Part shown: piece after piece, positions 1 through 64,000 of the stretch
How positions within the stretch are numbered: position 1 is the first letter of the stretch
Layout of the letters: each line of letters begins with the position of its first letter
Assembly: GCF_965218915.1 (NCBI RefSeq)
Contig: NZ_OZ244711.1
Span: 8,529 to 72,528, forward strand
DNA: 64,000 bases
Source of the DNA: Novosphingopyxis sp.
Lineage (GTDB): Bacteria > Pseudomonadota > Alphaproteobacteria > Sphingomonadales > Sphingomonadaceae
Direction: 5' to 3'
Made by a program: the position numbers and the translations under genes
The notes under the pieces: model-generated
What the model was told of the DNA's origin: nothing
The model's input: only the letters and a program-made list of their open reading frames with translations
Databases searched by the model: none

Positions 1-373
1 CCCCGGCCAGAACCGAGGAGTGGGCGAATTCCTCCTTCGTCAGGCCGAGCAAGGTGCGGAATACGAGAAGCGTGCCGGGGTACCGGCTGATGGCATCGAC
101 CAGATCCGCTTCCGCTACCCGCGTAAATCCGGCTGTCAGCCGATCCGCCGCCTCGTAGGCTTGGAAAAAATGCGCAGGTTCATAGAACGGCGCTTCGTGT
201 ATGTAGGCGAAATCGGGAGCCAGATGCGGCATGTACAATGCCCGAGCGATGGCCGCGTAGATGGTGCCATGCTCTCCCGTGCCGTGCCGTTGCGGGACGA
301 GCCTGATCTGATGAATCCGCTTCGCCCAGGTGTCCGCTTCGAGAATGGCCGAGATCGTGCTGTCGATCGTCAC
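1..373 (-). CDS. hypothetical protein, N-terminal part only (runs off window). Possible functional partner of the upstream methyltransferase.
   Basis: Open minus-strand frame from GTG at 373 to the window edge (VTIDSTISAILEADTWAKRIHQIRLVPQRHGTGEHG...). GTGA start/stop overlap with the methyltransferase stop at 376-378. Absent from the ORF track because it is truncated. No recognisable motif. Confidence 0.35.
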   Translation of the reverse strand, partial: MTIDSTISAILEADTWAKRIHQIRLVPQRHGTGEHGTIYAAIARALYMPHLAPDFAYIHEAPFYEPAHFFQAYEAADRLTAGFTRVAEADLVDAISRYPGTLLVFRTLLGLTKEEFAHSSVLAG

Positions 374-375
374 GA

Positions 376-1338
376 TCAGCCCAGCCCGGCATTGACCAGT
401 TGTCCCGGAATATCGTCGGCCACATCCGCGGCGATCCGTCGCAGCGCGTCTTCGACAAACCGTTCATGGATTTCGAATCCGCCGGCAAGACGGCCGAGCC
501 GTCGGGCGACGACGATCGTCGTCGCCCCGCCCGCGAAGGGATCGATGACGATCCCCCCCTTTGGGGTCGCTGCCTTAATGAAGAATTCAGCGAGCCCTTC
601 CGGCATCGCGGCGGTATGCGCGACACCTCGATGCTGATTGTAGGTCTGCGAGACGCTGACGACATTGCCAGGGTCCGCGCCGCCGAGCAGGTACGTCTTG
701 GTCCGGTCGCGGCCGAAGCCGGCCTCGGTGCTACGGCGGCCGGCCGTGTCCCGCTTGCGTCGCGCGATCTCGGCTTCATCTGCCTTGTATGGAACCCGGA
801 TGGCGTCGAGATCAAAATAGGGCTTGGGCCCGCGTGTGAAGTGGTAGACGTATTCAAAACTGTCTTTCGTGCGCGGACCGAACTTGCCCGGCACCCCATT
901 GGGTTTCGCCCATATGTATGTCTCGATCCAGCGCCATCCCATGTTCTGTAGGGCGAGAACCAGGTGATAGACGTAAGGGTGCCGCTGACCCTTCAAAGGC
1001 CCGTCTTTGGCAACCCTGTTTTTGATGTTGAGGATTAGGCTGCCGCTTGGTTTCGCTGCCTCATACATGCTGCGGGCGAAGGGCAGGAACCACTCGACAT
1101 ACCTGTCCGGGTGTATGCGGCTATACGCTCGCGCATCGGCGTAGGGCGGGCTCGTGAAAAAGAGATCGACGCTCTCACGTGCCAACTGTTGGAGTAGAAG
1201 TTCCGCATCGCCATGCAAGACGCCCTCGGCGAGGCTTCTGCGCAAGATGTCGGTGCCTCTCCCTCCGGTGACGATCGAGCCTTGATCGACCAGATCGCCG
1301 GCATCGCGCACTAGGTGCAGCTTGGGCGTTCTCGGCAT
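376..1338 (-). CDS. site-specific DNA methyltransferase, N4/N6 family, beta-class motif order
   Basis: 320-aa ORF. Catalytic motif TSPPY (DLFFTSPPYADARAY) lies N-terminal to the SAM motif VIDPFAGGATTIVVARRLGR. This order is typical of the N4/N6 DNA methylase domain. Confidence 0.85.
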   Translation of the reverse strand: MPRTPKLHLVRDAGDLVDQGSIVTGGRGTDILRRSLAEGVLHGDAELLLQQLARESVDLFFTSPPYADARAYSRIHPDRYVEWFLPFARSMYEAAKPSGSLILNIKNRVAKDGPLKGQRHPYVYHLVLALQNMGWRWIETYIWAKPNGVPGKFGPRTKDSFEYVYHFTRGPKPYFDLDAIRVPYKADEAEIARRKRDTAGRRSTEAGFGRDRTKTYLLGGADPGNVVSVSQTYNQHRGVAHTAAMPEGLAEFFIKAATPKGGIVIDPFAGGATTIVVARRLGRLAGGFEIHERFVEDALRRIAADVADDIPGQLVNAGLG

Positions 1339-1528
1339 ATCCGACTATTGTCCTGCCCAAAGGGTTCGGCCCGTGTGGTTTCTCTGAATCATGAACCCCC
1401 TTCCCCATCCATCCGCTTTCGCTAGCTTACGATCCCGCGCCGCTCCTAGCGCCAAGATTGGACACCAGATTGGCGTAGCGGCGGGTGAGTCTCGTCGAGT
1501 TGCCGCTTGGCACGCGCCAAGAATGGGA

Positions 1529-1801
1529 TCAAGCCCGCCGCGGTGCCATCGCTTCCTTCGTGTCACGCTCGCGCCAGGTGCGGGCGGCCTTGGCTCGCGT
1601 CTCGGCCAGCACGGGTTCAGCCGGCACGATACGGCCCGCCGCCACGTCGGCGTCGTCCGCGTCAAACATGGCCTCAAGCTCGACCTGAGTCGGCATGGGT
1701 GGCTCGTCCGTCTTATGATCCTCGGGGGTATAGTCGCGTCGTAAGCGTCCGGCCGGGACCGCGGGTTTGGTTGAGGCTGCGAGGCGCCTTTCTGGGGTCA
1801 C
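1529..1801 (-). CDS. small hypothetical protein (acidic C-terminal half with an antitoxin-like D-x2-AGR-x5-V segment)
   Basis: 90-aa ORF. DADDADVAAGRIVPAEPVLAE resembles C-terminal tails of RHH-type antitoxins. No partner ORF seen. Weak. Confidence 0.25.
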   Translation of the reverse strand: MTPERRLAASTKPAVPAGRLRRDYTPEDHKTDEPPMPTQVELEAMFDADDADVAAGRIVPAEPVLAETRAKAARTWRERDTKEAMAPRRA

Positions 1802-2145
1802 CTCACCGTATGCTCAAACTGCACGGCAAGACCCATGCACGAACGGCTTGCCTTTCGAGCGAGTTTTGAACGAAGGTTTTGCAACGGAAATCGCCAGATT
1901 TGGCGTGGGTGGCGGTCTGCCGTCCACATATCCACGTTTGTGAAAGGCCCTAATTTCCCGGCCTTTGCCGCTTATATATTAGCGTGCGATTGCGAGCGCA
2001 CGGTGAGGTGACCTCATTTACTGGACGGCGACCCGCGCTACACTTGGTCGGCCAGGAAGCGCGGCGAGTGGAGGCCGCCGATCGGCCGCGTCCCGTCCGG
2101 TCTTTCCGGTGCCGGGCCCGAGAGGGAGAGGGAGGCGGCGGTCGC

Positions 2146-2193
2146 CGTGACGGAGTGAGGGTCGAGAGAGGGTCTCCCGGCCGATCCGTCGCG
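2146..2193 (+). promoter_or_regulatory. leader hairpin CGTGACGG...CCGTCGCG abutting the Shine-Dalgarno of the DUF932 gene
   Basis: Arms at 2146-2153 and 2186-2193 pair (7 Watson-Crick pairs plus 1 G:U). GGAGA and the ATG follow 10 nt after the 3' arm. The same arms and spacing recur at 3479-3524. Confidence 0.4.
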
Positions 2194-2203
2194 GAGATGA
2201 CCG

Positions 2204-3400
2204 ATGACTCAGATCGACGTGCTGGACCGTACGCAGGGCGTGACCGGCAGCTACAAGGTGGACGTGACACGGGGAGAGCGGATCGGGCGGGTGTCGTCCG
2301 AGTGGTTCTCCCGGCCTGACGACGAACGCTACCTGTCGCTGACGGCGCTGCACGACGCGGTGCGCGCCCGGGCCGATCGCGCCACCGCGCGCACCGTCGA
2401 GAGCCGGGCCTTGCGGGTGGGAGCGAGCCGGGACGATGCCGAGCGGCTGACGCTGACCGTGCCCGGCCGGGAGGCGCCGATCGCGCCGACGAACTGGTCG
2501 TTCGGGCAGATGTGCAGCCTGGTGGGCGCGCCGGCGAGCTACCTGCGCCAGCTCCCGGCGCCGCTCGCCGGCATCAACCTGCAGCATGGGCTGCTGTCGC
2601 ATCGGGCCGAGCTGGTGAAGACCTTGGAAGCCGACGACGGCCGGGTCGAACTACGCGCGGTGACCGGGCCGGATTACGGCCGCATCTGGGACCACGAGCT
2701 GGTCGCGGCCGTCATGCGCATTGCCGGCGACGGCGTGGGCGACACGCGCTGGAAGGTGCCGGGCCTGCTGGACTGGTCGACGATGACCCACAACCCGTTC
2801 GTGGAGGTCACCAAGGACACCACGACGCTGTATGCCAGCGACCGCGACGTCTTCCTGTTCCTGGTGGACGATACCCACCCGATCGAGGCCGGGCGGCTGC
2901 CGAACGGCGATCCTGATCTCTACTTCCGCGGCTTTTACTGCTGGAATTCGGAGGTCGGCTCGAAGACGCTGGGCATCGCCAGCTTCTTTCTGCGGGCGGT
3001 GTGCATGAACCGGAACATCTGGGGCGCGGAGGGCTTCGAGGAGATCGCCATCCGGCACAGCAAGTTCGCCGCGCACCGGTTCGCGCACCAAGCCGCTCCG
3101 GCGCTGGCGCGGTTTGCCGACAGTTCGCCCGCCGCCTTCGTCAGCGGCGTCCGCGCCGCGCGTGAGCAGGTGGTGGCGCGCGACGACGAGGACCGGGAGA
3201 GCTTCCTGCGCCGGCGCGGGTTCAGCAAGCCGGAGACCGAGAAGATCATCGGCACCGTGCTGAAGGAGGAGGGGCGGCCGCCGGAGAGCGTGTTCGACTT
3301 CGTGCAGGGCATTACCGCGCTGGCCCGCAGCAAGACCCAGCAGGACGCCCGGCTCGAGCTGGAAGGCCGCGCCGCCAAGCTGATGGCCGCCGTCGCGTAG
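2204..3400 (+). CDS. DUF932 domain-containing protein (plasmid/ICE backbone family)
   Basis: 398-aa ORF. The sequence (..RVSSEWFSRPDDERYLSLTALHDAV.., ..FFLRAVCMNRNIWGAEGF..) and its position directly upstream of a large ParB-like gene match the DUF932 family as I recall it. Confidence 0.75.
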   Translation: MTQIDVLDRTQGVTGSYKVDVTRGERIGRVSSEWFSRPDDERYLSLTALHDAVRARADRATARTVESRALRVGASRDDAERLTLTVPGREAPIAPTNWSFGQMCSLVGAPASYLRQLPAPLAGINLQHGLLSHRAELVKTLEADDGRVELRAVTGPDYGRIWDHELVAAVMRIAGDGVGDTRWKVPGLLDWSTMTHNPFVEVTKDTTTLYASDRDVFLFLVDDTHPIEAGRLPNGDPDLYFRGFYCWNSEVGSKTLGIASFFLRAVCMNRNIWGAEGFEEIAIRHSKFAAHRFAHQAAPALARFADSSPAAFVSGVRAAREQVVARDDEDRESFLRRRGFSKPETEKIIGTVLKEEGRPPESVFDFVQGITALARSKTQQDARLELEGRAAKLMAAVA

Positions 3401-3478
3401 CAAGCCGTTCTTCCCTCCCACTCGCCCCCGGTCCTGCGGTCCGTTTCTCCCGAAGAGGGAGAGAGGGGCCGCAGGCCT

Positions 3479-3524
3479 CGTGACGGATTTGGGGAGGAGG
3501 AGAGGCTTCCTCCCAGCCGTCGCG
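3479..3524 (+). promoter_or_regulatory. leader hairpin CGTGACGG...CCGTCGCG abutting the Shine-Dalgarno of the ParB-like gene
   Basis: Arms at 3479-3486 and 3517-3524, with an inner hairpin GGGAGGA/TCCTCCC. GGAGA and the ATG at 3535 lie 10 nt after the 3' arm. Paralogous to 2146-2193. Confidence 0.4.
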
Positions 3525-3534
3525 GAGAACGGAC

Positions 3535-5655
3535 ATGGCTCAGGTTTCCCCCTCGAAGATCGCGCTCAGCGCCTCGCGCGACATCCCCTTCAACAAGCTG
3601 CTGCTCAGTGCCTGCAACGTGCGCCGGATCAAGGCGGGCGTGTCGATCGAGCAACTCGCCGACGACATCGCCCGACGCACGCTGCTGCAATCCATTACCG
3701 TGCGCCCCGTGCTGGACGCCGACGGCAACGAGACCGGCATGTATGAGATCCCAGCCGGCGGGCGGCGCTTTCGAGCGCTGGAGCTGCTGGTCAAGCAGAA
3801 GCGCCTGGCCAAGACGGCGCCGATCCCGTGCGTGATCCGCACCGGCGGCATCGCCGAGGAGGACAGCCTGGCCGAGAACGTGCAGCGCGCGCCGTTGCAT
3901 CCGCTGGATCAGTTCCGCGCCTTCCTGGCGCTGCGCGAGAAGGGCCAGTCCGAGGAGGAGATCGCCGCCGCGTTCTTCGTCAGCTTCGCCGTGGTCAAGC
4001 AGCGGCTGCGGCTCGCTTCGGTGTCGCCGAAGCTGCTGGACGTCTACGCCGAGGACGGCATAACGCTGGACCAGCTGATGGCCTTCACCGTCTCGGGGGA
4101 TTGGGAACGGCAGGAGCAGGTCTGGGAGCGGCTGCAATCCTCCTACAGCAAGGAGCCGTATGTGATCCGTCGCCAGCTGACCGAGGGTGCGGTGCGCGCG
4201 TCGGACAAGCGGGCCCGGTTCATCGGCGAGGCGTACGAGGCGGAAGGGGGCAGCGTGCTGCGCGACCTGTTCCAGGGCGACGACGGTGGCTGGCTGCAGG
4301 ACGTGGCGCTGGTAGAGCGGCTGGTGGCCGAGCAGCTCGCGCGCGAGGCGGAGACCATCCGAGCCGAGGGCTGGAAGTGGATCGAGGTCGCGCCCGACTT
4401 CCCGTATGGGCACAGCTTCGGCCTGCGCCAGCTCCGGGGCGAGGAGCAGCCACTGACCGCGGAGCAGGAGGTCGAGCGGGAGGCGCTGCAGGCCGAATAC
4501 GACCGGCTTGAGGAGGAACACGCCGGCCCCGAGGATCTACCGGAGGAGGTCGATCGCCGCCTGGGCGAGATTGAGGCGGCGTTGGCCGCGTTCGAGGACC
4601 TGCCGGTCAGCTTCGACCCGGCCGAGGTCGCGCGGGCCGGCGCCTTCGTCAGCATCGGCAGTGAGGGCCGGCTCCGGGTGGACCGCGGTTACGTGCGGCC
4701 CGAGGACGAGCTGCCCGTCGCGCAAGAGCCGGAGATCAACGGCGAGGACGGCGGGGAATCTGGCGGGAGCGCTTGTGGTGAAGACGACGGATCGGTTCCA
4801 GCCGTGGCGATGCGGGCCAGCATGGACGGTCAGGCCGTACAGGCTGGTTCGGAGGCCGCGGCGGAGCCGGAGGAAGAGGACGGCATCAAGCCGCTGCCCG
4901 ACCGGCTGCTGACGGAGCTGACGGCGCATCGAACGCTCGCGCTGCGGTTTGCGCTGGGCGATCGGCCGGAGATCGCGTTCCTGGCGGCGCTGCACGCGCT
5001 CTGCCTCAAGCTGTTCTACCACTACGCGCTGGACTCCTGCCTGGAGCTCGACGTGAAGAGCGTCGCGTTCACCGCGCAGGCGCCGGGCCTGAACGACACC
5101 GGCACGGCCCGAATGCTGACCTACCGGCACCAGTTCTGGCTGGCGTCGCTGCCGCGGCAGCCCGAGGCGCTGTGGGACGCGCTGTCCCTTCTGGATCATC
5201 TGCAGCGGCAGTCGTTGTTCGCGCACTGCGTCGGGCTGAGCGTGAACGCCGTGCACGAGGCATACAACCGGCGTCCGCGGGCGTTGGCGCATTCCGATGT
5301 GCTGGCCAGCGCGGTCGAGCTCGACATGGTTACCGCAGGCTGGACGCCGACGGTGGACAGCTACCTGGGCCGGGTCACCAAGGCGCGCATTCTGCAGGCG
5401 GTGCGGGAAGCGCGAGGCGAGGAGGCGGCCGAGCGTATCGCCCATCTCAAGAAGGGCGAGATGGCCGAGCAGGCGGAACAGCTGCTGGCCGGGTCTAGCT
5501 GGCTGCCCGAGAAGCTCCGCACGCAAGGCCAGGTGTTCACGGCCGCGGCGGATGTCCAAGCGCCGCGCACCGAACCCGAGACTGGGCTGCCGGACGACCC
5601 GGAAGAGCACGAGGCCGACATGCCCACCGGGGCGTGGTCGGTCGCGGCTGAATAG
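3535..5655 (+). CDS. ParB N-terminal (ParB/Srx-like nuclease) domain protein, 706 aa
   Basis: N-terminus carries the ParB box (YEIPAGGRRFRALELL) and an HTH-like region, followed by a long acidic/low-complexity C-terminal extension. Large ParB-like proteins of this kind are typical of conjugative elements. Confidence 0.85.
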   Translation: MAQVSPSKIALSASRDIPFNKLLLSACNVRRIKAGVSIEQLADDIARRTLLQSITVRPVLDADGNETGMYEIPAGGRRFRALELLVKQKRLAKTAPIPCVIRTGGIAEEDSLAENVQRAPLHPLDQFRAFLALREKGQSEEEIAAAFFVSFAVVKQRLRLASVSPKLLDVYAEDGITLDQLMAFTVSGDWERQEQVWERLQSSYSKEPYVIRRQLTEGAVRASDKRARFIGEAYEAEGGSVLRDLFQGDDGGWLQDVALVERLVAEQLAREAETIRAEGWKWIEVAPDFPYGHSFGLRQLRGEEQPLTAEQEVEREALQAEYDRLEEEHAGPEDLPEEVDRRLGEIEAALAAFEDLPVSFDPAEVARAGAFVSIGSEGRLRVDRGYVRPEDELPVAQEPEINGEDGGESGGSACGEDDGSVPAVAMRASMDGQAVQAGSEAAAEPEEEDGIKPLPDRLLTELTAHRTLALRFALGDRPEIAFLAALHALCLKLFYHYALDSCLELDVKSVAFTAQAPGLNDTGTARMLTYRHQFWLASLPRQPEALWDALSLLDHLQRQSLFAHCVGLSVNAVHEAYNRRPRALAHSDVLASAVELDMVTAGWTPTVDSYLGRVTKARILQAVREARGEEAAERIAHLKKGEMAEQAEQLLAGSSWLPEKLRTQGQVFTAAADVQAPRTEPETGLPDDPEEHEADMPTGAWSVAAE

Positions 5656-5682
5656 CCCGGCTCCTTCCCTTCCTCCTGCCCA

Positions 5683-5752
5683 GGGCTCGCCCGCTCCGAC
5701 CACCCCACGAGGCACTGCCTCGCGGGACCGGGGCGGCGAGCCCTTTTTCTTT
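5683..5752 (+). terminator. intrinsic terminator/attenuator-like compound hairpin after the ParB-like gene
   Basis: GGGCTCGCC (5683-5691) pairs with GGCGAGCCC (5735-5743) and is followed by TTTTTCTTT. An inner hairpin CGAGGCA/TGCCTCG is present. Confidence 0.5.
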
Positions 5753-5763
5753 CGGAGGCCATC

Positions 5764-6828
5764 ATGGCGGACACGGTGTCCGACCTGGCGCGCCGCCTCG
5801 CCGAGAACGCCGAGGCGGTGTGCCGCTACTATCTGTTCAACGGCCGTCGCCAAGGTGGCTACTGGCTCGTCGGCGACGTCCACAACGCGCCCGGGCGCAG
5901 TCTTTATGTGCGCCTACAGGGTCCCAACTCTGGCAAGGGGGCGGCGGGTAAGTGGACCGACGCCGCTGACGGTGGGCATGGCGATTTGCTCGACCTCATC
6001 GGGGCGGTGCGGGGCCTGCAAGGGGGCGATCTCCTGGACGAGGCGCACCGCTTTCTCGGGCTGGTGCGGACGCAACCGGAACCACCTCCACCCGCAACGG
6101 CAGGGTCGGCAGAAGCCGCACGGCGGCTGTTCGCGATGGGACGCCCGATCGGGGGCACGCTGGCTGACACCTACTTGCGCGGGCGTGGGATCACCGACCT
6201 GGGCGAGGCGAACGCGCTCCGCTTTCACGCGCGCTGCTGGTACCGGTCAGACCCTGGCGCCCCCGACGGCATGCGCGACACCTGGCCCGCTTTGCTCGCC
6301 GCCGTCACCGATGAGGATGACCGGATTACCGGCTTGCAGCGCACCTATCTCGACCCGTCCGGCCGCACGAAGGCGCCGGTCGCGACGCCGCGGCGGGCGA
6401 TGGGTCACCTGCTCGGCAACGCGGTCCGGTTGGGGTCGCCCGGCGACGGCGTGGTACGCGATGTTATGGCCGCCGGCGAGGGTATCGAGACGGTGCTGTC
6501 CTTGCGATGCGCCCTGCCCTGCCTGCCGCTCGCCGCCGCACTCTCGGCCGGACACTTCGCCGCCCTGCTGTTTCCTCCGGGGCTGCGCCGGCTCTATCTC
6601 ATCCGCGACAACGACCCGGCCGGGCACTGGGCGGCGGAGAAGCTGATGGCTCGGGCGCAGGCGGCCGGGATCGAGACGCTGGTACTGGCACCCACAAGCG
6701 GCGACTGGAACGACGACCTGCTTGAGCTCGGACCCGATGCAGTCGCGACGGCACTGCGGCTTCAGCTCGCCCCAGACGACGTGACCCGGTTCTTGAGGAA
6801 GCCGGGACGAGGCGGACGGATACGGTAA
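5764..6828 (+). CDS. Toprim domain-containing protein (primase-like N-terminal region plus Toprim)
   Basis: 354 aa. Toprim signatures AGEGIETVLSL (conserved Glu) and YLIRDNDPAGHWAAEKL (DxD). Follows the ParB-like gene as in many ICE/plasmid backbones. Confidence 0.8.
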   Translation: MADTVSDLARRLAENAEAVCRYYLFNGRRQGGYWLVGDVHNAPGRSLYVRLQGPNSGKGAAGKWTDAADGGHGDLLDLIGAVRGLQGGDLLDEAHRFLGLVRTQPEPPPPATAGSAEAARRLFAMGRPIGGTLADTYLRGRGITDLGEANALRFHARCWYRSDPGAPDGMRDTWPALLAAVTDEDDRITGLQRTYLDPSGRTKAPVATPRRAMGHLLGNAVRLGSPGDGVVRDVMAAGEGIETVLSLRCALPCLPLAAALSAGHFAALLFPPGLRRLYLIRDNDPAGHWAAEKLMARAQAAGIETLVLAPTSGDWNDDLLELGPDAVATALRLQLAPDDVTRFLRKPGRGGRIR

Positions 6829-6939
6829 CGTGGGTGCGGCATGCGGTCGGCGGGGATGGGTTACCGTGAGCCATCCGGCCGGAGAGCCGCGCCCACGGCC
6901 TTCTGAGAGGGCGATCGGACCGGAGGCGGCCCGGGCCGG

Positions 6940-7134
6940 CAACGGCTAGGGCAACTTTCTTCCCCTGCCGGCTGCGCCGTCATTCCTCGCGAGGCAAGAA
7001 AGCCGCCCCACGCCGTCCTCCGCTCCGCTGCGGCCGCTCGCGCTGCGCGCAGCGGTGCAAGCCCGGTCCGCCTCCGGTCTTCGACGCCTGCGAAGGCCGC
7101 GATGGGCGCGGCCGGTAGCCGGAGACAGACCACG
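6940..7134 (+). repeat. structured intergenic element, copy E (3' two-thirds)
   Basis: Shares the stem GGGCAACTTTCTT (6949-6961) / AAGAAAGCCGCCC (6996-7008), the TCCTCCGCT box and the GAAGGCCGCGATGGGCGCGG box with the copies at 9417, 39268, 40228 and 44869. Confidence 0.6.
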
Positions 7135-8073
7135 ATGACCCACCCTACCGACCGCGAACATGAGCCCCACCACGCCGCATCCTCGACCGCCTCTCTCCTC
7201 ACCGAACTCCAGCTCTTCGGGCACCGACCCTTCCAGGACGAGCCGGACAGCCGCCCCCTCCCCGACCCGCACCAAGTCGGCACCGCACTGGCCGACATCT
7301 TCGACGCCCTGGTGTCTACCCTCACCGACACGCGCCTCGAACCCGACCTCGAAGATCTGCTCTGGTCCACCGTCAACCTGTTCCACCGCGCCGGCGACCG
7401 GATCGAACGCGAACTCGATGGCAACGAGCAGGCGCAGCGCAGGAGCCAGAAGGAACAGGACGGCTCCGAAATCCGATCGGTCGAGCTGGAACGGCTCCTG
7501 GCGGAGGGCACCACGCTGATCGAACGCCGCAACGCCTTCGAGGCCATGCGCGACGGGGCGGCCGAGCTGTTCGAGACCCACACCGGCGCCACCTGGCGCC
7601 CACGCGCCGGGTCGATGGTGAACCACCGCGCGTTGACATCGGCTGTCATCGACAGCCGCGACTTCCTGCAAGCCAAGCGCCGGGCCGAGACCGAAGTGAT
7701 GCTGCCGCCGGGTCCCAAGGTCGCCTTTGCCGGTGGTTACGAGTGCAACGACCACGCAGCGATCTGGGCCGCACTCGACCGGGTGCATGCGAAGCATCCC
7801 GGCATGGTGCTGCTGCACGGGGGATCGCCCAAGGGCGCCGAACGCATCGCCGCGTGCTGGGCCGACACCCGCAAGGTGCCGCAGATCGCCTTCAAGCCGG
7901 ACTTCATCCGGCATAAGAACGCCGCCCCATTCAAGCGCAACGACCAGCTACTTAATGTCCTACCGATCGGGGTCGTGGTGTTCCCCGGCTCCGGCATCTC
8001 CGACAACCTGGCCGACAAGGCCAAGAAGCTCGGCATCCCCGTGCTCGACTATCGCAAAGGCGGGGGCGGATAG
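7135..8073 (+). CDS. DUF2493 / SLOG-family (DprA/LOG-like Rossmann) domain protein
   Basis: C-terminal 130 aa (VAFAGGYECNDHAAIWAALDRVHAKHPGMVLLHGGSPKGAERIAACWA...VVVFPGSGISDNLADKAKKLGIPV) fits DUF2493. Start moved from 7102 to ATG 7135 (GGAGA SD at 7121-7125) because the 7102 ATG lies in the conserved non-coding box GCGATGGGCGCGG. Confidence 0.8.
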   Translation: MTHPTDREHEPHHAASSTASLLTELQLFGHRPFQDEPDSRPLPDPHQVGTALADIFDALVSTLTDTRLEPDLEDLLWSTVNLFHRAGDRIERELDGNEQAQRRSQKEQDGSEIRSVELERLLAEGTTLIERRNAFEAMRDGAAELFETHTGATWRPRAGSMVNHRALTSAVIDSRDFLQAKRRAETEVMLPPGPKVAFAGGYECNDHAAIWAALDRVHAKHPGMVLLHGGSPKGAERIAACWADTRKVPQIAFKPDFIRHKNAAPFKRNDQLLNVLPIGVVVFPGSGISDNLADKAKKLGIPVLDYRKGGGG

Positions 8074-8077
8074 CCCC

Positions 8078-8443
8078 TCACCCAACTTTCGTCGGCACCG
8101 TCCGGAGGTGGCGCGCGCCGGTCTTGGATCGCTCGACGAGGCAGATCGACCAGCCCAGGGCAACCGCGCCGGTCGGCGCCGGGCCGATCCCGAAGATGCT
8201 CTCCGTCAGCCAGACTTCGTCTGGACCGGTGCGGCACCCTTCACACGAGAGCCGAAGCGCGACGTGAGCGAGCGTGCAGTCGGCAAGGCGCCGATCGCCT
8301 GCCATGTGACCAATCGCGATCACCCGTGCCGCACCGCAGGTGCAGCGGACGGCCAGGTAGTGATCCCGCATCGTTCGGACCAGGGAGGCCAGGGCCAGCG
8401 CGCGGTCGTAGGGCGCTGGCTGCGTCACTGAGCCAGGTCCCAC
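8078..8443 (-). CDS. small Cys-rich hypothetical protein
   Basis: 121-aa ORF with RCTCG...SCEGC (CxC...CxxC). A candidate SOS box lies about 70 bp upstream. Confidence 0.4.
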   Translation of the reverse strand: MGPGSVTQPAPYDRALALASLVRTMRDHYLAVRCTCGAARVIAIGHMAGDRRLADCTLAHVALRLSCEGCRTGPDEVWLTESIFGIGPAPTGAVALGWSICLVERSKTGARHLRTVPTKVG

Positions 8444-8510
8444 TTGCGACGGCTGCTGACGCGCTGCAAGGCAACTGACATCTCTCTCCTACTCGGCTAG
8501 GCACCAATAG

Positions 8511-8525
8511 GAACATTTAGAGAAC
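8511..8525. promoter_or_regulatory. candidate alphaproteobacterial LexA (SOS) box GAAC-N7-GAAC
   Basis: GAACATTTAGAGAAC read directly. It lies between the divergent small ORF (start 8443) and the SRAP gene (start 8838). Confidence 0.35.
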
Positions 8526-8606
8526 TTCTGGGTTGCGGGGAAGCGCCGGCCTATGCTCGCCTAATCCGGGCAGCAAGCAGCTGGCCACCTCGCCCTCGCT
8601 TGCGGG

Positions 8607-8817
8607 CCCCAGTCACCTCATAGGCCCAAAAACGGCCAACCTCATTCTGTTGCGCAAACCTTCGTTTGAACGACATAAATGGCCCTGAGTAGGAACAAGG
8701 GCTTACGTGTTGCGCTATGCTGTTGCTCTTGGTGATGCCATTGCAACAGAGTTCTGCGACATGTTTGTTATTCGTTCTGCGAGTTGGCCGTTTTTCAACC
8801 TATGAGGTGACTGGGCC
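8607..8817. repeat. MITE-like unit: ~34-bp imperfect terminal inverted repeats flanking a 143-bp AT-richer core
   Basis: The left arm 8607-8640 (CCCCAGTCACCTCATAGGCCCAAAAACGGCCAAC) is the reverse complement of the right arm 8784-8817 (GTTGGCCGTTTTTCAACCTATGAGGTGACTGGGC), apart from a 4-nt patch and 1 indel. Confidence 0.4.
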
Positions 8818-8837
8818 TTGCGGAAAGGTTCGTCCAA

Positions 8838-9416
8838 TTGTGCAATGACTTTGGCAATCGCATTCCGTACGACGACTACGTCGAGGCATTCAGCCAGACA
8901 CGACTGCCGCTGAAGGTGCCGGCCGCGATCCCGAACTTCGAGCCGCGGGACGACATCTGGCCGACCGACACGGCGCCGGTCCTGCGCTTGGCCGAGGGCG
9001 GCGTCGAGCTCGTGCAACTACGCTGGGGCTTCGCGCCAGGTCGGCCCAAGGCGGGGCCGGTGATCAATTTCCGCTCGGAGGGACGCCGGTTTTCGAATGG
9101 ACGCTGTATTATTCCTGCATCCCACTTCTTCGAGTTCAGCGGGGCTAAGGCGCCGAAAAGCAAGTGGCGGTTTACCAAGACGGGCGAGGATTGGTTCTGC
9201 TTCGCCGGGCTATGGCGTCCGGAGACGGACGATGTGCTCGAGGCCTTTACGCTGCTCACGACGGCGCCAGGGCCTGACGTTGCCCCGATCCACGACCGTC
9301 AGATGGTGGTGCTGGAGCGCGCCGATTGGCTGGCCTGGCTCGAGCTATCGCGCCCGGAAGCGGAACTGCTGAAGCCCCTGCCCGCTGGCAGCCTGCACGT
9401 CGAACAGGTGCGGTAA
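8838..9416 (+). CDS. SOS response-associated peptidase (SRAP; YedK/HMCES family)
   Basis: 192 aa. A TTG start gives Met-Cys2-Asn (catalytic N-terminal Cys). LRWGFAP, INFRSE, RCIIPASHFFEF and CFAGLW are typical SRAP blocks. Confidence 0.9.
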   Translation: MCNDFGNRIPYDDYVEAFSQTRLPLKVPAAIPNFEPRDDIWPTDTAPVLRLAEGGVELVQLRWGFAPGRPKAGPVINFRSEGRRFSNGRCIIPASHFFEFSGAKAPKSKWRFTKTGEDWFCFAGLWRPETDDVLEAFTLLTTAPGPDVAPIHDRQMVVLERADWLAWLELSRPEAELLKPLPAGSLHVEQVR

Positions 9417-9684
9417 GCCGATGGGTCACCAAGCCCTCTCCTCGGTCAGGACCCGCCCACGCCTGCCTCCTCATGGCCTGATCTGGCCGCAGGACGGCTG
9501 ACGCCTCGATCGCCTCTGCCGCAATGGCGGCCGGGCAACTTTCTTCCCCTGAGCTTCGCCCGCCCGCCCGCCATCTTCGCTCTGCTCCGGCTCGTGCCGA
9601 GTGCGTTGTCGATCGCCTGCGGCCTGTCGAATCGCCATCGGAGGCCGCGATGGGCGCGGTCCCGAGACAACAGGAGAGAGCACC
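9417..9684 (+). repeat. structured intergenic element, copy A (3' stem arm lost; RBS plus ATG retained)
   Basis: Near-identical to 40228-40524, including the 35-nt invariant box (9478-9512) and CAGGAGAGAGCACCATG. The DUF736 ORF expected after the ATG at 9685 is replaced by unrelated DNA. Confidence 0.7.
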
Positions 9685-9687
9685 ATG

Positions 9688-9854
9688 ACCGCCCCGCCCC
9701 GTGTGGCAAAAGCGCGTGCGGTCGCGAGGCCGATGCCAGATGCGGCCCTGGTGACCAGGACGCGAGCGGCGGTGGCGGGCTGGCTGGCGCTCAAGCGGTG
9801 CTCCTCGCCGGTGTTGGTCAAAATTTGGATCGAAGCTACGGCGCTCGCCGTCAC
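9688..9854 (-). pseudogene. short-chain dehydrogenase (SDR) 5' fragment truncated at the element junction
   Basis: The minus-strand translation ...ARVLVTRAASGIGLATARAFATRGGAV shows a Rossmann TGxxxGIG-type motif and stops being SDR-like exactly where element copy A begins. Divergent from the GntR gene. Confidence 0.45.
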
Positions 9855-9898
9855 GTGGTCGATGCCCGGCAGACAAGCCGCACCGAACCGGAGTAGGT

Positions 9899-10582
9899 TT
9901 GCTCATGCTCGCCGTTTCGGATTCAAGCACCGCCGCCGTCCAACATCTGGAGCACAATCCGCTCTACGAGCGCGTGTACCGGGAGCTCCGCCGCATGCTG
10001 ATGGAGGGCGCCTTCGCCCCGGGCGCGGAGCTGACGCTGCGCTCGCTGGCCGAGGGATTCGGTACCAGCGACATGCCGGTGCGAGACGCGGTCCGCCGCC
10101 TGATTTCGGAAGGTGCGCTGATCGGCCGCCCGAACCGGAGCCCGGTCGTGCGCCAGCTCACCCGCGTGCAATTCGAGGAGGTGCGGGACGTGCGCATGTT
10201 GATCGAGGGCGGGGCCACCGCCTCGGCGTGCGCCGCCTTATCTGCCGAGGGCTTGGCGAGGCTGCGCCAACTGCAACGTGACTTGAGCGGCGCGGAACCG
10301 TCTGATCTGGCCTTGCACCGCACCCTCAATCGGCGCTTCCACTTCACGATCTATGAGGCTTGCGCCATGCCGCTGCTGGTCTCGATGATCGAGACGCTGT
10401 GGCTGCAGGTCGGCCCGCTGTTCCGCAGCCTTTCCCTCCCGCTGCTCCGGCGAGACCTGCCGGACTATCATTGCCTGGCCGTAGACGCCCTGGCCGACCG
10501 CGACGCCGGAGCCGCTGCCGCCGCGATCCGCAACGATATCAGCGCCTCTGCAGCCGTCGTCCTGGCCAGCTCAGCGATCTGA
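9899..10582 (+). CDS. GntR family transcriptional regulator (FadR/FCD-type C-terminal domain)
   Basis: LYERVYRELRRMLMEGAFAPGAELTLRSLAEGFGTSDMPVRDAVRRLISEGAL is a GntR winged HTH. The helical C-terminal domain follows. The start may instead be ATG 9905. Confidence 0.85.
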   Translation: MLMLAVSDSSTAAVQHLEHNPLYERVYRELRRMLMEGAFAPGAELTLRSLAEGFGTSDMPVRDAVRRLISEGALIGRPNRSPVVRQLTRVQFEEVRDVRMLIEGGATASACAALSAEGLARLRQLQRDLSGAEPSDLALHRTLNRRFHFTIYEACAMPLLVSMIETLWLQVGPLFRSLSLPLLRRDLPDYHCLAVDALADRDAGAAAAAIRNDISASAAVVLASSAI

Positions 10583-11015
10583 GCGGCAATCCGGCCGGCG
10601 TGTGCGAGCGATCGGGAGATGCCGCGACAGTAAGGTTGTCCCAGTTCAATGGACACCGCAGCCTTCGCGAGGGTTTAGTCATGCCGAAGACCCGTTCACC
10701 GTATTGACCTAGCCAGAATGTTGACTCGATGCGGTCTGGGCGCGGCCCGTCTTACCTGACCCGCGAATTCGAGCCATCTGCGCAGGCGAGCCGGAATTGG
10801 CCTGTCTAGACGACGTGCAAAGGTCGCATTTTTGTGACCCATGGGCGTATATTCCGATTGCGTTCGATCAAATATCTAAGTTACGCTAAACGCTATTCGC
10901 AGGCATTAGGGCGAACAAAACCATATGTTTCCTCGATCGAGCCGAAAATGGAATGTGTATCGGAGGAGGGTGCTTCACCTCATTCGGCACTCAAGCAGAA
11001 CATTAGGGCGTTATC

Positions 11016-11933
11016 TTGGAGGCTATAATGGCTTCAACTTCGTTGGACGTCGGTGTGACGCCAGAAGAGTTCGCGCAACTGTCGCCCCATCCTCCGGTCT
11101 TCTCCACCGAGGCACAATTCTACCAATTTGCAGCGATTCAACGCTACAAATCGACCTCCAACACACACACTGCCCCGGCCACGCGCTGGCACCGGTTCTC
11201 ACTCCATCTCGCAGGATCGATGCTGGTTGAGAACACGTGCGATGGTCGCTGGGTGCGGCATTGGTCGGAGGGCGGAGAAAGTTACATCAGGCCCGCTGGC
11301 GTGCCTGTCACCCGGTCCCATAAAGGCCGGCCCGACTACCTCTCCGTCCACATTAATCCTAGCCTGGTGGACCGTGTGGCGGTCGAGGCCTTCGAGCGTG
11401 ACCCTTCGCATATCAACCTTATCGAGCGCTCTGGCGCCAAGGATCCCCTGCTGAACCAGTTAGGTCGACTGCTGCTGGCCGAGGCAGAGACGGTCCAGTC
11501 GAGCCTGCGGCTGATGGTCGAAACGTTAATCACCTCAATCTCAGTTCAGTTGTTGCGCGGCCATTCCAACTTGGCGCAGCAGGAAGCGCCGGGGCTTGGC
11601 GCCGAACTGTCCACCGCGAGGCTGCGACGGTGCATTGACTACATGCATGCTCATCTCGACGACGATCTGTCGTTGGTTCGCCTTGCGAAGGTGAGCGACC
11701 TCAGCCCTTCGCAATTCGCACGCGCCTTCAGGGTTGCGACAGGAGAACCGCCCCATCGTTACGTCATCCGGCTACGGATCGAACGGTCGTGCGAGCTGCT
11801 GGAGCACACCCAAATGCCGATCATCGAGATCGCTTTAAGATGTGGCTTCGAGCAACCCACACATTTTGCAACCACGTTCCGAAAAGCGCTCGGCCTCACG
11901 CCTCGCGCTTGGCGAGTCGCGCGCCGCCTCTGA
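11016..11933 (+). CDS. AraC family transcriptional regulator
   Basis: C-terminal dual HTH: LSLVRLAKVSDLSPSQFARAFRVATGEPPHRYVIRLRIERSCELLEHTQMPIIEIALRCGFEQPTHFATTFRKALGLTPRAWR. Confidence 0.85.
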   Translation: MEAIMASTSLDVGVTPEEFAQLSPHPPVFSTEAQFYQFAAIQRYKSTSNTHTAPATRWHRFSLHLAGSMLVENTCDGRWVRHWSEGGESYIRPAGVPVTRSHKGRPDYLSVHINPSLVDRVAVEAFERDPSHINLIERSGAKDPLLNQLGRLLLAEAETVQSSLRLMVETLITSISVQLLRGHSNLAQQEAPGLGAELSTARLRRCIDYMHAHLDDDLSLVRLAKVSDLSPSQFARAFRVATGEPPHRYVIRLRIERSCELLEHTQMPIIEIALRCGFEQPTHFATTFRKALGLTPRAWRVARRL

Positions 11934-11996
11934 AGCTGATACCGCACCCGTCAGCTAACCCGGTCTTGGAACGTGACGCCGACTGGCAGGATCGGA

Positions 11997-12968
11997 TCAT
12001 AGGTGGAGCACACACCGCCCAAGGTGGTCGCGACGCCGCATCTGCTTCACGGCCAAAGCAACTGCGGTCCAGGATGCTTCGACTTCCACGTGCGGCGTGA
12101 TCGATCGCGTGGCGACGAGAATGGACAATCGATTAAGTGCTTCCGCCGCTGGCTCCCGGCGGAGAGAGGCGGTCAACGAGAATCCGCGTAAGCGGCCCCT
12201 GCGTGCCGCAATTAGGTCGAGGACTCCAGTCGGGACAGATCGGGGGACAGACACGCTGCGCAGAACACAGACGCCGCCGGGCCGCAGAAGGTTTGCCGCG
12301 GTCTCAAGCGGGCTGTCGACATTTTTGTGGAGGATTATGTCGTACGGCCCGAACTCACTCGCGCCGGCCAAGTCGCCTACTATGACGTGGTCGGCCCCGT
12401 AGTCTTCAAGAAGCACTTCGTGCTCACGCGACGGCACTGCGGCCGAGACGCAGGCCCCAGATGCCCGCGCAAGTTGAACCGCGATCAGGCCGACATGATC
12501 CGAGGATGCCGTGATCAGCACGCGTTTGGCCGTCAGCAGACCGCCAGCCTGGCCGAGAGTGCGCAACGCCGTCAGTCCTGACGTCGGTAGCGCTGCAGCG
12601 TACGAAAAGCCGACCTTGTCCGGGATGGTCGCGAGTGCATTGGTAGAGACCGCGACGCGCTCCTTCAACGCGCCGGTGCGGACCAGCCCAAGCACCCGCG
12701 CGCCTGTAGCGGGACCCGAACCATCCTTAGCCGCCGTCTCGACGACACCCGCGAAGTCGTGCCCGAGCTGAGCTCCGTCCGGGGCTGATTGCACAGCCGA
12801 CTCAATCTCGTCGAGCGTGAGCGAAACCGAAGCCACACGGACGAGCGCCTCATTAACACCGGGGGTGGGCGCCGACACCTCACGCACAACGAGACAGCTC
12901 GACGCCGATCGGTCGACCAGCATTGCACGTATTGTGGGCGGAGTTGCCACTGACTTAGCACTTTCCAA
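11997..12968 (-). CDS. zinc-type alcohol dehydrogenase / quinone oxidoreductase-like (MDR superfamily) protein
   Basis: 323 aa with a GroES-like N-terminus (EALVRVASVSL...GHDFAGVV) and a Rossmann part (KRVLITASSDHVGLIAVQLARASGA). Confidence 0.75.
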   Translation of the reverse strand: MESAKSVATPPTIRAMLVDRSASSCLVVREVSAPTPGVNEALVRVASVSLTLDEIESAVQSAPDGAQLGHDFAGVVETAAKDGSGPATGARVLGLVRTGALKERVAVSTNALATIPDKVGFSYAAALPTSGLTALRTLGQAGGLLTAKRVLITASSDHVGLIAVQLARASGACVSAAVPSREHEVLLEDYGADHVIVGDLAGASEFGPYDIILHKNVDSPLETAANLLRPGGVCVLRSVSVPRSVPTGVLDLIAARRGRLRGFSLTASLRREPAAEALNRLSILVATRSITPHVEVEASWTAVALAVKQMRRRDHLGRCVLHL

Positions 12969-13106
12969 TCAGTCGTAGTCAGCATCGCTGAGGCTTGGAA
13001 GCTGCGTCCCTGATGCATGTCGATGTATGGTATAAAATTTATATTCCTGCCGTTTTCGCTATCCGAGCGCAGACTTCGTTTTCCGGGCGCGAAGGTTGGC
13101 CATGCC

Positions 13107-13144
13107 GGGGTAGGTTGAGGATACGTGTAAAAAGTGGTCACAAG
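13107..13144. repeat. Tn3-family left terminal inverted repeat
   Basis: GGGGTAGGTTGAGGATACGTGTAAAAAGTGGTCACAAG, the exact reverse complement of 16849-16886. Confidence 0.9.
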
Positions 13145-13806
13145 ATCTGAGGTTGAATGGCGCGGGCGCGTTTGGCGATCTCGCCGACGATGCCTCGGCT
13201 GGCCCGGTTGGCAATTTGCTTTTGGATCGCTCGGACGCTGAGGTCGGTGGACGTTGCGAGGGCCTCGATCTCATTGATGACGCGCTGCGGCGTGCCGGGC
13301 CGCCCAAGGTGCCGGCCACGCGACTCAGCTGCTCTCATGCCGGCGGTGACGCGCTCGCTGATGAGCGATGATTCCAGCTCGGCCATGGCGCCGATGATGG
13401 TGAACATCGCCCGGCCCATCGGGCTATCGGTGTCGATCTGATCCTGGACGCTCACGAAGCGAACCCCGAGGTGATCGAACTCTTCCAGCGCCGCCAGCAG
13501 GTGGCGCGTGCTGCGGGCGAAACGGTCGAATTTCCACACCAGCACGCAGTCGATCTCTTGGTTGCGCGCGGCGGTCATGAGGGCGTTGAGCTGGGGCCGG
13601 CCCTCTCTGCGCCCTGACACGGCCACGTCGCAGTAATCCTGCACGATTTCGAGGCCGGCGCGCGCGGCATAGCCGCGCAGGCCGTCATACTGCAGGTCCG
13701 GCTTCTGGTCGGCGGTCGAAACCCGGAGGTAGAGGGCGGTGCGGGTGCCCTGGTGCGCCCTGGGTCCCGGGCGCTTGCGTCCAGAAAGGTATTCCTTCGC
13801 GGACAC
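13138..13806 (-). CDS. tnpR: Tn3-family resolvase (serine recombinase)
   Basis: ALYLRVSTADQKPDLQ (catalytic Ser region), VWKFDRFARS, and a C-terminal HTH. Start set at in-frame GTG 13806. The ORF-track ATG at 13902 would overlap tnpA. Confidence 0.85.
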   Translation of the reverse strand: MSAKEYLSGRKRPGPRAHQGTRTALYLRVSTADQKPDLQYDGLRGYAARAGLEIVQDYCDVAVSGRREGRPQLNALMTAARNQEIDCVLVWKFDRFARSTRHLLAALEEFDHLGVRFVSVQDQIDTDSPMGRAMFTIIGAMAELESSLISERVTAGMRAAESRGRHLGRPGTPQRVINEIEALATSTDLSVRAIQKQIANRASRGIVGEIAKRARAIQPQIL

Positions 13807-13882
13807 TGGACGGCCCCCTGCTAACCCCTTCAAACAACATAGCCTGCCCCGCCGCTTCGGCGCACCCTTTTCCGGACACCTC

Positions 13883-16855
13883 ATGACCGCCATCGACCGC
13901 ACAGCCTACCCACGCCCGGAAGCAGGGCTGACCCGGGAGGAGTTGGGCGAGCGATATCACCTGAGCGAGCCCGAACTCGCCTTCATCCACGCGAGTGCCC
14001 GCCGCGACACCGGCCGATTGCTGCTGGCTATGCTGCTCAAGTCTCGACGGGATTTCGGGTGCTTTCCTGCGCCGGACGCAATCCATGCGGATACAGTCCA
14101 GCACCTGGCGGCGCAGCTTGGGGTTGCCTCGTGCCAGACCTTGGCGGACGAGATGCGCCGGACCAAGTCGCTCTACCGCTACCAAGCCGCGGTGCGGTCC
14201 TACCTGGGCCTCAAGCCGTATGATGACGGAGCGGGGCGCTTCGTCACAGGCACCGTGCTCGAAGCCGCCGAAACCATGAGCGATCCGGCCGACCTCATCA
14301 ACCGGGCCATCGAAGCCCTGCAAACAGCAGCGATCGACCTGCCCGCGTTCAGCACGCTCGACCGGCTGGTGAGCCGGCTGCGCGCCGAAGTCCATGGGCG
14401 CATGTACGACCGTGTTGCAGCCCGGGTCACGGCCGAGCACGCCGCTGTGCTGGATGCCTTGCTGATCAAGCTGACCGGTAGTGTCATCACCGGATTCAAC
14501 CGGCTGAAGCAGGCACCGGGGCCTGCGACCCCCAAGACGATCAGGCTCTGGACCGAGCGCCTTGAATGGCTGGATGGCCTGATCGATCCCGATCCGCTGT
14601 TGGATAGCATCGCGCACACCAAGCTGCGCCAGTTTGCTGCCGAAGCCGCTGCTTCGGAGGTGAGTGACCTGCTCGACATCGCCCAACCCGGCAAACGTGA
14701 CACCCTCCTGCTCGCCTTGCTGCGCCAAGTTCGCATGCGGTGCCGCGATGAGCTGGTCGAGATGATGTTGCGCCGCATCCGGCGCACCCAGGCTCTGGCC
14801 AAAGAACAGCTCGAGGAACTGCATGACCAGCATCGCGCGACCGAGGAAGACCTGATCGGCATCTTCGGCGAGGTGCTCGAGACAGAGCAGGCGCACGGGA
14901 CGGATGCCGCGTTCGGGCGCCAGGTCCGGGATCTCCTCTCCAAGCAGGGCGGCGTCGCCAAGCTGGCGCAGCAGTGCGAGACGGTGTCCGCCTGGCACCG
15001 CGGCAACGACCTTCCGCTGCTGTGGCCTATCCACGCCAAGCACCGCGTCCTGCTGTTCCGGCTGCTCGATCTCACAAACGTCCAGTCGGCAACGCAGGAT
15101 CGCAGCCTGCTGGACGCGCTGGCTGTCGTGAGCAGCCTTCGCCACACCCGCCGCGACGATGTGGACGGCGGCATCGACCTCGGGTTCGCGTCTCCGCGGT
15201 GGCAGGCGTTCGTCACCAGACGCCGGATCAGGCCGGGCGCCATCGACCGGCGTGCGCTTGAGGTGTGCGTGTTCGTCCACTTGGCCGACGCCCTGCAGAC
15301 CGGCGACCTGTTCATTGTCGGGGCCGAAACCTTCGCCGACTACCGCGCCCAGCTTCTGCCCTGGGCCGAGTGCGAAGCGCGGCTGCCCGCCTACTGCGCC
15401 GCACTCGGCATCCCCGAACGGGGCGAAGACTTCGCCGCCGCCCTGAAAGCGGAGCTCACGACGCTGGCCGCCACCGTCGATGCCGGCTTTCCGGCCAACA
15501 CCGAGTTCACCGTGGATGCCGAGGGGACGCCCCATCTGAAGCAGTTGGCGTCGACGGAGCAGCCAGCCGGGCTGCCGGAGTTCGAGGGCGAGATCCAAGC
15601 CCGCCTGGAAGAGCGCCATCTCCTCGACATCCTTAGGCGCACCGAGCACTGGTCGCGCTACACCCGCCACTTCGGGCCACCGTCCGGCGCCGACCCCAAG
15701 CTCGCCCAAGCCGTTCAGCGCTATTTGTTCACCGTGTTCGGCTACGGCTGCAATCTCGGCCCCAGCCAAACCGCCCGGCACGCGCCAGAGGTGGCCACGG
15801 CGCAGGCGCTGCGCCGGATCAACGCGCAGCACGTCACAGGGGCCAAGCTGGAAGCGGCAATGGTGGACGTCATCGACCAGTACGCTCGGTTCGCGCTGCC
15901 GCGGCACTGGGGCGGCGGACGCGCCGCCATTGCCGACGGCACGCATGTCAAACTGCGGGAAAACAACCTGCAGGGTTCCCGGCACATCCGTTATGGCGGC
16001 TATGGCGGCATCGCGTACCACCACGTCGCCGACAATTACATCGCGCTGTTCACCAGCTTCATCCCATGCGGGGTATGGGAAGCCGTCCACATCCTCGACG
16101 GCCTGCTGAAGAACAGGTCCACCATCCAGCCCGACACGCTTCACGCCGATACCCAGGGTCAGTCGGAACCCGTGTTCGGCCTGTGCCGGCTGCTCGGCAT
16201 CAAGCTGATGCCGCGTATGCGTGGCCTGGGCGACACGGTTCTGTACCGGCCGGCCAAGGAGACCCGCTACGCTCATATCGACGCCCTGTTCACCGGCGAG
16301 ATCGACTGGGATCTGATCGCCACCCATCAGCGGGACATGATCCAGGTCATGCTGTCCATCCAGGCCGGGCGGGTCATGCCCTCCATGCTGCTGCGCAAGC
16401 TTGGCACCTACAGCCGCCGCAGCCGGCTCTACCGCGCCTTCCGCGAACTTGGCCGCGTCGAGCGCACCCTGTTCCTGCTGAGCTTCTTCTCCAGCACCGA
16501 GGTCCGTCGGGTTATCCGCGCCGAAACCACCAAGGTCGAGGCCTACAACGACTTCCTGGACTGGGTGTCGTTCGGCGGCCCGGTGATCAAGAGCGGCGAC
16601 CCCGTCGAACAGGAGAAGCAGCTCAAATACGCCAGCCTGGTCGCCAACGCCGTCATGCTGTCCAATGTCGCGGACCTGACGCGCGTCCTGTCCGACATGG
16701 CTGCCGATGGACACCCGGTCACGCCCGCCCTGGCCGCTTCCCTCAGCCCCTACATGCGCCGCCACATTCTACGGTTCGGCCGATACGCGCTCGACATGGA
16801 CAGCCTGCCAGAGCCGCTCGACCCACAGCCGCTCCCCTTCGAGCAGGCCTTGTGA
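13883..16855 (+). CDS. tnpA: Tn3-family transposase
   Basis: About 990 aa starting MTAIDRTAYPRP. DUF4158-type N-terminus and a DDE Tn3 C-terminal region (..ADGTHVKLRENNL..YGGYGGIAYHHVADNYIALFTSFIPCGVWEAVHILDGL..HADTQGQSEPVFGLC..). Confidence 0.9.
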   Translation: MTAIDRTAYPRPEAGLTREELGERYHLSEPELAFIHASARRDTGRLLLAMLLKSRRDFGCFPAPDAIHADTVQHLAAQLGVASCQTLADEMRRTKSLYRYQAAVRSYLGLKPYDDGAGRFVTGTVLEAAETMSDPADLINRAIEALQTAAIDLPAFSTLDRLVSRLRAEVHGRMYDRVAARVTAEHAAVLDALLIKLTGSVITGFNRLKQAPGPATPKTIRLWTERLEWLDGLIDPDPLLDSIAHTKLRQFAAEAAASEVSDLLDIAQPGKRDTLLLALLRQVRMRCRDELVEMMLRRIRRTQALAKEQLEELHDQHRATEEDLIGIFGEVLETEQAHGTDAAFGRQVRDLLSKQGGVAKLAQQCETVSAWHRGNDLPLLWPIHAKHRVLLFRLLDLTNVQSATQDRSLLDALAVVSSLRHTRRDDVDGGIDLGFASPRWQAFVTRRRIRPGAIDRRALEVCVFVHLADALQTGDLFIVGAETFADYRAQLLPWAECEARLPAYCAALGIPERGEDFAAALKAELTTLAATVDAGFPANTEFTVDAEGTPHLKQLASTEQPAGLPEFEGEIQARLEERHLLDILRRTEHWSRYTRHFGPPSGADPKLAQAVQRYLFTVFGYGCNLGPSQTARHAPEVATAQALRRINAQHVTGAKLEAAMVDVIDQYARFALPRHWGGGRAAIADGTHVKLRENNLQGSRHIRYGGYGGIAYHHVADNYIALFTSFIPCGVWEAVHILDGLLKNRSTIQPDTLHADTQGQSEPVFGLCRLLGIKLMPRMRGLGDTVLYRPAKETRYAHIDALFTGEIDWDLIATHQRDMIQVMLSIQAGRVMPSMLLRKLGTYSRRSRLYRAFRELGRVERTLFLLSFFSSTEVRRVIRAETTKVEAYNDFLDWVSFGGPVIKSGDPVEQEKQLKYASLVANAVMLSNVADLTRVLSDMAADGHPVTPALAASLSPYMRRHILRFGRYALDMDSLPEPLDPQPLPFEQAL

Positions 16856-16886
16856 CCACTTTTTACACGTATCCTCAACCTACCCC
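16849..16886. repeat. Tn3-family right terminal inverted repeat
   Basis: CTTGTGACCACTTTTTACACGTATCCTCAACCTACCCC. Confidence 0.9.
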
Positions 16887-16891
16887 ATGCC

Positions 16892-17314
16892 GACCTGAAG
16901 AACCGCCTGCCTGCTGCGACGTGACGCGCGCGGCTCAGAGTCCATTCCGGATCGGTTGTTTGATGGGCCGGTCTGTAGCAAGATGTCGCTGGACGCGGCG
17001 TAGAGAACGATCCGACGATCTCGGCCGCTGCCCCGAGGTGTTTTGCCGGTTGCCTGTTCCGACTGAACCAGTGAGGAACAGCTCAACAACCCAACGCTTT
17101 GCCTTGTCGGTCAGCGACCGATCATTAGAAAGTCGGCAACCCCACTCGCCAGATACGTTCGGGCTAAGCCGGACCACTGCTTCGTCAACCCGCTTAGGGT
17201 CACGGCCGGTGATTACCATTTGCGCACCTTCGTCAATGGACCGTTGTGCAGCCGCAAGTTCTACGGCTGTGGATCCGCCGCCACGACGGCCGTTTTTCCC
17301 GCAAGACGCTGCAT
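16892..17314 (-). pseudogene. decayed SDR-family oxidoreductase, frameshifted and interrupted by the Tn3 element
   Basis: From ATG 17314, MQRLAGKTAVV is followed after a frame change by GGGSTAVELAAAQRSIDEGAQMVITGRDPKRVDEAV. This is an SDR N-terminus split over two frames. The remainder is degenerate and abuts the transposon. Confidence 0.4.
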
Positions 17315-17404
17315 GATCGAAAGACTTTCCGTCTGGGTGACAGCCGTCAACACGGTCGATCAAAGCAATCCGAATTGCGCTGCCCCTATGAAGCTCTTGG
17401 CGGC

Positions 17405-17926
17405 TCAACCCGTGTTAGGGAAGATGGGTCGAAGCATGCCCGATGCGACCTCGACCGGAGCCGCATCGATGAGTATGAAAGCCGTCACCGCCGGTTTTGT
17501 GCTGCGGTTCATCCAGGTGTGTGTGCAACCGCGCATGATCACGACATCTCCCGTCTTGAGATGCACGACTTCGCCGCTGTCCAGTTCGAGGTCGATCTCG
17601 CCCTGAAGTACCACGTCATAGTCGGTCGTCTGCGTGCGATGGGTAAAGCGGGGGTGGCCGGGTCCCCATTCGGTTATTCTGAACGCCGTGCCTTGCCCGC
17701 TGCCGACGTAGTTATAGTCGTTGTGGACCTTGATATAGCCCTTGCGCTGCGCCGGGTCGGCCCCCGGCGCATTGTCGACCGGCATCGTGTCCGTCGACCA
17801 TAGTTCGGATCCCGTGACGTTCTTTCCGATCCCCCGCGATGCGGCGGGAAGGCGTTCGTCGCTGATGACGACGCTGGCGCCGTTCTCGTCATTGGCGACG
17901 ACGATCCTACGAACTTCCATGGTCAT
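17405..17926 (-). CDS. cupin domain-containing protein
   Basis: 173 aa. HRTQTTDYDVVLQGEIDLELDSGEVVHLKTGDVVIMRGCTHTW is a cupin beta-barrel motif. Confidence 0.7.
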   Translation of the reverse strand: MTMEVRRIVVANDENGASVVISDERLPAASRGIGKNVTGSELWSTDTMPVDNAPGADPAQRKGYIKVHNDYNYVGSGQGTAFRITEWGPGHPRFTHRTQTTDYDVVLQGEIDLELDSGEVVHLKTGDVVIMRGCTHTWMNRSTKPAVTAFILIDAAPVEVASGMLRPIFPNTG

Positions 17927-18063
17927 GATGCTCTCTCCTTAGGGTGTAACGGCGCGACTGCTCTACGGACGGCGACCCGGCCGCTAAGGGTCGGGCTAAT
18001 CTCTGAGAGGAATTTGCGTGTTGAGTTCCTTCCCGTCGATAACGACCGCCTTGGCGTCGAGCA

Positions 18064-18699
18064 TTACAAACGGCCGTCTCCTCGGTCCTGTGGTGCCGTA
18101 ATGGCGAGTGCGTTCAGCAGCGAACAGATGATCTGGTAGCAGCCGGCGAGAATAATCATATCGAAAATCCCTTTCTCCCCGAACGCGCGCCGCGTGGCTT
18201 CAAATACGTCGTCCTCCACCTGGCGTCGGCCGACGAGCGCCAAGGTGAAGCGCTGTGCAGTTAGGTCGGCTTCGCCCAGTTCCGGCGGTGGCTCGCCGCG
18301 GATAAGTGCCTCGATCGTCTCCGATGACAGGCCGACCATCCGTGCCTCGGCGGTGTGCGCGTACAATTCGTAAGGAGCCCGCCAGACGGCACCGGTGCTA
18401 AGGATTACCACCTGCCGCGTCGCCGGGCCGAGCGCGGTGTTGCCGCTCTCCGCCTTTTGCAGCCCCAGCATCGCCGTGGCGATGTCCGGGCTGGCGAACA
18501 TCGGATTGAACGGGCCGATCATGCGACCATCGTCCAGCATCGCAGTAAAGCCGGCCTTGTGGGCCTCCGGTACGATCGTGGAAATCGCGTGGTCGTATAG
18601 CGTCTTGGCGCTTCCTGAAAACGAAGCAGGATCGTATAACGGAAAGCGGCCGCCGAGATCATTTTCATGTGCCGACGAATGCGTTTGGTCGGAGGTCAT
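18064..18699 (-). CDS. carboxymuconolactone decarboxylase (CMD/AhpD-like) family protein
   Basis: 211 aa. RQVVILSTGAVWRAPYELYAHTAEARMVGLS is typical of the CMD family. Confidence 0.75.
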   Translation of the reverse strand: MTSDQTHSSAHENDLGGRFPLYDPASFSGSAKTLYDHAISTIVPEAHKAGFTAMLDDGRMIGPFNPMFASPDIATAMLGLQKAESGNTALGPATRQVVILSTGAVWRAPYELYAHTAEARMVGLSSETIEALIRGEPPPELGEADLTAQRFTLALVGRRQVEDDVFEATRRAFGEKGIFDMIILAGCYQIICSLLNALAITAPQDRGDGRL

Positions 18700-18915
18700 A
18701 ATGGTTTGCTCCTATCGATCGATGCCGGTCGCGTGAGACAGCACGTCATAGGCGACGACCAGCTCAACCGCACGGTCGAACACAGATCCTGCGGCATTCG
18801 GCGGCCGCCGATCAGCGGGCTATCGATGTCGTGCACCACTTGCTGCCGCTCGTCGTCGAAGCTGACCGGCAGGCCTGCAACGAGTGCCGCCACCTTGTCC
18901 GCCGGCAGTCCGCCT

Positions 18916-19902
18916 TCACCCCGAGCGGTCCGCAGATGCAGCAACCTGCGGCAGTTCGACGCGCAGCACCTTGGCCGTGCGATACGTACCGTCAGGTGGT
19001 TGAGCGGTGCCGCCGTCCGTCAAGAAATAGCCGAGGCGGCCCTTGTCCCCAGGCGAGCGGCCCCACGCGCCCGCAGACGGTCCGACGAGCGTCTCGGTGA
19101 ACGGTTCGCCAGCAATCACGGTCCTGCCTGCGCGATTGCCGTCTGGTGCCAAGCGGACCAGGTCGATGGTGTTCTCGCGGTGCGTGGTGACGTAGGCGAC
19201 GCCCGCTTCGGCGTCGATGACGAAATCGTCCCACTCCCGTCCGCCGGCTACGAACTCGGGTAGTCCGATCGCGTCCCATGTGGCGGGATCTACCTTGACG
19301 CGCAGCATCATCTGCTGGGACGTCGTGGTGTAGTAGAGATACCCGCGTTGCGCGTCGAACTGGACACCGTTGGTGCCGGGCTGCTCGGGCTTCTTCTCGC
19401 CGGGGCGGTTCTTCATCGAGTCGTGCCGCAACCAAATCCGCGCCAACGCCGCGCCGACTCCGTCGAGATCGACCCGCCAGATCAGGTCCGCCATGCCCGC
19501 GGCGAGGAGCACATTCGGCGCAATCATGCAGCCGCCGTTGAGACCGGCCCATGGTTGAGGGAACTCGAGTATCTGCCGCGGACTGACTGCGGTGCCTGGT
19601 ATCCAACCGGACAGATCGAGCTCGTAAAGCCTCGCTCGACGGGTGTCATAGACGTCGGCCACACCGATTACGAACCGCTCGGCCTGCCATTCGACGACGA
19701 AGCAGGCGTTGTACTCGAAGGTGAACAGGTGAAGCGGCTCCACCGCAAGCGCCTCACGGGTCGCGGGAACAAACCAGAGCTCCTTCCGGTTGGCGACGGT
19801 GACCAGCATCGATCCGTCGGAGCGTATAGCCAGATTCTCGAGAAAGAAGTGCTCGGGGAACTCGGCAACGATGGTGAGCTTGGCTTGCGGTGAGTCAGGC
19901 AT
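18916..19902 (-). CDS. beta-propeller-like hypothetical protein (SMP-30/gluconolactonase-like fold suspected)
   Basis: 328 aa with repeated strand-rich blocks (..LYELDL.., ..YLYYTTT.., ..VAYVTTH..). Assignment is from general appearance only. Confidence 0.45.
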   Translation of the reverse strand: MPDSPQAKLTIVAEFPEHFFLENLAIRSDGSMLVTVANRKELWFVPATREALAVEPLHLFTFEYNACFVVEWQAERFVIGVADVYDTRRARLYELDLSGWIPGTAVSPRQILEFPQPWAGLNGGCMIAPNVLLAAGMADLIWRVDLDGVGAALARIWLRHDSMKNRPGEKKPEQPGTNGVQFDAQRGYLYYTTTSQQMMLRVKVDPATWDAIGLPEFVAGGREWDDFVIDAEAGVAYVTTHRENTIDLVRLAPDGNRAGRTVIAGEPFTETLVGPSAGAWGRSPGDKGRLGYFLTDGGTAQPPDGTYRTAKVLRVELPQVAASADRSG

Positions 19903-20431
19903 GATTCCGGGCCTCCTGGGAAAGGTTTTTCACGCCGGCTCGGAGCGGAGATGGCCAACATGCTGAGTAAGCCGCAGACGACACGGGAGCAGTCGGCGAG
20001 CACCGCAAGGCGACGAGTTCCTTCTCGCCGAATTGCCCCAAGACATCAGCGTTTAGGTCATCGTTCACGCATTTTGCGGAGACGCCGGCCTGGTGGGCGA
20101 CTGCCGCGTGTGCGTAGAGTTCGTAAGGCGCCTGCCAGCCCGACCCCACGCTCAGGATGGCGACCTGGCGGACACGGTCTGACAGGTTGGTGAGCCTGCC
20201 TTCATCGGTCTGCAGCTGTAGGAATGCCAGCGCGATTTCCGGGCTTTGCAGCATCGGGTTGAACCGGCGGATGGAGCGACCTTCGGCAGTCTTAGCTTTG
20301 ACGCCGAGCCTCTCAGCCAGGGTGCCCATGCTCGGGTCCACTTGTTTGGCCAGCGTGACCTGTGCCGGGCTCAGTTCGGATCTGCTCAGGAGTGGCAAGC
20401 GGCCGCCAAGCCAGGTTTCAGGATCGGACAT
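19895..20431 (-). pseudogene. CMD-family paralog with an internal deletion and a 3' frameshift
   Basis: Starts MSDPETWLGG with a GAGGAGG SD. Matches the 18064-18699 paralog through RQVAILSVGSGWQAPYELYAHAAVAHQAGVS, then skips about 40 aa. The expected C-terminus (CGLLSMLAISAP vs ICSLLNALAITAP) lies in another frame (ORF 19668-20003). Confidence 0.55.
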
Positions 20432-20451
20432 CGGACCTCCTCGTTGCATTT

Positions 20452-21039
20452 CTATTGGTCCAGGCCATTGGCATCTGCGTTCGCCGGCACGTCGAAGACG
20501 GCCAGCGTCATGCAAACCATCGTGAACCAGCCAATCAGCACCGCGACATCGACGAGCCCGGGATCGCCGATTCGCTCGCGGGCCGTGCGGTAAAGCCCGA
20601 GCGAGACCAGCCGCGGCTGAACCAATGCATAGGCGACCTGGTAGACGACATCCTCGCGCGGATCATCGAACGATACCGGCAGGCCGGCGATCAGCCGCTT
20701 GACCGTTTCAGGTGCGAGCTGCCCTTGGTTCTCCCCGATCGCCTCGTGCTCATAGCTTGCGTAGGCGGAAAGCCAGCGCGCGTTGACGAGATTGGTGACG
20801 ATCTCGATCTCGCTCTTCGTCAGCGATGAATGCCTCTGGTAGTAGAGACCCGTCGGAACGATGGTTTTCGACAAGGCGGGGTTGGCCAGCCAGATGCGGT
20901 GTGGACCGGGAACGAGCCCGCGCAGTCGCTTGGTAAATTCATAGGCCTCCCGCATCTCGGCCGGCATGTCGGCGACCGGAACTTCGCGGTATCGCCCGAA
21001 CGTGCCGAAGTCGGCTGCTTTGAACATCGGGTCAGTCAT
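20452..21039 (-). CDS. CMD/AhpD-like family protein
   Basis: 195 aa. LTKSEIEIVTNLVNARWLSAYASYEHEAIG is a CMD core motif. Confidence 0.7.
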   Translation of the reverse strand: MTDPMFKAADFGTFGRYREVPVADMPAEMREAYEFTKRLRGLVPGPHRIWLANPALSKTIVPTGLYYQRHSSLTKSEIEIVTNLVNARWLSAYASYEHEAIGENQGQLAPETVKRLIAGLPVSFDDPREDVVYQVAYALVQPRLVSLGLYRTARERIGDPGLVDVAVLIGWFTMVCMTLAVFDVPANADANGLDQ

Positions 21040-21063
21040 TCGAACATTCCTTTTAAAGAGCGT

Positions 21064-22521
21064 TCATCGCGAGATCGGTGGCGGCGGCGCATCGGCAATC
21101 TCCCAACCGCCGCCGAGTGCGCGATACAAGGCGACCAGATCCGTCGTGATTTCGGTGGCGATCGTGGCCAGGTCGTTCTGCGTCTGCAGCAGCTGCGATT
21201 GGGCCGAGTTGACGTTCAGGAAGTCGGCCGCGCCCTCGGTGTATTGCTGCCGGGCGGCACGGAGCGCGATCTCGTTCTGCTTGACCGCCATGGCGAGTTG
21301 GGCCTGGCGACGCTGCGCCTCGGCGTACGCGGTGAGCGCGTTGTCCACCTCCTGCCAGGCTTGCAGCACGGTGCGCTGGAAGGCGATGCCGGCTTCGCGT
21401 TGCTGCGACTTGCGCAGCTGCAGCTCGCCGCGCAGGCGTCCGCCCTGGAAGATGGGCAGTGAGATGGAGGGGCCGACCGTGAATGCCCGCGACGGCAGGC
21501 TGAAGGCGTCGCGCAGGCGCAGGCCTTCGAGATTGAAGCTGCCGACGAGCGTGATGTCGGGGTAGAAATTGGCGACTGCGACACCGGTGTCGGCAGTGGC
21601 GGCATGAAGCTCGGCTTCGGCTTGGCGCACGTCCGGCCGTCGCCGGACCAGGGCGCCGGGAACCCCGATGGGGACGATGGCGGGCACGCCGGGCAGGGCC
21701 GCACGGGGTCGGAGCTCGGCTTCCAGCGCGCGTGGTGGCTCGGCGAGCAGGAAGCCGATAGCGTTGATCAGGGCCGCCTGACGAGTGCGCAGCGGCGGGA
21801 CGGTGCTGGCGACGGTCGCCAGCTGCGCCTGGGCTTGCGCCATGTCGAGTGCGTTGGCGACCCCGTTCGCAACGCGGTTGCGCACCAGCTTGGCGTTCTG
21901 CTCGACGAGGCCCAGGTTGCGTTCGGCGATGCCGAGCTGGGCCTGGACGCCGCGCAGTTGCAGGTAGTCCTGGGCGAGGTCAGCGAGGGCGGCAAGGGCG
22001 ATGCCGTGCCGGCTTTCGACGGAGCTGAGGGTGCGGGCGTCCGCGGCTTCGACGGCGCGGCGGACGCGGCCGAACAGGTCGAGTTCCCAGGAGGAGTCCA
22101 GCCCGTTCTGGAACAGGTCGTATTCGATCGGTGCTCCCGGGGCAGGCTCGACGAGCGAAACGAAACCCGTCGGGCTCTGCCGTTCCCGTTTGTAAGACGA
22201 GCGGCCGCTGATCTGAGGCAGGCCTTGGGCGGCCGCGACCCGGGTCTGCGCGCGGCCCTGCATGATCCGCTCGGCAGCCGATTTGAGGTCCAGGTTCTGG
22301 GTCGCGAGCCGGGTCACGAGGGAGGTGAGCACCGGATCGTCGAAGCTGCGCCACCAGGTCGGGTCGACCGCGGTGGCGACGGTCCGACTCGGCACGCCGC
22401 CCAGCTCGGGCGCCCAGACGCTGGGTGACGCAACGACGGGTGGCTGGAAGTCGGGGCCGACGGTGCAGGCACCCAGGCCGGCGCAGGCCAGCAGCCCTGC
22501 GAGAGTCCGCGCGCGCATCAC
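21064..22521 (-). CDS. efflux transporter outer-membrane factor lipoprotein, NodT family
   Basis: 485 aa. Lipobox LACAGLGAC followed by TVGPDFQPP, the hallmark NodT/OprM N-terminus. Start overlaps the upstream HlyD gene stop. Confidence 0.9.
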   Translation of the reverse strand: MMRARTLAGLLACAGLGACTVGPDFQPPVVASPSVWAPELGGVPSRTVATAVDPTWWRSFDDPVLTSLVTRLATQNLDLKSAAERIMQGRAQTRVAAAQGLPQISGRSSYKRERQSPTGFVSLVEPAPGAPIEYDLFQNGLDSSWELDLFGRVRRAVEAADARTLSSVESRHGIALAALADLAQDYLQLRGVQAQLGIAERNLGLVEQNAKLVRNRVANGVANALDMAQAQAQLATVASTVPPLRTRQAALINAIGFLLAEPPRALEAELRPRAALPGVPAIVPIGVPGALVRRRPDVRQAEAELHAATADTGVAVANFYPDITLVGSFNLEGLRLRDAFSLPSRAFTVGPSISLPIFQGGRLRGELQLRKSQQREAGIAFQRTVLQAWQEVDNALTAYAEAQRRQAQLAMAVKQNEIALRAARQQYTEGAADFLNVNSAQSQLLQTQNDLATIATEITTDLVALYRALGGGWEIADAPPPPISR

Positions 22522-23741
22522 CGAGGCGCGGTCACGCGATTGGCGGAATCCCGCTGATCGGCGACCACGTTTTCCAGCCCGGTGTGGATGGTGGTCTCGA
22601 CCGAGAAGCCGACCCGCAGCAGCTTGGCCAGCTTCTGGTTCGGCGACAGTGCGATCTTGACCGGCAGGCGCTGCACGATCTTCGTGAAGTTGCCGGTCGC
22701 ATTGATCGGCGGCACCGGGGAGAAGGCGGCCCCGGAGGCCGGGGCGACCCCGACCACGACGCCGTCGAGGTCGATGTCGTAGGCGTCCACGTGCACGGTC
22801 GCCTTCTGGCCGTTGCGGACGTGGCGCAGGTCGAGCTCGCGGTAGTTGGCCTCGATGTAAACGGCGTCGAGCGGCACCACGACCATGGCGGTGCTGCCAG
22901 GGGCGAGATTATCGCCGACCTGGATGCTGCGCTGGCCAATCATGCCGTCGATGGGTGCGACGATGCGGGTGTAGGAGAGATTGAGCCGGGCCTGCTCCAG
23001 TTGCGCCTGATCGGCCTTCACCACGGCATCCTGCGAGGACTTCTTCGCTTCGAGCACCTGCATCTGCCGCTTCGTTGCCTCCAAGGCGGCTTGCGCTGCT
23101 TGTAGCGACGCCTTGCCCTGTTCGGCGGCGGAGTCTGCTTGTTGCTTCTGCTGCCCGGTGCCGGCCCCGGTGGCGGCTAGATTGACGTAGCGGCGCTGGT
23201 TGGCCTGGGTGAAGGCGAGGCTGGCCTGGGCGGAAGCCACCGCCGCCTGCTGCTCGGTGATCAGCGCGGGCTGCCGTGCCACGTTGGCTGCCGCGTCGAC
23301 GACCTGGGCCGTGTCGCGCTCGAGCGCTGCTTCAGCCATCGAAACGGCGGTCTGGTAGTCACGGGGATCAAGCGTGACCAGCAGCTGCCCGGCCCGGACC
23401 ACGTCGGTGTCGTTGACAAGCACTTCGCTCACATAACCGGACACGCGGGGTGAGATGCGGGCGTAGTGCACGCGCACGTAGGCGTCGTTGGTCCAGACGT
23501 TCGGGCGGGGTGCGAACACCTCGTAGAGCACGACGGCAACGAACACGAGCACGATGAGACCGCCGACGACCCAGGGCCAACGCGCGGGGGGCGGCTTGGA
23601 CTTCTTTTCCTGATCGTCCTGCTTGTCAGGATTGCCGTGTTCCTGCTTGTCATGACCCTGCGGCTTGCTAGGCTGGTCGCTTCCAGGCTTGTCGCTGCCA
23701 GGCTTTGGCGGGGCCTTGCTCTGCGTCTCTGCGTCGCTCAC
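22518..23741 (-). CDS. HlyD/EmrA-type membrane fusion protein
   Basis: 407 aa with one N-terminal TM segment, coiled-coil, and lipoyl/barrel motifs (ISPRVSGYVSEVLVNDTDVVRAGQLLVTLDPRDYQ). Coupled to both the MFS and OMF genes. Confidence 0.9.
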   Translation of the reverse strand: MSDAETQSKAPPKPGSDKPGSDQPSKPQGHDKQEHGNPDKQDDQEKKSKPPPARWPWVVGGLIVLVFVAVVLYEVFAPRPNVWTNDAYVRVHYARISPRVSGYVSEVLVNDTDVVRAGQLLVTLDPRDYQTAVSMAEAALERDTAQVVDAAANVARQPALITEQQAAVASAQASLAFTQANQRRYVNLAATGAGTGQQKQQADSAAEQGKASLQAAQAALEATKRQMQVLEAKKSSQDAVVKADQAQLEQARLNLSYTRIVAPIDGMIGQRSIQVGDNLAPGSTAMVVVPLDAVYIEANYRELDLRHVRNGQKATVHVDAYDIDLDGVVVGVAPASGAAFSPVPPINATGNFTKIVQRLPVKIALSPNQKLAKLLRVGFSVETTIHTGLENVVADQRDSANRVTAPR

Positions 23742-25273
23742 GTCGCTGATCCCTGTTTTTCGGCGGCGATGATCCGGGGCGGCAGCGTGCGCTGCGGCAT
23801 GAACACCAGCACCACCATGAGTGCCACCGTCATTGCCGCCATGATGAGGAACGTGTCGGACATCGTCAGCACCTGGGCCTGCTGCTCAATGACCGGCTGC
23901 AAGGCGCTCATGCTGCCGGGCACTGGGTTGGACGGGATCGGAGACGCCCCAGGCAGCCGCCAGCGGTCTTGCCCGGCCTGGTCGGCCAGCCGGTTGTAGT
24001 GCAGTCCGCCGCGCCAGCGGTCGATCAACTGGATGAGCCACACACCCGTGGCCTCGGCGAGGGCGCGCGGCGTGTTGATCGCGGCTGAAATGAACGGCGC
24101 CTCCTCCGGCCCCTTCACGCTGTTGGTTGAGAACAGCAGCAGCGGCATGACGATCAGCGGTTGGCCAACGGCCTGGAACGCCTGCCACAGGTAGAACTGC
24201 CCCCGAAACCAGGTGGTCGTGAGCTGCGACGCCCCGATGCAGGAGATCAGGACGCAGACCAAGCCCACCATCTGGACGATCCGCGCATCGATCCGGCGGT
24301 GATCAAGCAACCACGCCGTCGCCGGCAGCAGCACGAGCTGCGACCCGGCGATGACGAAGGTGATCAGGTAGAACTGCTCCGGCCGGAACCCCTGCACCTC
24401 CTGTAAAAAGGAGTTCGGGACAGTCGAGCTGGACTGGCCGACAATGACGAACGTGAAGATCGCGATGCCGCCATAGGCAAGGTTGCGACGGCCGAACAGC
24501 TGCAGCTTGAGCAACGGCAGCGGATGGAACCACTCGTTGAGCAGCAGCAGCGGGACACCGACCGCACTGGCCAGGGCCAACATGCAGATCAAAGGAGAGT
24601 TGAACCAGTCGAACCGATCGCCCTGCTGCAGCATTGTCGTCAGGCTGCCGAGCCCGATGACGACCAGCAGAGCGCCGCGCCAGTCAAAAATGCGGAACCG
24701 CCCGTAGTCCGGTGAGTCCTGTTCCTCGCCATACCAGACCAGCAGGCCCGCCAGGACACACAGCGGCAGCGACTCCAGGAAGACAAACTGCCAGCCGACC
24801 AGGTCGGTCCAGAGGCCGGCCATAGCGGGTGAGAGCGCGGGGGTGAACGTGGCCGTCAGGGCATAGATGGCCAAGCCGTAAAGCTTGGTCGAAGGATCGA
24901 GCACCCTTAAGGTGGTGGTCATCAGCAGCGGGATGGTGAGCCCGCCGGATAGGCCCTGCAGGCCGCGCAACAGATAGAGCGCCGACGTTTGCGGGCAGAA
25001 CGGGATCAACCCGCTGGAAACCGCATTGAGGATGAAGACGAACAGAGTGAACTGCCGGAGCGTGAACGTCACCATCAGCCAGGGCGACAGCGCCATGCCG
25101 ACCACCTCGGCGGAGAGATACAGGCTGCTGAACCAGGTGCCTGGATCATGGCTGAGGCCCAGGCCACCCGAGACATCGCCCATGGCGTTGGAGGCGACCT
25201 GACTGTTGAAGTCCGCCGAAATGGAACCCAGAACGATTCCGGCAAGACCGAGGAAGGGCCGAATATTCATCAA
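23738..25273 (-). CDS. MFS drug:H+ antiporter (EmrB/DHA2-like, about 14 TM)
   Basis: 511-aa polytopic ORF and first gene of the pump triplet. Stop overlaps the HlyD start. Confidence 0.8.
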   Translation of the reverse strand: MMNIRPFLGLAGIVLGSISADFNSQVASNAMGDVSGGLGLSHDPGTWFSSLYLSAEVVGMALSPWLMVTFTLRQFTLFVFILNAVSSGLIPFCPQTSALYLLRGLQGLSGGLTIPLLMTTTLRVLDPSTKLYGLAIYALTATFTPALSPAMAGLWTDLVGWQFVFLESLPLCVLAGLLVWYGEEQDSPDYGRFRIFDWRGALLVVIGLGSLTTMLQQGDRFDWFNSPLICMLALASAVGVPLLLLNEWFHPLPLLKLQLFGRRNLAYGGIAIFTFVIVGQSSSTVPNSFLQEVQGFRPEQFYLITFVIAGSQLVLLPATAWLLDHRRIDARIVQMVGLVCVLISCIGASQLTTTWFRGQFYLWQAFQAVGQPLIVMPLLLFSTNSVKGPEEAPFISAAINTPRALAEATGVWLIQLIDRWRGGLHYNRLADQAGQDRWRLPGASPIPSNPVPGSMSALQPVIEQQAQVLTMSDTFLIMAAMTVALMVVLVFMPQRTLPPRIIAAEKQGSAT

Positions 25274-25285
25274 TGAGCCCCGCGC

Positions 25286-25993
25286 CTATCCCGCCGCTGC
25301 CGACCCGGCTTCGGCCGACCAAGCCGGTAAGGCTTGCTCGACCGGGATCAGCAGATGCACGGCCGCACCCCGCTCGCGCGGTTCCCACGCTGCGTATCCT
25401 CCCATCTGCCGGGCCAGTTCGGTCACCAACGTGCGGCCGAGCCCGCCCTGGTTGGAGGCGGAGGCTGAAAATCCGGCGCCGTCGTCCTCGACGCTGCAGC
25501 GCCACATGCCGGCGGCGACACGCCGGGAGGTGATGGTGATCTGGCCATTGGCCCTGCTTGCGAAGGCATGCTTCAGCGCGTTGACCACGAGTTCATGGAC
25601 GGCGCGTCCGAGCAGTCGGCACGTTGCTGCGGCGAGTTCGGTCTCATCGCAGTCTGCCGTGCAGGTCACGTTGCCGCTCGTGAAGTAGGCACCCCGGAGA
25701 TAGCCGCAGAACGCGTCGAGAAATTTCCGGGCCGAAACCGGTTCGTCGGCGACGGTCTCATCCAGCAACATATATAGTTGGCGGAGAACCCCCAGGCGCT
25801 CGGCGGCGGCGTTCAGCACCTGTCTTGCAGGAACATGCGTGCAGGTGCGAGCCTCAAGGGCGAGCATGCTCGCGGCGAGCTGGACGGCGTTGGAATAGCG
25901 GTGCCGCATCTCGTCGAATCGAACCTGGTCTAGACCCATCGCGAGGCCGTTCTGGGCGTCGGGCCTATGGTGTGCGACTGCTTCATCGTGCAT
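25286..25993 (-). CDS. stand-alone histidine kinase core (HisKA_2/HWE-type H-box plus HATPase), no sensor or receiver domain
   Basis: 235 aa. H-box EMRHRYSNAVQLAASML, N-box ELVVNALKHAF, and G-boxes VEDDGAGF / GGLGRTLV. Ends 13 nt before the MFS gene. Confidence 0.7.
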   Translation of the reverse strand: MHDEAVAHHRPDAQNGLAMGLDQVRFDEMRHRYSNAVQLAASMLALEARTCTHVPARQVLNAAAERLGVLRQLYMLLDETVADEPVSARKFLDAFCGYLRGAYFTSGNVTCTADCDETELAAATCRLLGRAVHELVVNALKHAFASRANGQITITSRRVAAGMWRCSVEDDGAGFSASASNQGGLGRTLVTELARQMGGYAAWEPRERGAAVHLLIPVEQALPAWSAEAGSAAAG

Positions 25994-26247
25994 GCGGGCG
26001 GCCCGATCTGATTGTGAGCCCCTGAGCGGCGGACTTGAGACATGTAGCGCCCTCCGCGACCGCGCTCCTTCAGATTTGGGACAAGACTTTCGTGATCCCG
26101 CCTTCTAGTTCCCGTTCCGGCGTGCGGCTCCGAGGACCGCCGACTCCAAAGAACGCGGGCGTCAGAAAACAAAAGTCGTGTCCAGTATTTGCAAGCAGGA
26201 CTACCCGACAGTCTTTACGGGAAGGGTGCTGATTCCGACTGCCAAGA

Positions 26248-27255
26248 TTGCCGGTGGAGACTCGAGGTCGCATGATCCACTTGACGCCGAGTTGTCCAGC
26301 CGAACATGCCGCCGGGCAGTATGCGCAGAACATCGCGCGGGCCGCCCGCTGCGCCGCCTTGGCGGCGGTCTCCCTCATGCTGGCCGGCTGCCAGCCCGCC
26401 GTGCTGGATCCGGCCGGGCCAGTCGGACGCGCCCAGCTTTCGATTTTCGTCGACTCGCTGGCGATCATGCTCGCCATCGTCGTCCCCACCATGATCGGCA
26501 CCCTGGCCTGCGCCTGGTGGTTCCGCCGCGGCAATGCCCGGGCGCAGCGCCTGCCGTACTGGTCATACTCCGGCCGGATCGAAATGGTGACCTGGGGGGT
26601 GCCGCTGCTGACCATCATGCTGCTGGGCGGCGTGGCCTGGGTCGGCGCCCACGAGCTCGACCCGGGGCGGTCGCTGCCGGGCGACAAGCCGCTCGAGATC
26701 CAGGCGGTGTCGCTGGATTGGAAGTGGCTGTTCATCTACCCCGAGCAGGGCGTCGCCAGCCTCAACGAGGTGGCGGTGCCGGCGGGCAAGCCGGTCCACT
26801 TCTTGCTGACCTCGGGGAGCGTGATGAACGCGTTCTTCGTGCCGCAGCTCGGCAGCATGATCTACACCATGAACGGCATGGTATCCGAGCTGCACCTGCA
26901 GGCGGACCACGAGGGCACGTTCGGCGGCCTGTCCTCGCACTATAGCGGCGACGGGTTCTCGGACATGCATTTCGCCGTTCGGTCCTTGGACGGGGACGGG
27001 TTCGCGCGCTGGATCGCCGCAGCGCACGCCGACGCGGCCGGGTTGGATGCGGCGTCCTACGCGCAGCTGGCCCGGCAGAGCACCAAGGACCCCGCACGCC
27101 AGTGGGGCCGGGTTGATCCGGAGCTGTTCGACAAGATCGTCAGCCAGCACCTGCCGCCCGGCCCGGGACCGAAACCGACGACGGGCGGCAAGTCGGGAAG
27201 CGCCAAGGCTGAGGGCGGCCCCGGCACATCCATCCGCATGGCAAAGGAACACTAG
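26248..27255 (+). CDS. cyoA: cytochrome o ubiquinol oxidase subunit II
   Basis: Lipobox LMLAGC, two TM segments, and a cupredoxin-like domain lacking CuA. Immediately precedes cyoB. Start uncertain (ATG 26272 also possible). Confidence 0.85.
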   Translation: MPVETRGRMIHLTPSCPAEHAAGQYAQNIARAARCAALAAVSLMLAGCQPAVLDPAGPVGRAQLSIFVDSLAIMLAIVVPTMIGTLACAWWFRRGNARAQRLPYWSYSGRIEMVTWGVPLLTIMLLGGVAWVGAHELDPGRSLPGDKPLEIQAVSLDWKWLFIYPEQGVASLNEVAVPAGKPVHFLLTSGSVMNAFFVPQLGSMIYTMNGMVSELHLQADHEGTFGGLSSHYSGDGFSDMHFAVRSLDGDGFARWIAAAHADAAGLDAASYAQLARQSTKDPARQWGRVDPELFDKIVSQHLPPGPGPKPTTGGKSGSAKAEGGPGTSIRMAKEH

Positions 27256-29250
27256 ATGCTCGGCAAGCTGACCTGGTCCGCGATCCCGTTCGACCAGCCA
27301 CTGCCGCTGATCGCGGCCGGGGCGGTGGGGTTCGTGATCCTCTGCGTGATCGCCTGGATCGTGCTCAAGGGCCACCTGCCCTACCTGTGGCGCGAGTGGA
27401 TCACCAGCGTCGATCACAAGCGCATCGGCATCATGTACTGCGTGCTGGCGCTGGTCATGCTGCTCCGCGGCTTTTCGGACGCGATCATGATGCGGTCGCA
27501 GCAGGCGCTGGCCTACAACGCGCCCGGCTATCTGCCGCCAGAGCACTACGACCAAATCTTCTCTGCGCACGGCACGCTGATGATCTTCTTCGTGGCCATG
27601 TCGTTCGTCGTCGGCCTGATGAACTTCGTCGTCCCGCTGCAGCTCGGCGTGCGCGACGTGGCCTTTCCCACGCTCAACTCCGTCAGCTTCTGGCTCACCT
27701 GCGTCGGCGCGCTGCTGGTGAACATCTCGCTGATCGTGGGCGAGTTCGCGCGCACCGGCTGGCTGCCCTACCCGCCGCTGTCGGAGCTGAACTACTCGCC
27801 GGGCGTGGGGGTGGATTACTATCTCTGGGCGTTGCTGGTCTCGGGCGTCGGCACGCTGATGACCGGGATCAACCTGGTGACAACGATCCTGAAGATGCAC
27901 GCACCGGGCATGACCTATCTGCGGATGCCGATGTTCTGCTGGACCGCGCTGGCCTCGAACCTGCTGATCGTTGCCGCTTTTCCAATCCTGACGGCGACGC
28001 TGCTAATGCTGACGCTGGATCGTTACCTCGGCTTCCACTTTTTCACCAACGAGGGTGGGGGTAACGTGATGATGTTCATGAACCTCATCTGGGCTTGGGG
28101 CCATCCGGAGGTCTACATCCTGATCCTGCCGGCGTTCGGCGTGTTCTCCGAAGTGGTCTCGACCTTCTCCCAGAAGCCGCTGTTCGGCTACCGCTCGATG
28201 GTGATCGCGACCATGGTGATCTGCATCTTCGCCTTCATGGTGTGGCTGCACCACTTCTTCACCATGGGTGCCGGCGGCGACGTGAACGGCGTGTTCGGCA
28301 TCGCCACCATGATCATCGCGGTGCCGACCGGGGTGAAGGTGTTCAACTGGATGTTCACCATGTTTGGCGGCCGGGTGACGTTCTCGAGCCCGATGCTGTG
28401 GGCGCTGGGCTTCATGATCACGTTCGTGCTGGGCGGCATGACCGGCGTGCTGCTGGCGGTGCCGCCGGCGGACTTCGTTCTGCACAACTCGCTGTTCCTG
28501 GTCGCGCACTTCCACAACGTCATCATCGGCGGCGTGCTGTTCGGCTCCTTCGCGGGCTACATGTACTGGTTCCCCAAGGCCTTCGGCTTCCGCCTGCACG
28601 AGGGCCTGGGCAAGTGGTCGTTCTGGTGCTGGCTGGTCGGCTTCTACGTCGCCTTCATGCCGCTCTACGTGCTCGGCCTGATGGGCATGACCCGGCGCAT
28701 GCAGCACTACGACGTCGCGGCCTGGCGGCCCTGGCTGCTGGTCGCGGCGTTCGGCGTCGTCATCATCCTCGCCGGCATCGTCCTGATGTGCGCGCAACTG
28801 TTCGTCAGCATCCGCCGGCGCGACGAGCTGCGCGACTGGACCGGCGATCCCTGGGAGGGCCGTTCGCTGGAATGGGCGACGAGCTCGCCGCCGCCGGCCT
28901 ACAACTTCGCCGTCCTGCCCGAAGTCACCGGGGAGGACGCCTACTGGGGCATCAAGGAACGCGCCCGCGAGCAGGGCGATTTGACGGCCCGGCCCGACTA
29001 CGTGGACATCGAGATGCCGCGCAACAGCCCGACCGGCTTCGTCTGCGCCTTCTTCGCAGCGGGCTTCGGGTTCGCCATGGTCTGGCACATCTGGTGGATG
29101 GCGATCGCCACCCTGGCCTGCGCGGTCGCCACCTTCGTGGTGTTCGCCTGGCGCGACCGGAGCGAATACGTCATCCCCGCCGCCGAGGTCGAGCGCGGCG
29201 ACCGGCGCCGGCGCCAGGCGGCCCACGCGCGGCTGGAGCTCGCGCAGTGA
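27256..29250 (+). CDS. cyoB: cytochrome o ubiquinol oxidase subunit I
   Basis: 664 aa. Haem-copper oxidase signatures [17 protein letters not shown] and HHFFTMG...HFHNVIIGG. Confidence 0.95.
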
Positions 29251-29384
29251 CCCGGCTGAACCCTGGCGCCGCGCCGCGCCCGTTCCTCCTGCGCGGCCTG
29301 GGTAGGGCGCTGTTGGGGGTGGGTGCGGCCGTCGCGGCTTTGGTGGCGCTGCGCCCGGTCCAGGACCGGGCCACTGCGCCATAC

Positions 29385-30101
29385 ATGGACGACGCCCGAG
29401 CGCAGCCCGGTCCGCAACCGCTGCCCCGTAGCCGCGACCTGCCCGATCCACCGCTCAGAAGGCGGGCCGACCCATACCGGCTGGGCCACGCCAGCGATGA
29501 CCGGCAGCCGAGCACCGAGCACGGCGAGCGCGGACCGGCGTCCAAGCGGATCATCGTCGGCTACGGCTTTTGGGTGTTCTTGCTGTCGGACATCATCATG
29601 TTTGCGGCCTTCTTCGCGGCCTACGCCGTTCTGCACGGCCGCACCGCCGGCGGCCCCTCCGGACAGGACCTGTTCGACATCACCAGCGCGGCGCTCGAGA
29701 CCGGGTGCCTGCTGACCTCCACGCTGGCTTGCGGCCTAGCCATGGTGGGCCTGCACGCGCGCGACGCCCGCTGGTTCTACTTCGGCATGGCCGCGACCTT
29801 CGTGCTGGGGGCGGCCTTTTTAGCGCTCGAGCTGCGCGAGTTCTGGTCGATGATCGCCGCCGGCAACGGGCCGGCGCGCAGCGCCTTCCTGTCCTCGTTC
29901 TTCGCGCTGGTCGGTCTACATGGGGCGCACGTCTCCGCCGGGCTGCTCTGGCTGCTGACGATGGTGGCCCAGGTCTGGGTCAAGGGTCCCCGCGCCGACA
30001 TCCTGCGCCGGGTTCTGTGCTTCAGCCTGTTCTGGCATGCGCTCGACATCGTCTGGATCGGCCTGTTCACCGTCGTCTATTTGATGGGAGTGCAGGCATG
30101 A
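29385..30101 (+). CDS. cyoC: cytochrome o ubiquinol oxidase subunit III
   Basis: In-frame ATG at 29385 within ORF 28095-30101. C-terminal 190 aa (GFWVFLLSDIIMFAAFFAAYAVL...FWHALDIVWIGLFTVVYLMG) is typical of subunit III. The N-terminal extension and start are uncertain. Confidence 0.8.
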   Translation: MDDARAQPGPQPLPRSRDLPDPPLRRRADPYRLGHASDDRQPSTEHGERGPASKRIIVGYGFWVFLLSDIIMFAAFFAAYAVLHGRTAGGPSGQDLFDITSAALETGCLLTSTLACGLAMVGLHARDARWFYFGMAATFVLGAAFLALELREFWSMIAAGNGPARSAFLSSFFALVGLHGAHVSAGLLWLLTMVAQVWVKGPRADILRRVLCFSLFWHALDIVWIGLFTVVYLMGVQA

Positions 30102-30493
30102 GCGACGCCGAGACTGCCAACCATCGCCTGGACCAGGACCGGGCGCCCGGCGACCAGCGATCTGACCAGCCCGGAAAAGGCGCCCGCGGCTACCTGGTCG
30201 GCTACGGCCTGGCCGTCGTGCTGACCATCGTCTCCTTCGTGGTCGCGCGCACCACGCTGGTCTGGACGCCCAGCATCCCCATCGCGCTGTTCGCGCTGGC
30301 GATTGCGCAGATGGGCGTGCACCTGGTGTTCTTCCTTCACATCAGCACCGGCCCGGACAGCACCAACAACGTCATGGCCCTGGCCTTCGGCGTGCTGATC
30401 GTATTCCTGCTGATCGCCGGCTCGATCTGGATCATGGGACACCTCGACACCAACATGCCGAGCATGGACAAGGTCATGCAGATGCAGCGATGA
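30098..30493 (+). CDS. cyoD: cytochrome o ubiquinol oxidase subunit IV
   Basis: 131 aa. ATGA overlap with cyoC. Three TM helices (YLVGYGLAVVLTIVSFVV..., IAQMGVHLVFFLH...). Confidence 0.8.
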   Translation: MSDAETANHRLDQDRAPGDQRSDQPGKGARGYLVGYGLAVVLTIVSFVVARTTLVWTPSIPIALFALAIAQMGVHLVFFLHISTGPDSTNNVMALAFGVLIVFLLIAGSIWIMGHLDTNMPSMDKVMQMQR

Positions 30494-30550
30494 TCGGCGC
30501 CGCCGCGGTGCATTGCGCCGAACGCTTCAGCCAGCCCGGGATGCTTTGCC

Positions 30551-32710
30551 TTGGCGTATGAGATTAGCGTCGGACCCGCGCAGCTCACGATCCATATCGG
30601 CGAATGCGTGCTGATCACCGAGACCGATGGCCAGATCCGTCAACCGAGCGAGCGCGGCCTGTTCTACCGCGACACCCGCGTCATCAGCGAGTGGGAGATC
30701 ACGGTCGACGGCCGCCCCTGGCAGGCGCTGAGCGCCGCCGCCGTCGCGCACTACGCGGCACAGGTGGTGATGACCAACCCGGCCCTGCCCACCGACACGG
30801 CTGCGCTCCCCGCCGGCAGCATCAGCCTGACCATCGGCCGCATGCTCGGCCTGGGCGGGATGTGCGAGACGCTCACGATGCGAAATCACAACCGCACCGC
30901 GGTCCGCATCCTGCTCGCGGCGCGGATGCGGTGCGACTTCGCCGACATTTTCGACGTCAAGTCCCACCAAATCATCTCCCGCGGCGAGACCATCACGACC
31001 TGGTCCGCCGCAGAAGGCCGGTTGGATACCCTGCACACCAACGACGATTTCCGCCGCGGCGTCTCCGTGTCTCCGGCGCCACGCAGCCCGGTGCCTACTC
31101 TGCAGGACGGCGCACTCGGCTTCCTCGTGGAGCTCGCGCCGCAGGCTAGCTGGCAAGCGGAACTGCTCTATCGCCTGATTGACGGCACCAAGCTGCTGGA
31201 GGCCTCGTCGGACCGGTTCGCCGAACAAACGACTTCGGCACAGGCCCGCGCCTCCGACGCTTGGTGCGAGCAGGCCATGCAGCTGCGCAGCAGCTACGTG
31301 CCGATGCAGCTCCTGTTCGAGCAGTCGCTCGACGACCTGGCGGCGCTCCGCCTGCCCATCGAGGGCACCAATCTCGAGGCGTTCGTGCCGGCGGCCGGCA
31401 TTCCGTGGTTCGCAGCACTGTTCGGCCGCGACAGCCTGGTCACGGCGCTGCAGACCGTGCCGGTCTACCCTGATTTCGCCCGCGGCGCGCTGGAGGTGCT
31501 GGCGCGCTACCAAGCCGACGGGACGGACGACAACCGGGACATGCAGCCGGGCAAGATCCCGCACGAACTCCGCAACGGCGAACTCGCCGCACTCGGCCTG
31601 GTGCCGTACCGGCCGTACTACGGCACCGCCGATGCCACCCCGCTCTACCTGATCCTGCTGCACCAGACCTGGCGCTTCACCGGTGACGACGGGCTGATCC
31701 GCACGCATCTCGGCACCGCCGAGCGCTGCCTGCGCTGGATCGACGACTACGGCGACCTCGACGGCGATGGCTTTCAGGAATACCGGCGCCTCGCCCCGGA
31801 CGGGGCGGAGAACCAGGGCTGGAAAGATTCCGGCAACGGCGTGCTCGACGAGGCCGGCGACGACGTGCCGGCGCCCAAGGCGCTGTGCGAGCTGCAGGGC
31901 TACGTCTACGACGCCTGGCGCCGCATGGCCGAGGTGTTCGAAACGCTCGGCCAGGCCGAACGGGCGACGGCGCTGCGCGGCAAGGCGCAGGACCTGTTCG
32001 ACCACTTCAACGCCGTGTTCTGGGACGACGAGCAGCAATTCTACGCGCTCTGCCTCAACCCGGCGAAGCGGCCGGTGATGAGCATCAGCTCCAACCCGGG
32101 GCACCTGCTATGGTCCGGCATCGTGCCGCAGGATCGCGCCGCCGCCGTGGTGCGGCGGTTGATGGCAGACGACATGTGGAGCGGCTGGGGCGTGCGCACG
32201 CTGTCGGCCGCGCACCCGGCCTACAACCCGCACGACTACCAGCTCGGCGCCATCTGGCCGCACGACAACGGCCTGATCGCATTGGGCTTCAAGCGCTATG
32301 GCTTCCATGCTGAAGCGGCACGGATCGTCAAGGGCATGGTCGACGCCGGCAGCCGCTTCCTGCTGCACCGGTTGCCCGAGGTCTTCGCCGGCACCGGCCG
32401 CGACGACACGCCGTTTCCGGTCCAGTACCTCGGCGCCAACGTGCCCCAGGCCTGGGCGGCCGGCGCGATGTTCACCTTCGTCCGCGCTCTGCTCGGGGCC
32501 GGAGTGGACCTCTCCGACAACATTGTCTCGCTCGACCCGTTCCTGCCCGACTGGCTGCCGGACCTGCACATCGAGGGCCTGCACGTCGGCTGCCGCCGGG
32601 TCGACCTGCATGTCTGGCGCCAGGACGGCGAGACCCGCGCCTCGCTGTCCGGCGATCCGGCCGTCAAACTGGTGATTCGCTCCGTCGCGGATACCTCCCA
32701 GTCCCCCTGA
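30551..32710 (+). CDS. amylo-alpha-1,6-glucosidase / glycogen-debranching-enzyme-like (GDE_N_bis plus GDE_C) protein
   Basis: 719 aa with a TTG start. GLFYRDTRVIS N-domain and an (alpha/alpha)6 C-domain (PWFAALFGRDSLVTA...GKIPHELRNGE...GWKDS...AIWPHDNG). Confidence 0.8.
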   Translation: MAYEISVGPAQLTIHIGECVLITETDGQIRQPSERGLFYRDTRVISEWEITVDGRPWQALSAAAVAHYAAQVVMTNPALPTDTAALPAGSISLTIGRMLGLGGMCETLTMRNHNRTAVRILLAARMRCDFADIFDVKSHQIISRGETITTWSAAEGRLDTLHTNDDFRRGVSVSPAPRSPVPTLQDGALGFLVELAPQASWQAELLYRLIDGTKLLEASSDRFAEQTTSAQARASDAWCEQAMQLRSSYVPMQLLFEQSLDDLAALRLPIEGTNLEAFVPAAGIPWFAALFGRDSLVTALQTVPVYPDFARGALEVLARYQADGTDDNRDMQPGKIPHELRNGELAALGLVPYRPYYGTADATPLYLILLHQTWRFTGDDGLIRTHLGTAERCLRWIDDYGDLDGDGFQEYRRLAPDGAENQGWKDSGNGVLDEAGDDVPAPKALCELQGYVYDAWRRMAEVFETLGQAERATALRGKAQDLFDHFNAVFWDDEQQFYALCLNPAKRPVMSISSNPGHLLWSGIVPQDRAAAVVRRLMADDMWSGWGVRTLSAAHPAYNPHDYQLGAIWPHDNGLIALGFKRYGFHAEAARIVKGMVDAGSRFLLHRLPEVFAGTGRDDTPFPVQYLGANVPQAWAAGAMFTFVRALLGAGVDLSDNIVSLDPFLPDWLPDLHIEGLHVGCRRVDLHVWRQDGETRASLSGDPAVKLVIRSVADTSQSP

Positions 32711-32714
32711 CCAC

Positions 32715-33932
32715 TCAGCCCACGACCAGCGTCTTCGTCTTCGGCAGCTGATCGATTACCGCCCGCGGCAGGTGCAGGTGCGCCTCAATGAGTTCGGGCG
32801 GCAGCACCGCCATCCATTGCCGCAGCGAGACGTCCTCATACATCGGATAGCGGAACATCTCGAGGAAACGCAGCGTCTCGGTGCCGGTGTTCTCGATGTA
32901 GTGGCCCATCGCGAAGGGAGCATAGCCCACGTCGCCGGCCTGGAAGTCGAACGTCCGGGCATTCGACGAGGAACCGAACACCGTCATCCGGCCCTTGCCG
33001 CCGAGGTAATACTGCCACTCGTCCACAGTCGGGTGCCAGTGCAGCTCCCGCATCGCGCCGGGCTCGATCTCGACCAGGGCGGCCGTGGTCGTGGTCATGG
33101 CGAAGTTGCGCTGGTCCACGATCCGCACCGCGCCGCCCTTGAACGTCTTGGCTGGCATCGAATACAGGTTCTTGAAGGTGAACGGCTTGGGCGTCGATCC
33201 CTTCGGGTCAGAGGTCTGGTCTCGCGCGAGCGCCGGAGGCACCGGGGCCTCGAAGATGTAGAGCTCCTTCGGCACCTTGCCGAAGGCGTCGGCCGAGGTC
33301 TGGAAGTTCTTGGCCAATACCTCCCTCGGCGTGTGATTGAACCAGTCGCTGATCAGGAAGGTGTTGTCCTCGGAGAAGCCGCCGTCGTCGAACACCAGCA
33401 GGAACTCGCACCCGTCCGAACCGGTGCCCTGGATCGAGTGCGGCAGCCCGGACGGGAAGAACCACAGATCGCCCTCGGTCACGTCGTCGATGAAGTTGCG
33501 GCCCTCCTGGTCGACGATGGTGACGCGGGCGTCGCCCTTGAGCATGAGGGCCCACTCGGTCGCCTTGTGCCAGTGCAGCTCGCGAATCGCCCCGGCGTTC
33601 AGCCGCATGTTGACGCCGGCCATCTCCTTGGAAACCGGCAGCTCGCGCGTGGTGGTCTCGCGCGCCCAGCCGCCGTTCTCGAGCCGCATGTGGCTGTCGG
33701 CGAAGGCCCACTTCATGTTCGGCAGCCCGCCATGGTCGGTGCGCGGCGGCGCCAGGATGTCCGGATTTTGCCGCTCGACCGGCATGTTGCGGGGCCCGAC
33801 GACGTTCGAGCCCACCCCGGGGCCGGTCGGCTCGGGCGCCTGCGCGGCGGCGGCCCCGGCCGCGAGCAGGGCGGCGCCGCCGCCGAGCGTGGCCGAGATC
33901 ATCGATCTGCGAGATGCTTTTTCCATGTCCAA
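32715..33932 (-). CDS. oxdC: oxalate decarboxylase-family bicupin with a Tat-type signal
   Basis: RRSMISATLGGGAALLAAGAAAAQA leader. Both cupin cores closely resemble B. subtilis OxdC as I recall it (AIRELHWHKATEWALMLKGDARVT...FFPSGLPHSIQ; GAMRELHWHPTVDEWQYYLGGKGRMTVF...GYAPFAMGHYIEN). Confidence 0.85.
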   Translation of the reverse strand: MDMEKASRRSMISATLGGGAALLAAGAAAAQAPEPTGPGVGSNVVGPRNMPVERQNPDILAPPRTDHGGLPNMKWAFADSHMRLENGGWARETTTRELPVSKEMAGVNMRLNAGAIRELHWHKATEWALMLKGDARVTIVDQEGRNFIDDVTEGDLWFFPSGLPHSIQGTGSDGCEFLLVFDDGGFSEDNTFLISDWFNHTPREVLAKNFQTSADAFGKVPKELYIFEAPVPPALARDQTSDPKGSTPKPFTFKNLYSMPAKTFKGGAVRIVDQRNFAMTTTTAALVEIEPGAMRELHWHPTVDEWQYYLGGKGRMTVFGSSSNARTFDFQAGDVGYAPFAMGHYIENTGTETLRFLEMFRYPMYEDVSLRQWMAVLPPELIEAHLHLPRAVIDQLPKTKTLVVG

Positions 33933-33950
33933 ACTCCTGCCTATCGGGAA

Positions 33951-35150
33951 TCAGAATTGCAGCTGGCCGCGCACGGCGACCGCGTCGAATCCGCGTGGGG
34001 CGGACCCTCCATCGACGGTGGCGTGCTCGTATTGCAGTCCGAAGCGCAGAGCCTCGACTGGCCGCCAATTGACGATCGCCGACCAGATCCGCTCCTGCCC
34101 GCCGCGCACGTCCGCACTGTTGAGGTCCAGCGTCGAGTAGCGGGCGCCGACCTCCACCGAACCGAACTGCCCATTGCGCGGATCGAACCGTTCCGAGGGC
34201 TTCGGCGCGCCCCAGGCGCCATCGGCCGGCTTCCACTCGCGCGGCGTGCCGAGCACGGTGTAGGCCGCCTGCGCATACCAGCCGCTGAACGACAGCGTGC
34301 CGCCGCCCGCATCTTCGCGCCGGTTCAGCAGGATCGAATACCACTCGGCCTGCATCCAGAGCCGGCCGGTCGCGAACCCCACCTCCGGCCCGACCGAGCC
34401 GATGCTCCTGGCCCGGATTGACCCGGTCGAGAGCGGCGCCTTCACGTCGTCGATTTGCAGTTCCTGCTGCTCGGACAGCGAGTAGGCCGGAAGCGCACCC
34501 GCGGCGCGTGCCGGGCGGAACGCGTATTCGCCGGATGCGCCGAGGTGGACCAGAAACGCATCCGTCTTCCACGGCAACCCCGCCGCTCGGACGACGACCG
34601 CGCGCTGGTCGCCGTCCCGGCCCGGCCCGGCCCGGCCCGCTGTCAGCGCCGTCGCCACGTGGTAGCGCTTGCCCGAGGCCTGCACCTGCACCGCCTCGCG
34701 CTCGATCCCGGCGGCGATGCCGCGTGTCAGCGTGGAGACGCCGGCCCGTTCCAGGAATAGCGTGTCGCCAGCGCCCTGCATCGATTCCAGCCCGAAGCTC
34801 GGCTTGAACACGCCCACCGTGAAGGCGAAAGGCTTTAGGCCGGCATAGGTGACCTGTGCCTCGAACAGCTGCTGCTTGCCGCCCGGCGTCGATCCGAAGT
34901 CCCAAATCAGCCCGGCCTCGAGCTGGTCGGTGACCTTCAGCTTGGCTCCGGTACGCAGCCGCCGCGCATTAAACCCGGCAGCTTGCCCGCCCGGCCGGCT
35001 CTGGTCGAAGCCGCCCTCATCGAGCTGGTATAGGCCGTATGGGCTCAGGGCTACGCCGTCCCCGAGATTGACCGACAGGTCCGCCGCATGACCCGGCCCT
35101 GCCGAGGCCAGCAAGACGCCGGAGAGGAGCAGCGGGCGAGCGGCGCGCAT
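33951..35150 (-). CDS. OprO/OprP-type (anion-selective) porin
   Basis: 399 aa. Signal peptide ending HAADL, alternating beta-strand pattern, and a C-terminal aromatic residue (..VRGQLQF). Confidence 0.65.
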   Translation of the reverse strand: MRAARPLLLSGVLLASAGPGHAADLSVNLGDGVALSPYGLYQLDEGGFDQSRPGGQAAGFNARRLRTGAKLKVTDQLEAGLIWDFGSTPGGKQQLFEAQVTYAGLKPFAFTVGVFKPSFGLESMQGAGDTLFLERAGVSTLTRGIAAGIEREAVQVQASGKRYHVATALTAGRAGPGRDGDQRAVVVRAAGLPWKTDAFLVHLGASGEYAFRPARAAGALPAYSLSEQQELQIDDVKAPLSTGSIRARSIGSVGPEVGFATGRLWMQAEWYSILLNRREDAGGGTLSFSGWYAQAAYTVLGTPREWKPADGAWGAPKPSERFDPRNGQFGSVEVGARYSTLDLNSADVRGGQERIWSAIVNWRPVEALRFGLQYEHATVDGGSAPRGFDAVAVRGQLQF

Positions 35151-35154
35151 CCGC

Positions 35155-37437
35155 CTAATCCTGCCTGATCCGCACCGGCACGCCCTTGGACGCCGGCGTC
35201 TTGGACTCCCGGTCGTGGTACCAAAGCGGGATCAGCACGTTCATCTCCGGGTAGTAGCCGCCGAGGCAGCCGTCCGGCAGGTCGAACGGGGTCACCGCCA
35301 GGCCGGCCAGCTCGCGGTGCGCATCGTCGCCAGCGTCGCCCACCAGGCTGACCTGCTGGCCCTCCCGCAGGCCTTCGCGCCGCATGTCGTCCGGGTTGAT
35401 TAGCAGCACCATGCGCGAGCCCTCGATGCCGCGCAGCCGATCGTCGTGGCCGTAGATCGTCGTGTTGAACTGGTCGTTGGACCGCATGGTGATCAGATGG
35501 AACCGCCCCGGCGCGTCCCCCACGCCCAACGCGCTCAGCGTATCGGGCACGCTGAACTCGGCTCGCCCGCTCTCGGTCTTCCAGATGCGCTCGTGCGCCG
35601 CGTTGCCGCGGTAGAACCCGCCGGGCTGGAACATGCGCGCGCTGTAGTCGTGGAACTCCTCGGGGTAGGTCTGGGCGACCAGGTCGCGGACCACGGCGTA
35701 ATCGCCGGTCCAGCGGTCCCACTCCCATTTCGGGTGCGCCGGCAGCGTCGCCTTGGCCATGCCGGCCACGATCGCGAGCTCCGACAGCAGGTCCGGCGAG
35801 GCCGGCTTACGCTTGCCGATCGAGCCGTAGATGTGGCTGAAGCTGTCCTCGATGCTGACCGCCTGGCGCCCGCCGTCCTGCATGTCCTCCTCCGAACGTG
35901 CGAGGCACGGCAGCAGGTAGCCGGCGCGGCCCGGGAACAGGTGGCTGCGGTTCAGCTTGATGGCGATCGAGACGGTGAGCGCCAGCCCGGTCCAGGCACG
36001 CTCCATCGCGTCGCGGTCGGGGATCGCGCGGACGAAGTTGCCACCCAGGCCGATGAAGGCCTGCACGGAACCGTCGATCACGCCCTGGCAGGCGTCCACC
36101 GTGGTGAGGCCGTAGTCGCGCGGCGGCTGGAATTCGAACAGCTCGGCGAGCTTGTCCAGCGGAACCAGGTCGGGCTTTTCGGAGATGCCCACGGTGCGCT
36201 GACCCTGCACGTTGGAATGCCCGCGCACCGGCGAGATGCCGGCGCCCTGGCGGCCGATATTGCCGCGCAGCAGCAGTAGATTGACCAGCATGGCGATGCT
36301 CTGGGTGCCGTGCACGTGCTGGGTCAGGCCCATGCCGTAGACCCCGATCACTCGCTCGACCGCCACGTAGACCTCCGCCGCTTCTTGCAGTTCGGCGCGC
36401 CCGAGGCCGCAGACGCGCTCGATCTCCTCCCAGTCGGCGGCCTCCGCGGCGGCGATGAAAGCGTCGATCCCCTGCGTGTGCTGCTCGATGAACAGGCGGT
36501 CGAGCACGCCGGGCTGGCCGGCCTCGCGGCGCTGCCGGTCGACGGCGAGCACGTGCTTGCACAGGCCCATCAGAGCCGCGATATCTCCGCCGGGCCGGAC
36601 CTGCAGATACATGTGCGACAGGTCGGTCGCGTGCCCGGTCAGCATTTCCAGCGGGCTCTGCGGGTTGACGAACTTCTCCAGGCCCCGCTCGCGCACCGGA
36701 TTGAAGGTGATGATCTTGCAGCCGCGCCGCACCGCCTGCTGCAACGGATGCAGGAACCTCGGGCTGTTGGTGCCCGGGTTCTGGCCGAAGTAGAAGATGG
36801 CGTCGCAGTGCTCGAAATCCTCGAGCTGGCAGGTCCCGACCGGCGAACCGATCACCTTCTTCAACCCCACCGATGTGGTCTCGTGACACATGTTGGAGCT
36901 GTCGGGCAGGTTGTTGTGGCCATACATGCGCGCGAACAGGGCGAACAGGTACGAGGTCTCCAGCGACGCCTTGCCCGACGCGTAGAAGACCGCTGATTTC
37001 GGATCGACCGCGCGCAGCCCGGCCCCGATGCCGACGAACGCCTCCTCCCACGCGCAGGGCACGTAGTGGTCGGTCGCCGGGTCGTAGCGCAGCGGCGCCG
37101 TCAGCCGGCCCTGCATCTCGAGATCGTAGTCGTCCCAGCCGCGCAGCTCGCTGACGCTGTGCTTGGCGAAGAACGCCGGCTCGCACCGGTCGCGCGTCAG
37201 CTCCCAGATGGTCGACTTGGCGCCGTTCTCGCAAAATTCGAAGATGTGAGGCTCGGCCGGCTTGCCCCAGGCGCAGGAGGTGCACATGAAGCCCTCCGGC
37301 TTGTTCTGCCGCGACAGCGTCTCGAGCACCGCCGGGCTGGCGAGCTCGCGCGCGAACACCTTCGCCATCCCCTTGACCGACCCCCACCCGCCGGTCGCCC
37401 CCTCGTAGCCTTTAGTGTCGGTCGCCTTGTCGTTCAC
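35155..37437 (-). CDS. FdhF/YdeP-family molybdopterin oxidoreductase
   Basis: 760 aa. N-terminus GGWGSVKGMAKVFARE...NKPEGFMCTSCAWGKP is characteristic of the YdeP subfamily. Molybdopterin-binding blocks follow. Confidence 0.9.
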   Translation of the reverse strand: MNDKATDTKGYEGATGGWGSVKGMAKVFARELASPAVLETLSRQNKPEGFMCTSCAWGKPAEPHIFEFCENGAKSTIWELTRDRCEPAFFAKHSVSELRGWDDYDLEMQGRLTAPLRYDPATDHYVPCAWEEAFVGIGAGLRAVDPKSAVFYASGKASLETSYLFALFARMYGHNNLPDSSNMCHETTSVGLKKVIGSPVGTCQLEDFEHCDAIFYFGQNPGTNSPRFLHPLQQAVRRGCKIITFNPVRERGLEKFVNPQSPLEMLTGHATDLSHMYLQVRPGGDIAALMGLCKHVLAVDRQRREAGQPGVLDRLFIEQHTQGIDAFIAAAEAADWEEIERVCGLGRAELQEAAEVYVAVERVIGVYGMGLTQHVHGTQSIAMLVNLLLLRGNIGRQGAGISPVRGHSNVQGQRTVGISEKPDLVPLDKLAELFEFQPPRDYGLTTVDACQGVIDGSVQAFIGLGGNFVRAIPDRDAMERAWTGLALTVSIAIKLNRSHLFPGRAGYLLPCLARSEEDMQDGGRQAVSIEDSFSHIYGSIGKRKPASPDLLSELAIVAGMAKATLPAHPKWEWDRWTGDYAVVRDLVAQTYPEEFHDYSARMFQPGGFYRGNAAHERIWKTESGRAEFSVPDTLSALGVGDAPGRFHLITMRSNDQFNTTIYGHDDRLRGIEGSRMVLLINPDDMRREGLREGQQVSLVGDAGDDAHRELAGLAVTPFDLPDGCLGGYYPEMNVLIPLWYHDRESKTPASKGVPVRIRQD

Positions 37438-37506
37438 GTCGTTCTCTCCGGCCGGTGCTGGGTCTCGATTAACGCGCAGTCCGCCACCAGGACCGACCGG
37501 GTTACC

Positions 37507-39120
37507 TCAAGCGGTGATGCGGGCGGCGATATGATCGGCGACACGCAACGCGTTTGCGATGATGGTGAGCGTCGGATTGACCGCCCCAACCGACGGAAAG
37601 AAGCTCCCGTCGGTGACGTAGAGGTTGTCGAGTTCATGGGTCTTGCACCATCGATCCAAGACCGAAGTGATCGGGTCATCGCCGAATCGTATCGTCCCGG
37701 CCTGATGCGTTGTCGCGTCGTAACCAAAGGCGCGCCCGACGAACAGCGTGCGATCAAGAAGGTGAGTGGTCATGCCGAAGCCACTGACCTTATTCTGCAT
37801 CTTTTGGCGGAACAGTTTGTGCGCTTTCAGGTTCGTCTCGAACAAGTCAAGCCTCACGCCCCCATCCTTGTAGTAAATCCGGTTCTCCGGCTTCGGCAGA
37901 TCCTCCGAGAAGCACTCGAACGAGACGCAGTGATCGGCCATGACGTCAAACGGTGCTTCGGGCAGCCATTGCAAAAGATTGGGCAGGCCTTGGCCCCGGA
38001 TCATCACGCCATCCAGCTTGCCGAATAGCTGAAAGTTGCCAAGCGGAAACGGAAAGTCGTCGTCGCGATCCGGGTTGCCCAGGTAGTAGTCGTTCATCCC
38101 CATCGTTTTCTGATGGCGCGTCGGATTGGGTGTTCGGGAAATCCCCAGCACCAGGGTGATGTTCTGACGAAGGTAGTTGCGCCCGACCTGGCCCGACGCG
38201 TTCGCGAGACCGTTCGGATGGATGTCGCTGGTCGAGCGCAGCAACAGCAGCGCCGAGAGGAGTGCGCCGCAGGCAACGACGACGATGTCAGCGCGTGCCT
38301 CGAACGGCTCACCATCCTTGGTCCCGACCACGCCGGTGACGACCCGCCCGGTCGCATCGGTTACGAGCCGGTCGATGTCGGTGTTCGTCGACAACGTCAG
38401 GTTGGGCCAGTCGCGCAGCGCCGGGTCGACGCATATGACCTGCGCGTCGGCTTTCCCGTTGGTCGGGCATGGGAAGCCGTTGGTGAGTCCGCACTTGATG
38501 CAAGGTGAGCCAGGGGCCGCGTGGCCATGCTCGTCTTCGGTCAGGAGCACACCGGTCGGTAGATGGAAGGGATGCAGGCCTTCGCGAGAGAGACTGTCCG
38601 CGAGTTCCGCGATGTGCGGCTCATGGGAGACTGGCGGATAGGGGTATGGTGTGGTGGTCCACGGCTCCGTCGGGTCCTCCCCTCGCTGGCCGTGAACGTG
38701 ATAGAGGCCCTCGGCCTTCTGGTAGTAGGGCTCGAACTCGTCATATCCGACAGGCCAGGCTGGAGAGACCCCGTCGGGGTAGCGAATTTCGCTGAAATCC
38801 TGTTCGCGCAAGCGGAACAGCACACTTCCAAAGAACTTGCTGTTGCCACCCACGTAGGAATACATCAATGGCTGGACCTTGCTTCCGTCCTGGGCGGTCC
38901 ACGTTCGTTCGGCGACGTAATGGCCGTTGACGAAACGTTCACTTGCCCAGTTCTCCGGCTCTCTCTTTAGGTAGCATCCTCGTTCGATGAGCAAGATGCG
39001 CTTGCCGGTCTGCGCGAGCCGCCAAGCCATCCCTGCTCCGCCGGGTCCGGAGCCGACAATGATGATGTCATATCGTTCGCCGCCCATAGCCGCTCCTCTG
39101 ATGACGACGCTGGCAATCAA
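37507..39120 (-). CDS. GMC-family FAD-dependent oxidoreductase
   Basis: YDIIIVGSGPGGAGMAWRLAQTGKRILLIERG dinucleotide fold. C-terminal GTIRFGDDP...LYVTDGSFFPSVGAVNPTLTIIANALRVA. The likely start is the internal ATG at 39087. Confidence 0.85.
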   Translation of the reverse strand: MIASVVIRGAAMGGERYDIIIVGSGPGGAGMAWRLAQTGKRILLIERGCYLKREPENWASERFVNGHYVAERTWTAQDGSKVQPLMYSYVGGNSKFFGSVLFRLREQDFSEIRYPDGVSPAWPVGYDEFEPYYQKAEGLYHVHGQRGEDPTEPWTTTPYPYPPVSHEPHIAELADSLSREGLHPFHLPTGVLLTEDEHGHAAPGSPCIKCGLTNGFPCPTNGKADAQVICVDPALRDWPNLTLSTNTDIDRLVTDATGRVVTGVVGTKDGEPFEARADIVVVACGALLSALLLLRSTSDIHPNGLANASGQVGRNYLRQNITLVLGISRTPNPTRHQKTMGMNDYYLGNPDRDDDFPFPLGNFQLFGKLDGVMIRGQGLPNLLQWLPEAPFDVMADHCVSFECFSEDLPKPENRIYYKDGGVRLDLFETNLKAHKLFRQKMQNKVSGFGMTTHLLDRTLFVGRAFGYDATTHQAGTIRFGDDPITSVLDRWCKTHELDNLYVTDGSFFPSVGAVNPTLTIIANALRVADHIAARITA

Positions 39121-39267
39121 CGTCTGAATGCGACCAGTCCTTCACGCCTCGCCGGGTAAGCCGAGCTGGTCTGGTCGACATTCAATCTGAACAGGTAAGC
39201 TGCTGCGGAGTGCAGCGTCTTATGCAAATAGCACACAGCTTTTGATTTCTGGCCGTTACCGGTCGAG

Positions 39268-39474
39268 CCTCCTCATGGCCTGATCTGGCCGCAGGACGGC
39301 TGACGCCTCGATCGCCTCTGCCGCAATGGCGACCGGGTGGCTATTTTGCGCCGGCGCGAGTGCCGTTGCATCGCGAACCAAAATAGCCGCTCGGCCGCCA
39401 TCCTTCCGCTCCGCTTCGGCCTGCAAGCGCAGGTGCGTCGTCGATCGCCATCAGAGGCCGCGATGGGCGCGGTC
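39268..39474 (+). repeat. structured intergenic element, copy B (truncated at both ends)
   Basis: Contains the invariant box (39280-39314) and stem arms 39328-39347 / 39380-39399. Lacks the 5' leader and the RBS/ATG end. An internal direct-repeat deletion has removed TGCGGCCTG..GATCGCC. Confidence 0.65.
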
Positions 39475-39568
39475 ACCACCTGGAGCACTACGTGGCCGGC
39501 CTCGCACCCGCCCCATAAGCTGCAGCCGGCGTCTTGCTCGCTTTGCGTAACATGCTCATCATCCCGCC

Positions 39569-39905
39569 ATGCCGCACGTCATCGTCGAGTATTCCGCCAA
39601 TCTCGAGCCTGACCTGTGCCCGACGCGTCTGGTGCAGGCGCTTCCATCGAACCGCGCTGGACACTGGGGTATTCCCGATTGGGGGATTGCGGACGCGCGC
39701 GGAGCGACGTGACGTGTTCGTTGTCGCCGACGGGAACCCGGATAACGCATTCGTCGCCGTCCTAGCCCGCATCGGCGAAGGCCGCGAACCGTCGACCCGG
39801 CTCGCGGTCGCGCGCGCGCTGATGGCGACGCTGGAGGCCGAGACGGCCGCAGCCTTCGCGTCCCGCGGGCTCGGGCTGACCGTCGAGGTGCAGGAGATCG
39901 AGCGG
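39569..39905 (+). pseudogene. 5-carboxymethyl-2-hydroxymuconate isomerase-family gene with a +1 frameshift and a replaced 3' end
   Basis: MPHVIVEYSANLEPDL..RLVQAL (frame of ATG 39569) continues as HRTALDTGVFPIGGLRTRAERRDVFVVADGNPDNAFVAVLARIGEGR... in the frame of ORF 39534-40028. There is an extra base near 39643-39646, and family similarity ends about 39905. Confidence 0.55.
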
Positions 39906-40101
39906 GCAGAAGGTGGAGATGTATTCGAGGAGGCGTCCGAACGGGAACATCATCCGCTCGGTACTATCATCCTGCCGGACTTGACCGTTCACCCGGGTGG
40001 TGACGTGGAAGATGACGGCAATTGGTGATTCTGCTCCTAGCGGTATGCCGTAGCCGTGCTGATTAACGCCTTGGCGTGCCGTATGGGCTGACATGACCCC
40101 A

Positions 40102-40227
40102 CATGACCGGCAGATAGTTGTTCTGGAGCGGGCAGATTGGATGACCTGGCTCGAGCTGTCGCGGCCGGAAGCAGAACTGCTGCAACCCTTGCCCGCGGGC
40201 AGCCTGCATGTCGAACAGGTGCGGTAA
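40102..40227 (+). pseudogene. 3' fragment (last 41 codons) of a second, diverged SRAP peptidase gene
   Basis: HDRQIVVLERADWMTWLELSRPEAELLQPLPAGSLHVEQVR* aligns with the end of 8838-9416 (HDRQMVVLERADWLAWLELSRPEAELLKPLPAGSLHVEQVR*). DNA identity is roughly 80% by eye. Confidence 0.7.
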
Positions 40228-40524
40228 GCCGACACGGGGTCACCAAGCCCTCCCCTGCCGGTCAGGACACGCCCACGCTGCCTCCTCATGGCCTGATCTG
40301 GCCGCAGGACGGCTGACGCCTCGATCGACTTTGCCGCAATGGCGGCCGGGCAACTTTCTTCCCCTGCGCTGGCGCGCATTCCTCGCGATCCAAGAAAGCC
40401 GCCCGGCCGCCATCCTCCGCTCTGCTTCGGCCCACAAGCGGGTGCGTCGTCGATCGCCTGCGGCCTGCAGATCGCCATCGGAGGCCGCGATGGGCGCGGT
40501 CCCGAGACAACAGGAGAGAGCACC
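40228..40524 (+). repeat. structured intergenic element, copy C (most complete; reference copy)
   Basis: Invariant box 40293-40327, stem 40341-40360 / 40392-40411, second hairpin GCGGCCT/AGGCCGC, and RBS CAGGAGAGAGCACC before ATG 40525. Confidence 0.7.
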
Positions 40525-40836
40525 ATGGCGACCATCGGCACCTTCACCCGCACCAACGGCAGCTTCACCGGCGCGGTCAAGACCCTCAGCATTAACGCCA
40601 AGACCACGATCAAGCCCGCCGACAAGGCCAACGATCGCGCGCCCGACTACCGCATCCTCACGGGGTCTGCCGTGGAGTTCGGGGCCGCCTGGAAAAAGAC
40701 CTCCGGCGAGGGTCGCGAGTATCTCTCGGTCAAGCTCGACGACCCCAGCTTCCCCGCCCCGATCTACGCCACCTTGGTCGAAGCAGACGAAGCCGGCACG
40801 TTCAACCTGATCTGGTCCCGCCGCAACGGCGACTGA
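40525..40836 (+). CDS. DUF736 domain-containing protein
   Basis: 103 aa. [44 protein letters not shown]...[22 protein letters not shown] fits the DUF736 family. Start set at the ATG behind a good RBS. Confidence 0.85.
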   Translation: MATIGTFTRTNGSFTGAVKTLSINAKTTIKPADKANDRAPDYRILTGSAVEFGAAWKKTSGEGREYLSVKLDDPSFPAPIYATLVEADEAGTFNLIWSRRNGD

Positions 40837-40843
40837 CCCGGCG

Positions 40844-40874
40844 CCGCCTCGCATCGAAAGTGCGAGGCGGTTCT
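40844..40874 (+). terminator. hairpin after DUF736 gene 1 (weak T-tract)
   Basis: CCGCCTCGCA-TCGAAAG-TGCGAGGCGG followed by TTCT. Confidence 0.4.
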
Positions 40875-41089
40875 CCTCAGGCGCTAAAATCTTCTCGTTG
40901 AGAGTCTTACGAATATCTCCGCCCCAAGTCAGCAGCATTCCAAAACACCGCCGCGATGACCGGAGGATCGCTTACCTCGTAAGCGAACCAGTAACGCCCC
41001 TCCTTGAGCCAGGCGCGTCCGGGACGCGCGACCTCGCGATAGGTCGGTGAGCTCTCGGACCTGCTGGCGGGCTGTTGCTGAAAGACGGA

Positions 41090-42091
41090 TCAACAGCCCG
41101 GCGCGTTGACGGCCGGCGTTTCCGGCTCGGCGTTCATCTCGGCCTCGAGCTCCGCGAGTTGCACATGCAACTCGTCGAGCACCTCGTCCGCCGACACCGT
41201 ACGGTTATGCGCGATATCGTCGTCCGCTTGTGCGAGAGCATCGATCCACTCGGCTGGCCCTTGACTCTGGTCGCGTTCCATCTCCCCAGTATACGACGCT
41301 ATCGGCGGAAGTTCCATCGTGATGGGCTCCGTCGGCTGCGCCTGACTGACTTGGACCTTCCCACTTCGCGCCAGCTCCAGCCCGGCGACGAGTGTGCTGG
41401 CCAGCGCGGCGCGGCAACGCAATGCCCGCTCCGGCCCGTCAGTTGAACCGGGCGGCAAGAACAGCGCGATCTCTCCAGTGACTCCTTCCGATAGCAGGCG
41501 CGTGATCCGCGCTGAGGCATCCGCCACGCGCCAGAGCGGCGCCCGGGCCGGCGTGTAGAATTCCGTGAGGTCCGGCACCCGAAGCACGACCAGGCAGGCC
41601 CGGAACAGGTCCGCCACATCGGCCACTCGCGCCGTTCGGCTCGCTTCGGGCACGCCGCGCGCGAACGCGTCGCGCCCGAGCTGCACACGCCCGCCCAGCC
41701 ACTCAGCCACACGTCGCATCGCAACGCGTTCCAGCATGCGGCGGCGCAGCGCCTCCGCCTCTTCGCGCGCCGACCGGGCCTCGGCCGCATCCGGCGGCAG
41801 CAGCAGGCGCGACCGCAACAGCGCGAGCTGCGCTGCCATGCCGAGCCACTCGCCCCAGCGCGACAGATCCGCCCGCTCGCGCGCTGCCAGCCCCGCCTGC
41901 AGCGCCGCCGCGAATGTGTCGACGAGCTGTAGGATAGAGAGCTGGCGCAAGTCGACCCGTCCGGCGCGCGCTAGCTCGAGCAGCCAATCGAGCGGACCCT
42001 CGAATCCGGACGCGGCCAGTACCGGCGGGCCACTTGATATTGCGTGCCGCGGTGGGTCCTCCCAGGCCGGATCTGGACCGGTCTGCATCAC
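41090..42091 (-). CDS. ScpA-like kleisin (segregation and condensation protein A family) with an extra acidic C-terminal tail
   Basis: FEGPLDWLLELARAGRVDLRQLSILQLVDTF...EWLGMAAQLALLRSRLLLPP matches the ScpA N-terminal signature (FEGPLDLLL...EYL.MAA.L...KSR.LLP). About 65 additional C-terminal residues include DDDIAHNRTVSADEVLDEL. ATGA overlap with the upstream ORF. Confidence 0.6.
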   Translation of the reverse strand: MMQTGPDPAWEDPPRHAISSGPPVLAASGFEGPLDWLLELARAGRVDLRQLSILQLVDTFAAALQAGLAARERADLSRWGEWLGMAAQLALLRSRLLLPPDAAEARSAREEAEALRRRMLERVAMRRVAEWLGGRVQLGRDAFARGVPEASRTARVADVADLFRACLVVLRVPDLTEFYTPARAPLWRVADASARITRLLSEGVTGEIALFLPPGSTDGPERALRCRAALASTLVAGLELARSGKVQVSQAQPTEPITMELPPIASYTGEMERDQSQGPAEWIDALAQADDDIAHNRTVSADEVLDELHVQLAELEAEMNAEPETPAVNAPGC

Positions 42092-42657
42092 GGAAGATCA
42101 TAGACCGGGCGCACGTCGAACCGCAGCCCCGGCCAGGCCTCGCGCACCGTGGCGATCGCTCGCCATGGCGTCCAATCTGCTGCCCAGAAGCTGACCCGCA
42201 AGGCGTCCGCCTCCTCGGCCGGGCGCAACGCCACATGCCGCAGCGCCGCCGTCGTGCCCCAGTGCGTCCATAGCCAGGCGAGCGCCTCCGGATCATCGGA
42301 GTCAAGACGCAGCAAGTTGCCCGGCACCGGCACCAGCGCATGCAGGTCGAACGGACAAGCCCGGCTGCATCCGACCTGCGCCACCGCTCGCGCATGTCGC
42401 CGCCCGACCGCGTCGCGCAACTCGCCGGCCAGCAGCCGCGCTCCCTCGAGCGATAGACTGCGCTGCGGCGAAGCCGCCAGACGCAGGAACGCGTCCTCTT
42501 CCACCCTGTCGAGATTCAGCGTCCAGGGGATCACCCCTGCCCCGGCGGCAGCATCTCGGAACGCGGTGAGCGGCGCCGAGGGCCCGGTCACCGTCAGATG
42601 GTGGTACAACCAATCCGTGTGCGCTGGTACGAGCGTTTGGACGGCGGCGGCCGTCAC
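42088..42657 (-). CDS. hypothetical protein (possible Api92/DUF1281-like ferredoxin-fold protein)
   Basis: 189 aa from GTG 42657, which overlaps the recombinase stop as GTGA. WTHWGTTAALRHV...VSFWAADWTPW resembles the WGT...W..P signature of that family. Low certainty. Confidence 0.45.
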   Translation of the reverse strand: MTAAAVQTLVPAHTDWLYHHLTVTGPSAPLTAFRDAAAGAGVIPWTLNLDRVEEDAFLRLAASPQRSLSLEGARLLAGELRDAVGRRHARAVAQVGCSRACPFDLHALVPVPGNLLRLDSDDPEALAWLWTHWGTTAALRHVALRPAEEADALRVSFWAADWTPWRAIATVREAWPGLRFDVRPVYDLP

Positions 42658-43367
42658 GGTCCCCGGCGCGCCAGAATTAACCGGATGGCATCGGTGCCGA
42701 GCGCTTGCGGCTCGACCGTGCCCCAGCGCGTTACCTTGCGGAACACCGGTCCGTATCTGGTCCCCGATGATCGGAGCCACTCCTCGAGCGCTCGCCCGGG
42801 GCACAGATCGTGCCGTGGATTGCGCGGCACGGCGGCCGGGTTGTCGCCTAACAGTCGCACGCCGCTCTCATGAAAACGAAGCCACTCCGCCTGAAGACCG
42901 ACGATCGGGCCACGCGACAGACCATGGGCCAGCAGCAACAACAGCGCTCGGTCGCGCAAGCCGGCCAGATCGCGCGGGCACCGTTGCGCCATGGCCATCA
43001 GGGTCGACGTACAGAGCGGCTGCGCCCGCCTGGCTCGCCCGGCGATCGCCCGGGCCTGCTTCAAGGCAAACCGAACGACCGGATCGCCGCCCGGCGGGGG
43101 GAAACCAAGTTGCCGATGACGCTGATCGATAGCCGCCAGGCGGCGCTGAAGCACCGCCCGTCCTGATGGCTCCCGCTGCAGGAAGAGCGCGACCAAGTCG
43201 GACGTGGCTGGCAGCGCGGGCTCGCCGCTTTCGGCGCAGAACCGGGCAAAGCGCGCCCAATCTCCCGCATAAAGCCGAACCGTCTCCGCCGCATGCTCGC
43301 ACTGAACCGTGCCGGGTCGCGGGCCAGGATCGTTATCGTCCGTGGCCGCCGCCGCCCATTCCCGCAT
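42654..43367 (-). CDS. tyrosine recombinase-like protein lacking the C-terminal catalytic half (truncated integrase)
   Basis: SAM-like N-domain (RLYAGDWARFARFCAESGEPALPATSDLVALFLQ), box I (LAGLRDRALLLLLAHGLSR) and PGRALEEWL...YGPVFRKVTRWGTV. It stops before the expected HxLRxG...Y region. Confidence 0.6.
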   Translation of the reverse strand: MREWAAAATDDNDPGPRPGTVQCEHAAETVRLYAGDWARFARFCAESGEPALPATSDLVALFLQREPSGRAVLQRRLAAIDQRHRQLGFPPPGGDPVVRFALKQARAIAGRARRAQPLCTSTLMAMAQRCPRDLAGLRDRALLLLLAHGLSRGPIVGLQAEWLRFHESGVRLLGDNPAAVPRNPRHDLCPGRALEEWLRSSGTRYGPVFRKVTRWGTVEPQALGTDAIRLILARRGP

Positions 43368-43480
43368 GCCGCCTACCCTGCTGAGAAAGCCCCCGAAAAT
43401 CTGGCACTAAGCCGGGATTAAGGCAAGTCGACTAAGGCGTGGTAATGAAAGTAGGCGATGCGGCATGATTCCGGTATGTG

Positions 43481-43494
43481 AGAACATTTGTTCT
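43481..43494. promoter_or_regulatory. perfect 14-bp palindrome AGAACATTTGTTCT (GAAC-N4-GTTC core) upstream of the serine recombinase gene
   Basis: Read directly. It sits in an AT-richer spacer 143 bp upstream of ATG 43637. The core has the form of a Cheo-type LexA box. Confidence 0.3.
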
Positions 43495-43636
43495 GGCGCG
43501 CGTCGCCAGCCCGCCGAACTCCTTGGCGCCGACATTCCGAGCTTCTCAATCCGACCTATCGGCCACCTCTGCAAACGGTCGTTTCCACACGCATCCTTCA
43601 ATTGTAAAACAGCACCGCTGAGCAGGATCGAACGGC

Positions 43637-44587
43637 ATGGCGCCCGCAAGAACGGCCAAACTCCCCTCCCCCGGCCGACTAATCGGCTACGCGCGCGTCT
43701 CTACCGAGGACCAAGATACCGATCCTCAGCTTGACGAACTCCGGGCTATCGGCTGCAGCACCGTGCTTGAGGAACACGCCTCCGGCGCGGACCGCAGCCG
43801 GCCCATGCTGGCCCGTTTGCTTCGCGAAATCCAACCTGGCGAGACCCTGGTTGTGGTCCGGCTCGACCGCCTGGCCCGCTCGGTCAGCCATCTACTCGCG
43901 GTGATCGAGCAGTTGGAGGGGAGCGGCGCCCATTTCCGCAGCCTGCGCGATCCGATCGACACCACGACGCCGCAAGGTATGTTCTCGCTCCAGGTGCTCG
44001 GCGCCGTGGCCCAGCTCGAGCGGGCGCTGATTGCCGAACGCACTAAGGCCGGGCTGAGCGCCGCCCGCAGCCGGGGCCGAGTTGGCGGTAATCCCGGGCT
44101 GCGGGCCGGTGACCCGGACGCGATCCGCAAGCTGCGGGCGAGGCGCGACGCCGGATACCTGGCCGACGTGCTAGCTGGGCTTGATGCCTGGCTGCCGACG
44201 ATACGCCGTATGCGCCCCAACCAGCCTTGGGGCGACGTCGTGCGGGTTCTCAATCACGACTACGACAGTACCTGGACGGTGGAGCGGCTCCGGCGAACCG
44301 TGCGCCGGCTCGTGACGGAGGGTATCATCGAGGCAACGTTGCTCGAGCGCTCGCGCCGTCAAAACGGTGACGACCGTCTTGTCAGGCTCATTGCGAACAT
44401 TGCGGCCGCTGCGCCGGACCGCACCCTGCAGCAGATCGCCACCCAACTCGAGGCGATGCGAGAACGTACGCCACGTGGTGGCACGCGCTGGCATCCCTCC
44501 TCTGTCAAGCACCTGCTCGCTCGGGCGCAACGGCTTGGGCTAGCGAGCATCACTCCCACGCAAGTCCGGACTAATCTCTGGCGATAG
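43637..44587 (+). CDS. serine recombinase (resolvase/invertase N-domain plus extended C-terminal recombinase-like domain)
   Basis: LIGYARVSTEDQDTDPQLDEL..., VVVRLDRLARS, GAVAQLERALIAERTKAG. The C-terminal part includes TPRGGTRWHPSSVKHLL. Confidence 0.85.
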   Translation: MAPARTAKLPSPGRLIGYARVSTEDQDTDPQLDELRAIGCSTVLEEHASGADRSRPMLARLLREIQPGETLVVVRLDRLARSVSHLLAVIEQLEGSGAHFRSLRDPIDTTTPQGMFSLQVLGAVAQLERALIAERTKAGLSAARSRGRVGGNPGLRAGDPDAIRKLRARRDAGYLADVLAGLDAWLPTIRRMRPNQPWGDVVRVLNHDYDSTWTVERLRRTVRRLVTEGIIEATLLERSRRQNGDDRLVRLIANIAAAAPDRTLQQIATQLEAMRERTPRGGTRWHPSSVKHLLARAQRLGLASITPTQVRTNLWR

Positions 44588-44868
44588 GCGCGGGCAGAGG
44601 AAGCACCAGCGTATCCCGGCGTGCCACGCCTCCGTTAATCGAACGGCTAGACAGAATGCGAGGTGTGGATGACAGCACCGCTCCCAGGCGCACTCTCGTT
44701 GCAGCCCCGCTGGCGGACGGTCTGCTCAGCGTCGTAGCGGGAGGCGAGAAGCAGGATCCGCCGGAGCCGGCTCGCGCTGCACCCGCATTGCTGCTTTGGG
44801 ATGGACCGCACCCGCACGCACCTGCCGGTCACAATGCCTCTCTCGTCGCGATACTCCCCTGTCCTTCC

Positions 44869-45129
44869 GGACACGCCCATGCCGCCTCTTGATGGGCTGA
44901 TCTGGCCGCAGGACGGCTGACGCCTCGATCGCCTCTGCCGCAATGGCGGCCGGGCGGCTATTTTCCGCCGGCGCGAGCGCCTTTGCATCGCGAAACAAAA
45001 TAGCCGCCCGGCCGCCATCCTCCGCTGCGCTATGGCCTGCACGCAGGTGCGGCGTCGATCGCCTGCGGCCTGTCGATCGCCATCGAGGCCGCGATAGGCG
45101 TGGTCCCGAGGGACAGACAGGAGAGCACC
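44869..45129 (+). repeat. structured intergenic element, copy D (perfect 20-bp stem)
   Basis: Invariant box 44897-44931. Stem GGCGGCCGGGCGGCTATTTT (44945-44964) / AAAATAGCCGCCCGGCCGCC (44997-45016). RBS CAGGAGAGCACC before ATG 45130. Confidence 0.7.
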
Positions 45130-45444
45130 ATGGCGACTATCGGGACCTTCACCCGCTCGGCCGGCGGCACCTTCACCGGCGCGGTCAAGACCCTCAGCAT
45201 CAACGCCAAGACCACGATCAAGCCGGCCGACAAGGCCAGCGACAAGGCGCCCGACTACCGCGTCTTCGCCGGGTCTAGCGTGGAGTTCGGCGCCGCTTGG
45301 AAGAAGACCTCCGGCGAGGGCCGCGCTTATCTCTCGGTCAAGCTCGACGATCCCAGCTTCCCGGCTCCGATCTATGCCACCCTGGTCGAGGGCGAGGAAA
45401 CCGGCAGCTACAGCTTGATCTGGTCCCGCCGCAACGGGGACTAA
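45130..45444 (+). CDS. DUF736 domain-containing protein (paralog 2)
   Basis: 104 aa. [45 protein letters not shown]... is about 80% identical to the 40525-40836 product by eye. Confidence 0.85.
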
Positions 45445-45452
45445 CCTGGTTT

Positions 45453-45485
45453 GGCCCCGTGCCACCGCGCGGGGCCGCTTCCCTT
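45453..45485 (+). terminator. hairpin after DUF736 gene 2
   Basis: GGCCCCG-N10-CGGGGCC followed by a GCTTCCCTT pyrimidine run. Weak. Confidence 0.35.
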
Positions 45486-46054
45486 GCGCTCCACTGGCCA
45501 CCCTGACCAGGCGGCATTCAGATCCGCTCCGCCGCCCAACCCGGCGGCGGTCCCATGCAGGCCGATGCTGTGAACCCAGCTACCAGGTAGACCGGAGCCA
45601 GTCGGCCGCCGCAGCCCCGAACGGGCGCGGGAGAACGCCCCTAGACGGTAACGCAGCCAGTCGGACAGACGGTGCGTGATGGCGAAGTCGGGCGGATGCG
45701 CTCGGCCAGCGTGGATTTCTTAGAGGAACAAGCAAGAACAACGGGCGCGCGAGCCGGTTACCTCTCGTCCCCTGCCCTGCCCCGGGTCGATCGAGACTAG
45801 GGGAGCGCCTTCACTGCCCTTCCATCGTAACCGGCGGCCAAGGTCGAACTGCCTCAACACCGCTACGCGCCGCTGGGCGGCTCCGGCCCGTCCGCCACGC
45901 CAGGACAGGACCGCGTAGCCCGCAAGGCGGTGCGCCTCGCGTCCTCCGCAGCCCGGCCCCGCTCGCGCACAGGCCTCCGGTGCTGACCCAGTCCGAGGGC
46001 CGCCGGGTCGTGCTGAGCACCAGCAACGGGCTGGGATCCAGAGGAGCAGCGAGC

Positions 46055-46231
46055 ATGACCACGATCCGCACCGGCACCACCCTGACCAACCGCGACATCC
46101 GTCGGCTTGAGCGCCACGGCTATGAGATCCTCGCCATTGAGACCCGCCAGGTGGATGCGGGACCTCGGGAGACGATTATCTGGGGACGCGAGGACGACCT
46201 TGGCATACCGGAACACTCCTTGCCCTTCTGA
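46055..46231 (+). CDS. small hypothetical protein (58 aa)
   Basis: ATG behind GAGGAG. MTTIRTGTTLTNRDIRRLERHGYEILAIETRQVDAGPRETIIWGRE... is followed by a GGCCGG/CCGGCC hairpin plus TTT at about 46241-46275. Confidence 0.35.
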   Translation: MTTIRTGTTLTNRDIRRLERHGYEILAIETRQVDAGPRETIIWGREDDLGIPEHSLPF

Positions 46232-46381
46232 CGAGCGGTGCAGGGCCGGTCCGCAAGGGCCGGCCTTTCGTCCGGCCGCCGGGAACCCGCGAAGAATAAG
46301 GATTGTAAGCAATCGCGCTTATGCGGCATCCTGCCATCCGGACAGGATACCATCCGGTAATCCCATAATCTGGATTGACGC

Positions 46382-47047
46382 ATGAAGATCGTTGCAGTCG
46401 TGTCGCAGAAGGGAGGCGCCGGCAAGACGACACTGGCGCTGCACATCGCCGTCGCTGCCGAGCGCACGGGTTTGTCGGCGGCGATCCTGGATATGGACCC
46501 GCAAGGAACGGCCGAGCGATGGAGCGAATGGCGCAAGGAGGAACCGCCGGCGGTCGTAGCGGCCAAAGCAACCACGCTCAACCGCCGGCTCGAGCAGGCG
46601 AGGGCAGGGGAGGGGGATCTGGTGGTGATCGACACGCCGCCCCTGGCTCAGACCGAGGCGCGTGAGGCTGCCCGCATCGCCGACCTCATCCTGATCCCCT
46701 GCCGGCCCTCCGCGTTCGACCTCGACGCCATCCGCATCACGGCCGACCTGGCGAACGACATCCGCAAGCCGGCCTTCGTCGTGGTGAACGCCGGGCCGCC
46801 GCACGGAACGGCCGTCTACAAGGACGTCGCCGAGACCGTAGAGCGCTTCGGGCTGCGAGTGGCGCCGACACGCCTCGCGGAGCGCGCAGCCTTTCGGCAT
46901 GCCGTCCGAGAAGGCAAGTCGGTGCAGGAGCTGGAGCCCGATAGCCGGGCGGCCGAGGAAGTCGCGTTGCTCTGGGAATGGATTGCAGGACAACTTGGCA
47001 TCCCCCAATCCCGCAATCCGGCAATCCGCACGAAAGCTGAGGCATGA
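46382..47047 (+). CDS. parA: ParA-family partition ATPase
   Basis: MKIVAVVSQKGGAGKTTLALHIA is a deviant Walker A. DLVVIDTPP is Walker B. Confidence 0.9.
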   Translation: MKIVAVVSQKGGAGKTTLALHIAVAAERTGLSAAILDMDPQGTAERWSEWRKEEPPAVVAAKATTLNRRLEQARAGEGDLVVIDTPPLAQTEAREAARIADLILIPCRPSAFDLDAIRITADLANDIRKPAFVVVNAGPPHGTAVYKDVAETVERFGLRVAPTRLAERAAFRHAVREGKSVQELEPDSRAAEEVALLWEWIAGQLGIPQSRNPAIRTKAEA

Positions 47048-47304
47048 GGAAGAACGTCTTCTCGAACGTCGCAGAGCGTGAGCCCAAGACTGCAGCGGCC
47101 CCGCCCTCCGTCGCCGACACTCCGCAGAGCTATCCCAAGCATCGCCAGGGCAAGAAGGCCCTGATCGCCTACTTCTCGCCTGCGGTCAGCAAGGCACTGC
47201 GGCAGATGGCCCTCGACGAGGATTCCACCATGCAGTCCCTGCTCGGGGAGGCGATTGACCTTCTCATGCGGGATAGAGGGAAACATCCGTTTGGGGAGCG
47301 CTAA
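47044..47304 (+). CDS. ribbon-helix-helix partition protein (ParG/CopG-like centromere binder)
   Basis: 86 aa. ATGA overlap with parA. KKALIAYFSPAVSKALRQMALDEDSTMQSLLGEAIDLLM shows an RHH pattern. Confidence 0.6.
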   Translation: MRKNVFSNVAEREPKTAAAPPSVADTPQSYPKHRQGKKALIAYFSPAVSKALRQMALDEDSTMQSLLGEAIDLLMRDRGKHPFGER

Positions 47305-47323
47305 GCGTGCCTCGCGATACCCC

Positions 47324-47544
47324 GCGACCAGACTCCACACAGCGACGGAAATCCGACTCGGGAGCGGGCGCAAGCGTCAGGCGCGGCACGTGGCCAGCTT
47401 TTATCCACAGAGTGGCCGTGGAGTCTGGTCGCAGCCTTTGTGGAGTCTAGACGCGCGACTCGTAGTTATCCCGTGGAGTCTGGTCGCACACACTAATAGT
47501 AAGAACAAATAATCCTTCAAATAGCCTGCGCGACTAGACTCCAA
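47324..47544. repeat. iteron / centromere-like 15-bp repeat cluster (5 copies)
   Basis: GTGGAGTCTGGTCGC at 47418 and 47473, and the variant GTGGAGTCTAGACGC at 47440 (spacings 22 and 33 bp). Inverted copies lie at 47324-47338 and 47530-47544. Confidence 0.7.
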
Positions 47545-47570
47545 ATTGCATTAGACAGGAAAAGTGGGCC

Positions 47571-48482
47571 ATGAACCTGATTATGGCTGAAGTGCATCGA
47601 TTGATTGCGCAGAAGGGTGTCGAGGAGGCTCGCCGACAGGCGATCACCAAGCACGAGCGGGTGATCGTCGAGGCGGCGTACCAAGTTCTCAGCGAAGAGG
47701 CCGACAAGCTGGGGTTCACCTACTCCGGCTTCGCCCTGACGTCGCTTCCGCACAAGCCGCAAACGGACATGGTCTGGCGTCGGGAAGGTCATAATCTAAC
47801 GATGCTGGTCCAGAGCGGCGTCGACCGGTCGGGTGCGGCGCTTGGCGTTCCCTACGGCTCCTACGCGCGCTTCATCCTGCTGTTCTTGCAGAGCGAGGCG
47901 ATCAAGACCGGCAGCCGGGAGATCGAGCTGGGCCGGTCGATGCGTGTTTGGCTCGGGAACATGGGGCTCTCGATCGGCGGAACGACCTATCGGCTCGTCA
48001 ACGAACAGGCCCGGCGGATTTCCGGCTGCACACTGACCTTTTACGCCGATCGCGACCACAAGGAGATCATGCGTCGCGGCGGCTTCGTCGATGGCGCAAT
48101 CACGATGGCGGACATGGCGGGAGATCAGCCAAGCCTCTGGCAGGAGCGGGTGCTGCTCAACGAGGAATTCCATCGAGCGCTGCAGAATCACCCCGTGCCG
48201 CTCAGCGAAGCCGCGCTGCGAGCGATCGGCCCGCGGAGCATGGTGCTCGACATCTACATCTGGCTCGCCTACCGCCTGCACGCCTTGAAAACCGACGTTG
48301 AGGTATCGTGGCCGTCGCTCTACGCTCAGTTCGGCGCCGGCTACGGGCGACTTAGAGATTTTCGCGCGGGTTTCCTGGCAGGCCTGGAACTCGCCGTGGC
48401 CGTTTATCCTGAAGCTCGTATCGGACTTGACGATCACGGGGTGGTACTAAGGCCATCCCGACCGGCGGTCGCCAAGTCTTAA
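47571..48482 (+). CDS. repA: plasmid replication initiator RepA (RPA-type family common on alphaproteobacterial plasmids)
   Basis: 303 aa. FTYSGFALTSLPHK...GVPYGSYARFILLFLQSEAIKTGSREIELGRSMRVWLGNMGLSIGGTTYR matches the plasmid-encoded RepA family as I recall it. Flanked by iterons. Confidence 0.8.
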   Translation: MNLIMAEVHRLIAQKGVEEARRQAITKHERVIVEAAYQVLSEEADKLGFTYSGFALTSLPHKPQTDMVWRREGHNLTMLVQSGVDRSGAALGVPYGSYARFILLFLQSEAIKTGSREIELGRSMRVWLGNMGLSIGGTTYRLVNEQARRISGCTLTFYADRDHKEIMRRGGFVDGAITMADMAGDQPSLWQERVLLNEEFHRALQNHPVPLSEAALRAIGPRSMVLDIYIWLAYRLHALKTDVEVSWPSLYAQFGAGYGRLRDFRAGFLAGLELAVAVYPEARIGLDDHGVVLRPSRPAVAKS

Positions 48483-48487
48483 GCCGT

Positions 48488-48502
48488 GTGGAGTCTGGTC
48501 GC
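48488..48502 (+). repeat. sixth iteron copy immediately after the repA stop
   Basis: GTGGAGTCTGGTCGC, identical to the 47418 and 47473 copies. Confidence 0.7.
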
Positions 48503-48697
48503 GCTTCTGGATGGTAAACGCAGGACTGCGCCGGGCCTGCCCTGGCTGATTGTCGCAGAAGGGTGGACAGCAGACGTAGCCAGCGGCGTCTCGCCTGTTG
48601 TCAAAGCTAGCCTGGCGTAGCTACGTCCGCATCTTGCGGGATAGTTGCTTTTTGGCATCGAGTCATTCAGGTTGAACTTGCACCGTTTGGAGCGGCA

Positions 48698-49378
48698 TTG
48701 ATGAGATGGATGGTCCCTGTGATGCTGACTGTGGCAACCACGCTCTTCCTGAACAGCACGACCGGCGCGCATGCGCAAAAACCGCCTGACTTGGTTCCGA
48801 TCTTCAATCTGACGAACGGCTATGACCGGATCATGGTCAATAACTGTGCAGCTCGCAGAGAAGGAACCTTTAGTCGCGGCTTCGGTGATTTGGGTGTGTT
48901 GGGTTACTGGGCGACCAAGCCAGGACCGGGCCTTGTCAGGCTCTACCAGTTCGTAGGCGGTAGCCAGCATGTATATAGGCAAGACAACGGACCATTAAAT
49001 GTCGGGTTCAAGAAGGAAACACCCGAGTTATACGTCAGCGCGGCGCAGCAACCAGGAACCATCCCCCTGTGGGAGGTTTGGTTTAACGGGAGTGACAGGC
49101 ACCGCGAGTTCGTCACCAGCCCGTTACCCACCGACCAAGTAGGCGGGCCGGGGCGTTCGGTGACGCTTTTGGGCTATGTATGGGACGACAAGACCGACCC
49201 TTGCCCAACTCCGCTTCCAGTCTGGGAAGGGGTATGTTCTTGCAACGTTAGTACTTCTGATTTTTCTTGCCACGGTAGGTTTACTCTACAGGCACGAAGT
49301 CTGGGTGCTCTTCGGGAGTTGTGTGCCAGCCGTACCGCAGGTCGTGGCGGGCTAGAGTCGTCAAAGCACGTGCAGTAA
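48698..49378 (+). CDS. secreted hypothetical protein
   Basis: 226 aa. Signal peptide MMRWMVPVMLTVATTLFLNSTTGAHA, a Cys-rich C-terminus, and noticeably lower GC than surrounding DNA. Confidence 0.5.
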   Translation: MMRWMVPVMLTVATTLFLNSTTGAHAQKPPDLVPIFNLTNGYDRIMVNNCAARREGTFSRGFGDLGVLGYWATKPGPGLVRLYQFVGGSQHVYRQDNGPLNVGFKKETPELYVSAAQQPGTIPLWEVWFNGSDRHREFVTSPLPTDQVGGPGRSVTLLGYVWDDKTDPCPTPLPVWEGVCSCNVSTSDFSCHGRFTLQARSLGALRELCASRTAGRGGLESSKHVQ

Positions 49379-49585
49379 AGTTCCAATCATTTCCTCGCCT
49401 TGAGCTTTCAGCGAACGCACCACATGACCATGAGATCAAAAACTAAGCTCTAACAGGCCCTTAGCTTTGCGTCCGTTATCTGCCGAAGAGGCGCCCGAGG
49501 CTGCCGTTCCGCTCCTGACCAAGGTCGGTAGTTTGCGGAAGTCTGCAAAGTATCGAGAGCGGCGGTAGCAGCGCTCGCTCTGTGC

Positions 49586-49843
49586 TCACGGCTTGGCGCA
49601 AGACGGACCCCTGACCATGTCGTCCGCGCTGCAAGAGTAAGTTGCTCCGTTCCGGGCTGTCGCGGTCCACCTCACCTCTGTCGCGCCGCGCTGCACGTTC
49701 GAGATGCCTACGCTCTCCGGCGAGGTGTTGTTGCCGATGAGTCTGGCCGACGCGCGTTGGAGGTTGTCTGTCGAGCTGGCGCACCCTGCGAGAGCTATTA
49801 GACTTGCCCCGCACATCGATCCCACCTGCCACCTCGTTCGCAT
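49586..49843 (-). CDS. small putative lipoprotein
   Basis: Internal ATG 49843 gives MRTRWQVGSMCGASLIALAGCASS (lipobox LAGC). 85 aa. Confidence 0.4.
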   Translation of the reverse strand: MRTRWQVGSMCGASLIALAGCASSTDNLQRASARLIGNNTSPESVGISNVQRGATEVRWTATARNGATYSCSADDMVRGPSCAKP

Positions 49844-49886
49844 GTTGATACCTCCACACAATAGAGACTTGCAGCCGCTGTACCGT

Positions 49887-50465
49887 TCAGCGTCCTGCCA
49901 TTCCCAGGATGCTCGCTTGATCGAGCCTGATCCAGGCGGCGCAGATACGTCCCATGCCGTCGGGCGCTGGCTGTATCGTCTCGCCTCGACAGGACGCGGC
50001 GACCTCGCCAGGTCGCACCTGCAAAGTGATGGCGCTCCCGCGCGCACCGAGCCAGTAGCCCCCGCCCAAGGCCGCGAGGATTAGAGCTGCCATCCCTACG
50101 CCCGAGATCAACATGGCGCGGGCCACGGCTCCCCGCGCGAACCGCCATGCCTCAGACTTGACGGCGGCGCTCGCGAGCGCGCCGACCCGTTCAGCCAGCA
50201 CGCGCTCGGCGTCGGGCGAGAGTGGCCGGGCGGCTTCCGCCATTACTCCGGCCACTTCCGCCGTCCATTCGATGAGGCCACGACTCGCGGCAAGCACGGG
50301 TTCGATGGGATCCCCCGGCTTGATTTCTGCCCCACGGACCGCTTCGTCATGCCGGGCAAGCTGCTCGGCTGCTGCCCGTCGGATGCGGTCTGCCGCCGTT
50401 TCGTCCATTGGCGCCGGGCGCGTTACCGCTCTTTTCGTCTCGGCCACGCCGGCTACGGCAGCCAT
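49887..50465 (-). CDS. hypothetical membrane protein (third gene of the StbAB-like operon)
   Basis: Start set at ATG 50465 (MAAVAGVAETKR...). One TM segment (MLISGVGMAALILAALGGGYWLG). Overlaps the upstream ATPase gene end by 13 nt. Confidence 0.45.
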   Translation of the reverse strand: MAAVAGVAETKRAVTRPAPMDETAADRIRRAAAEQLARHDEAVRGAEIKPGDPIEPVLAASRGLIEWTAEVAGVMAEAARPLSPDAERVLAERVGALASAAVKSEAWRFARGAVARAMLISGVGMAALILAALGGGYWLGARGSAITLQVRPGEVAASCRGETIQPAPDGMGRICAAWIRLDQASILGMAGR

Positions 50466-51253
50466 GGCGATACCCTCTCCAGCTCTGCGTGGAGGCGCCG
50501 CCGGAAGGTTGCGACCATTTGTCGGTGCGCCAAACCCAATGGCGAGCTGCGCGCCATTGCCTGCTCGAAGCTCAGCCCCGCATCGTCCACCAAGTTCATG
50601 CACCCGAGCGTGGGCACCACGATCTCGCGGGCGCCTCGTGCGATTGCTGACCGATAGATCGGGTTTCCCCGCACACGCCGGAACACCACTTCCGCCGGGC
50701 GGGTGTCGCCCACGGGACCCGCGTTCAGGGCTAGGATCGTGGCGGCCGGCGTGAACAAGCCGTCGCCCTCCGTGCGCTCGAGCACGGCCAGGTCGCTCAC
50801 GGTCGGCAGAATCAGATGGATTGCGACCGGGTCGATTGCCGCGCGGGCATCGGCCAGCATAGCGACGATCTCGCGCTCGCGAGCGTAGTCTGGGAACACC
50901 AGATCGCCGCCACCCATGTCGAGCACACGCGAGCGGCCGTCGCCTTCCATCTCGGACACCTCAGCGTCGAGCCACGCCTTCACGGTCGTATCGTCGGCAT
51001 AGTCGGGCCGTCGCACGCGCCGGGCTGAGGTTCCTGCTGCGTCGGTTTCGGTGAATAGACTTGCCAAGTAGGCGTCGTTCCGGTCGCCATCGAGGATAAG
51101 CGGGTCGCGACCTTGTTCGCGGGCTCGCTCCACGATGGCCCGGCCGAGCAGGCTTTTGCCGGAGTTCTGTGGCCCGAGCAAGACTAACAGCTTGGAGGAG
51201 ACCGGTTTCGGCTCCAACTCGATGACGTTCTCGACCGTCGCTGTCTTGGGCAT
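50453..51253 (-). CDS. P-loop NTPase (ParA/StbB-like by position)
   Basis: 266 aa. Walker A LLVLLGPQNSGKSLLGRAI and Walker B-like RVLDMGGGD. Second gene leftward from the candidate oriT. Confidence 0.6.
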   Translation of the reverse strand: MPKTATVENVIELEPKPVSSKLLVLLGPQNSGKSLLGRAIVERAREQGRDPLILDGDRNDAYLASLFTETDAAGTSARRVRRPDYADDTTVKAWLDAEVSEMEGDGRSRVLDMGGGDLVFPDYAREREIVAMLADARAAIDPVAIHLILPTVSDLAVLERTEGDGLFTPAATILALNAGPVGDTRPAEVVFRRVRGNPIYRSAIARGAREIVVPTLGCMNLVDDAGLSFEQAMARSSPLGLAHRQMVATFRRRLHAELERVSPWLP

Positions 51254-51265
51254 TGTTCCTTCCTC

Positions 51266-51712
51266 CTACGTCAGGTTGCGCTTCTTGAGCGGCGGCATTC
51301 TCGGCCGATTGTCGGCGAGAGGCGGCAACGCGGGTGGTTCGCCGGGCTGGCGAGCCGGAAGGGGAGGGGAAGGCTGGGCCATGGCCCACACCCCTTGCGG
51401 CATCACACTGCGGCTGGACGTCGGCGAGGGTGGCGCCGCTATTGCCCCAGCCTTTACATCCCGCCGCACACGCCACCACGCATCGCGGACACCGCGAGCG
51501 GTCGGCGGCTTTCCGTCGATGTCGAGAATGCCCTGCTCGCCGAGGAAGGCTGCGAGGATCTGCCAGGCAGGGGCGTTCCTAGTGAACCCGGCAATCAGCT
51601 CGTCATGGTACCGACGGAACCAGAGATACACGGGCGAGCGACGGCCATGACCGCGGCCAGTCGCCTGTGCCAGGACAGCGAGGGCGTTTGCAGCGTTCGG
51701 AGACTTGCGCAT
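51266..51712 (-). CDS. hypothetical basic protein, candidate DNA-binding (StbA-like by position)
   Basis: Start set at in-frame ATG 51712 (MRKSPNAANALAVLAQATGRGHGRRSPVYLWFRRYHDELIAGF...). Pro-rich tail. First gene next to the 9-bp direct repeats. Confidence 0.45.
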   Translation of the reverse strand: MRKSPNAANALAVLAQATGRGHGRRSPVYLWFRRYHDELIAGFTRNAPAWQILAAFLGEQGILDIDGKPPTARGVRDAWWRVRRDVKAGAIAAPPSPTSSRSVMPQGVWAMAQPSPPLPARQPGEPPALPPLADNRPRMPPLKKRNLT

Positions 51713-51724
51713 AGGCCAACGATA

Positions 51725-51836
51725 GGTGTCGGACTTGTGTCGGATCAACTGCCGGACAAGTGTCGGACTAACGTCGCACCAAAGTGGTGGGCAATGGGTT
51801 ATAGACCAAGGCACCCTAGCGGGTGCTTGTTGCGCC
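51725..51836 (-). promoter_or_regulatory. candidate oriT: three phased 9-bp direct repeats plus an IR with a MOBF-like nic motif on the minus strand
   Basis: GTGTCGGAC/T at 51725, 51736 and 51759. IR GCACCC-TAGC-GGGTGC at 51811-51826. The minus strand reads GGGTGCCTTGGTCT/ATAACCCATTG, compared with the R388 nic region GGTGCGTATTGTCT/ATAGCCCAG (from memory). Confidence 0.5.
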
Positions 51837-51863
51837 TGCTCGCGCGCCTTCCTACAGTGAGTC

Positions 51864-52151
51864 ATGATCAATCCCACTGAAGCGCTCAGGGCCGAAGTCG
51901 CCGGGCTGCGAACCGACGTCCAAGCTCTCACGAGCGGCCTGATGCTGATGCTCGAAGTACAGGAGACACACGGCGAACTGCTGCGCGAGCTGGGCGAAGC
52001 ACTGGGACAGGAGCCGGACGGCCCCAGCCCGGTGGCGGAAGCGCTCGAGGCGCTCGCAGCAATTGGCCGAGACCAGACCGCCGCGATTGAACGACTCAGC
52101 CAGCGTATCGTGGGCGCCACCCTTCGCGGCGTCGGGTCGCCGGCGTCGTAG
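51864..52151 (+). CDS. small coiled-coil protein upstream of the relaxase (possible relaxosome accessory factor)
   Basis: 95 aa, helical heptad-like sequence. Ends 13 nt before the relaxase GTG. Confidence 0.4.
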   Translation: MINPTEALRAEVAGLRTDVQALTSGLMLMLEVQETHGELLRELGEALGQEPDGPSPVAEALEALAAIGRDQTAAIERLSQRIVGATLRGVGSPAS

Positions 52152-52163
52152 GCGGTCCGCCGG

Positions 52164-55100
52164 GTGCTGACCTACGCCACCATCGCCGCGGGATCGGGGG
52201 CAGGGGGTAAGGCGCTCGCCGAATACCTGCTGCAGACGCTTCCGGTCGAGCGAGCGGACCTGGCGAGCTACTATCAGCGCGGGATGCGTCCCGACCTGGC
52301 CGGCACGCTGGGCGATGACACCTTTGCGGCCGAGGCGACCCTGCTGGTGAAGCAGGGCACGAGGCTGGACGATCTGCCAGACGCGCTCGACGCTGCCGTG
52401 CAGCGCCGCCATGCCGGGTTCGTAGAGCGCTACCTGGCCGGCGAGCGCGCAATCCCGGAGGGCGAGGCTCTGGCGCGTCTCGCCGAGCACGTGGTGACCT
52501 CGGGCAACCCGGCCGACGAGGCCGAGACGGTTCTCACGCGCTTGCGCGAGGCGGCTTCGGACGCGGCCGAAAGTGATCGCATCGTCCAGGCCTTTCGGGA
52601 TGCCGAGAGCGCCGCGTTCTATCGCCGCGACAAGGTGCTCGAAGCCGTGGAGCGCGGCCTCTACGGGCACAGCACGGCCGAGCCGAGGCGGGACATGCAC
52701 CCGCACTTGGGCGAGATGCTTGGGCTGGACTCGCACCGCGTTCCCACGGCCGACGAGATCGGCCACATCCTCTCCGGGCGCCGCGCGAACGGCGAGGAGA
52801 TCGAGGGCAAGTCGCGACAGAAGGGGACGGTGAGCCTGTCCGATGCGCTCGGACTCGACTCCTCGCGTCCACCGACATGGGACGAGATCAGTCACATCCT
52901 CGACAGGCGCCGGGCGGATGGGACGCCGATCGCCGGGCCGGGCACTGAGACAGCGCGGCATCGCTTTCTGGATCTGCTGGGCGTGAGGGCGGCCGAGCCT
53001 GACCAGAACCAGGTGCGACACCTGATGGCCGGGCGCATGGTGGACGGCAGCGAGCTGGACACCGACGCGTACCGGCGTGGCGTGGAGGCGAGCAAGGCAC
53101 GGATCGCGGCGGTGGACCTGACGTTCTCGGCCGACAAGTCGGTGTCCATCGCCTGGGCGCTCGCGCCGACGGAGGCGGAGCGGAACATGCTCGCCCAGGC
53201 GCACAAGGACGCCGTGGCGAGCACCATGGCCGTGATCGCGGACGAGCTGGGACACGCGCGCCGCGGCAAGGCCGGGAGTGGCGGAACGGAAGCCGGGCAC
53301 ATCACTTGGCTGGGCTTCGACCACTACGCGAGCCGGCCCGTCGTGCCGGTGGCGCGGACGGACGCGCAGGGCAATCCCTACACGGAACTGCTCAGCTTCG
53401 GCGCGGCCGGGGACCCGGCGCTGCACAGCCATATGCTCGTGCCGTCCGTCGTGATGACCGACACGGGCCGGGTCACGTCGCTCGACTTGGACACGATGGC
53501 GGGCAAGACGCACACCTGGGGCGCGTTCTACCAGGCGTTCCTCGCGACGAACCTCAAGCGCCTCGGCGTCGAGGTCGGGTTGGACGAGCGCACGGGCGCG
53601 GCGCGGCTGTCCGCTATCCCCGAGAACGTGCGGGACGCCTACTCCAAGCGCACGAGGGACGGCACGGAGGCGGCGCGCGAATACGCTGCGACCCAGGGCA
53701 AGGACTGGGACAGCCTCTCTGACCGGCAGAAGGTTGGCCTGGTCCACGCCAGCACCCAGGCCCGGCGCCGAGCGAAGGACGCGGCCGGCGGCAACCAAGA
53801 GGATCGCGTGGCCGATTTCGTTGCCTGGGAGCGGCAGGCCAAGAGCATGGGCTACGCGCACAAGAGCGTGCTGGGCGCGACGCCTCCGCCTGCGCCGAGC
53901 CGCGACGATCGGCTCCAAGGTGCCTACCAGACTGCGTTGCGGCTCCTGGACAAGGTGTTCGTCGGCACGGCGAAGGTGGACGGGGAGAAGCTGCGGGAGA
54001 TCGCCGCGCGCGGTCTCATCACGACGTCGATGGAAGATGTCACCGACGTGAAGGCCGTCACCCGCGCCTTCGCTACACGGGGCGTTCGCCAAGATGGGCG
54101 GGATGTCGCTCTGATCTGGGGCGAGGACCCGGCCGTGCGCGGCAAGGCCCGGATCGGCGTCACCACGACGCTGCACGAGGCGCAGGAACAAGAGGTTGTG
54201 GCCGGGTTGCGGGCAGCGGCCGGGGACAGGTCCGCCGCGCTCTCCAAGCGCGCCATAGAGGCCGCCGTGACGCGAAGCGGGCTGACCTTCGACGGCGAGC
54301 ACGGACGGGCGCAGCGGGCGGCAATCGATGCGCTTGGTACGGGCGGACGCTTTGCGGCGTTCATCGGAGCGGCCGGAGCGGGCAAGAGCAGCGTCTTGCG
54401 TCCGCTGGTCGATGCTTGGCGCCAGGACGGCAAGCGCGTGTTCGGGACCGCGCTGGGAAATAACCAGACGGACGCGCTCGAGGACGCCGGCATCAAGGCT
54501 GCGGATCGAGCGGCGCTCGATCCATTTCTCAAGCAAGCGGCGGCAGGCAGATTCGAGCTGGCTCATGACTCGGTGGTGGTGATCGAGGAGGTCGGGCGCG
54601 TCGGCACGCGACAGCTTCGCGAGCTGATGCGGCTGCAAGGCGAGCTCGGGTTCAAGGTTGTCGCGGTCGGCGATCCCGAGCAGCTCCAGAGCATCGAGGC
54701 GGGGCACGTCGTCGGGCTCATGCGCCGCGCCCTGGGCGAGAACGCCATCCCGGAGATCGCCACCACGCTGCGGCAGCGGACGGACGAGGAGAAGCTGACG
54801 ACGAGCTTGTTCCGAGAGGGGCAAGCGGCGGAGGCGATCGAGCGCAAGCGCATGGACGGGACGGCGATCCTCGTCGCCGGTGATCACACGGCGGTGGTCG
54901 AGCGGGTCGCGGCGCTCTGGCGCGAGCGGATCGAGATCGGCGCCGAGGTGACGGTCAGCGCGCCGACGAACGCGGACGCCCGCGCCGTTGCCCTCGCCAT
55001 CCGCGAGCAGCGCCGCGCCATGGGCCAGATCGGTGCCGATCTGGTGAGCGTCGACGCGACCAGCCGGAGTAGGTTCAACGCCGGCGTGGGCGAGGACTAC

Positions 55101-55985
55101 GACATGCGGCTCGCGGCGGGGGATCGCGTTCGGCTCTACGAGCGCGCCACCGCCACCTTCTCGGCAACGGACGGCTCGGGACGCACCACGCACGGCAACA
55201 TCGGCAATAACGGGTCGGTGCTGGAGGTGCGCGGCATCACGCCGGAAGGCCTGGCGCTCCGCAACGTCGCCGGGCGCGAGGGCCTGGTTCGCTGGGAGAC
55301 GCTGCGCGACCAAGAGAGCGGCCGCATCCGGTTGGGCTGGGGAGACGCGCTCACCATCGATGCGGCGCAGGGCAGCACGGTCGGCCAGCACATCCTCGCC
55401 ATGCCGAGCGGCTCGGCCGGCGTGAACGGCTACCAGGGCTACACGGCGGGGAGCCGGCATCGCGATGAGACGCTGATGGTGGTCGGGGATGCAGCGGAAC
55501 GCCGGGAGATTACAGCCCGGCGGCCGCGAGGTGACTTCCGGCCGATCGGCGAGGGAGACGTGTGGGAGAACGTCGCGCAAAACCTCTCGCGTAAGCCGGA
55601 ACGCTCGTCGGCGCTCGCCTTCCTCGATCGCGCGGTCAACGTGCGTCGCGGCACGGTGCGGGCCTTCCAGGGCGAGCTGGAGCGCATGGAGCGGCGGCAG
55701 GCCGAGGGAAAGGCGCCGACAGCAGAGGCCAAGGCACGAGGCCAGGCGAGCGCTGCGAGGGAAACCGTCCGGCGGCATAGGGCGGCAGCGCAGGAAGCGG
55801 TAGCACGCCCGGAAAGATCTGTACGGGCGCGGATGGCGAAGGTGGCGCGGCGGGTAAGGCCGGCCCTGGATCGAGCGCGGAAAGCGGCACGCAAGCTGCG
55901 CGAGGTGGCCGGATGGGCGAACTGGGGGCTTCGTGGCGCTTCGGAGCAGCGACGTCATGAGCGTAACGCGGGACGCCGGCGCTAG
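52164..55985 (+). CDS. MOBF-type conjugative relaxase/helicase (TrwC/TraI-like)
   Basis: 1273 aa with a GTG start. N-terminal Tyr pair (LASYYQRG), His triad AAGDPALHSHMLVPSV, helicase Walker A FIGAAGAGKSSVL, and VVVIEEVGRV / VAVGDPEQLQSIEAG motifs. Confidence 0.9.
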   Translation: MLTYATIAAGSGAGGKALAEYLLQTLPVERADLASYYQRGMRPDLAGTLGDDTFAAEATLLVKQGTRLDDLPDALDAAVQRRHAGFVERYLAGERAIPEGEALARLAEHVVTSGNPADEAETVLTRLREAASDAAESDRIVQAFRDAESAAFYRRDKVLEAVERGLYGHSTAEPRRDMHPHLGEMLGLDSHRVPTADEIGHILSGRRANGEEIEGKSRQKGTVSLSDALGLDSSRPPTWDEISHILDRRRADGTPIAGPGTETARHRFLDLLGVRAAEPDQNQVRHLMAGRMVDGSELDTDAYRRGVEASKARIAAVDLTFSADKSVSIAWALAPTEAERNMLAQAHKDAVASTMAVIADELGHARRGKAGSGGTEAGHITWLGFDHYASRPVVPVARTDAQGNPYTELLSFGAAGDPALHSHMLVPSVVMTDTGRVTSLDLDTMAGKTHTWGAFYQAFLATNLKRLGVEVGLDERTGAARLSAIPENVRDAYSKRTRDGTEAAREYAATQGKDWDSLSDRQKVGLVHASTQARRRAKDAAGGNQEDRVADFVAWERQAKSMGYAHKSVLGATPPPAPSRDDRLQGAYQTALRLLDKVFVGTAKVDGEKLREIAARGLITTSMEDVTDVKAVTRAFATRGVRQDGRDVALIWGEDPAVRGKARIGVTTTLHEAQEQEVVAGLRAAAGDRSAALSKRAIEAAVTRSGLTFDGEHGRAQRAAIDALGTGGRFAAFIGAAGAGKSSVLRPLVDAWRQDGKRVFGTALGNNQTDALEDAGIKAADRAALDPFLKQAAAGRFELAHDSVVVIEEVGRVGTRQLRELMRLQGELGFKVVAVGDPEQLQSIEAGHVVGLMRRALGENAIPEIATTLRQRTDEEKLTTSLFREGQAAEAIERKRMDGTAILVAGDHTAVVERVAALWRERIEIGAEVTVSAPTNADARAVALAIREQRRAMGQIGADLVSVDATSRSRFNAGVGEDYDMRLAAGDRVRLYERATATFSATDGSGRTTHGNIGNNGSVLEVRGITPEGLALRNVAGREGLVRWETLRDQESGRIRLGWGDALTIDAAQGSTVGQHILAMPSGSAGVNGYQGYTAGSRHRDETLMVVGDAAERREITARRPRGDFRPIGEGDVWENVAQNLSRKPERSSALAFLDRAVNVRRGTVRAFQGELERMERRQAEGKAPTAEAKARGQASAARETVRRHRAAAQEAVARPERSVRARMAKVARRVRPALDRARKAARKLREVAGWANWGLRGASEQRRHERNAGRRR

Positions 55986-56044
55986 TAGAGGAAGCTTTGC
56001 GCTTGGTTTCATACCGCCAAAGGCCGGTGCCCACCCTTGAACAT

Positions 56045-56566
56045 TTAATCGGCGCGGCGAGCAACAACTTCACCCCAGGTTTGAGCAAATAATGCTTTTG
56101 GATCGTTGGCCCACGTCAGTAAGCAGGCGATTTCGGCCGCACAGAGCGAGGCAGTAAGTTTTCCAGCAGCGAACGGACCAAGCTCAGCGGGATGTTCTCG
56201 CTCTACGCTCGCGCTGAAAACGATGTCGCTAAATCCGCCCATGTTTGCGAGCCCCGGACCATTACTTCCAGCGAAAGCGTCTCCGTTGTTGTAATGGACG
56301 CTTAAAAATGTCCCGATCGCGGCGAGCAGTGCTGGGGTGCGCGGAGCAATAAGTATTCCACCCCAGTCGGGACTGCGCAGCGCAAGGATACCGCCCGGAG
56401 CAAGAACGCGTTTGCGTGCAAGGTCGCAGGTGATTGTGCCCGGGCCGCATCCGCAGTCCAAAACCGCGATTCCGACCTTTAGGTGAGGCAGCAGAAAGTT
56501 TGCTTGAGCGCTGGCCGACCTGCGCGCCAATACGTTCGATATTTGCTGCTGCACCTTTTCCTCCAA
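56045..56566 (-). pseudogene. class I SAM-dependent methyltransferase with an apparent internal deletion
   Basis: Motif I AVLDCGCGPGTITCDLARK runs straight into the post-II/III segment RVLAPGGILALRSPDWGG. About 60-70 aa that normally separate these are missing. Lower GC. Confidence 0.45.
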
Positions 56567-56607
56567 TCCGGTCCCACAACGAGATCAGTGTCAATTACGC
56601 GCTTCCG

Positions 56608-56871
56608 CTAGATCCGGAACCGTTCGTGGAAAAACCGGAGGACGCCGAAAGCAACGCCACACGCTGTAAGATAGGCGAGGTCCCACGAGATGCGGCCGAC
56701 GTCGCCGGCAAAGTAGTGCAAGACGGCCGCAAACGCGAAGGCTGGAACAGCGAGCCGCAGCAAGAGGCGCAGGAACCAGAGCACGAAGCGCAGCGGCGCT
56801 GTTGCAGCACCGTAGAGGCTCTCGCCGATCGCGCGGAACAGGCCCGGCTCGGGGGACACGGGTGCCGTCAT
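56608..56871 (-). CDS. small membrane protein
   Basis: 87 aa with two hydrophobic helices. ATGA overlap with the upstream ORF. Confidence 0.4.
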   Translation of the reverse strand: MTAPVSPEPGLFRAIGESLYGAATAPLRFVLWFLRLLLRLAVPAFAFAAVLHYFAGDVGRISWDLAYLTACGVAFGVLRFFHERFRI

Positions 56872-57503
56872 CGGCCGCGCCCTCGCCGGGTCGGCTCCGC
56901 GGGCCGGCTCTCCTGGGCCTCACGCCGTGTTTCCCGCACCTCTTCACGGCCTATGGAGGCGCGCTCCTGCGCGCGTCCCATGGCGACGAGGCGCTCGCGG
57001 TACTCCTCGCCGAAGCTACGGCTGTCGGCAATTGTGGCGGCCTGGTCGCGGCCCTGACCGCCGCGGTTGCCGGTGCTGGCGGAAACATTCGTGGCGACAT
57101 CGAGAGGCAAGAGTTTGGCGGCGGCATTTGTCGCATCGTCTAGTTTGTAAGACACGCTATTGTAACGACCCGTGGCATATTCGGCTTTTGAGGTCGTCTC
57201 CACTACTCCTGCTGATCGCAACGCGGCTGCGGCAGCAGGATTTGCCCACGCCGCATCGAGACTGCGCCGGGCTTGCCCATCCAGGAGCATCTGATCCTTG
57301 AGCGAATAACCTAGGTTCGTTCGTGCAAAATCCGCGGTGTCTGCGGCTTGCGCGACGCGGTGTACTACGTCGCGTGGAGATGCGGATGGGGACAGGTCTT
57401 TGAAGAGGTACTCGGAGACCGGTGGTGGCGGGGGCAGAATGACGCGAAAAGTGTCGGTGCCGGGATAGTCTTCAAAAGAGACGCGCTTCGTTCTGTCAGA
57501 CAT
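56868..57503 (-). CDS. hypothetical protein
   Basis: Start set at ATG 57503 (MSDRTKRVSFEDYPG...). Basic C-terminus. Overlaps the upstream lipoprotein gene by 8 nt. Confidence 0.45.
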   Translation of the reverse strand: MSDRTKRVSFEDYPGTDTFRVILPPPPPVSEYLFKDLSPSASPRDVVHRVAQAADTADFARTNLGYSLKDQMLLDGQARRSLDAAWANPAAAAALRSAGVVETTSKAEYATGRYNSVSYKLDDATNAAAKLLPLDVATNVSASTGNRGGQGRDQAATIADSRSFGEEYRERLVAMGRAQERASIGREEVRETRREAQESRPAEPTRRGRGR

Positions 57504-57786
57504 GAGCGACCTCCTTGAGCGGTACTTCCGTGGTTGCGGCACAGGTCACCACGCTGATGACACCGAGATCGAGCGCGTGTCCCCCGTATATGAGACAGGA
57601 GTATTGGCCCCGTGGGGTGCTCACCTCATAGCGTGTTCTGTTGAAGCCGGCGTCGTGCCGGTTGAGGACCTGGATGACGGGTTGGCCGAGATAGGTTTCG
57701 GTTTCTGCCCGTATCCGCGCGTCGGGCAGCAGGGTTTCGGGGCAGCCGCTCAGTGCCAGTGCGGCCGAGAGGAGGATCGCGCGCAT
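57496..57786 (-). CDS. small lipoprotein downstream of virD4
   Basis: MRAILLSAALALSGC lipobox from ATG 57786. 96 aa. Confidence 0.5.
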   Translation of the reverse strand: MRAILLSAALALSGCPETLLPDARIRAETETYLGQPVIQVLNRHDAGFNRTRYEVSTPRGQYSCLIYGGHALDLGVISVVTCAATTEVPLKEVAHV

Positions 57787-57788
57787 TG

Positions 57789-59651
57789 CTATTCGGCCGC
57801 CTCGGCGGGAATCGCCGAGTGGACTGGGCGTCGAACAAATCGATTGTCGCCGGCGATGCTGTTCTCCCACTCGCGGCGAAAATAGAGCGGTACGCCACAG
57901 CGGATCGGGGCGCAGCCGGCGGCTAGGACGAACATCTCGTCGGCGCGCGCCTCGCGGATCTCGTCGGGCTTGATAAGGCTGCGCTTGATTTCGTGACGGT
58001 TCGTGTTCCGCCCGCGCGAGCGCGTGCCCAGCTCGAAGCCCTTGTTCGACGTGCCCCGGTTGTCGCCCTCGCTAGTGGCCTGCACGCCATGTTCGCCGAT
58101 TTCCTTGGACAAGGACTCTTGCGTGCGGCGATCCAGCACTCGCGCATAGCCGCGCCAGGACAGGTTCGGGAACCACAGGTCGCAACCAGCCTTGCCGCGG
58201 CGGCCCCAGACCTCGTCAATTTCGGTCTCGGACAGATGCGGGAGGTGCAACGTGGCGCCGTATTTGCGGCCGGTGTCGCGCAGCAGCTCGAAGGCGACCA
58301 CGCGCCCGATAGTGCCCATCTCGTCCGGGATGATAAGGGTACGGCTGTGATAGTTCCCGTTCGCCTCGATGAAGGCCCAGGCAAAGGCGTCCAGCGCAGC
58401 CCGAACGATACCCGGGGAGAACTTGAGCGCATCAAACCCGACGTGGATGTAGACCGTCGTCGGGCGCTCGGTGATCTCGCGCGGCGACAAATCCGTGCCG
58501 GAAAGGAAGTCGGCGGCCGCGTCGTCCAGCATCCAGCGCGTGAGCTGAGTGGCGGAGAAGTAGGCGCCGCTGAACGTCTCCTCGGCCAGGCCCATGAGCG
58601 TCCTGGCACCGAGCTTGGCGGCCGTGCACGGGCTGATCGCCGCGATCCCGGCGAGGAGATTTTTCATGTCCTTCTCAGCCGTCGTGATGAGATCGCGCAG
58701 GGTGCGCAGGTTGCGGTGGTGGCGGGGCACGCTTTCGTCCCAGAGCATGTGACCGAGCAGCGCGGCCACCATGTTCCGCCCGGCGTCGTCGAAAATGCTG
58801 TCGGCGTCGCGGTCGCGCTCCTCGCCGCACAACGAACCGACGACGGAGAGCACGCGCCTCGTGGCGTTGGGAGATTTGGGGTCGATGCCGCCCAGCAGGT
58901 CAAGGGCATCGCCCCCGAGAGCAATCCGGATTACACGATTGCCCATCGCCTCGCGCGCGCTCTGGGTCAGGTCGGCGATTTCGTCCGACGGGTCGACGAC
59001 GATGGCGGAGCCACGCCAGTGCATCAGGCGCGTGGCGATGGAGGCGGTCTTTCCGCCGCCGCTGCCGGAGACGAAAATCGAGTGCGTCGGCCCCTCGATG
59101 CACGGATCGACCAGGAGCGGCACCTGGCCGCCGGGTCCCCAGGTTGCTTTGTCGCGCGACCTGAACTCGAGCGCGCCAACCTCGGACAGATCCATGCGGA
59201 CGGCCTCGCCGATGACAAGGAAGGGCTCGCCAGACGGGTCGGGCTGGAAGCGGTCCCGGGCCTCGTTCATTGGCAGCCAGTCGGCATGGCCATGATTGTC
59301 AGTGTCGGCCCGCTCAATGGGCTTCACCGGCTTCCGCATGCCGACCGCGAGCAGGCGGCTCCAGCGCAGGGCGCGGAGCCGTGCGAAGATCGCGGCCACG
59401 ATGAGGAGGGCGGCAACGCTCGGCAGGAACGCGGCGGCGATGAGCGCGCCTAGCAGCTTGGGGGCACCGCGCGCGTACGGCAGCGCGTCGTACCAGAGCG
59501 TGAGTTCCCACTCCAGGCGTACCCGGCCAAGGCCATAAGTGTTGCTCAGATAGGCGAACAGGTAGCTCGAGGCCGCGAGCCAGCCGAGCGCGAGCAGCAG
59601 CGGGACGGCGACGACGGCGACGGCCGCTGCAATCAGGCCGCGGCGGCGCAT
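57789..59651 (-). CDS. virD4: type IV coupling protein (VirD4/TraG/TrwB family)
   Basis: 620 aa with two N-terminal TM segments, Walker A FVSGSGGGKTAS and Walker B-like TLIIPDEMG. Confidence 0.9.
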   Translation of the reverse strand: MRRRGLIAAAVAVVAVPLLLALGWLAASSYLFAYLSNTYGLGRVRLEWELTLWYDALPYARGAPKLLGALIAAAFLPSVAALLIVAAIFARLRALRWSRLLAVGMRKPVKPIERADTDNHGHADWLPMNEARDRFQPDPSGEPFLVIGEAVRMDLSEVGALEFRSRDKATWGPGGQVPLLVDPCIEGPTHSIFVSGSGGGKTASIATRLMHWRGSAIVVDPSDEIADLTQSAREAMGNRVIRIALGGDALDLLGGIDPKSPNATRRVLSVVGSLCGEERDRDADSIFDDAGRNMVAALLGHMLWDESVPRHHRNLRTLRDLITTAEKDMKNLLAGIAAISPCTAAKLGARTLMGLAEETFSGAYFSATQLTRWMLDDAAADFLSGTDLSPREITERPTTVYIHVGFDALKFSPGIVRAALDAFAWAFIEANGNYHSRTLIIPDEMGTIGRVVAFELLRDTGRKYGATLHLPHLSETEIDEVWGRRGKAGCDLWFPNLSWRGYARVLDRRTQESLSKEIGEHGVQATSEGDNRGTSNKGFELGTRSRGRNTNRHEIKRSLIKPDEIREARADEMFVLAAGCAPIRCGVPLYFRREWENSIAGDNRFVRRPVHSAIPAEAAE

Positions 59652-60643
59652 GCAGCCAAATCCTCCTCGGCCTTAACCCAGACCTGGGGCGCGCTGAACC
59701 CGTCGTCGCCGCGGGCGAGCCACACCACGATGTCGAGGTAGCGGCGCAGAAGCGAGCGGGCCTTGCTGTCGGGAAGGGTCGCCGCACCCGCGTGCTGCTT
59801 GAGCATGAGCTCCAACGCGTCGAACGCCTCGCCTTCCTCCGCATGCCAGCTCGTCATGCCGCCGGGGTGCCCGGCGGCGAGCGCCTGAATGAAGGCGAAC
59901 GCCTCCGGTCCGCGGCACTCCTGCAGCATGATGCGGTCCGGCCGCATGCGCCGGGCGGCGCGAACGCAGTCCTCGGCCGAGATACCGGGCTGGCCAGGCT
60001 CGGCGAAAAACAGGGCGACGTGGTTGCGTTGCCGGAGTGCGCCGAACTCGTCGGCGTCCTCGGCTGTGACGATGCGCTCGCCCTCGGGGATCTCCTGCAG
60101 CAGGCGCTTAATAAAATCGGTCTTGCCGCTGCCGGTCGCGCCGCAAGCGCCGATCGTGCGGCGGCTGCGCACGGCAAGCTTCCAGAACTCGCGCCACCGC
60201 TGCGCGCGTTTCAGCTCGATCAGGGCCAGATCATGAGCCGTTGAACGCGGTGCGCCGGCACGGGAGAACATCCCCTCGAAGTCGGGATCGTCCACGCGAC
60301 GGGCGACGGTGGCGGGCTTCCGGACAGTCAGGGAGATGACGCCTTGCCGCGTTGCTTTGGGACGGCACGCCTGCAATCGCTCGCCATCGGGCAGGGTGCC
60401 GCGGGCGAGCGGATGCTTGTCGTCGAACTCGGCGCCGGCGGAGTGGGCGGCATAGACGGCGATGGTCTCGATCCGTTCGAACGTGGCCGCCGGAGCATCG
60501 TGCCAGGTCCAGATCCCGTCGCGCTCTACCCCGATCTCGCCGGGCCGGTTGACAACGACTTCCGTGGTCAGCGGATCCGCGAGGGGTGTACTAAGGCCAC
60601 AGACATCCAGCAGCCGGCGGAGCGGGCGTTCGCCGGGTCTCAC
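59633..60643 (-). CDS. virB11: VirB11-family T4SS ATPase
   Basis: Start at GTG 60643 (GTGA overlap with the virB10 stop). Walker A GATGSGKTDF, RIVTAEDADEF, and His-box QECRGPEA. Confidence 0.9.
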   Translation of the reverse strand: MRPGERPLRRLLDVCGLSTPLADPLTTEVVVNRPGEIGVERDGIWTWHDAPAATFERIETIAVYAAHSAGAEFDDKHPLARGTLPDGERLQACRPKATRQGVISLTVRKPATVARRVDDPDFEGMFSRAGAPRSTAHDLALIELKRAQRWREFWKLAVRSRRTIGACGATGSGKTDFIKRLLQEIPEGERIVTAEDADEFGALRQRNHVALFFAEPGQPGISAEDCVRAARRMRPDRIMLQECRGPEAFAFIQALAAGHPGGMTSWHAEEGEAFDALELMLKQHAGAATLPDSKARSLLRRYLDIVVWLARGDDGFSAPQVWVKAEEDLAACAAAA

Positions 60644-61755
60644 CTTCCGGTCTCCGAGAGCGCGTAGGCGTCCGAGAAGTCGATGGGCTGCGCGACCAGC
60701 AGGCCGATGCGCGAACCTTGGTTGACCCGGAGCGTGTTGCGCACATTGGCCGAGTTGCGGATCACCTCTGCAAGCGCGTAGTCGATGCCGCCCACATTGA
60801 TGTTGGTGTAGCTGCTGCCGCGCTGCTGCAACGCCGTTTGCGCGGCACCGATCGCGCCCTGCGTGGTGAGCAGGACCAGGGCTGAACCGATGCGCGCCCA
60901 AGGATGAGTATCCAGCTCGCCGTCGAAGCCACCGCGGCCCAGGCCATCGCCCATGGGGAAGCTCCCGAGCGGCACGGGGACGCCGTTTGGGGTGATGGCG
61001 TAGCCTGCGACGGCGCCGACGCGGTTCTCACCAAGGCCGATGTCGCTCTGGTAGTCGCCGACGATGCGGGTTCCGGCCTCCATCAGCTTGACGCCCAGAG
61101 GCGAGTAAACCGTTTCGTCGGTATGACAGAACACCTTGCCGGGCTTGGTGGTGTCGAGGGCGTTGTCGAGCAGGCACGTCACCACGCCCGGCATCATTGT
61201 AAAGGTCATGTCCATCGCCGGGCCGGCCTTGAGGCCGGGGATGGCAGTGGGCTTGAATGCAACGGTGCTCTTACCGGCCTCGGCTCCTGTCCGATTAGGG
61301 CCAGCTTGCGGCGCCCCTTCGGGCTGAGACCTGTCACGCGGGAACGCTCCAGGCGTGAAGGTCAGCATTCGGGGCGGGCGAGGGCCAGTAATCTCTGATC
61401 TACTCGGAGCGCCGGGGGGTGGCCCGAAAGCATCGCGGACTTGGGGCGGCGGCGGAGCCGGAGGGGGCGGGGCCAGGTTCACCGGCGGCATGGCGTTCGC
61501 CACCGGAACGATACTGCGACGAAACTCGGGCGTGGGCACGAACTGGCCGAGCTGCTGCCCGACCGCAGAGGCGTGCCTGACCGGCGTCTTGTGGGCGTCG
61601 CGCCAGAACACGAAGCCAACGACGACGGCGCAGCCCACGGTCCAGAGGGCGATCAGGCGCCAGCCGGACCGCCAGCGGCGGAAGCGGCCGCCACGCGAAC
61701 GTCCCCGTTCGGACTGCTCGCGTTCGTCCCGATCGTTGGGCGGGTCAACGGCCAC
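60640..61755 (-). CDS. virB10: VirB10/TrbI-family T4SS protein
   Basis: Start at GTG 61755. TM segment (LIALWTVGCAVVVGFVF), Pro-rich linker (PPPPAPPPPQ), and a C-terminal TrbI barrel (GTRIVGDYQSD...GFDGELDTHPW). Confidence 0.85.
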   Translation of the reverse strand: MAVDPPNDRDEREQSERGRSRGGRFRRWRSGWRLIALWTVGCAVVVGFVFWRDAHKTPVRHASAVGQQLGQFVPTPEFRRSIVPVANAMPPVNLAPPPPAPPPPQVRDAFGPPPGAPSRSEITGPRPPRMLTFTPGAFPRDRSQPEGAPQAGPNRTGAEAGKSTVAFKPTAIPGLKAGPAMDMTFTMMPGVVTCLLDNALDTTKPGKVFCHTDETVYSPLGVKLMEAGTRIVGDYQSDIGLGENRVGAVAGYAITPNGVPVPLGSFPMGDGLGRGGFDGELDTHPWARIGSALVLLTTQGAIGAAQTALQQRGSSYTNINVGGIDYALAEVIRNSANVRNTLRVNQGSRIGLLVAQPIDFSDAYALSETGR

Positions 61756-62797
61756 GGCCGGCGCTCCTGAGCACGCGCCTGACACCGGGCGAGACGGTTC
61801 CGGTGCCCGGATCAGCCAAGCCGCCCGTCGCGGGGTTGATACCGGCCGGGTTGTAGGCGCGGTTGAAGATGTAGAGCGCGGTCTGGCCTGAGTAGAGATG
61901 CATCTCCTTGGCCACCCGCGGCACGACAAGTGTGTCACCGCGCATGAAGGGAATGAGCGCCTGCTCCTTGCCATCCGGTCCGAGCACGAACACCGAGGGC
62001 GGCCGAAGCTGGCCCTGGTAGCGCAGGAACGTCATCTGGCCGTTGTCGCACACGGACACGGGGGCGATGGCCGCGCTGCCCCAACCGACGTAGCGAGGGT
62101 TGCAGGCCGGGCCGAGTTCGCCGGCTGTTTCCGGACCGGTGCCGGCGGCAGCAAGGGAGGTGCGCGCCTGCGCTTCACGAGCGGCAGCTTGGCGCTGTTG
62201 CGCCAACGCGATCCTTACTTGGGAGGCGGCCTGAGCTTTCATTGCCTGCTCGGCGCGCTCGACTTCACTGTTTTTCACGATTAGGCCGAACGTGGCCTCC
62301 GGGGCGTCCTCACTCCCCGCCGTCCCTTCGGCACGTGCGCCCGCGCCGGTCGAGGCAAGCGAGGCAGTGACGCCGGAGGGCTCCGGCGGCGCCGGAAGCG
62401 CGGTCAGGTCGAACTGGTAGGGGTATTCGTGGCCATCCGCGTCCACTGTGGTGACGACGAGGTTCGTGTGGCCGGGCTGCACGGGCCAGAGAGGCAAGTT
62501 GTTCTTGAGCGCCATGGCCTGACCGTTGCCGCTGGCTTGCGGACCTTCCCAGATCCCTGCGGTGCCGAAAGCGACCCGGTAAATCGCTTCCTTGGGGTTG
62601 AAGGTGATGTTCGCGACGCGGCCGACGACTCCTGTCAGCCGAATGCGCTTGAGCGGCGATGCGGTCACGGCCTGCATGTGATCGGTAGGACCGGCTGTTG
62701 GCTGCGGGGCAGGGGAGGTGGCGCCGAAGACAGCGGCAGGGGTCGCGAAGGCGGTCCCCGCAGCGAGAGCGAAGGAAAGCGATGCCCGCGTGGTCAT
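61745..62797 (-). CDS. virB9: VirB9/TrbG/CagX-family T4SS protein
   Basis: Start ATG 62797 (ATGA overlap with virB8). Signal peptide, NLVVTTVDADGHEYPYQFDL, and C-terminal DNGQMTFLRY...LVVPRVAKEMHLYSG. Confidence 0.8.
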   Translation of the reverse strand: MTTRASLSFALAAGTAFATPAAVFGATSPAPQPTAGPTDHMQAVTASPLKRIRLTGVVGRVANITFNPKEAIYRVAFGTAGIWEGPQASGNGQAMALKNNLPLWPVQPGHTNLVVTTVDADGHEYPYQFDLTALPAPPEPSGVTASLASTGAGARAEGTAGSEDAPEATFGLIVKNSEVERAEQAMKAQAASQVRIALAQQRQAAAREAQARTSLAAAGTGPETAGELGPACNPRYVGWGSAAIAPVSVCDNGQMTFLRYQGQLRPPSVFVLGPDGKEQALIPFMRGDTLVVPRVAKEMHLYSGQTALYIFNRAYNPAGINPATGGLADPGTGTVSPGVRRVLRSAGRGR

Positions 62798-63528
62798 GCG
62801 TCTCCGCTCCGATAGTCGAGGCACTGGAAGCCGGTCAGGTTAAGCGACCGGTCGTCGTCGCTGACGGCCGCCAGGTCAGGACGCCAGACGAAGGTCACGA
62901 CGGCTTCGTAGGGCTTGGCGGCGAGTTGCGCGCCGCCGACGATTTCAGTCCGCTGGAACGTCACGCGCCAGACCTGGGCGTCGCCGGATCGTCCCAGCGG
63001 CCAGAACTGGAACCTGTCCACCACGACGCTGGTCTGGTTGCGGTATTTCGCGGCCGGCGAGCGCGGATTCTTGGGCGAGAGCTCGTCCGCGAACCGGGCC
63101 TGCATGGCTGGGTCGGACATCACCGCGATCTGGTGAAAATTGAGCGCGTAGGCGTCCGGGATGTAGGTCTCGGCCGCGGCGATCAGCTTGCGGAGGTCTG
63201 CCTTGGCCTGTTGCTCGCCAAACAGCGTCCGTGGTGCATCCTTCGCCAGCACGGACGGAGCGACTTGCTGCGAACCGAGGTCGAACGGCACGAATTTCAC
63301 CTCCGTCGTCTTGAGCGGGAAGAGCGACGCGGCGGCGACGATGCCAGCAACACCGATGAGCGTGCCGGCGGCGCCGACGATGTAGCCGCCGACGCGAATC
63401 GCGCGGCGGTTGGCCCTGATCTCCTGGTCGAGCGCCTTGCCCTGCTCGTAGAACTCCTGGCGATCTTCCGCTTCGAGTTCTCCGGCGGCAGTCCAGCCGC
63501 CCGGCGGCGAGGGAACGGCGCCACTCAT
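62794..63528 (-). CDS. virB8: VirB8-family T4SS protein
   Basis: 244 aa. A single TM segment (GYIVGAAGTLIGVAGIVAAASLF) followed by an NTF2-like periplasmic domain (..YIPDAYALNF..VVVDRFQFWP..VWRVTFQR..). Confidence 0.8.
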   Translation of the reverse strand: MSGAVPSPPGGWTAAGELEAEDRQEFYEQGKALDQEIRANRRAIRVGGYIVGAAGTLIGVAGIVAAASLFPLKTTEVKFVPFDLGSQQVAPSVLAKDAPRTLFGEQQAKADLRKLIAAAETYIPDAYALNFHQIAVMSDPAMQARFADELSPKNPRSPAAKYRNQTSVVVDRFQFWPLGRSGDAQVWRVTFQRTEIVGGAQLAAKPYEAVVTFVWRPDLAAVSDDDRSLNLTGFQCLDYRSGDA

Positions 63529-63689
63529 GGACGCCCCGCGGTCGCGATAACGTCGAGATCAGCGGTCGTGGGTTGCCACTGGCCCGGATTGAACGCGAAG
63601 GGAGTGCCTTCCGGCTTGGGCAAGCCTTGGCCCGTGCACGCGGTGAGAACCAGGGCGGCAAGGGCGAGAGTGAGGGCGCGGCGAACCAA
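63525..63689 (-). CDS. VirB7-like small lipoprotein (54 aa; below the ORF-track cutoff)
   Basis: TTG start 5 nt after AGGAGG. (M)VRRALTLALAAALVLTAC is a lipobox. Stop overlaps the virB8 ATG (ATGA). Confidence 0.5.
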   Translation of the reverse strand: MVRRALTLALAALVLTACTGQGLPKPEGTPFAFNPGQWQPTTADLDVIATAGRP

Positions 63690-63857
63690 CGGGACCTCCT
63701 ATGACTTGGCAGACGAGAGGGAACGGCGTGCCGCGGCGATCGCGCCGGAGCTGGCAGACCCGGCCGCACTGGCGCCCGCACGTGCGGTGTTGGCGGTGCG
63801 GGAGGCGAGAGCGGTTGCCGTAGTGGGGATGCGTGGGAGTTTCTGCAGCCGTGTACG

Positions 63858-64000
63858 CTAAGGGGTTGGCTGTGGGGTATCCGGCATGAGGGCGAGTTCG
63901 CGGTAGAGCGTTGATCGGCCGAGGCCGATTTGGCGCGCGGCGGCGCTGGGCGATAAGCCGCTACGGATCAGGGTTAGCGCCGCCTGCAACTTCTCTTCGT
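63858..64000 (-). CDS. C-terminal HTH end of a resolvase/invertase-like protein (partial, enters from the window edge)
   Basis: Minus-strand frame ...EEKLQAALTLIRSGLSPSAAARQIGLGRSTLYRELALMPDTPQPTP*. GRSTLYR is typical of the serine-recombinase C-terminal HTH. Confidence 0.45.
   Translation of the reverse strand, partial: EEKLQAALTLIRSGLSPSAAARQIGLGRSTLYRELALMPDTPQPTP

What the first reader, a model, noticed from the sequence alone, without database searches (positions are those of the whole stretch)
2204..9416. Uncharacterised plus-strand 'ssDNA-handling' module: DUF932 - giant ParB-like - Toprim - SLOG/DUF2493 - SRAP
Five consecutive same-strand backbone genes encode domains that all plausibly act on incoming or single-stranded DNA.
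- A ParB/Srx-fold N-domain on a 706-aa protein that is far larger than partition ParBs. A separate parA/RHH pair exists at 46382.
- A Toprim (primase/topoisomerase-type) protein.
- A SLOG-fold protein of the DprA/LOG superfamily.
- An SRAP peptidase, a family known to crosslink to abasic sites in ssDNA.
- DUF932, of unknown function.

None has a defined role in conjugation. The grouping, the shared leader structures and the predicted transfer polarity (see the oriT finding) fit an early-expressed establishment or anti-defence programme that has not been worked out experimentally for this backbone type, as far as I know.
Basis: inference. Interest (0 to 1): 0.7.

Follow-up and report, generated by a model that had tools for sequence, protein, structure and literature searches.

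The report
Conserved leading-side plasmid establishment gene module
This gene cluster is the alphaproteobacterial counterpart of the "first-to-enter" establishment region of plasmid F, with a relative of the host-reprogramming protein HerB, a primase-like protein, three proteins of unknown function and a previously undescribed conserved DNA/RNA hairpin in front of two of them.

Summary
The five + strand ORFs and their domains are real. DUF932 is below Pfam's cut-off but is confirmed by transitive homology and fold.

Synteny in about 85 related alphaproteobacterial loci shows that the conserved core is DUF932, a giant ParB-like protein, Toprim, SLOG and DUF736. SRAP is a lineage-specific addition. 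In this window DUF736 (40.5 and 45.1 kb) has been displaced by about 30 kb of inserted cargo.

- **ParB-like protein:** a full-length homologue of F-plasmid YfjB/HerB. A July 2026 preprint shows HerB to be a zygotically induced, CTP-binding, host-transcription-reprogramming leading-region protein.
- **Toprim protein:** resembles the phage P4 alpha-type primase, without a helicase.
- **DUF932:** extremely conserved, with no relative among solved structures.
- **oriT and polarity:** an R388-like nic site lies at 51.8 kb on the minus strand. This puts the module on the leading side with the transferred strand as template, as in F and R388, but 44-50 kb from nic.
- **"Shared leader structures":** two hairpins are MITE-like insertions. 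A third is a genuinely conserved, covarying element of about 105 nt found about 60 nt upstream of SLOG and DUF736 in 127 of 135 instances. It is absent from Rfam.

Best reading: an early-establishment module. Whether the element is an ssDNA promoter, a priming site or an RNA leader is open.

The parts
2204..3400 (+). DUF932-family protein, 398 aa, function unknown; the most conserved gene of the module
   Evidence: Pfam DUF932 is sub-threshold. phrog_1362 matches at 3.5e-44. More than 7600 homologues were found, and the top 120 are at least 85% identical. The protein is 42% identical to the S-ESS1 DUF932 protein. The AF2 model has pLDDT 77.8. It matches BFVD DUF932 models at E 2e-17, and nothing in PDB is significant. 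Against L084 there are 46 synonymous and 10 non-synonymous codon differences.
3535..5655 (+). HerB-like giant ParB-family protein, 706 aa, with CTP-binding N-domain, HTH and two extra C-terminal domains
   Evidence: BLASTP against F YfjB/HerB gives 28% identity over residues 17-658 versus 38-629, E 2e-46. Box II GGRRFRA and the Box III ENV motif align with the HerB CTP motifs (PMC13370423 section 6). N-terminal similarity to Spo0J/ParB/Noc structures. phrog_7783 matches at 8e-82.
5764..6828 (+). Primase-like Toprim protein, 354 aa: degenerate Zn-ribbon-like N-terminus, DUF7146 and Toprim_3; no helicase domain
   Evidence: Pfam. phrog_510 'DNA primase' matches at 2.4e-30 over residues 16-321. 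NCBIfam gives weak matches to the TraI_TIGR C-terminal region and to PRK07078. The EGIET and DNDPAG Toprim motifs are visible in the sequence.
6897..7097 (+). Conserved long hairpin filling the Toprim-SLOG spacer. Its core is the 'R1' element at 6932-7035. The 5' GGCCTTC pairs with the 3' GAAGGCC just before the ATG at 7102.
   Evidence: Fold z-scores are -5.1 and -5.0. Across 78 loci the median z is -3.3. Covariation: 20 pairs show changes on both sides, against 11.1 in shuffles (0 of 500 reach it), and the score is 0.237 against 0.077. The R1 model scores 81.8 bits here. No Rfam hit.
7102..8073 (+). SLOG/YAcAr (DUF2493) protein with a conserved helical N-terminal half; the likely true start is 7135 (312 aa)
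   Evidence: Pfam YAcAr 3.8e-29. Homologues are mostly 312 aa. The N-terminal half is conserved. The AF2 model is weak, pLDDT 65: long helices followed by an alpha/beta domain. The C-domain matches Moco-carrier (LOG-like) folds with probability 1.0 and TM 0.54-0.56.
8838..9416 (+). SRAP (YedK/HMCES family) protein, 192 aa, TTG start; a lineage-specific addition to the module
   Evidence: Pfam SRAP 6.5e-27. YedK structures match at 1.5e-5. Cys2, the INFRSE Asn, the FFEF Glu and the IHDR His are visible in the sequence. The gene is present in L084, L090 and L091 but absent at this position in the 80 anchored loci.
9514..9592 (+). Truncated R1 copy marking the left edge of about 30 kb of inserted cargo
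   Evidence: R1 scores 17.5 bits here. The full copy is present at the same place in L084. The stretch from the SRAP 3' end to the leader is duplicated at 40093-40432.
40329..40836 (+). R1 element (40329-40432) and DUF736 gene a (40525-40836), preceded by a SRAP 3' fragment (40093-40227)
   Evidence: R1 65.4 bits. ORF translations. 82% nucleotide identity to the L090 leader plus DUF736.
44933..45444 (+). R1 element (44933-45037) and DUF736 gene b (45130-45444)
   Evidence: R1 93.7 bits. Pfam DUF736 3.9e-35.
51775..51850 (-). Predicted oriT nic region: an inverted repeat followed by GTCT/ATAACCCA; nic predicted between 51803 and 51802 on the minus strand
   Evidence: Alignment with the R388 nic region. 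The R388 sequence and its orientation were checked. The motif occurs once in the window against 0.12 expected. It lies directly upstream of a 95-aa ORF and the TrwC-family relaxase at 52164-55985.

Best explanation
The region is the conserved establishment module of an alphaproteobacterial MOBF/VirB-type conjugative plasmid. It is functionally analogous to the F and R388 leading region.

**Entry (inferred from an R388-like nic site).** DNA enters the recipient from a nic site at about 51.8 kb, minus strand first, running towards lower coordinates. Every module gene therefore has the incoming strand as its template.

**Proposed protein roles.**
- The 706-aa ParB-like protein is a HerB orthologue. 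By homology it would bind CTP, dimerise through its C-terminal domain, load onto recipient DNA and transiently reprogramme host transcription to offset the cost of plasmid acquisition.
- The Toprim protein is a P4-alpha-type primase module that would prime complementary-strand synthesis (inferred).
- DUF932, SLOG/YAcAr and DUF736 are co-inherited partners of unknown biochemistry. SLOG probably binds a nucleotide-like ligand.
- SRAP, added in this lineage, would shield abasic sites in the incoming ssDNA (inferred from the family).

**Shared leader.** SLOG and DUF736 carry a homologous, covarying structured element of about 105 nt, about 60 nt upstream of their start codons. I favour that it acts in the single-stranded transferred strand as an Frpo-like promoter and/or priming signal that couples their expression to DNA entry. 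This step is the least certain.
For: **Synteny.** In the 80 loci anchored on Toprim, plus annotated plasmids, DUF932/HerB-like, Toprim, SLOG and DUF736 lie on one strand in almost every locus.

**HerB homology.** Similarity covers all four domains and the CTP motifs are conserved. HerB biology comes from PMC13370423, which reports homologues in Alphaproteobacteria and on MOBF plasmids.

**Parallels with known leading regions.** The F leading region carries DUF932 next to oriT, plus a methylase, ssb and psiB. In R388 the nic motif is on the strand that makes the leading genes (ssb, the ArdC-like gene) point towards oriT. The window has the same motif and geometry.

**Other elements.** In a Shinella plasmid with a Ti-type Dtr, the module also points towards traG-traD-traC|oriT|traA and includes an antirestriction gene.

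**Primase-type matches** for the Toprim protein.

**Structured leaders.** They are found upstream of SLOG, DUF736 and DUF932, but not upstream of HerB or Toprim, nor inside genes. Covariation is shown. R1 is specific: 134 of 135 hits are in gene orientation, and 127 of 135 lie 23-100 nt upstream of SLOG or DUF736.

**Which strand folds.** The minus (transferred) strand folds better in 57-61 of 74 cases. On the + strand, A.C mismatches outnumber G.U pairs 36 to 15.

**Literature precedent.** Large, sequence-unrelated stem-loops upstream of early operons are ssDNA promoters in F and pESBL (PMC12672017).

**Selection.** Comparison with L084 indicates purifying selection: 46 synonymous to 10 non-synonymous codon differences in DUF932 and 33 to 8 in SLOG.
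Against: - The module is 44-50 kb from the predicted nic, or about 13-19 kb if the cargo is discounted. It is therefore not among the first genes to enter.
- The nic site is predicted only by similarity to R388, and the relaxase is only 26-29% identical to TrwC.
- No -35/-10 pair could be found in the R1 stem (and manual reading). R1 has no similarity to anything in the F or R388 loci.
- In the first alignment the long stem showed G.U pairs on the + strand, for example column pair 75:292 with 11 G.U. The outer stem would also sequester a likely Shine-Dalgarno sequence. Both observations fit an mRNA leader instead.
- The HTH contact residues of HerB are not conserved position by position.
- DUF932 and the SLOG N-domain gave no functional fold match.
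- No expression data exist for any alphaproteobacterial member.
Confidence: 0.6

Rival explanations
1. The module works mainly in the established plasmid or the donor, as replication, DNA-processing and maintenance functions: the primase for vegetative or transfer replication, and the ParB-like protein for plasmid positioning or silencing. R1 would be an ordinary mRNA leader (5' UTR) that controls translation of SLOG and DUF736, for example by sequestering the Shine-Dalgarno sequence or by binding a regulator.
For: - R1 sits a fixed distance of about 60 nt from the start codons.
- In the SLOG copy, the outer stem pairs GGCCTTC with the GAAGGCC just before the ATG.
- G.U pairs are seen on the + strand at some stem positions.
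- No promoter hexamers were found in the stem.
- The module is far from nic in this plasmid.
- DUF736 is a universal ICE backbone gene with no link to entry so far (PMC8627217).
Against: - The ParB-like protein is not next to a ParA. The ParA at 46382 has its own RHH partner.
- Its full-length homologue HerB acts only in the earliest post-transfer stages (PMC13370423).
- Strand tests over 123 distinct R1 copies lean towards the minus strand.
- The orientation towards oriT is kept in elements with unrelated Dtr systems.
Confidence: 0.25
2. The module is chiefly an anti-defence island. DUF932, SLOG and DUF736 would inhibit recipient restriction, CRISPR or nucleotide-signalling defences. SRAP and the primase would be accessory.
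For: - Leading regions are enriched in anti-defence genes encoded so that the T-strand is the template (PMC11541004).
- An antirestriction gene sits between the HerB-like gene and DUF932 in the Shinella plasmid.
- Variable defence, RM and TA genes flank the module in relatives.
- From my own knowledge of the SLOG literature, SLOG domains bind nucleotide-derived ligands used in conflict systems.
Against: - No homology to any known anti-defence protein was found.
- DUF932 is 85-98% identical across many genera. That is unusual for arms-race proteins, which tend to diversify.
- PADLOC gave no hits, but it covers defence proteins, not anti-defence proteins.
- HerB's shown role is host reprogramming, not anti-defence.
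Confidence: 0.1
3. The grouping is incidental: unrelated backbone and cargo genes that happen to be adjacent in this plasmid.
For: SRAP is indeed a lineage-specific addition. The SLOG-SRAP spacer is a variable slot, and MITE-like elements and cargo have inserted around the module.
Against: Four of the five genes, plus DUF736, keep their order and strand across Bradyrhizobium, Acetobacteraceae, sphingomonads, Rhodobacteraceae and Rhizobiaceae. The non-coding spacer is also conserved.
Confidence: 0.03

Closest known systems
F-plasmid leading region, in particular YfjB/HerB (PMC13370423) and its Frpo ssDNA promoters
   Same: - A HerB homologue with all four domains and the CTP motifs.
- A DUF932 gene and a DNA methylase nearby.
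- Genes oriented so that the transferred strand is the template.
- Large stem-loops upstream of some operons.
   Different: - No ssb, psiB, ardA/klcA or hok in the module. It carries instead a primase-like Toprim protein, SLOG/YAcAr, DUF736 and SRAP.
- The window's DUF932 protein (398 aa) shows no direct BLAST similarity to F's 273-aa DUF932 protein.
- The R1 hairpin is unrelated in sequence to anything in the F locus and lacks recognisable -35/-10 boxes.
- The distance to nic is far larger.
R388 (IncW, MOBF, VirB-type) oriT and leading region
   Same: - Same relaxase family (TrwC) and same type of T4SS.
- The nic core GTCT/ATA(A/G)CCCA follows an inverted repeat.
- Leading genes point towards oriT.
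   Different: - The R388 leading genes are stbABC, ssb, ardC and kfrA-like. None of the five module families is annotated there.
- The relaxase is only 26-29% identical in its two conserved blocks.
Conserved backbone of alphaproteobacterial ICEs and plasmids (ICEMlSymR7A-type, Ti-type)
   Same: - DUF736 (msi110) is universal and often duplicated (PMC8627217).
- The string ParB-like, DUF932, toprim, DUF2493, DUF736 is annotated in Shinella and Methylocystis plasmids.
   Different: - Here the module is coupled to a MOBF relaxase and a VirB T4SS rather than to RlxS/Trb or TraA.
- HerB-like and Toprim are directly adjacent, with no strawberry-notch-like gene between them.
- SRAP has been added, and 30 kb of cargo splits the module.
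Conjugative primases (RP4 TraC, ColIb-P9 Sog) and the phage P4 alpha primase
   Same: A Toprim catalytic domain carried by a mobile element. The presumed role is priming on transferred or incoming ssDNA. The domain order resembles the P4 alpha N-terminal half.
   Different: No CHC2 or CxxC zinc finger is visible, there is no helicase domain, and no relative has a solved structure. Activity and transfer into recipients are untested.

Membership tests
HerB (YfjB) family of ParB-like leading-region proteins | Full-length similarity covering domains D1-D4 (the preprint required at least 80% of each) | tested here: met
   BLASTP E 2e-46. HerB residues 38-629 are aligned, covering about 80% of D1, all of D2 and D3, and about 98% of D4 (criteria).
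HerB (YfjB) family of ParB-like leading-region proteins | CTP-binding motifs Box II (GxxRxxA) and Box III (ENxxR, with the Mg-binding Glu) | tested here: met
   GGRRFRA (residues 75-81) and AENVQR (E114) align with HerB G91-A97 and E130.
HerB (YfjB) family of ParB-like leading-region proteins | HTH with DNA-contacting R168/R172/K175 | tested here: inconclusive
   The helix aligns, but the basic residues are shifted by one position (K155, R157, R159).
HerB (YfjB) family of ParB-like leading-region proteins | Zygotic induction, nucleoid foci and host transcriptional reprogramming | not testable with these tools
   Needs mating experiments, ChIP-seq and RNA-seq.
Canonical partition ParB | Encoded next to a ParA ATPase, about 300 aa long, with parS sites | tested here: not met
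   The protein is 706 aa and has no adjacent ParA. The only ParA (46382-47047) is paired with an RHH protein.
DUF932 (PF06067 / TIGR03299) | Score above the Pfam gathering threshold | tested here: not met
   16.7 bits against a cut-off of 23. No NCBIfam hit.
DUF932 (PF06067 / TIGR03299) | Homology to bona fide members, and the same fold | tested here: met
   42% identity over 93% of its length to the S-ESS1 protein, whose cluster carries PF06067. Foldseek finds BFVD DUF932/TIGR03299 models at E 2e-17, TM about 0.6.
DnaG/P4-alpha-type primase | Toprim domain with the catalytic Glu and the DxD motif | tested here: met
   Toprim_3 1.4e-21. EGIET and DNDPAG are visible in the sequence. phrog_510 'DNA primase' 2.4e-30.
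DnaG/P4-alpha-type primase | Zinc-binding domain with Cys/His ligands | tested here: not met
   No CxxC or CHC2 pattern occurs in residues 1-110, and Pfam reports no zinc-ribbon domain.
SLOG superfamily, YAcAr family | Pfam model above threshold and a Rossmann-like LOG/DprA-type fold | tested here: met
   100.7 bits against a cut-off of 28.2. The C-domain matches Moco-carrier proteins with probability 1.0, but the model has low confidence.
SRAP (YedK/HMCES) | N-terminal Cys2 nucleophile plus the conserved Asn, Glu and His | tested here: met
   The protein starts MC. INFRSE, FFEF and IHDR align with YedK. Pfam gives 94.9 bits.
SRAP (YedK/HMCES) | SOS (LexA) regulation | tested here: inconclusive
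   GAAC-N7-GAAC lies at 8511-8525 and is conserved in L084. However, the pattern occurs 3 times in the window against 1.6 expected, and this copy lies 313 nt upstream of SRAP.
Frpo/ssi-type ssDNA promoters | Large stem-loop in the intergenic region upstream of a leading-side operon, folded in the transferred strand | tested here: met
   The strand tests lean towards the transferred strand.
Frpo/ssi-type ssDNA promoters | -35 and -10 boxes reconstituted in the stem | tested here: not met
   The consensus scan finds none in the R1 region, and manual reading of both arms finds no convincing pair. Alphaproteobacterial promoters may differ from the consensus used.
Frpo/ssi-type ssDNA promoters | Sequence similarity to the known Frpo/ssi classes | tested here: not met
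   The R1 model has no hit in the F leading region or the R388 locus. No Rfam family matches.
Frpo/ssi-type ssDNA promoters | Active on ssDNA and silent on dsDNA | not testable with these tools
   Needs in vitro transcription or 5' RACE in transconjugants.

The most novel reading that the evidence does not exclude
R1 is a new class of conjugation-entry signal that works in the transferred single strand. It would be a hairpin that is both an ssDNA promoter for SLOG and DUF736 and the recognition or priming site of the element's own zinc-finger-less Toprim primase, whose gene it directly follows. DNA entry, complementary-strand synthesis and expression of two universally conserved but uncharacterised ICE/plasmid proteins would then be mechanistically coupled across Alphaproteobacteria.
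Probability: 0.2. Interest if true: 0.8.

Novelty: new variant of a known kind. Interest (0 to 1): 0.55.

Why it matters
Almost all knowledge of plasmid establishment comes from enterobacterial F, IncI and IncW plasmids. This module shows that one of their key players, HerB, sits in a different and very widely conserved gene set in the plasmids and ICEs of rhizobia, acetic acid bacteria, sphingomonads and roseobacters. These are the elements that move symbiosis, catabolic and resistance traits in soil and water.

The work gives concrete handles for experiments:
- a predicted nic site and transfer polarity;
- four conserved proteins of unknown function, DUF932 being under very strong constraint;
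- a covarying non-coding element of about 105 nt that marks two of them.

If that element is an ssDNA promoter or priming site, it would extend zygotic induction beyond Enterobacteria and offer a searchable marker for leading regions in high-GC genomes.

Tried and rejected
1. **Hairpins upstream of DUF932 (1793-2016) and SRAP (8606-8817) as conserved leaders: rejected.** Both are absent from close relatives. The second has 33-nt terminal inverted repeats and a 6-bp direct repeat, so it is MITE-like. The truly conserved 175-nt DUF932 leader in this lineage does not fold better than shuffles.
2. **Sigma-70 promoter scan of 1300-9500:** one weak hit, none in the hairpins.
3. **Rfam search of 1-10000 at E up to 1:** no hit.
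4. **Foldseek of the DUF932 model against PDB:** best E 0.12 (RPA and Rad52 OB-like), not significant. PDB sequence searches for DUF932, Toprim and SLOG gave nothing useful.
5. **SLOG full-length model:** low confidence (pLDDT 65). No reading of the N-terminal helical half was possible.
6. **Direct BLAST of the window DUF932 against F's DUF932:** no similarity. The link is only transitive or structural.
7. **Co-occurrence of DUF932 and HerB-like in the same cyanophages:** they are in different phages, so there is no linkage there.
8. **LexA-box idea for SRAP:** not above chance.
9. **Minus-strand 121-aa ORF at 8078-8443:** no family hit, ambiguous codon statistics, and not found in the other loci. 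Left as uncertain.
10. **PADLOC scan:** no defence-system membership.
11. **Which strand of R1 folds:** two tests lean towards the minus strand and one alignment shows + strand G.U pairs. Unresolved.


Full report
**What is there.** The window is high-GC DNA (62-70% GC) of a conjugative element. Its backbone carries:
- a ParA/RHH pair and a RepA_C protein at 46.4-48.5 kb;
- a TrwC-family relaxase at 52164-55985 (+);
- a VirD4-type coupling protein and VirB11/10/9/8 on the minus strand at 57.8-63.5 kb.

The five ORFs of the finding exist as described and show strong coding signatures. Pfam confirms DUF7146+Toprim_3, YAcAr/SLOG and SRAP well above threshold. ParB_N and DUF932 are below threshold. 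PHROGs adds a full-length match of the 706-aa protein to phrog_7783. It also places the Toprim protein in 'DNA primase' families.

**The giant ParB-like protein is a HerB homologue.** A literature search found a July 2026 preprint (PMC13370423) on F-plasmid YfjB, renamed HerB. The preprint describes it as follows:
- a leading-region protein that is zygotically induced;
- it binds CTP and forms a dimer through a novel C-terminal domain;
- it associates with the recipient chromosome and reprogrammes host transcription.

I fetched the F leading region and compared the proteins. The result is 28% identity over residues 17-658 against HerB 38-629, E 2e-46. This spans all four domains, and Box II (GGRRFRA) and the Box III Glu are conserved. 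The preprint reports homologues in Alphaproteobacteria and on MOBF plasmids. The F leading region also holds a DUF932 gene, the first gene after the SLT gene next to oriT, and a DNA methylase. The window has a methylase at 376-1338 on the minus strand.

**Is the grouping conserved?** A scan of one genome per species with the Toprim protein returned 80 loci. They come from Bradyrhizobium, Acetobacteraceae, sphingomonads, Rhodobacteraceae, Rhizobiaceae and others. tblastn of the window proteins against these loci gave the following:
- Toprim and SLOG are adjacent on one strand wherever the contig allows.
- A HerB-like gene lies upstream in most loci.
- DUF932 lies before or after HerB in about half.
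- DUF736 lies 0.7-5 kb after SLOG in most.
- SRAP appeared within 10 kb in one of these loci (L066), on the opposite strand. The same holds for the Shinella plasmid L003, which came from the plasmid search.

Annotated Methylocystis and Shinella plasmids show the same string. In Shinella it runs ParB, antirestriction, DUF932..., strawberry-notch-like, toprim, DUF2493, TA, DUF736..., traG traD traC|oriT|traA, with the module pointing towards oriT.

The closest relatives are metagenomic contigs with DUF932 97% identical or SLOG 88% identical. They do carry SRAP between SLOG and DUF736 on the same strand. In L090/L091 the order is MTase, 156 aa, UvrD, DUF932, ParB-like, Toprim, YAcAr, 173-aa membrane protein, SRAP, 58 aa, DUF736.

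In the window the SRAP 3' end plus the following leader is duplicated at 40093-40432, in front of a DUF736 gene. About 30 kb of cargo has therefore been inserted between SRAP and DUF736. The cargo includes GntR and AraC regulators, an RND pump, cytochrome o oxidase and an FdhF-like oxidoreductase.

The conserved core is thus DUF932, HerB-like, Toprim, SLOG and DUF736. SRAP is a lineage-specific addition.

**Transfer polarity.** The 600-bp region upstream of a 95-aa ORF and the relaxase contains, on the minus strand, an inverted repeat followed by GTCTATAACCCA. The R388 nic region is GCACCGAAAGGTGCGTATTGTCT/ATAGCCCA. I verified this sequence and its orientation in the R388 record. There the motif lies on the strand opposite the trw genes, and the ssb and ArdC-like leading genes point towards it. 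The two regions align, and the 12-mer is unique in the window against 0.12 expected.

By analogy, the nic lies at about 51803/51802 on the minus strand and the relaxase gene enters last. All + strand genes to the left (RepA, ParA, both DUF736 copies, SRAP, SLOG, Toprim, HerB-like, DUF932) then use the transferred strand as template. This is the geometry reported for leading-region genes (PMC11541004). The caveat is distance: 44-50 kb from nic here, or roughly 13-19 kb without the cargo.

**The individual proteins.**
- **DUF932** is remarkably conserved. More than 7600 homologues were found, and the best 120 are at least 85% identical across genera. Across the 80 loci it is 72-81% identical, where Toprim is 55-62%. 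Against L084 there are 46 synonymous and 10 non-synonymous codon differences. A decent AlphaFold model (pLDDT 77.8, pTM 0.74) matches only viral DUF932/TIGR03299 models. Nothing in the PDB is significant.
- **Toprim protein.** It has an N-terminal region typical of P4-alpha-like primases but without Cys ligands, then DUF7146 and a Toprim_3 domain with intact EGxxT and DxD motifs.
- **SLOG protein.** It has a conserved helical N-terminal half and a C-terminal domain. In a low-confidence model the latter resembles LOG-like Moco-carrier proteins.
- **SRAP.** It keeps Cys2, Asn, Glu and His.
- None of the module proteins matches PADLOC defence models.

**The 'shared leader structures'.** Three long hairpins precede DUF932, SLOG and SRAP.

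Comparison with close relatives shows that the DUF932 hairpin (1793-2016) and the SRAP hairpin (8606-8817) are insertions absent from those relatives. The SRAP hairpin has 33-nt terminal inverted repeats and a TTGCGG direct repeat. Both are therefore MITE-like elements and not leaders.

The Toprim-SLOG spacer is different.
- **Size and folding.** It is 260-370 nt long in every locus. It folds better than dinucleotide shuffles in 83% of 78 loci, with a median z of -3.3.
- **Conserved sequence.** It aligns across families with blocks such as GCAATGGC, GGCTATTTT...AAAATAGCC, TTTGCATCGCGAAG and CCATCCTCCGCT.
- **Covariation.** 97.4% of cells are paired. Twenty pairs carry compensatory changes, against 11.1 in shuffles (0 of 500 reach it). 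The score is 0.237, against 0.077 in shuffles and at most 0.087 in slid controls.

A covariance model of the core of about 105 nt, here called R1, finds 135 matches in 1.43 Mb of related loci.
- 134 matches are in the + orientation of their locus. The one minus-strand match sits beside a minus-strand DUF736 in L082, so all follow gene orientation.
- 77 lie a median 58 nt upstream of SLOG and 50 lie a median 61 nt upstream of DUF736.
- There are none in the F or R388 loci.
- The window has copies at 6932-7035, 39316-39421, 40329-40432 and 44933-45037, plus a truncated copy at 9514-9592.
- Rfam has no matching family.

In a broader survey, 220-nt windows upstream of DUF932 and DUF736 are also unusually structured (median z -3.3 and -2.9). 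Those upstream of HerB and Toprim, and those inside genes, are not. This pattern resembles what was found for pESBL and F, where every early operon is preceded by a large stem-loop that acts as an ssDNA promoter, in several sequence-unrelated classes (PMC12672017).

**Which strand folds?**
- The minus (transferred) strand is thermodynamically more stable in 57-61 of 74 spacers.
- Over 123 distinct R1 copies, A.C mismatches on the + strand (G.T wobbles on the minus strand) outnumber G.U pairs 36 to 15.
- Against this, some long-range pairs show G.U on the + strand.
- The outer stem of the SLOG copy pairs GGCCTTC with the GAAGGCC just before the ATG at 7102, which would suit an mRNA leader that hides a ribosome-binding site.
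- No -35/-10 pair could be recognised.

I therefore treat the ssDNA-promoter/priming reading as favoured but unproven.

**Synthesis.**
- **Shown:**
  - the ORFs and their domains;
  - the conserved synteny;
  - HerB homology;
  - the R388-like nic motif;
  - a conserved, covarying non-coding element tied to SLOG and DUF736;
  - the MITE-like nature of two hairpins;
  - the cargo insertion.
- **Inferred:**
  - the transfer polarity;
  - early expression;
  - HerB-like host reprogramming;
  - priming by the Toprim protein;
  - abasic-site protection by SRAP;
  - the function of R1.

The membership is different: SRAP drops out of the core and DUF736 comes in. One member now has an experimentally studied homologue. 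An 'ssDNA-handling' biochemistry is not demonstrated for any of the proteins.

Noticed in passing
window 8606-8817: A 212-bp MITE-like element with 33-nt terminal inverted repeats, flanked by a 6-bp direct repeat TTGCGG (8600-8605 and 8818-8823). It is inserted just upstream of SRAP and is absent from the otherwise about 97% identical relative L084. Its ssDNA fold has z -8.1.
   Followed up: yes
window 1793-2016: A second inverted-repeat element with 23-nt arms and a 178-nt spacer. Its termini share GTCACCTCA with the element at 8606-8817. It is absent upstream of DUF932 in L084 and L085 and is probably a related MITE.
   Followed up: partly
window 51775-51850 (minus strand): An R388-like oriT nic region: an inverted repeat followed by GTCT/ATAACCCA. 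Repeated GTGTCGGAC motifs lie just to its left (about 51725-51770) and may be accessory-protein binding sites.
   Followed up: partly
window 9290-9592 and 40093-40432: The SRAP 3' end plus the R1 leader is duplicated, with a SRAP C-terminal fragment ORF at 40093-40227. The duplication brackets about 30 kb of cargo and suggests insertion or recombination at the DUF736 leader.
   Followed up: partly
window 39316-39421: An extra R1 copy (71.9 bits) that is not followed by SLOG or DUF736. Downstream lie short ORFs, one starting MPHVIVEYSANLE, which looks like the N-terminus of a broken isomerase/tautomerase-type gene.
   Followed up: no
window 8511-8525: GAACATTTAGAGAAC, a perfect GAAC-N7-GAAC (the alphaproteobacterial LexA-box pattern), lies between a doubtful minus-strand ORF with a Cys-rich motif (8078-8443) and SRAP. 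It is invariant in L084. By count it is not above chance: 3 in the window against 1.6 expected.
   Followed up: partly
window 2204-3400 and homologues P0001-P0120: The DUF932 protein is 85-98% identical across many alphaproteobacterial genera, far more conserved than its neighbours. This suggests interaction with a highly conserved host component.
   Followed up: partly
L084 1-9712; L090 538-4679: The stretch between the start of the VirB operon and DUF932 is a variable slot. It holds a methylase in the window, MmeI-type RM plus MqsRA in L084, and MTase plus a UvrD-like helicase in L090/L091. L090 also carries a SIR2-STAND defence-like gene just after DUF736.
   Followed up: no
GenBank MT839211.1 (hits H48/H49): A 4.5-kb record labelled 'Bacteriophage sp.' from human faecal samples encodes a HerB-like protein (55% identical) and a DUF932 fragment on one strand. 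It is probably a plasmid or ICE fragment rather than phage DNA.
   Followed up: no
window 40525-40836 and 45130-45444: Two DUF736 genes lie about 4.6 kb apart, each with its own R1 leader. They bracket three minus-strand ORFs and a serine recombinase (43637-44587). The same spacing of about 4.7-5 kb between two DUF736 copies recurs in Acetobacteraceae loci.
   Followed up: no

Follow-up and report, generated by a model that had tools for sequence, protein, structure and literature searches.

Two diverged halves of a SRAP-hairpin-DUF736 backbone bracket an accessory block in the leading region of a conjugative plasmid

An accessory block in the leading region of a conjugative plasmid separates two diverged halves of a backbone that related plasmids carry uninterrupted. 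We consider that this block was probably assembled as a patchwork, through recombination between related plasmids at illegitimate joints, with the hairpins acting passively and with no dedicated capture site. The window, by which we mean the whole 64-kb stretch of DNA analyzed, is the leading (first-transferred) region of a ~88-kb plasmid encoding RepA, ParA, a TrwC-type relaxase, and a VirB-type secretion system. The predicted nick site on its minus strand matches the R388 oligonucleotide R(25+18) (PMC4176350), which makes minus the predicted transferred strand and places everything below position 51802 in the leading region.

The split layout reported by the initial annotation is real: a full SRAP gene and hairpin copy A on one side, and an SRAP 3′ fragment, copy C, and a DUF736 gene on the other, bracket the cargo (Table 1). 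No gene follows the ATG of copy A, which joint J1 connects to an SDR fragment. Over its residues 31-53, this fragment shares 78% identity with the N-terminal part of an intact SDR encoded on a related contig, L202. Copy A also carries an apical deletion of ~25 nt, missed previously, that is absent from the corresponding copy in another relative, L198. On the right, relic B matches only part of the hairpin model, so both of its ends have been cut, and these ends constitute joints J2 and J3. Relic B has lost a further 21 nt internally and belongs to the D type, with 93% identity to copy D. The debris behind it contains a CHMI (hpaF-like) pseudogene (Pfam CHMI, E 1e-23) and, on the opposite strand, a piece labeled FAH-like from a reading of its translation. 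At joint J4 this FAH fragment meets SRAP, near codon 145; positions 40093-40227 match SRAP profile positions 164-207 (E 6.5e-4), with the homology probably starting slightly earlier, at ~40085.

Table 1. Coordinates of features in the window. Hairpin copies were located by a profile scan (model length 272); / marks the predicted nick.
Feature	Position	Strand	Remarks
Hairpin copy E	6887-7129	+	Profile scan; directly 5′ of SLOG/DUF2493 (YAcAr) gene
SLOG/DUF2493 (YAcAr) gene	7102-8073		Pfam YAcAr, E 3.8e-29
Full-length SRAP (SOS-response-associated peptidase) gene	8838-9416	+	Pfam SRAP, E 6.5e-27
Hairpin copy A	9417-9687 (profile match 9445-9687)	+	Ends on ribosome-binding site and ATG
SDR (short-chain dehydrogenase) N-terminal fragment	9688-9854	-	Cut abruptly at 9688 (joint J1)
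Accessory block proper	9688-39266	mixed gene orientation	29.6 kb
Intact divergent GntR gene	9899-10582		Partner of SDR fragment
Tn3-family element, transposase only	13107-16886	+	43-nt inverted repeats
Hairpin relic B	39266-39474	+	Profile scan; model positions 29-246 only
Gene debris	39475-40084		Plus: frameshifted CHMI pseudogene; minus: FAH-like fragment
SRAP 3′ fragment	40085-40227	+	Last ~41-47 codons; J4 at 5′ end
Hairpin copy C, intact	40228-40527 (profile match 40262-40527)	+	Ends at ATG of DUF736
DUF736 gene 1	40525-40836	+	Profile match E 7e-36; exact protein on L201/L202
Serine recombinase gene	43637		
Hairpin copy D	44863-45132	+	Profile scan
DUF736 gene 2	45130-45444	+	Directly behind copy D
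Predicted oriT nick region	51795-51826	-	Inverted repeat, then GGTCT/ATAACCC; adjoins TrwC-type relaxase operon

Including relic B and the debris, 30.4 kb of accessory DNA (9688-40084) lies between the halves. The block encodes GntR and AraC regulators, ADH, cupin, CMD, an OEP-HlyD-MFS efflux system, a kinase, a cyoABCD-like oxidase, a glycosidase, a bicupin, a porin O/P, a Mo-oxidoreductase, and a GMC oxidoreductase. The Tn3-family element, present in a second, identical copy on contig C5, entered the block later by simple insertion. Its 5-bp target duplication (ATGCC) is intact, and this copy therefore caused no adjacent deletion.

The intact order proposed by the initial annotation exists elsewhere. 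SRAP, hairpin, and DUF736 are uninterrupted in the relatives L007, L108, L109, and L191, and occur with a spacer in L008/L049; the close relatives are all metagenome contigs, several of them from one sample. L191, which matches both halves of the window, reads SLOG-orf-SRAP-hairpin-DUF736-ParDE-ScpA-like, while L109 reads DUF932-like-ParB-Toprim-SLOG-SRAP-hairpin-DUF736-ParA. The uninterrupted SLOG-SRAP-hairpin-DUF736 order in L007, L108, L109, and L191 indicates that the backbone of the window was split.

The two halves appear, from their sequences, to come from different plasmid lineages. Their shared SRAP 3′ block (9291-9421 against 40102-40232) is 87% identical over 131 nt, slightly above the ~80% given earlier, and the longer comparison (9291-9687 against 40102-40527) yields 84% over 428 nt. 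Because the halves are no closer to each other than either is to L108, L007, or L191 (84-87%), they are not a recent tandem duplication, in agreement with the initial annotation. Exact runs of at least 35 nt between them occur in the hairpin only (50, 35, and 57 nt), the longest in the SRAP part being 23 nt. The full-length SRAP gene is itself a mosaic relative to L108, with its 5′ third 95% identical and the rest ~85%; identity drops near 9037 (10/199 against 58/380 mismatches, Fisher p = 2e-4). The C-side fragment, too, reaches no more than 87% identity with L108, so that L108 may itself be the recombinant, and no direction can be assigned to this exchange.

Each side of the block has its own closest relatives. 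L198 is 96.9% identical over window positions 8820-11985 and contains the exact joint J1. L201/L202 are 98% identical over 40011-41046 and have J4 in common with the window; they match the copy C side at 100% over 40161-40610 (450 nt) and at ~99.7% over 40161-40760. The two sides thus have separate recent histories, and the sharing of J1 and J4 suggests that the joints are old and inherited. Along the right backbone, identity is patchy (100%, then 91-96%, then 70-80%). Upstream of 40011, L201/L202 carry other cargo (GntR2 and an intact SDR2). This boundary falls within the debris, ~250 nt upstream of the element, such that only the last part of the debris is held in common. Cargo follows an intact DUF736 gene in L108, and in L078 it lies upstream of a differently truncated SRAP gene, with a Tn3-family transposon inside DUF736. 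The expectation that different cargos would sit at the same element boundaries is therefore not borne out, and the relatives lend no support to dedicated capture at the edges of the element; the pattern named as contrary to it, an uninterrupted element with cargo placed elsewhere, is found in part. What stands of the proposed recurrent recombination point is a ~1-kb SRAP-hairpin-DUF736 neighborhood that is recurrently rearranged.

In our preferred reading, an ancestral backbone of SLOG, orf, SRAP, hairpin, DUF736, and a ScpA-like trio, contiguous in relatives, would have been split by an insert that is not one mobile unit but a patchwork closed by at least five joints (J1, J2, J3, one within the CHMI/FAH debris, and J4). 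These joints, which appear illegitimate, would have been reassorted among a population of related plasmids by exchanges combining homologous recombination on one side, within conserved backbone, with non-homologous joining on the other, which would explain why the SRAP 3′ end and hairpin are present twice in diverged form. The route could be homology-facilitated illegitimate recombination, a mechanism familiar from experiments on natural transformation in which a homologous anchor is combined with a non-homologous joint, or it could be cointegration and subsequent deletion, which would give the same picture. Consistent with the former, as read from the sequence, each side of the block pairs a shift in backbone identity (within SRAP near 9037; behind DUF736 near 41046) with an abrupt joint to unrelated DNA, and the anchor region is partly duplicated. 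The hairpins may matter passively: they contain the longest perfectly identical tracts that diverged plasmids have in common, they are structure-prone, and elsewhere they are specific targets of IS110-family elements.

Three of the four outer joints (J1, J2, and J3) nevertheless lie at or inside hairpin copies, a higher share than a purely passive role would readily lead one to expect. J1 is at the base of hairpin A, on its ATG, and J2 and J3 are near the base of B. These positions raise the possibility that the hairpin or its immediate flanks are an active, recurrent point of recombination and cargo capture: for example, the folded transferred strand might be cut, or might cause template switching, during conjugation, and new DNA would then be joined preferentially at hairpin bases. 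Disturbed copies are present at ~6% of loci, with interruptions or partial duplications of the hairpin in several other genomes, and L151 carries a near-identical half-hairpin, an inserted GNAT gene, and then a full hairpin, the footprint expected from template switching. Against this, cargo begins elsewhere in L108, L201/L202, and L078, J4 is not at a hairpin, and the 13-16% divergence of the duplicated halves means that the case in the window was not created in place. On the evidence of this single window, we regard active capture as unlikely.

Somewhat less likely still is that the joints were made by mobile elements of the IS110 or Tn3 family, or by a serine or tyrosine recombinase, with ends or sites that later disappeared or that are not recognizable because they are so short. 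IS110-family elements do enter the hairpin in other genomes (L137, L171, L194/L195), in two distant hosts at exactly the same position (GAG/GCC). Of the 12 IS110-type genes found across 2.4 Mb of loci, 3 are located within hairpins, and hairpins account for 1.26% of this DNA. This resembles the homing of IS110/IS1111-family insertion sequences to conserved structured repeats such as REP elements and integron attC sites. A Tn3-family element is, moreover, active in this genome, and a serine recombinase gene lies nearby. However, this genome contains no IS110-type gene, and none of J1-J4 falls on the equivalent of the IS110 target position, 40483/40484. IS110/IS1111 homing does not explain the joints here. 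The Tn3-family copy retains its target duplication, and a search tolerating up to 3 mismatches revealed no additional Tn3 inverted repeat. Neither transposon ends nor recombinase sites were found at the joints, which have no words of at least 9 nt in common except one chance 9-mer.

Copies A and C do form direct repeats around the cargo, and L151 demonstrates that in-place partial duplication occurs in this hairpin family, but duplication of the SRAP 3′ end and hairpin upon cargo arrival, followed by divergence, is very improbable here: neither copy is closer to its counterpart than to other plasmids, and the C side and A side find their near-identical partners in different contigs (L201/L202 and L198, at 97% for the latter). 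An assembly artefact from repeated hairpins, at which short-read graphs and Logan contigs do break (contig C4 also lacks a terminal overlap), is more improbable still, as J2, J3, and J4 are spanned with no difference by Logan contigs from two public runs, J1 and J4 each recur in independent long-read metagenome contigs, and the hairpin copies are distinguishable (64-93% identity).

SXT/R391 ICEs carry their variable regions at hotspots HS1-HS5. As in those hotspots and in mosaic plasmid regions, accessory genes here lie within a syntenic transfer and establishment backbone, different cargo occupies the same general neighborhood, and patchy identity reflects frequent homologous exchange. In contrast to SXT/R391, however, cargo in these plasmids is not at fixed intergenic sites, core genes are damaged in the window (SRAP truncated, one DUF736 lost), and the joints appear illegitimate and lie partly inside a repeated hairpin.

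The element itself is a conserved family of long imperfect hairpins of ~270 nt, followed by genes for DUF736, SLOG/DUF2493, or, in rhizobia, ArdC. Folding is more stable on the minus strand in 68 of 71 homologues, with an excess over shuffles of -7.7 against -4.6 kcal/mol, although this asymmetry is partly an effect of base composition. In a Watson-Crick-only fold, single mismatches comprise 46 C.A, which become wobble pairs on the minus strand, and 8 G.T. The modeled folds thus suggest a hairpin adapted to folding on the strand opposite that of its downstream genes, here the predicted transferred strand.

These properties recall Frpo/ssi sequences, the single-stranded-DNA promoters that F and ColIb-P9-type plasmids carry in their leading regions (PMC11541004; PMC9849209; source study Masai and Arai 1997, as cited in PMC11541004). 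In both cases leading-region genes are immediately preceded by several dispersed copies of a long imperfect hairpin of ~250-330 nt, the transferred strand is the template of all these genes, and folding is favored on that strand. Unlike Frpo, the hairpins here have no recognizable sigma-70-type hexamers (-35/-10) and reside in GC-rich alphaproteobacteria; no sequence similarity to the F leading region was found, nor, in the literature consulted, any link of Frpo-type repeats to cargo joints or IS110 targeting. Given the base-composition effect and the lack of such hexamers, we infer only a putative role as an Frpo-like single-strand promoter, a priming signal, or both.

A 2026 preprint on noncoding clusters describes a motif upstream of DUF736 genes, cluster #378,112, which it treats as a candidate RNA of unknown role (10.64898/2026.10.21.760802). 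Our hairpin is likewise noncoding, conserved, and covarying and immediately precedes DUF736 genes; judged by this description, it probably belongs to the same element family. In contrast to a reading as RNA, the mismatch pattern observed here favors the antisense, transferred DNA strand.

The SRAP-hairpin-DUF736 backbone of this contig is split by a block of accessory genes. Pfam confirmed the complete SRAP gene, the 3′ SRAP fragment and the first DUF736 gene, and a profile built from the element, an imperfect hairpin of ~270 nt, recovered five copies in the window (table). Copy B is truncated at both ends, covering only model positions 29-246. Copy A gives way abruptly to an SDR N-terminus in reverse complement, followed by 29.6 kb of accessory genes in mixed orientation, while the stretch from copy B to the SRAP fragment consists of gene debris: a frameshifted CHMI pseudogene and a fragment labeled FAH-like from reading its translation. 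The initial annotation had described this architecture, and the uninterrupted order it reconstructed is indeed found in metagenomic and MAG relatives. Two of these (L108 and L007) carry SRAP-hairpin-DUF736 without interruption, a third (L109) has the order DUF932-like-ParB-Toprim-SLOG-SRAP-hairpin-DUF736-ParA, and a fourth (L191), with SLOG-orf-SRAP-hairpin-DUF736-ParDE-ScpA-like, matches both window halves. Flanking core genes are damaged in the window: SRAP is cut short at the right joint, and copy A has lost the gene that should follow it.

Features of the window, cargo ends in related loci (L-numbers) and hairpin insertions in other genomes
Feature	Coordinates	Strand	Remarks
Copy E	6887-7129	plus	before SLOG; profile scan
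SRAP	8838-9416	plus	complete
Copy A	9445-9687	plus	ends on its ATG at 9687; profile scan
Copy B	39266-39474	plus	ends are joints J2 and J3
3′ SRAP fragment	~40085-40227	plus	begins at joint J4
Copy C	40262-40527	plus	before DUF736 gene 1; profile scan
DUF736 gene 1	40525-40836	plus	
Copy D	44863-45132	plus	before DUF736 gene 2; profile scan
ParA	46382	plus	right of cargo region
RepA_C replication gene	47571	plus	right of cargo region
Predicted nick region	51826-51795	minus	inverted repeat then GGTCT/ATAACCC; just upstream of relaxase operon
TrwC-type relaxase	52164-55985	plus	
Coupling protein, VirB11/B9/B8 genes		minus	right of cargo region
Leading-region backbone genes		plus	DUF932-like, 706-aa ParB-like, DUF7146-Toprim, SLOG/YAcAr, SRAP, two DUF736, serine recombinase, ParA, RepA
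Cargo end, window and L198	9687/9688		joint J1, after the ATG of copy A
Cargo end, L201/L202	40011		
Cargo end, L108			after intact DUF736
Cargo end, L078			inside SRAP; Tn3-family transposon in DUF736
IS110-family insertions at GAG/GCC	L137:7533-9999; L194:9373-10908; L195:942-1213		transposases 70% identical

The two halves come from two lineages rather than from a fresh duplication, as had been proposed. The duplicated stretch, including the element, is 84% identical over 428 nt. The shared SRAP 3′ block is 87% identical between the A side and the C side, where about 80% had been claimed, and each version is 84-87% identical to L108, L007 and L191. From 7357 to ~9036, the left half and L108 are 95% identical, and ~85% beyond; mismatch counts differ across this ~9036/9037 shift (10/199 vs 58/380, p = 2e-4), which places a recombination breakpoint inside SRAP. 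Either lineage could be the recombinant there. The right backbone is 100% identical to the metagenomic relative L201 over 40161-40610 and ~99% to 40760, falling to 91-96% and then to 70-80% in the recombinase gene. On sequence comparison, such patchwork identity is the expected product of frequent homologous exchange among related plasmids. Gene conversion between copies A and C was rejected as the source of 57 identical nt at their 3′ ends; the same tract is present in L108, indicating conservation instead.

The joints themselves have been inherited and reassorted among related plasmids. One relative, L198, matches window 8820-11985 at 96.9% identity, with J1 reproduced exactly. Its copy A is an intact hairpin, so the ~25-nt apical deletion in the window's copy A is recent. 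L198 is without window 6301-8819, and at L198:8315-9487 this deletion joins the N-terminal DUF7146 portion of the Toprim protein to the C-terminal portion of SRAP in a single 390-aa frame. Over window 40011-41046, L201 and L202 (a 97.7-kb contig) match at 98% identity and include J4, the joint between the FAH-like fragment and SRAP; upstream of 40011 they carry other DNA, including a different GntR gene and an intact SDR gene. PLSDB appears to hold no annotated close relative, as no near match to SRAP plus copy A was found among its plasmids and all SRAP protein matches there are at most 52% identical. A family-wide search with SRAP plus copy A found hairpin copies in 31/300 genomes, with no close relative among them, and the cargo's left end had no match in the family-wide genome search.

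Between the window halves, exact tracts of at least 35 nt are confined to the hairpin (50, 35 and 57 nt), those in SRAP reaching at most 23 nt, and with more distant relatives nearly all tracts of at least 25 nt fall in the hairpin or DUF736. These are therefore the expected starting points for homologous exchange when plasmids have diverged. Each side of the cargo also pairs an identity shift with an abrupt joint: on the left, the drop at ~9037 from 95% to 85% identity with L108 is paired with J1, and on the right, the segment identical to L201 declines to 91-96% after ~40900, with homology lost abruptly at 40011. Such a pairing is characteristic of homology-facilitated illegitimate recombination, or else of cointegration with subsequent deletions. 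The arrangement is most likely an ordinary multi-step plasmid mosaic whose joints happen to involve a conserved hairpin repeat of the transferred strand. It would have arisen by exchange in homologous backbone combined with illegitimate joints, the hairpin repeat taking a passive part as an island of identity here and as an IS110 target in other genomes. Though fairly ordinary, such a mosaic is instructive. Its hairpin repeat supplies identity tracts for exchange between diverged plasmids and is also a specific insertion-sequence target.

The initial annotation had proposed that the element acts as a recurrent point of cargo capture. This interpretation found partial support. The hairpin is tied to rearrangement by its identity tracts, by IS110 insertions and by a partial duplication in another locus, but a strict hotspot is contradicted by the cargo ends, which differ among relatives, with no position shared by different cargos among them. 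In contrast to fixed hotspots of conjugative elements, whose intergenic position is constant and whose core genes are intact, the cargo ends here vary in position and the core genes flanking the window's cargo are damaged. A dedicated capture mechanism is unlikely.

The contig (G000:C4, 87.8 kb, of which the window covers 8529-72528) represents a conjugative plasmid and not an ICE, given its ParA, RepA_C, TrwC-type relaxase, coupling protein and VirB genes. By sequence comparison, its predicted nick region bears a close likeness to the R388 substrate GCACCGAAAGGTGCGTATTGTCT/ATAGCCC (/ denotes the nick) used in PMC4176350. From this homology, the minus strand is predicted to be the transferred strand and everything below 51802 the leading region, in which plus-strand backbone genes have the incoming strand as template. 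The leading region is the first DNA met by the recipient and is dense in establishment and anti-defence genes, and the entry of accessory genes there bears on plasmid evolution; the cargo insertion moves SLOG, Toprim and the ParB-like module ~30 kb farther from the predicted nick site. In the F plasmid leading region (50000-68000), genes for a DNA methylase, a DUF932 protein and a 652-aa ParB-family protein are oriented like the tra genes, a set that parallels the methylase, DUF932-like and ParB-like genes in window 376-8073.

All five hairpin copies and their genes lie on the plus strand at coordinates below 51802. The gene that follows the element is DUF736 for 95 copies and SLOG for ~9, and three rhizobial loci have ArdC-like genes in this position. 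Matches to the 3′ part of the model also lie directly upstream of ~312-aa genes (L160:8156-8300, L186:6830-6974, L187:1299-1411), whose N-termini we take to resemble the anti-restriction protein ArdC. Rfam has no family matching any part of the window at gathering thresholds, and relaxing the cutoff to E 5 around copy C returned noise alone. A 2026 preprint (10.64898/2026.10.21.760802) lists, as an uncharacterised RNA, a covarying motif located before DUF736 genes.

Copy C folds with -103 kcal/mol on the minus strand (z -7.8) and -88 on the plus strand (z -5.5), and the minus strand is the more stable in 68/71 homologues, base composition explaining -4.6 of the -7.7 kcal/mol excess. A strand-neutral test of mismatches is clearer: in Watson-Crick-only folds, single mismatches comprise 46 C.A on the plus strand (G.T wobble on the minus) vs 8 G.T, the sequences being related and the counts not independent. 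Together with the predicted transferred strand, this bias is consistent with the element being an Frpo-like ssDNA promoter or priming signal. Like Frpo-type single-strand promoters (PMC11541004) and ssi, it lies in the leading region upstream of genes templated by the transferred strand, and the predicted transferred strand of the window plasmid forms a long imperfect hairpin. Unlike these, it does not resemble the F leading region in sequence: neither nhmmer (E up to 10) nor blastn against F plasmid 50000-68000 gave a meaningful match. A consensus scan of 40100-40600 for -35/-10 elements found none, nor did the arms, inspected by eye, contain a convincing pair; alphaproteobacterial promoters fit this consensus poorly.

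A survey of 188 loci (2.40 Mb) recovered 124 hairpin copies, distributed over 105 loci, and 12 IS110-family transposase genes. Three of these genes are located within hairpin copies, which account for 1.26% of the sequence (binomial estimate ~4e-4). Insertions in a Rhizobiales genome (L137) and an Acetobacteraceae-like contig (L194/L195) occupy the identical position GAG/GCC, within …CCATCGAG/GCCGCGATGG…. The conserved 3′ non-coding part of the L137 and L194 elements contains CGTCATCGAGA, resembling the left target flank plus the element's first base, which may be a guide segment. In a Sphingomonas genome, the hairpin before DUF736 is interrupted in its apical loop by a different IS110-family element (L171:8354-10002; ends TATGTGGACGCCCC…GGGGCGTCCACAT). 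Between the split-hairpin halves of L137 (7760-9954), the IS110 gene is accompanied by a second full hairpin with its own DUF736 (9297-9864); the insertion sequence may have carried this module along, or one event may be nested in another. At L194:9545-9559, a run of N with an apparent internal duplication of model positions 98-182 may reflect misassembly of the palindrome. The window architecture recurs on a small scale at L151:737-2599, as a partial duplication around an inserted gene: a half-hairpin (covering model positions 12-160, with ~95% identity to the full copy), a GNAT acetyltransferase gene, a full hairpin and DUF736.

A bolder reading, to which we give little credence, is that these probable single-strand-promoter hairpins are also favored sites of cargo gain and exchange. 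Folded on single-stranded DNA, they would block synthesis or be cleaved, leading to template switches and illegitimate joints at their bases; copies A and B and the L151 half-copy would be footprints, and IS110 elements would have adapted to target this conserved hairpin. If so, single-strand promoters would double as cargo-acquisition sites, and early-expression signals would shape where accessory genes accumulate in conjugative elements.

Transposon-borne cargo was rejected: the cargo limits have neither inverted repeats nor a target duplication, no further Tn3 inverted repeats were found, the genome contains no IS110-type gene, and the joint segments matched none of the other sequences compared. 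Site-specific, integron-like capture was likewise rejected, with no repeated attachment sites at the cargo boundaries and no common motif; the only word of at least 9 nt common to the joints and the stretch preceding the serine recombinase gene is a single 9-mer attributable to chance. A cut across a cruciform at copy B was set aside because the two ends of B are ~15 nt out of register in the stem.

The suggested search for alternative joints, carried out on assembler contigs, yielded none that is trustworthy. Logan contigs from two runs read through J2, J3 and J4 with no differences, and the one weak alternative, joining 39301 to 40439, has a depth of 6.6 against ~200 and a shorter side of 27 nt. 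In the two public runs containing the plasmid, summed contig depth climbs from ~200 to 900-1600 across the conserved hairpin boxes and DUF736 start (39286-39366, 40258-40419, 40501-40581), so the sample includes several other replicons with the element.

Only one internal element of the cargo has transposon ends, a 3,780-bp Tn3-family element (window 13107-16886; 3.78 kb) with a transposase, no resolvase, 43-nt inverted repeats and an intact 5-bp target duplication. A second copy, 100% identical, is found on another contig (G000:C5:10441-14220). The intact duplication and this second copy mark it as a later, simple insertion, and two identical copies on different contigs point to recent transposition.

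What the first reader, a model, noticed from the sequence alone, without database searches (positions are those of the whole stretch)
40228..40524. Multi-copy structured non-coding element in front of backbone genes, with a 20-bp stem kept by compensatory changes
Five copies share one architecture upstream of plus-strand genes.
- A: 9417-9684
- B: 39268-39474
- C: 40228-40524
- D: 44869-45129
- E: 6940-7134 (3' two-thirds only)

The long hairpin arms pair as follows.
- C: 40341-40360 GGCGGCCGGGCAACTTTCTT with 40392-40411 AAGAAAGCCGCCCGGCCGCC (one 2x2 internal loop).
- D: 44945-44964 GGCGGCCGGGCGGCTATTTT with 44997-45016 AAAATAGCCGCCCGGCCGCC (perfect 20 bp).
- B: 39328-39347 with 39380-39399 (two G:T wobbles and one mismatch).
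- E: 6949-6961 with 6996-7008.

The distal stem is CTTTCTT/AAGAAAG in C and E but CTATTTT/AAAATAG in B and D. Two positions changed on both arms so that pairing is preserved (T:A to A:T, and C:G to T:A). This is the signature of selection on structure, not on a reading frame.

A second conserved hairpin (GCGGCCT...AGGCCGC) and a common RBS (CAGGAGAG..ACC-ATG) follow. C and D drive the two DUF736 paralogs, and E drives the SLOG/DUF2493 gene. A keeps the RBS and ATG, but the ORF behind it has been replaced.

I do not recognise this as a described RNA family or IS end. Possible roles are a structured 5' UTR or cis-regulator, a single-stranded-DNA promoter or priming (ssi) signal used on the entering T-strand, or a recombination hotspot.
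Basis: seen in the sequence. Interest (0 to 1): 0.85.

Follow-up and report, generated by a model that had tools for sequence, protein, structure and literature searches.

The report
Long hairpin before plasmid leading genes
A self-pairing non-coding element of about 260 bases sits directly in front of DUF736, SLOG and ArdC genes in hundreds of alphaproteobacterial conjugative plasmids and ICEs (Ti plasmids included), on the side of oriT that enters the recipient first. Its pairing looks tuned to the transferred DNA strand, so it is a candidate single-stranded-DNA promoter or priming signal, a kind shown experimentally so far only in enterobacterial plasmids.

Summary

**Structure.** The stem is only the tip of a larger structure. 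The whole element of about 260 nt folds into one long branched rod: 62 pairs, 86.6% paired against 35-47% in slid controls, and 44 pairs with changes on both sides.

**Distribution.** It precedes 76 of 80 genomic and 78 of 80 metagenomic DUF736 genes, some SLOG genes and, in shortened form, ArdC. It is found in 555 plasmid records. It matches no Rfam family and nothing in E. coli or F-type plasmids.

**Position.** An R388-like nic site in the window and the MOBQ nic motif in pTiC58 place the minus strand as the transferred strand. All copies therefore lie in the leading region, with that strand as template.

**Which strand folds.**
- Rod: mismatches favour minus-strand G·T (94 against 59 events).
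- Last 19-nt hairpin before the RBS: mismatches favour plus-strand G·U (30 against 10 events).

**Reading.** The best explanation is a T-strand DNA hairpin that drives early expression and/or priming, analogous to Frpo, with an mRNA 5' hairpin. No canonical -35/-10 boxes were found, so the mechanism is unproven.

The parts
40262..40527 (+). Copy C, full element in front of DUF736 paralog 1 (CDS 40525-40836). The rod spans about 40262-40505. The strand given is that of the gene served; the rod is inferred to fold on the - strand.
   Evidence: nhmmer E 2e-48; - strand DNA fold -91.9 kcal/mol, z -7.8; Pfam DUF736; column map
40340..40412 (+). Tip of the rod in C. P1 is 40340-40353 / 40399-40412. 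The A/T-rich P2 is CTTTCTT 40354-40360 / AAGAAAG 40392-40398. Inside lie the conserved internal loops CCCCTG and CATTCCTCGCG and the small variable hairpin P3.
40270..40337 (+). Left (5') arm of the rod in C. It holds CGCCCACGCTGCCTCCTC, TGGCCTGATCTGGCCG, the small branch hairpin GGCTGACGCC, CGATCG and GCCGC. It pairs with 40444-40496.
   Evidence: long-range helices with changes on both sides; fold
40430..40443 (+). P4 side hairpin (GCCC-loop-GGGT), variable in sequence and loop length.
   Evidence: CG49/GC19/UA5 and CG56/UA8/GC6 at two of its pairs
40444..40496 (+). Right (3') arm of the rod in C (GCGTCG, CGATCG, CGGCC, GATCGCCA, TCGGAGGCCGCGATGGGCG).
40483..40501 (+). Terminal hairpin GGCCGCG-ATGGG-CGCGGTC, the most conserved block, 23 nt before the ATG. 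It is an alternative to the rod base and shows a + strand (RNA-like) wobble pattern.
   Evidence: 93.7% paired, 56 G.U cells, one GC/AU covarying pair; events GU 30 vs AC 10
40512..40527 (+). Shared RBS (GGAGAG) and ATG of DUF736.
44866..45132 (+). Copy D, full element in front of DUF736 paralog 2 (45130-45444). P2 is of the CTATTTT/AAAATAG type (44958-44964 / 44997-45003). The terminal hairpin is 45087-45105. It lies about 6.7 kb from the predicted nic site.
6882..7137 (+). Copy E, full-length divergent element in front of the SLOG/DUF2493 gene (7135-8073). P2 is 6955-6961 / 6996-7002 and the terminal hairpin is 7095-7113.
   Evidence: nhmmer profile 4-258, E 4e-30
9446..9687 (+). Copy A. The 3' arm of P1/P2 and P3 are deleted. 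The last 57 nt are 100% identical to C. The ATG at 9685 is followed by unrelated sequence (cargo side: GntR regulator 9899-10582).
39266..39474 (+). Copy B, a decayed copy. It lacks the 5' base, part of the right arm and the RBS, and no gene follows. It is 93% identical to D over 138 nt.
51795..51835 (-). Predicted oriT nic region. On the - strand an inverted repeat GCACCCGCTAGGGTGC is followed by CTTGGTCT|ATAACCCA. It defines the - strand as the T-strand and everything at lower coordinates as the leading side.
   Evidence: compare R388 GCGCACCGAAAGGTGCGTATTGTCT|ATAGCCCA in PMC4176350; TrwC relaxase 52164-55985 on the + strand

Best explanation
The element is a DNA-level signal of the transferred strand. 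During conjugation the minus strand, which is the T-strand and also the template of the genes behind every copy, enters the recipient as single-stranded DNA. The roughly 250-nt segment then snaps into a long branched hairpin. That local duplex is proposed to let host RNA polymerase, or a primase, start on DNA that is still single-stranded. The result would be early ('zygotic') transcripts of DUF736, SLOG and ArdC, and perhaps primers for the complementary strand, as Frpo does in F and ColIb-P9. The transcript would start inside the right arm, so the mRNA begins with the conserved 19-nt GGCCGCG-ATGGG-CGCGGCC hairpin, followed by the RBS.

Shown here: the rod structure and its covariation, the family's distribution and gene association, the leading-region position and orientation, and the opposite wobble bias of the rod and the terminal hairpin.

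Inferred: that the structure forms in vivo on the T-strand, that transcription or priming starts there, and where it starts.
For: 1. **Structure.** The rod has 62 pairs in 13 helices on 75 sequences. 86.6% of cells are paired against 35-47% when partners are slid. 44 pairs change on both sides against 16-27. The covariation score is 0.200 against 0.056-0.080, and 0 of 500 shuffles reach the observed values. The long-range helices pair bases about 230 nt apart, which protein binding to duplex DNA cannot explain.
2. **Which strand folds.** On 126 sequences, rod pairs lose Watson-Crick pairing to A.C (a G.T on the minus strand) 94 times and to G.U 59 times. Background substitutions at unpaired columns favour G.U-making changes (fraction 0.572). 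p = 0.006 against 0.5 and 4e-6 against background. The terminal hairpin shows the reverse, 30 against 10 (Fisher p = 6e-5) (the 75-sequence version is). The weak bias (about 2:1) fits DNA G.T tolerance better than RNA.
3. **Fold stability.** The minus-strand DNA fold of copy C is -91.9 kcal/mol, z = -7.8, and nearly continuous. The pTiC58 copy gives z = -4.3. The minus strand is more stable than the plus strand in 73 of 75 copies, partly through base composition.
4. **T-strand and leading region.** The window carries an R388-like IR plus GGTCT|ATAACCCA on the minus strand at 51795-51835, just upstream of the TrwC relaxase. pTiC58 carries the MOBQ motif TAATTGCGCCCT on the minus strand between traC and traA. 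In the genomic loci the relaxase lies downstream on the same strand in 20 of 22 cases. The T4CP/traG lies downstream on the opposite strand in 22 of 23.
5. **Gene set.** The genes served are ArdC (anti-restriction), DUF736 and SLOG, next to ParB-like, Toprim and SRAP genes, all co-oriented.
6. **Parallel with F.** F has multi-copy, near-identical long stem-loops in front of its leading genes (PMC9849209; PMC11541004).
Against: - No canonical -35/-10 pair was found anywhere in the element on either strand. The best alignment-wide score is 7.5 of 15.1, for TTCCCG-N17-TTTTTT.
- There is no sequence similarity to Frpo-bearing E. coli plasmids.
- The strand bias is modest. It rests on a MAFFT alignment, an NJ tree and parsimony.
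- The T-strand assignment comes from nic-motif similarity, not from experiment.
- The shortened ArdC form is not significantly rod-like (z = -1.4).
- In this window copies A and E lie more than 40 kb from nic because of the cargo insertion.
- Early expression of leading genes has not been reported for alphaproteobacterial elements in the papers I could search.
- The tight coupling to the RBS and the RNA-like terminal hairpin would also fit a purely RNA-level leader.
Confidence: 0.42

Rival explanations
1. It is a plus-strand RNA leader. The whole element is transcribed as a long structured 5' UTR or intercistronic RNA. That RNA controls translation, stability or termination of DUF736, SLOG and ArdC, perhaps by switching between the rod base and the terminal hairpin, or between the two CCTCGA copies that can both pair with ATCGAGG.
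For: - The spacing to the RBS is fixed and the RBS context is conserved.
- The terminal hairpin has an RNA-like G.U excess.
- Mutually exclusive pairings exist: rod base against terminal hairpin, and cols 25-30 or 88-95 against 292-300.
- The variable hairpins P3 and P4 tolerate insertions at their tips, as in riboswitch-like RNAs.
- Copies E, A and C start only 30-54 nt after the upstream stop codon, so read-through transcription is plausible.
- The + strand RNA fold has z = -4.7.
Against: - The rod helices show no G.U preference on the + strand. The bias runs the other way (59 GU against 94 AC events).
- G.U makes up only about 2% of rod cells, whereas well-studied structured RNAs carry many more G.U than A.C pairs (general knowledge).
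- The minus strand folds at least as well.
- No Rfam family, ligand-binding-like core or terminator was seen.
Confidence: 0.2
2. It is a priming signal only (ssi or sso type). The T-strand hairpin serves as an assembly site for host primosome, RNA polymerase or a plasmid primase to start complementary-strand synthesis in the recipient. It has no role in expression, and its place in front of genes merely reflects available non-coding space.
For: - The same structural, strand and leading-region evidence applies as for the best explanation.
- Several copies are spread along the T-strand.
- A DUF7146-Toprim protein is encoded in the same block (5764-6828).
- ICEs and rolling-circle plasmids are known to need single-strand origins (general knowledge: ssoA/ssoU, ICEBs1 sso, RSF1010 ssiA/B).
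Against: - In nearly all of 160 sampled loci the distance from the element to the RBS and ATG varies by only a few nucleotides, which a priming site does not need.
- The element accompanies three unrelated gene families.
- Toprim relatives were seen near only 3 of 80 loci.
- Ti-type plasmids carry the element without that gene.
Confidence: 0.13
3. It is a sense/antisense RNA pair of the FinP/traJ or CopA/CopT kind. Both strands are transcribed across the leader and both RNAs must fold. Helices are therefore kept as Watson-Crick pairs with little wobble on either strand.
For: - G.U and A.C are both rare, about 2% of cells each.
- The conserved loop sequences at P2/P3 could be kissing loops.
- A minus-strand sRNA (QfsR) is known next to the pTiC58 DUF736 gene (bioRxiv 10.1101/533729).
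Against: - QfsR maps downstream of the gene, not over the element.
- No conserved minus-strand promoter was found.
- Known antisense systems use short hairpins, not a 250-nt rod with pairing between the ends.
Confidence: 0.08
4. It is an ordinary double-stranded promoter/operator region. The repeated CCTCGAT / ATCGAGG / CGATCG motifs are binding sites of a plasmid repressor that co-regulates a backbone regulon, like KorB or ArdK/StbA operators.
For: - CCTCGA, CGATCG and TCGAGG are nearly invariant and occur as direct and inverted repeats.
- The same region precedes several backbone genes.
Against: - It cannot explain compensatory changes in helices of variable sequence that lie up to 230 nt apart (cols 44-53 with 275-288; P1, P3, P4).
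- It cannot explain the strand-specific mismatch spectrum.
- No consensus promoter was found.
Confidence: 0.07
5. It is a selfish or recombinational repeat (MITE-like, or a hotspot used to capture cargo).
For: Copies A and C, each with about 130 nt of the SRAP gene 3' end, bracket the roughly 30-kb Tn3-family cargo region. B is a broken copy at a junction.
Against: - The position is orthologous and the gene association fixed across many families of Alphaproteobacteria. Copies within one element diverge to about 60-65% identity (C or A against B over 138 nt; five-copy mean column identity 73%).
- No target-site duplications or transposase link were seen.
Confidence: 0.03

Closest known systems
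Frpo / Frpo-like single-stranded-DNA promoters of F, ColIb-P9 and related enterobacterial plasmids (Masai & Arai 1997; Couturier 2023, PMC9849209; Samuel 2024, PMC11541004)
   Same: - A non-coding segment of a few hundred nt in the leading region.
- Multi-copy within one element.
- Placed directly upstream of co-oriented leading genes whose template is the T-strand.
- Predicted to fold into a long imperfect stem-loop on that strand.
- Serves anti-restriction and ssDNA-related genes.
   Different: - No sequence similarity (no hit in 5,426 E. coli genomes with their plasmids).
- No reconstituted TTGACA/TATAAT boxes.
- G+C-rich, with a branched tip of conserved internal loops.
- Different host clade (Alphaproteobacteria) and different relaxase families (MOBF TrwC-type and MOBQ Ti-type).
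- No experimental evidence.
Single-strand origins and ssi signals (ssoA/ssoU of rolling-circle plasmids, ICEBs1 sso, RSF1010 ssiA/ssiB, G4-type and PriA-type ssi)
   Same: Strand-specific ssDNA hairpins, up to 150-300 nt long in the sso types, recognised by RNA polymerase or primase to start the complementary strand. They are needed after conjugative entry.
   Different: - Those elements are not tied to a gene start.
- They have their own conserved motifs (RSB and CS-6 in ssoA), which are absent here.
- There is usually one per replicon.
Structured mRNA leaders of conjugation genes (traJ leader with FinP antisense RNA; 5' stem-loops that stabilise mRNAs)
   Same: A conserved hairpin immediately upstream of the RBS with an RNA-like G.U pattern (the terminal hairpin), and control of a transfer-associated gene.
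   Different: The bulk of the element (the rod) does not show RNA-type wobble on the mRNA strand, and no antisense gene is known here.
Candidate ssDNA or RNA motifs of mobile elements in Rfam (STAXI, DUF1874/attC-like and others; Weinberg 2017, PMC5737381)
   Same: Found by comparative analysis next to conjugation, anti-restriction and SSB genes. Whether they act as RNA or ssDNA is ambiguous.
   Different: cmscan finds none of them here at gathering score. The architecture differs: a single rod, not tandem pseudoknots or attC R/L boxes.

Membership tests
Frpo-type ssDNA promoter | Lies in the leading region, upstream of genes whose template strand is the T-strand | tested here: met
   The nic motif is on the - strand at 51795-51835, next to the TrwC gene. 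The pTiC58 MOBQ motif is on the - strand. Synteny holds in 20 of 22 and 22 of 23 loci. The T-strand is assigned by motif similarity, not by experiment.
Frpo-type ssDNA promoter | The T-strand folds into a long stable stem-loop | tested here: met
   The - strand DNA fold is -91.9 kcal/mol, z -7.8. Covariation supports the rod. The mismatch spectrum favours the - strand.
Frpo-type ssDNA promoter | The stem reconstitutes canonical -35 and -10 boxes at promoter spacing | tested here: not met
   There are no consensus matches in or near any copy. The best alignment-wide score is 7.5 of 15.1. The scan used the E. coli consensus; alphaproteobacterial or alternative sigma motifs were checked only by eye.
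Frpo-type ssDNA promoter | Sequence homology to known Frpo/ssi sequences | tested here: not met
   There is no blastn match (word 11, E <= 1e-3) in 20,395 E. coli records, which include F-like plasmids. The genera named among the plasmid hits are alphaproteobacterial; 38 further genera were not listed.
Frpo-type ssDNA promoter | RNA polymerase initiates on the single-stranded form, and the genes are expressed before ss-to-ds conversion | not testable with these tools
   This needs in vitro transcription on ssDNA and time-resolved expression in recipients.
Rfam RNA family (any of 4227) | Covariance-model score at or above the family's gathering threshold | tested here: not met
   There are 0 hits in the 64-kb window. 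In 11 related loci the only hit is an unrelated sul1. The best sub-threshold hits are gntR-DTE at 25.5 bits against 63.6, and miRNA hairpins.
Cis-regulatory structured mRNA leader (riboswitch-like) | Helices conserved on the mRNA strand with G.U tolerated far more than A.C | tested here: not met
   Not met for the rod: 59 GU against 94 AC events. Met for the terminal hairpin alone: 30 against 10.
MITE / IS terminus | Terminal inverted repeats, near-identical scattered copies, no fixed gene association | tested here: not met
   The position in front of DUF736 is fixed in 76 of 80 and 78 of 80 loci. Copies within the window fall to about 60-65% identity: C or A against B over 138 nt, with a five-copy mean column identity of 73%.
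ssoA-type single-strand origin | Conserved RSB and CS-6 (TAGCGT-like terminal loop) motifs | not tested
   I recall these motifs from memory only. None is obvious in the alignment, and no model was available.

The most novel reading that the evidence does not exclude
Alphaproteobacterial conjugative plasmids and ICEs (Ti/Ri plasmids, rhizobial symbiosis plasmids and ICEs, TrwC-type ICEs) share an undescribed family of T-strand hairpins. These switch on leading-region genes (ArdC, DUF736, SLOG) from single-stranded DNA without canonical -35/-10 boxes. That would be a second, independently evolved class of ssDNA promoter/primer signal. Its product is an mRNA that starts with a conserved protective hairpin, so one sequence is read as DNA structure on one strand and as RNA structure on the other.
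Probability: 0.33. Interest if true: 0.85.

Novelty: new variant of a known kind. Interest (0 to 1): 0.7.

Why it matters
**Scale.** The element is in at least 555 sequenced plasmids and in most sampled DUF736 loci across Rhizobiales, Rhodobacterales, Caulobacterales, Sphingomonadales and Acetobacteraceae. Carriers include Ti plasmids and symbiosis ICEs of agricultural importance.

**If the reading is right.**
- The 'zygotic induction from ssDNA' paradigm would extend beyond enterobacterial plasmids.
- Such signals would be shown to exist without recognisable sigma-70 boxes. Searches based on -35/-10 motifs or on Frpo homology would then miss them.
- There would be a handle on the unknown function of DUF736, one of the most constant backbone genes of these elements. 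It would be predicted to act in the first minutes after entry.

**If the reading is wrong.** It would still be a large, well-supported, unannotated structured element fit for a new covariance model.

Tried and rejected
- **Rfam.** Gathering mode was run on the window and on 11 loci, E-value mode on copies C and D. Nothing credible appeared. The gntR-DTE hit (25.5 bits, minus strand, copy C only) did not recur on D and was dropped. I could not read the description of that motif.
Tested and rejected.
- **Leader peptide.** The ATG inside GCGATGGGCG is not conserved (GATAGG, GACGG, AATGG variants) and is out of frame with DUF736. Indels are not multiples of three.
- **Sigma-70 promoter.** I used the tool scan, a weighted matrix over the alignment on both strands, and inspection by eye for sigma-54, EcfG, sigma-32 and Caulobacter-type motifs. 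None was convincing. The only A/T-rich stretch (P2; TATTTT in type-2 copies) has no usable -35.
- **Whole-element energy comparison of the two strands**. The minus strand is more stable, but base composition (C-rich plus strand) explains much of it. I relied on the pair-level event test instead.
- **Hairpin-loop motifs** (GNRA/UUCG) as a strand or RNA indicator. Mixed and uninformative.
- **QfsR sRNA of pTiC58.** It lies downstream of the DUF736 gene and is not homologous to the element.
- **A second pair of long inverted repeats** (1793-2016 and 8608-8815). I first took these as further Frpo-like hairpins. They have 23- and 33-nt terminal repeats, an A/T-rich interior and almost no relatives in plasmids. 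They look like MITEs and were not used as support.
- **DUF736 fold.** The single-sequence AlphaFold model was too poor to search (pLDDT 42), and there is no PDB relative by sequence.
- **Covariance model.** Not built. The MAFFT alignment with a hand-drawn structure and slid or shuffled controls answered the covariation question, and nhmmer answered the copy-number question.
Full report
**1. What is in the window**

The window (66% G+C) is the backbone of an alphaproteobacterial conjugative element. The genes identified are:
- a ParB_N protein (3535-5655)
- DUF7146-Toprim (5764-6828)
- SLOG/YAcAr (7135-8073)
- SRAP (8838-9416)
- two DUF736 paralogs (40525-40836 and 45130-45444)
- a resolvase, ParA, an RHH protein and RepA
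- a TrwC-type relaxase (52164-55985, + strand)
- a coupling protein (57789-59651, - strand) and VirB8

A cargo block of about 30 kb, with a Tn3-family transposase (13739-16855), splits the backbone between 9.7 and 39.2 kb.

**2. The observation**

A profile search finds exactly these five copies, all on the + strand.

Two details need correction.
- E is a full-length divergent copy, not a truncated one.
- B is a wreck, cut at both ends and with an internal deletion.

A and C share their last 57 nt at 100% identity and the preceding 131 nt of SRAP 3' end at 87%. They are therefore a recent duplication that brackets the cargo.

**3. The family**

blastn of copy C against PLSDB finds 555 plasmid records. 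These include Agrobacterium 185, Rhizobium 121 and Bradyrhizobium 81, and 370 are typed conjugative. Most hits lie just upstream of a DUF736 gene.

I then sampled DUF736 genes without regard to their upstream sequence.
- Among 80 species-representative genomes, 76 have the full element, 3 a partial one and 1 none.
- Among 80 metagenome contigs, 78 have it.

The same element precedes SLOG/DUF2493 genes in five loci. A shortened form precedes ArdC in six loci. That form lacks the A/T-rich stem but keeps GCAACGGC-loop-GCCGTCCTCCAC, GGTGCG and the GCCGCGATGGGCGCGGC block.

Rfam 15 has no family for it. The literature I could search does not mention it. The Mesorhizobium ICE survey only notes that DUF736 (msi110) is on all elements, often in duplicate (PMC8627217).

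**4. The structure**

RNAalifold and a hand-curated model on 75 non-redundant copies (alignment A4) give a branched rod. The parts, from the base upwards, are:
- the 5' 100 nt, which pair with the 3' 60 nt in helices built around CCTCGA/TCGAGG, GGTC/GACC, GACCG/CGGTC, CGATCG/CGATCG and CCCGC/GCGGG
- a small branch hairpin
- the P1-P2-P3 arm, with conserved internal loops of two types: CCCCTG...CATTCCTCGCG, and CCGCCG...CTTTGCATCGCG
- a two-pair element, CCRY-N-RYGG-like, that covaries GC/AU in 31 of 75 copies
- the variable P4 hairpin

The numbers, are:

| Measure | Observed | Slid-partner controls |
|---|---|---|
| Cells paired | 86.6% | 35-47% |
| Pairs changed on both sides (of 62) | 44 | 16-27 |
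| Covariation score | 0.200 | 0.056-0.080 |

None of 500 shuffles reaches the observed values.

P3 is almost purely Watson-Crick in 64 distinct variants. The tips of P3 and P4 accept REP-like insertions.

By contrast, the 19-nt hairpin GGCCGCG-ATGGG-CGCGGCC just before the RBS is 93.7% paired. It overlaps the rod base, so the two structures exclude each other.

**5. Which strand folds**

I asked which way Watson-Crick pairs break. A G.U on the + strand is an A.C on the - strand, and the reverse. I used parsimony on an NJ tree of 126 copies.

| Part of the element | WC to G.U events | WC to A.C events |
|---|---|---|
| 48 rod pairs that do not touch the terminal block | 59 | 94 |
| Terminal hairpin | 30 | 10 |

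Substitutions at unpaired columns favour the G.U-making direction (fraction 0.572). For the rod, p = 0.006 against parity and 4e-6 against that background. The difference between the two parts gives Fisher p = 6e-5.

The smaller 75-sequence set gave the same picture. The rod therefore does not behave like an RNA of the mRNA strand. It behaves like a structure of the minus strand with only weak wobble tolerance, which is what DNA would show. The terminal hairpin behaves like mRNA.

Whole-element energies agree: the minus strand is more stable in 73 of 75 copies. That comparison is confounded by the C-rich plus strand.

**6. Which strand is transferred**

*In the window.* Just upstream of a small ORF and the TrwC gene, the minus strand reads GCACCCGCTAGGGTGC-CTTGGTCT|ATAACCCA. 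The R388 TrwC substrate is GCGCACCGAAAGGTGCGTATTGTCT|ATAGCCCA (PMC4176350). By analogy:
- the nick is on the minus strand near 51803/51802
- transfer proceeds towards lower coordinates
- the relaxase gene enters last
- D, C and B lie 6.7, 11.3 and 12.4 kb into the leading region
- A and E follow, behind the cargo

*In pTiC58.* The MOBQ motif (consensus TAAGTGCGCCCT, PMC3832669) is on the minus strand between traC and traA. This puts traCDG, then DUF736, then ArdC on the leading side.

*Across the 80 genomic loci.* The relaxase is downstream on the same strand in 20 of 22 cases. The coupling protein is downstream on the opposite strand in 22 of 23. The ParB-like gene is upstream on the same strand in 46 of 46.

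In two unrelated relaxase systems, then, the genes behind the element are transcribed from the strand that enters first.

**7. Mechanism**

Three findings point to a signal that acts on the entering single strand:
- a long hairpin selected on the T-strand
- several copies of it in front of co-oriented leading genes
- a gene set that includes an anti-restriction gene

The documented precedent is Frpo. In F, two 92%-identical stem-loops 5 kb apart drive ygeAB and ssb-psiB from ssDNA and are silenced by complementary-strand synthesis (PMC9849209). In vitro, Frpo also makes a primer for DNA replication, as the title of Masai & Arai 1997 states (reference list of PMC11541004).

My proposal follows the same logic, with the mRNA starting inside the right arm so that it carries the conserved 5' hairpin.

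The weak point is that the defining Frpo feature is absent. I found no -35/-10 pair in any frame of reference and no homology to E. coli plasmids. I therefore do not file it as a Frpo member. I say it may work like one, at a confidence of about 0.4.

**8. Rivals**

- *Pure RNA leader.* This is the main rival. It explains the fixed distance to the RBS, the alternative pairings and the terminal hairpin, but not the mismatch spectrum of the rod.
- *Priming-only signal.* It fits the strand data but not the coupling to gene starts.
- *Sense/antisense pair.* It would explain the rarity of both wobble types, but no antisense gene is evident. QfsR maps elsewhere.
- *Operator arrays.* They cannot explain the long-range covariation.
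- *MITE-like repeats.* They cannot explain the fixed orthologous position in front of the same genes.

**9. Verdict**

The finding is real, widespread and undescribed in the resources I could check. The structural claim is strengthened and enlarged.

Noticed in passing
window 51720-51835: Probable oriT. GTGTCGGAC-like repeats (51727-51770) are followed by an inverted repeat GCACCCTAGCGGGTGC. On the minus strand there is an R388-like nic core, GGTCT|ATAACCCA. A 95-aa ORF (51864-52151) lies between it and the TrwC gene and may be the accessory protein.
   Followed up: partly
window 8608-8815 and 1793-2016: Two MITE-like elements with 33-nt and 23-nt terminal inverted repeats that share GTCACCTCA and have an A/T-rich interior. 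One ends 22 nt before the SRAP gene, the other about 190 nt before the gene at 2204. The minus-strand DNA fold of the first is -58.5 kcal/mol, z -8.1. Only one partial relative was found in PLSDB (Sphingobium).
   Followed up: partly
window 9291-9687 vs 40102-40527: A segmental duplication (SRAP 3' end plus element) brackets the cargo of about 30 kb, which holds the Tn3-family transposase, a molybdopterin oxidoreductase and a GntR regulator. Only a remnant of the SRAP gene's 3' end (about 130 nt) lies upstream of C. Copy B sits at another junction. The repeats could delete or capture cargo by homologous recombination.
   Followed up: partly
window 47323-47543: At least five direct and inverted copies of a motif of about 15 nt (GCGACCAGACTCCAC / GTGGAGTCTGGTCGC) lie between the RHH gene and repA. 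They are probably iterons or operators.
   Followed up: no
L001 (pTiC58) 8712-8899, minus strand: The published sRNA QfsR (pTiC58 139,262-139,075; bioRxiv 10.1101/533729) lies just downstream of, and convergent with, the second DUF736 gene (atu6119). It is said to be conserved across RepABC plasmids. It is not homologous to the element studied here.
   Followed up: partly
L008, L010, L018, L022, L067, L081 (within the element): A REP-like palindromic insert (for example CACCCCACGGCGCACGCGCCGCGGGGACCCC) is found at the tip of P3 or P4 in several unrelated copies. These loops therefore tolerate insertions of 30-40 nt.
   Followed up: no
L001:960-998, L006:165-201, L004:805-840: In the ArdC leaders the Shine-Dalgarno GGAGG is paired with an adjacent CCTCC (for example CCTCCGAAAACGGAGG). 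This small SD-sequestering hairpin is absent from the DUF736 leaders.
   Followed up: no
alignment A4 columns 25-30, 88-95 and 292-300: The motif CCTCGA(T) occurs twice in the 5' half, and both copies can pair with the single ATCGAGG in the 3' half. This may be a conformational switch, or repeated protein-binding sites.
   Followed up: partly
L003 (Methylocystis plasmid) 4321-5501: Two DUF2285 genes follow the DUF736 gene. From memory, DUF2285 is the family of FseA, the activator of ICEMlSymR7A transfer; I did not check this here. The order ParB-Toprim-SLOG-DUF736 matches the window.
   Followed up: no
L044:238-290: A sul1 riboswitch-class RNA (Rfam RF03058, 61 bits) lies about 5.5 kb upstream of a DUF736 locus in a Phenylobacterium genome. 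It is unrelated to the element.
   Followed up: no
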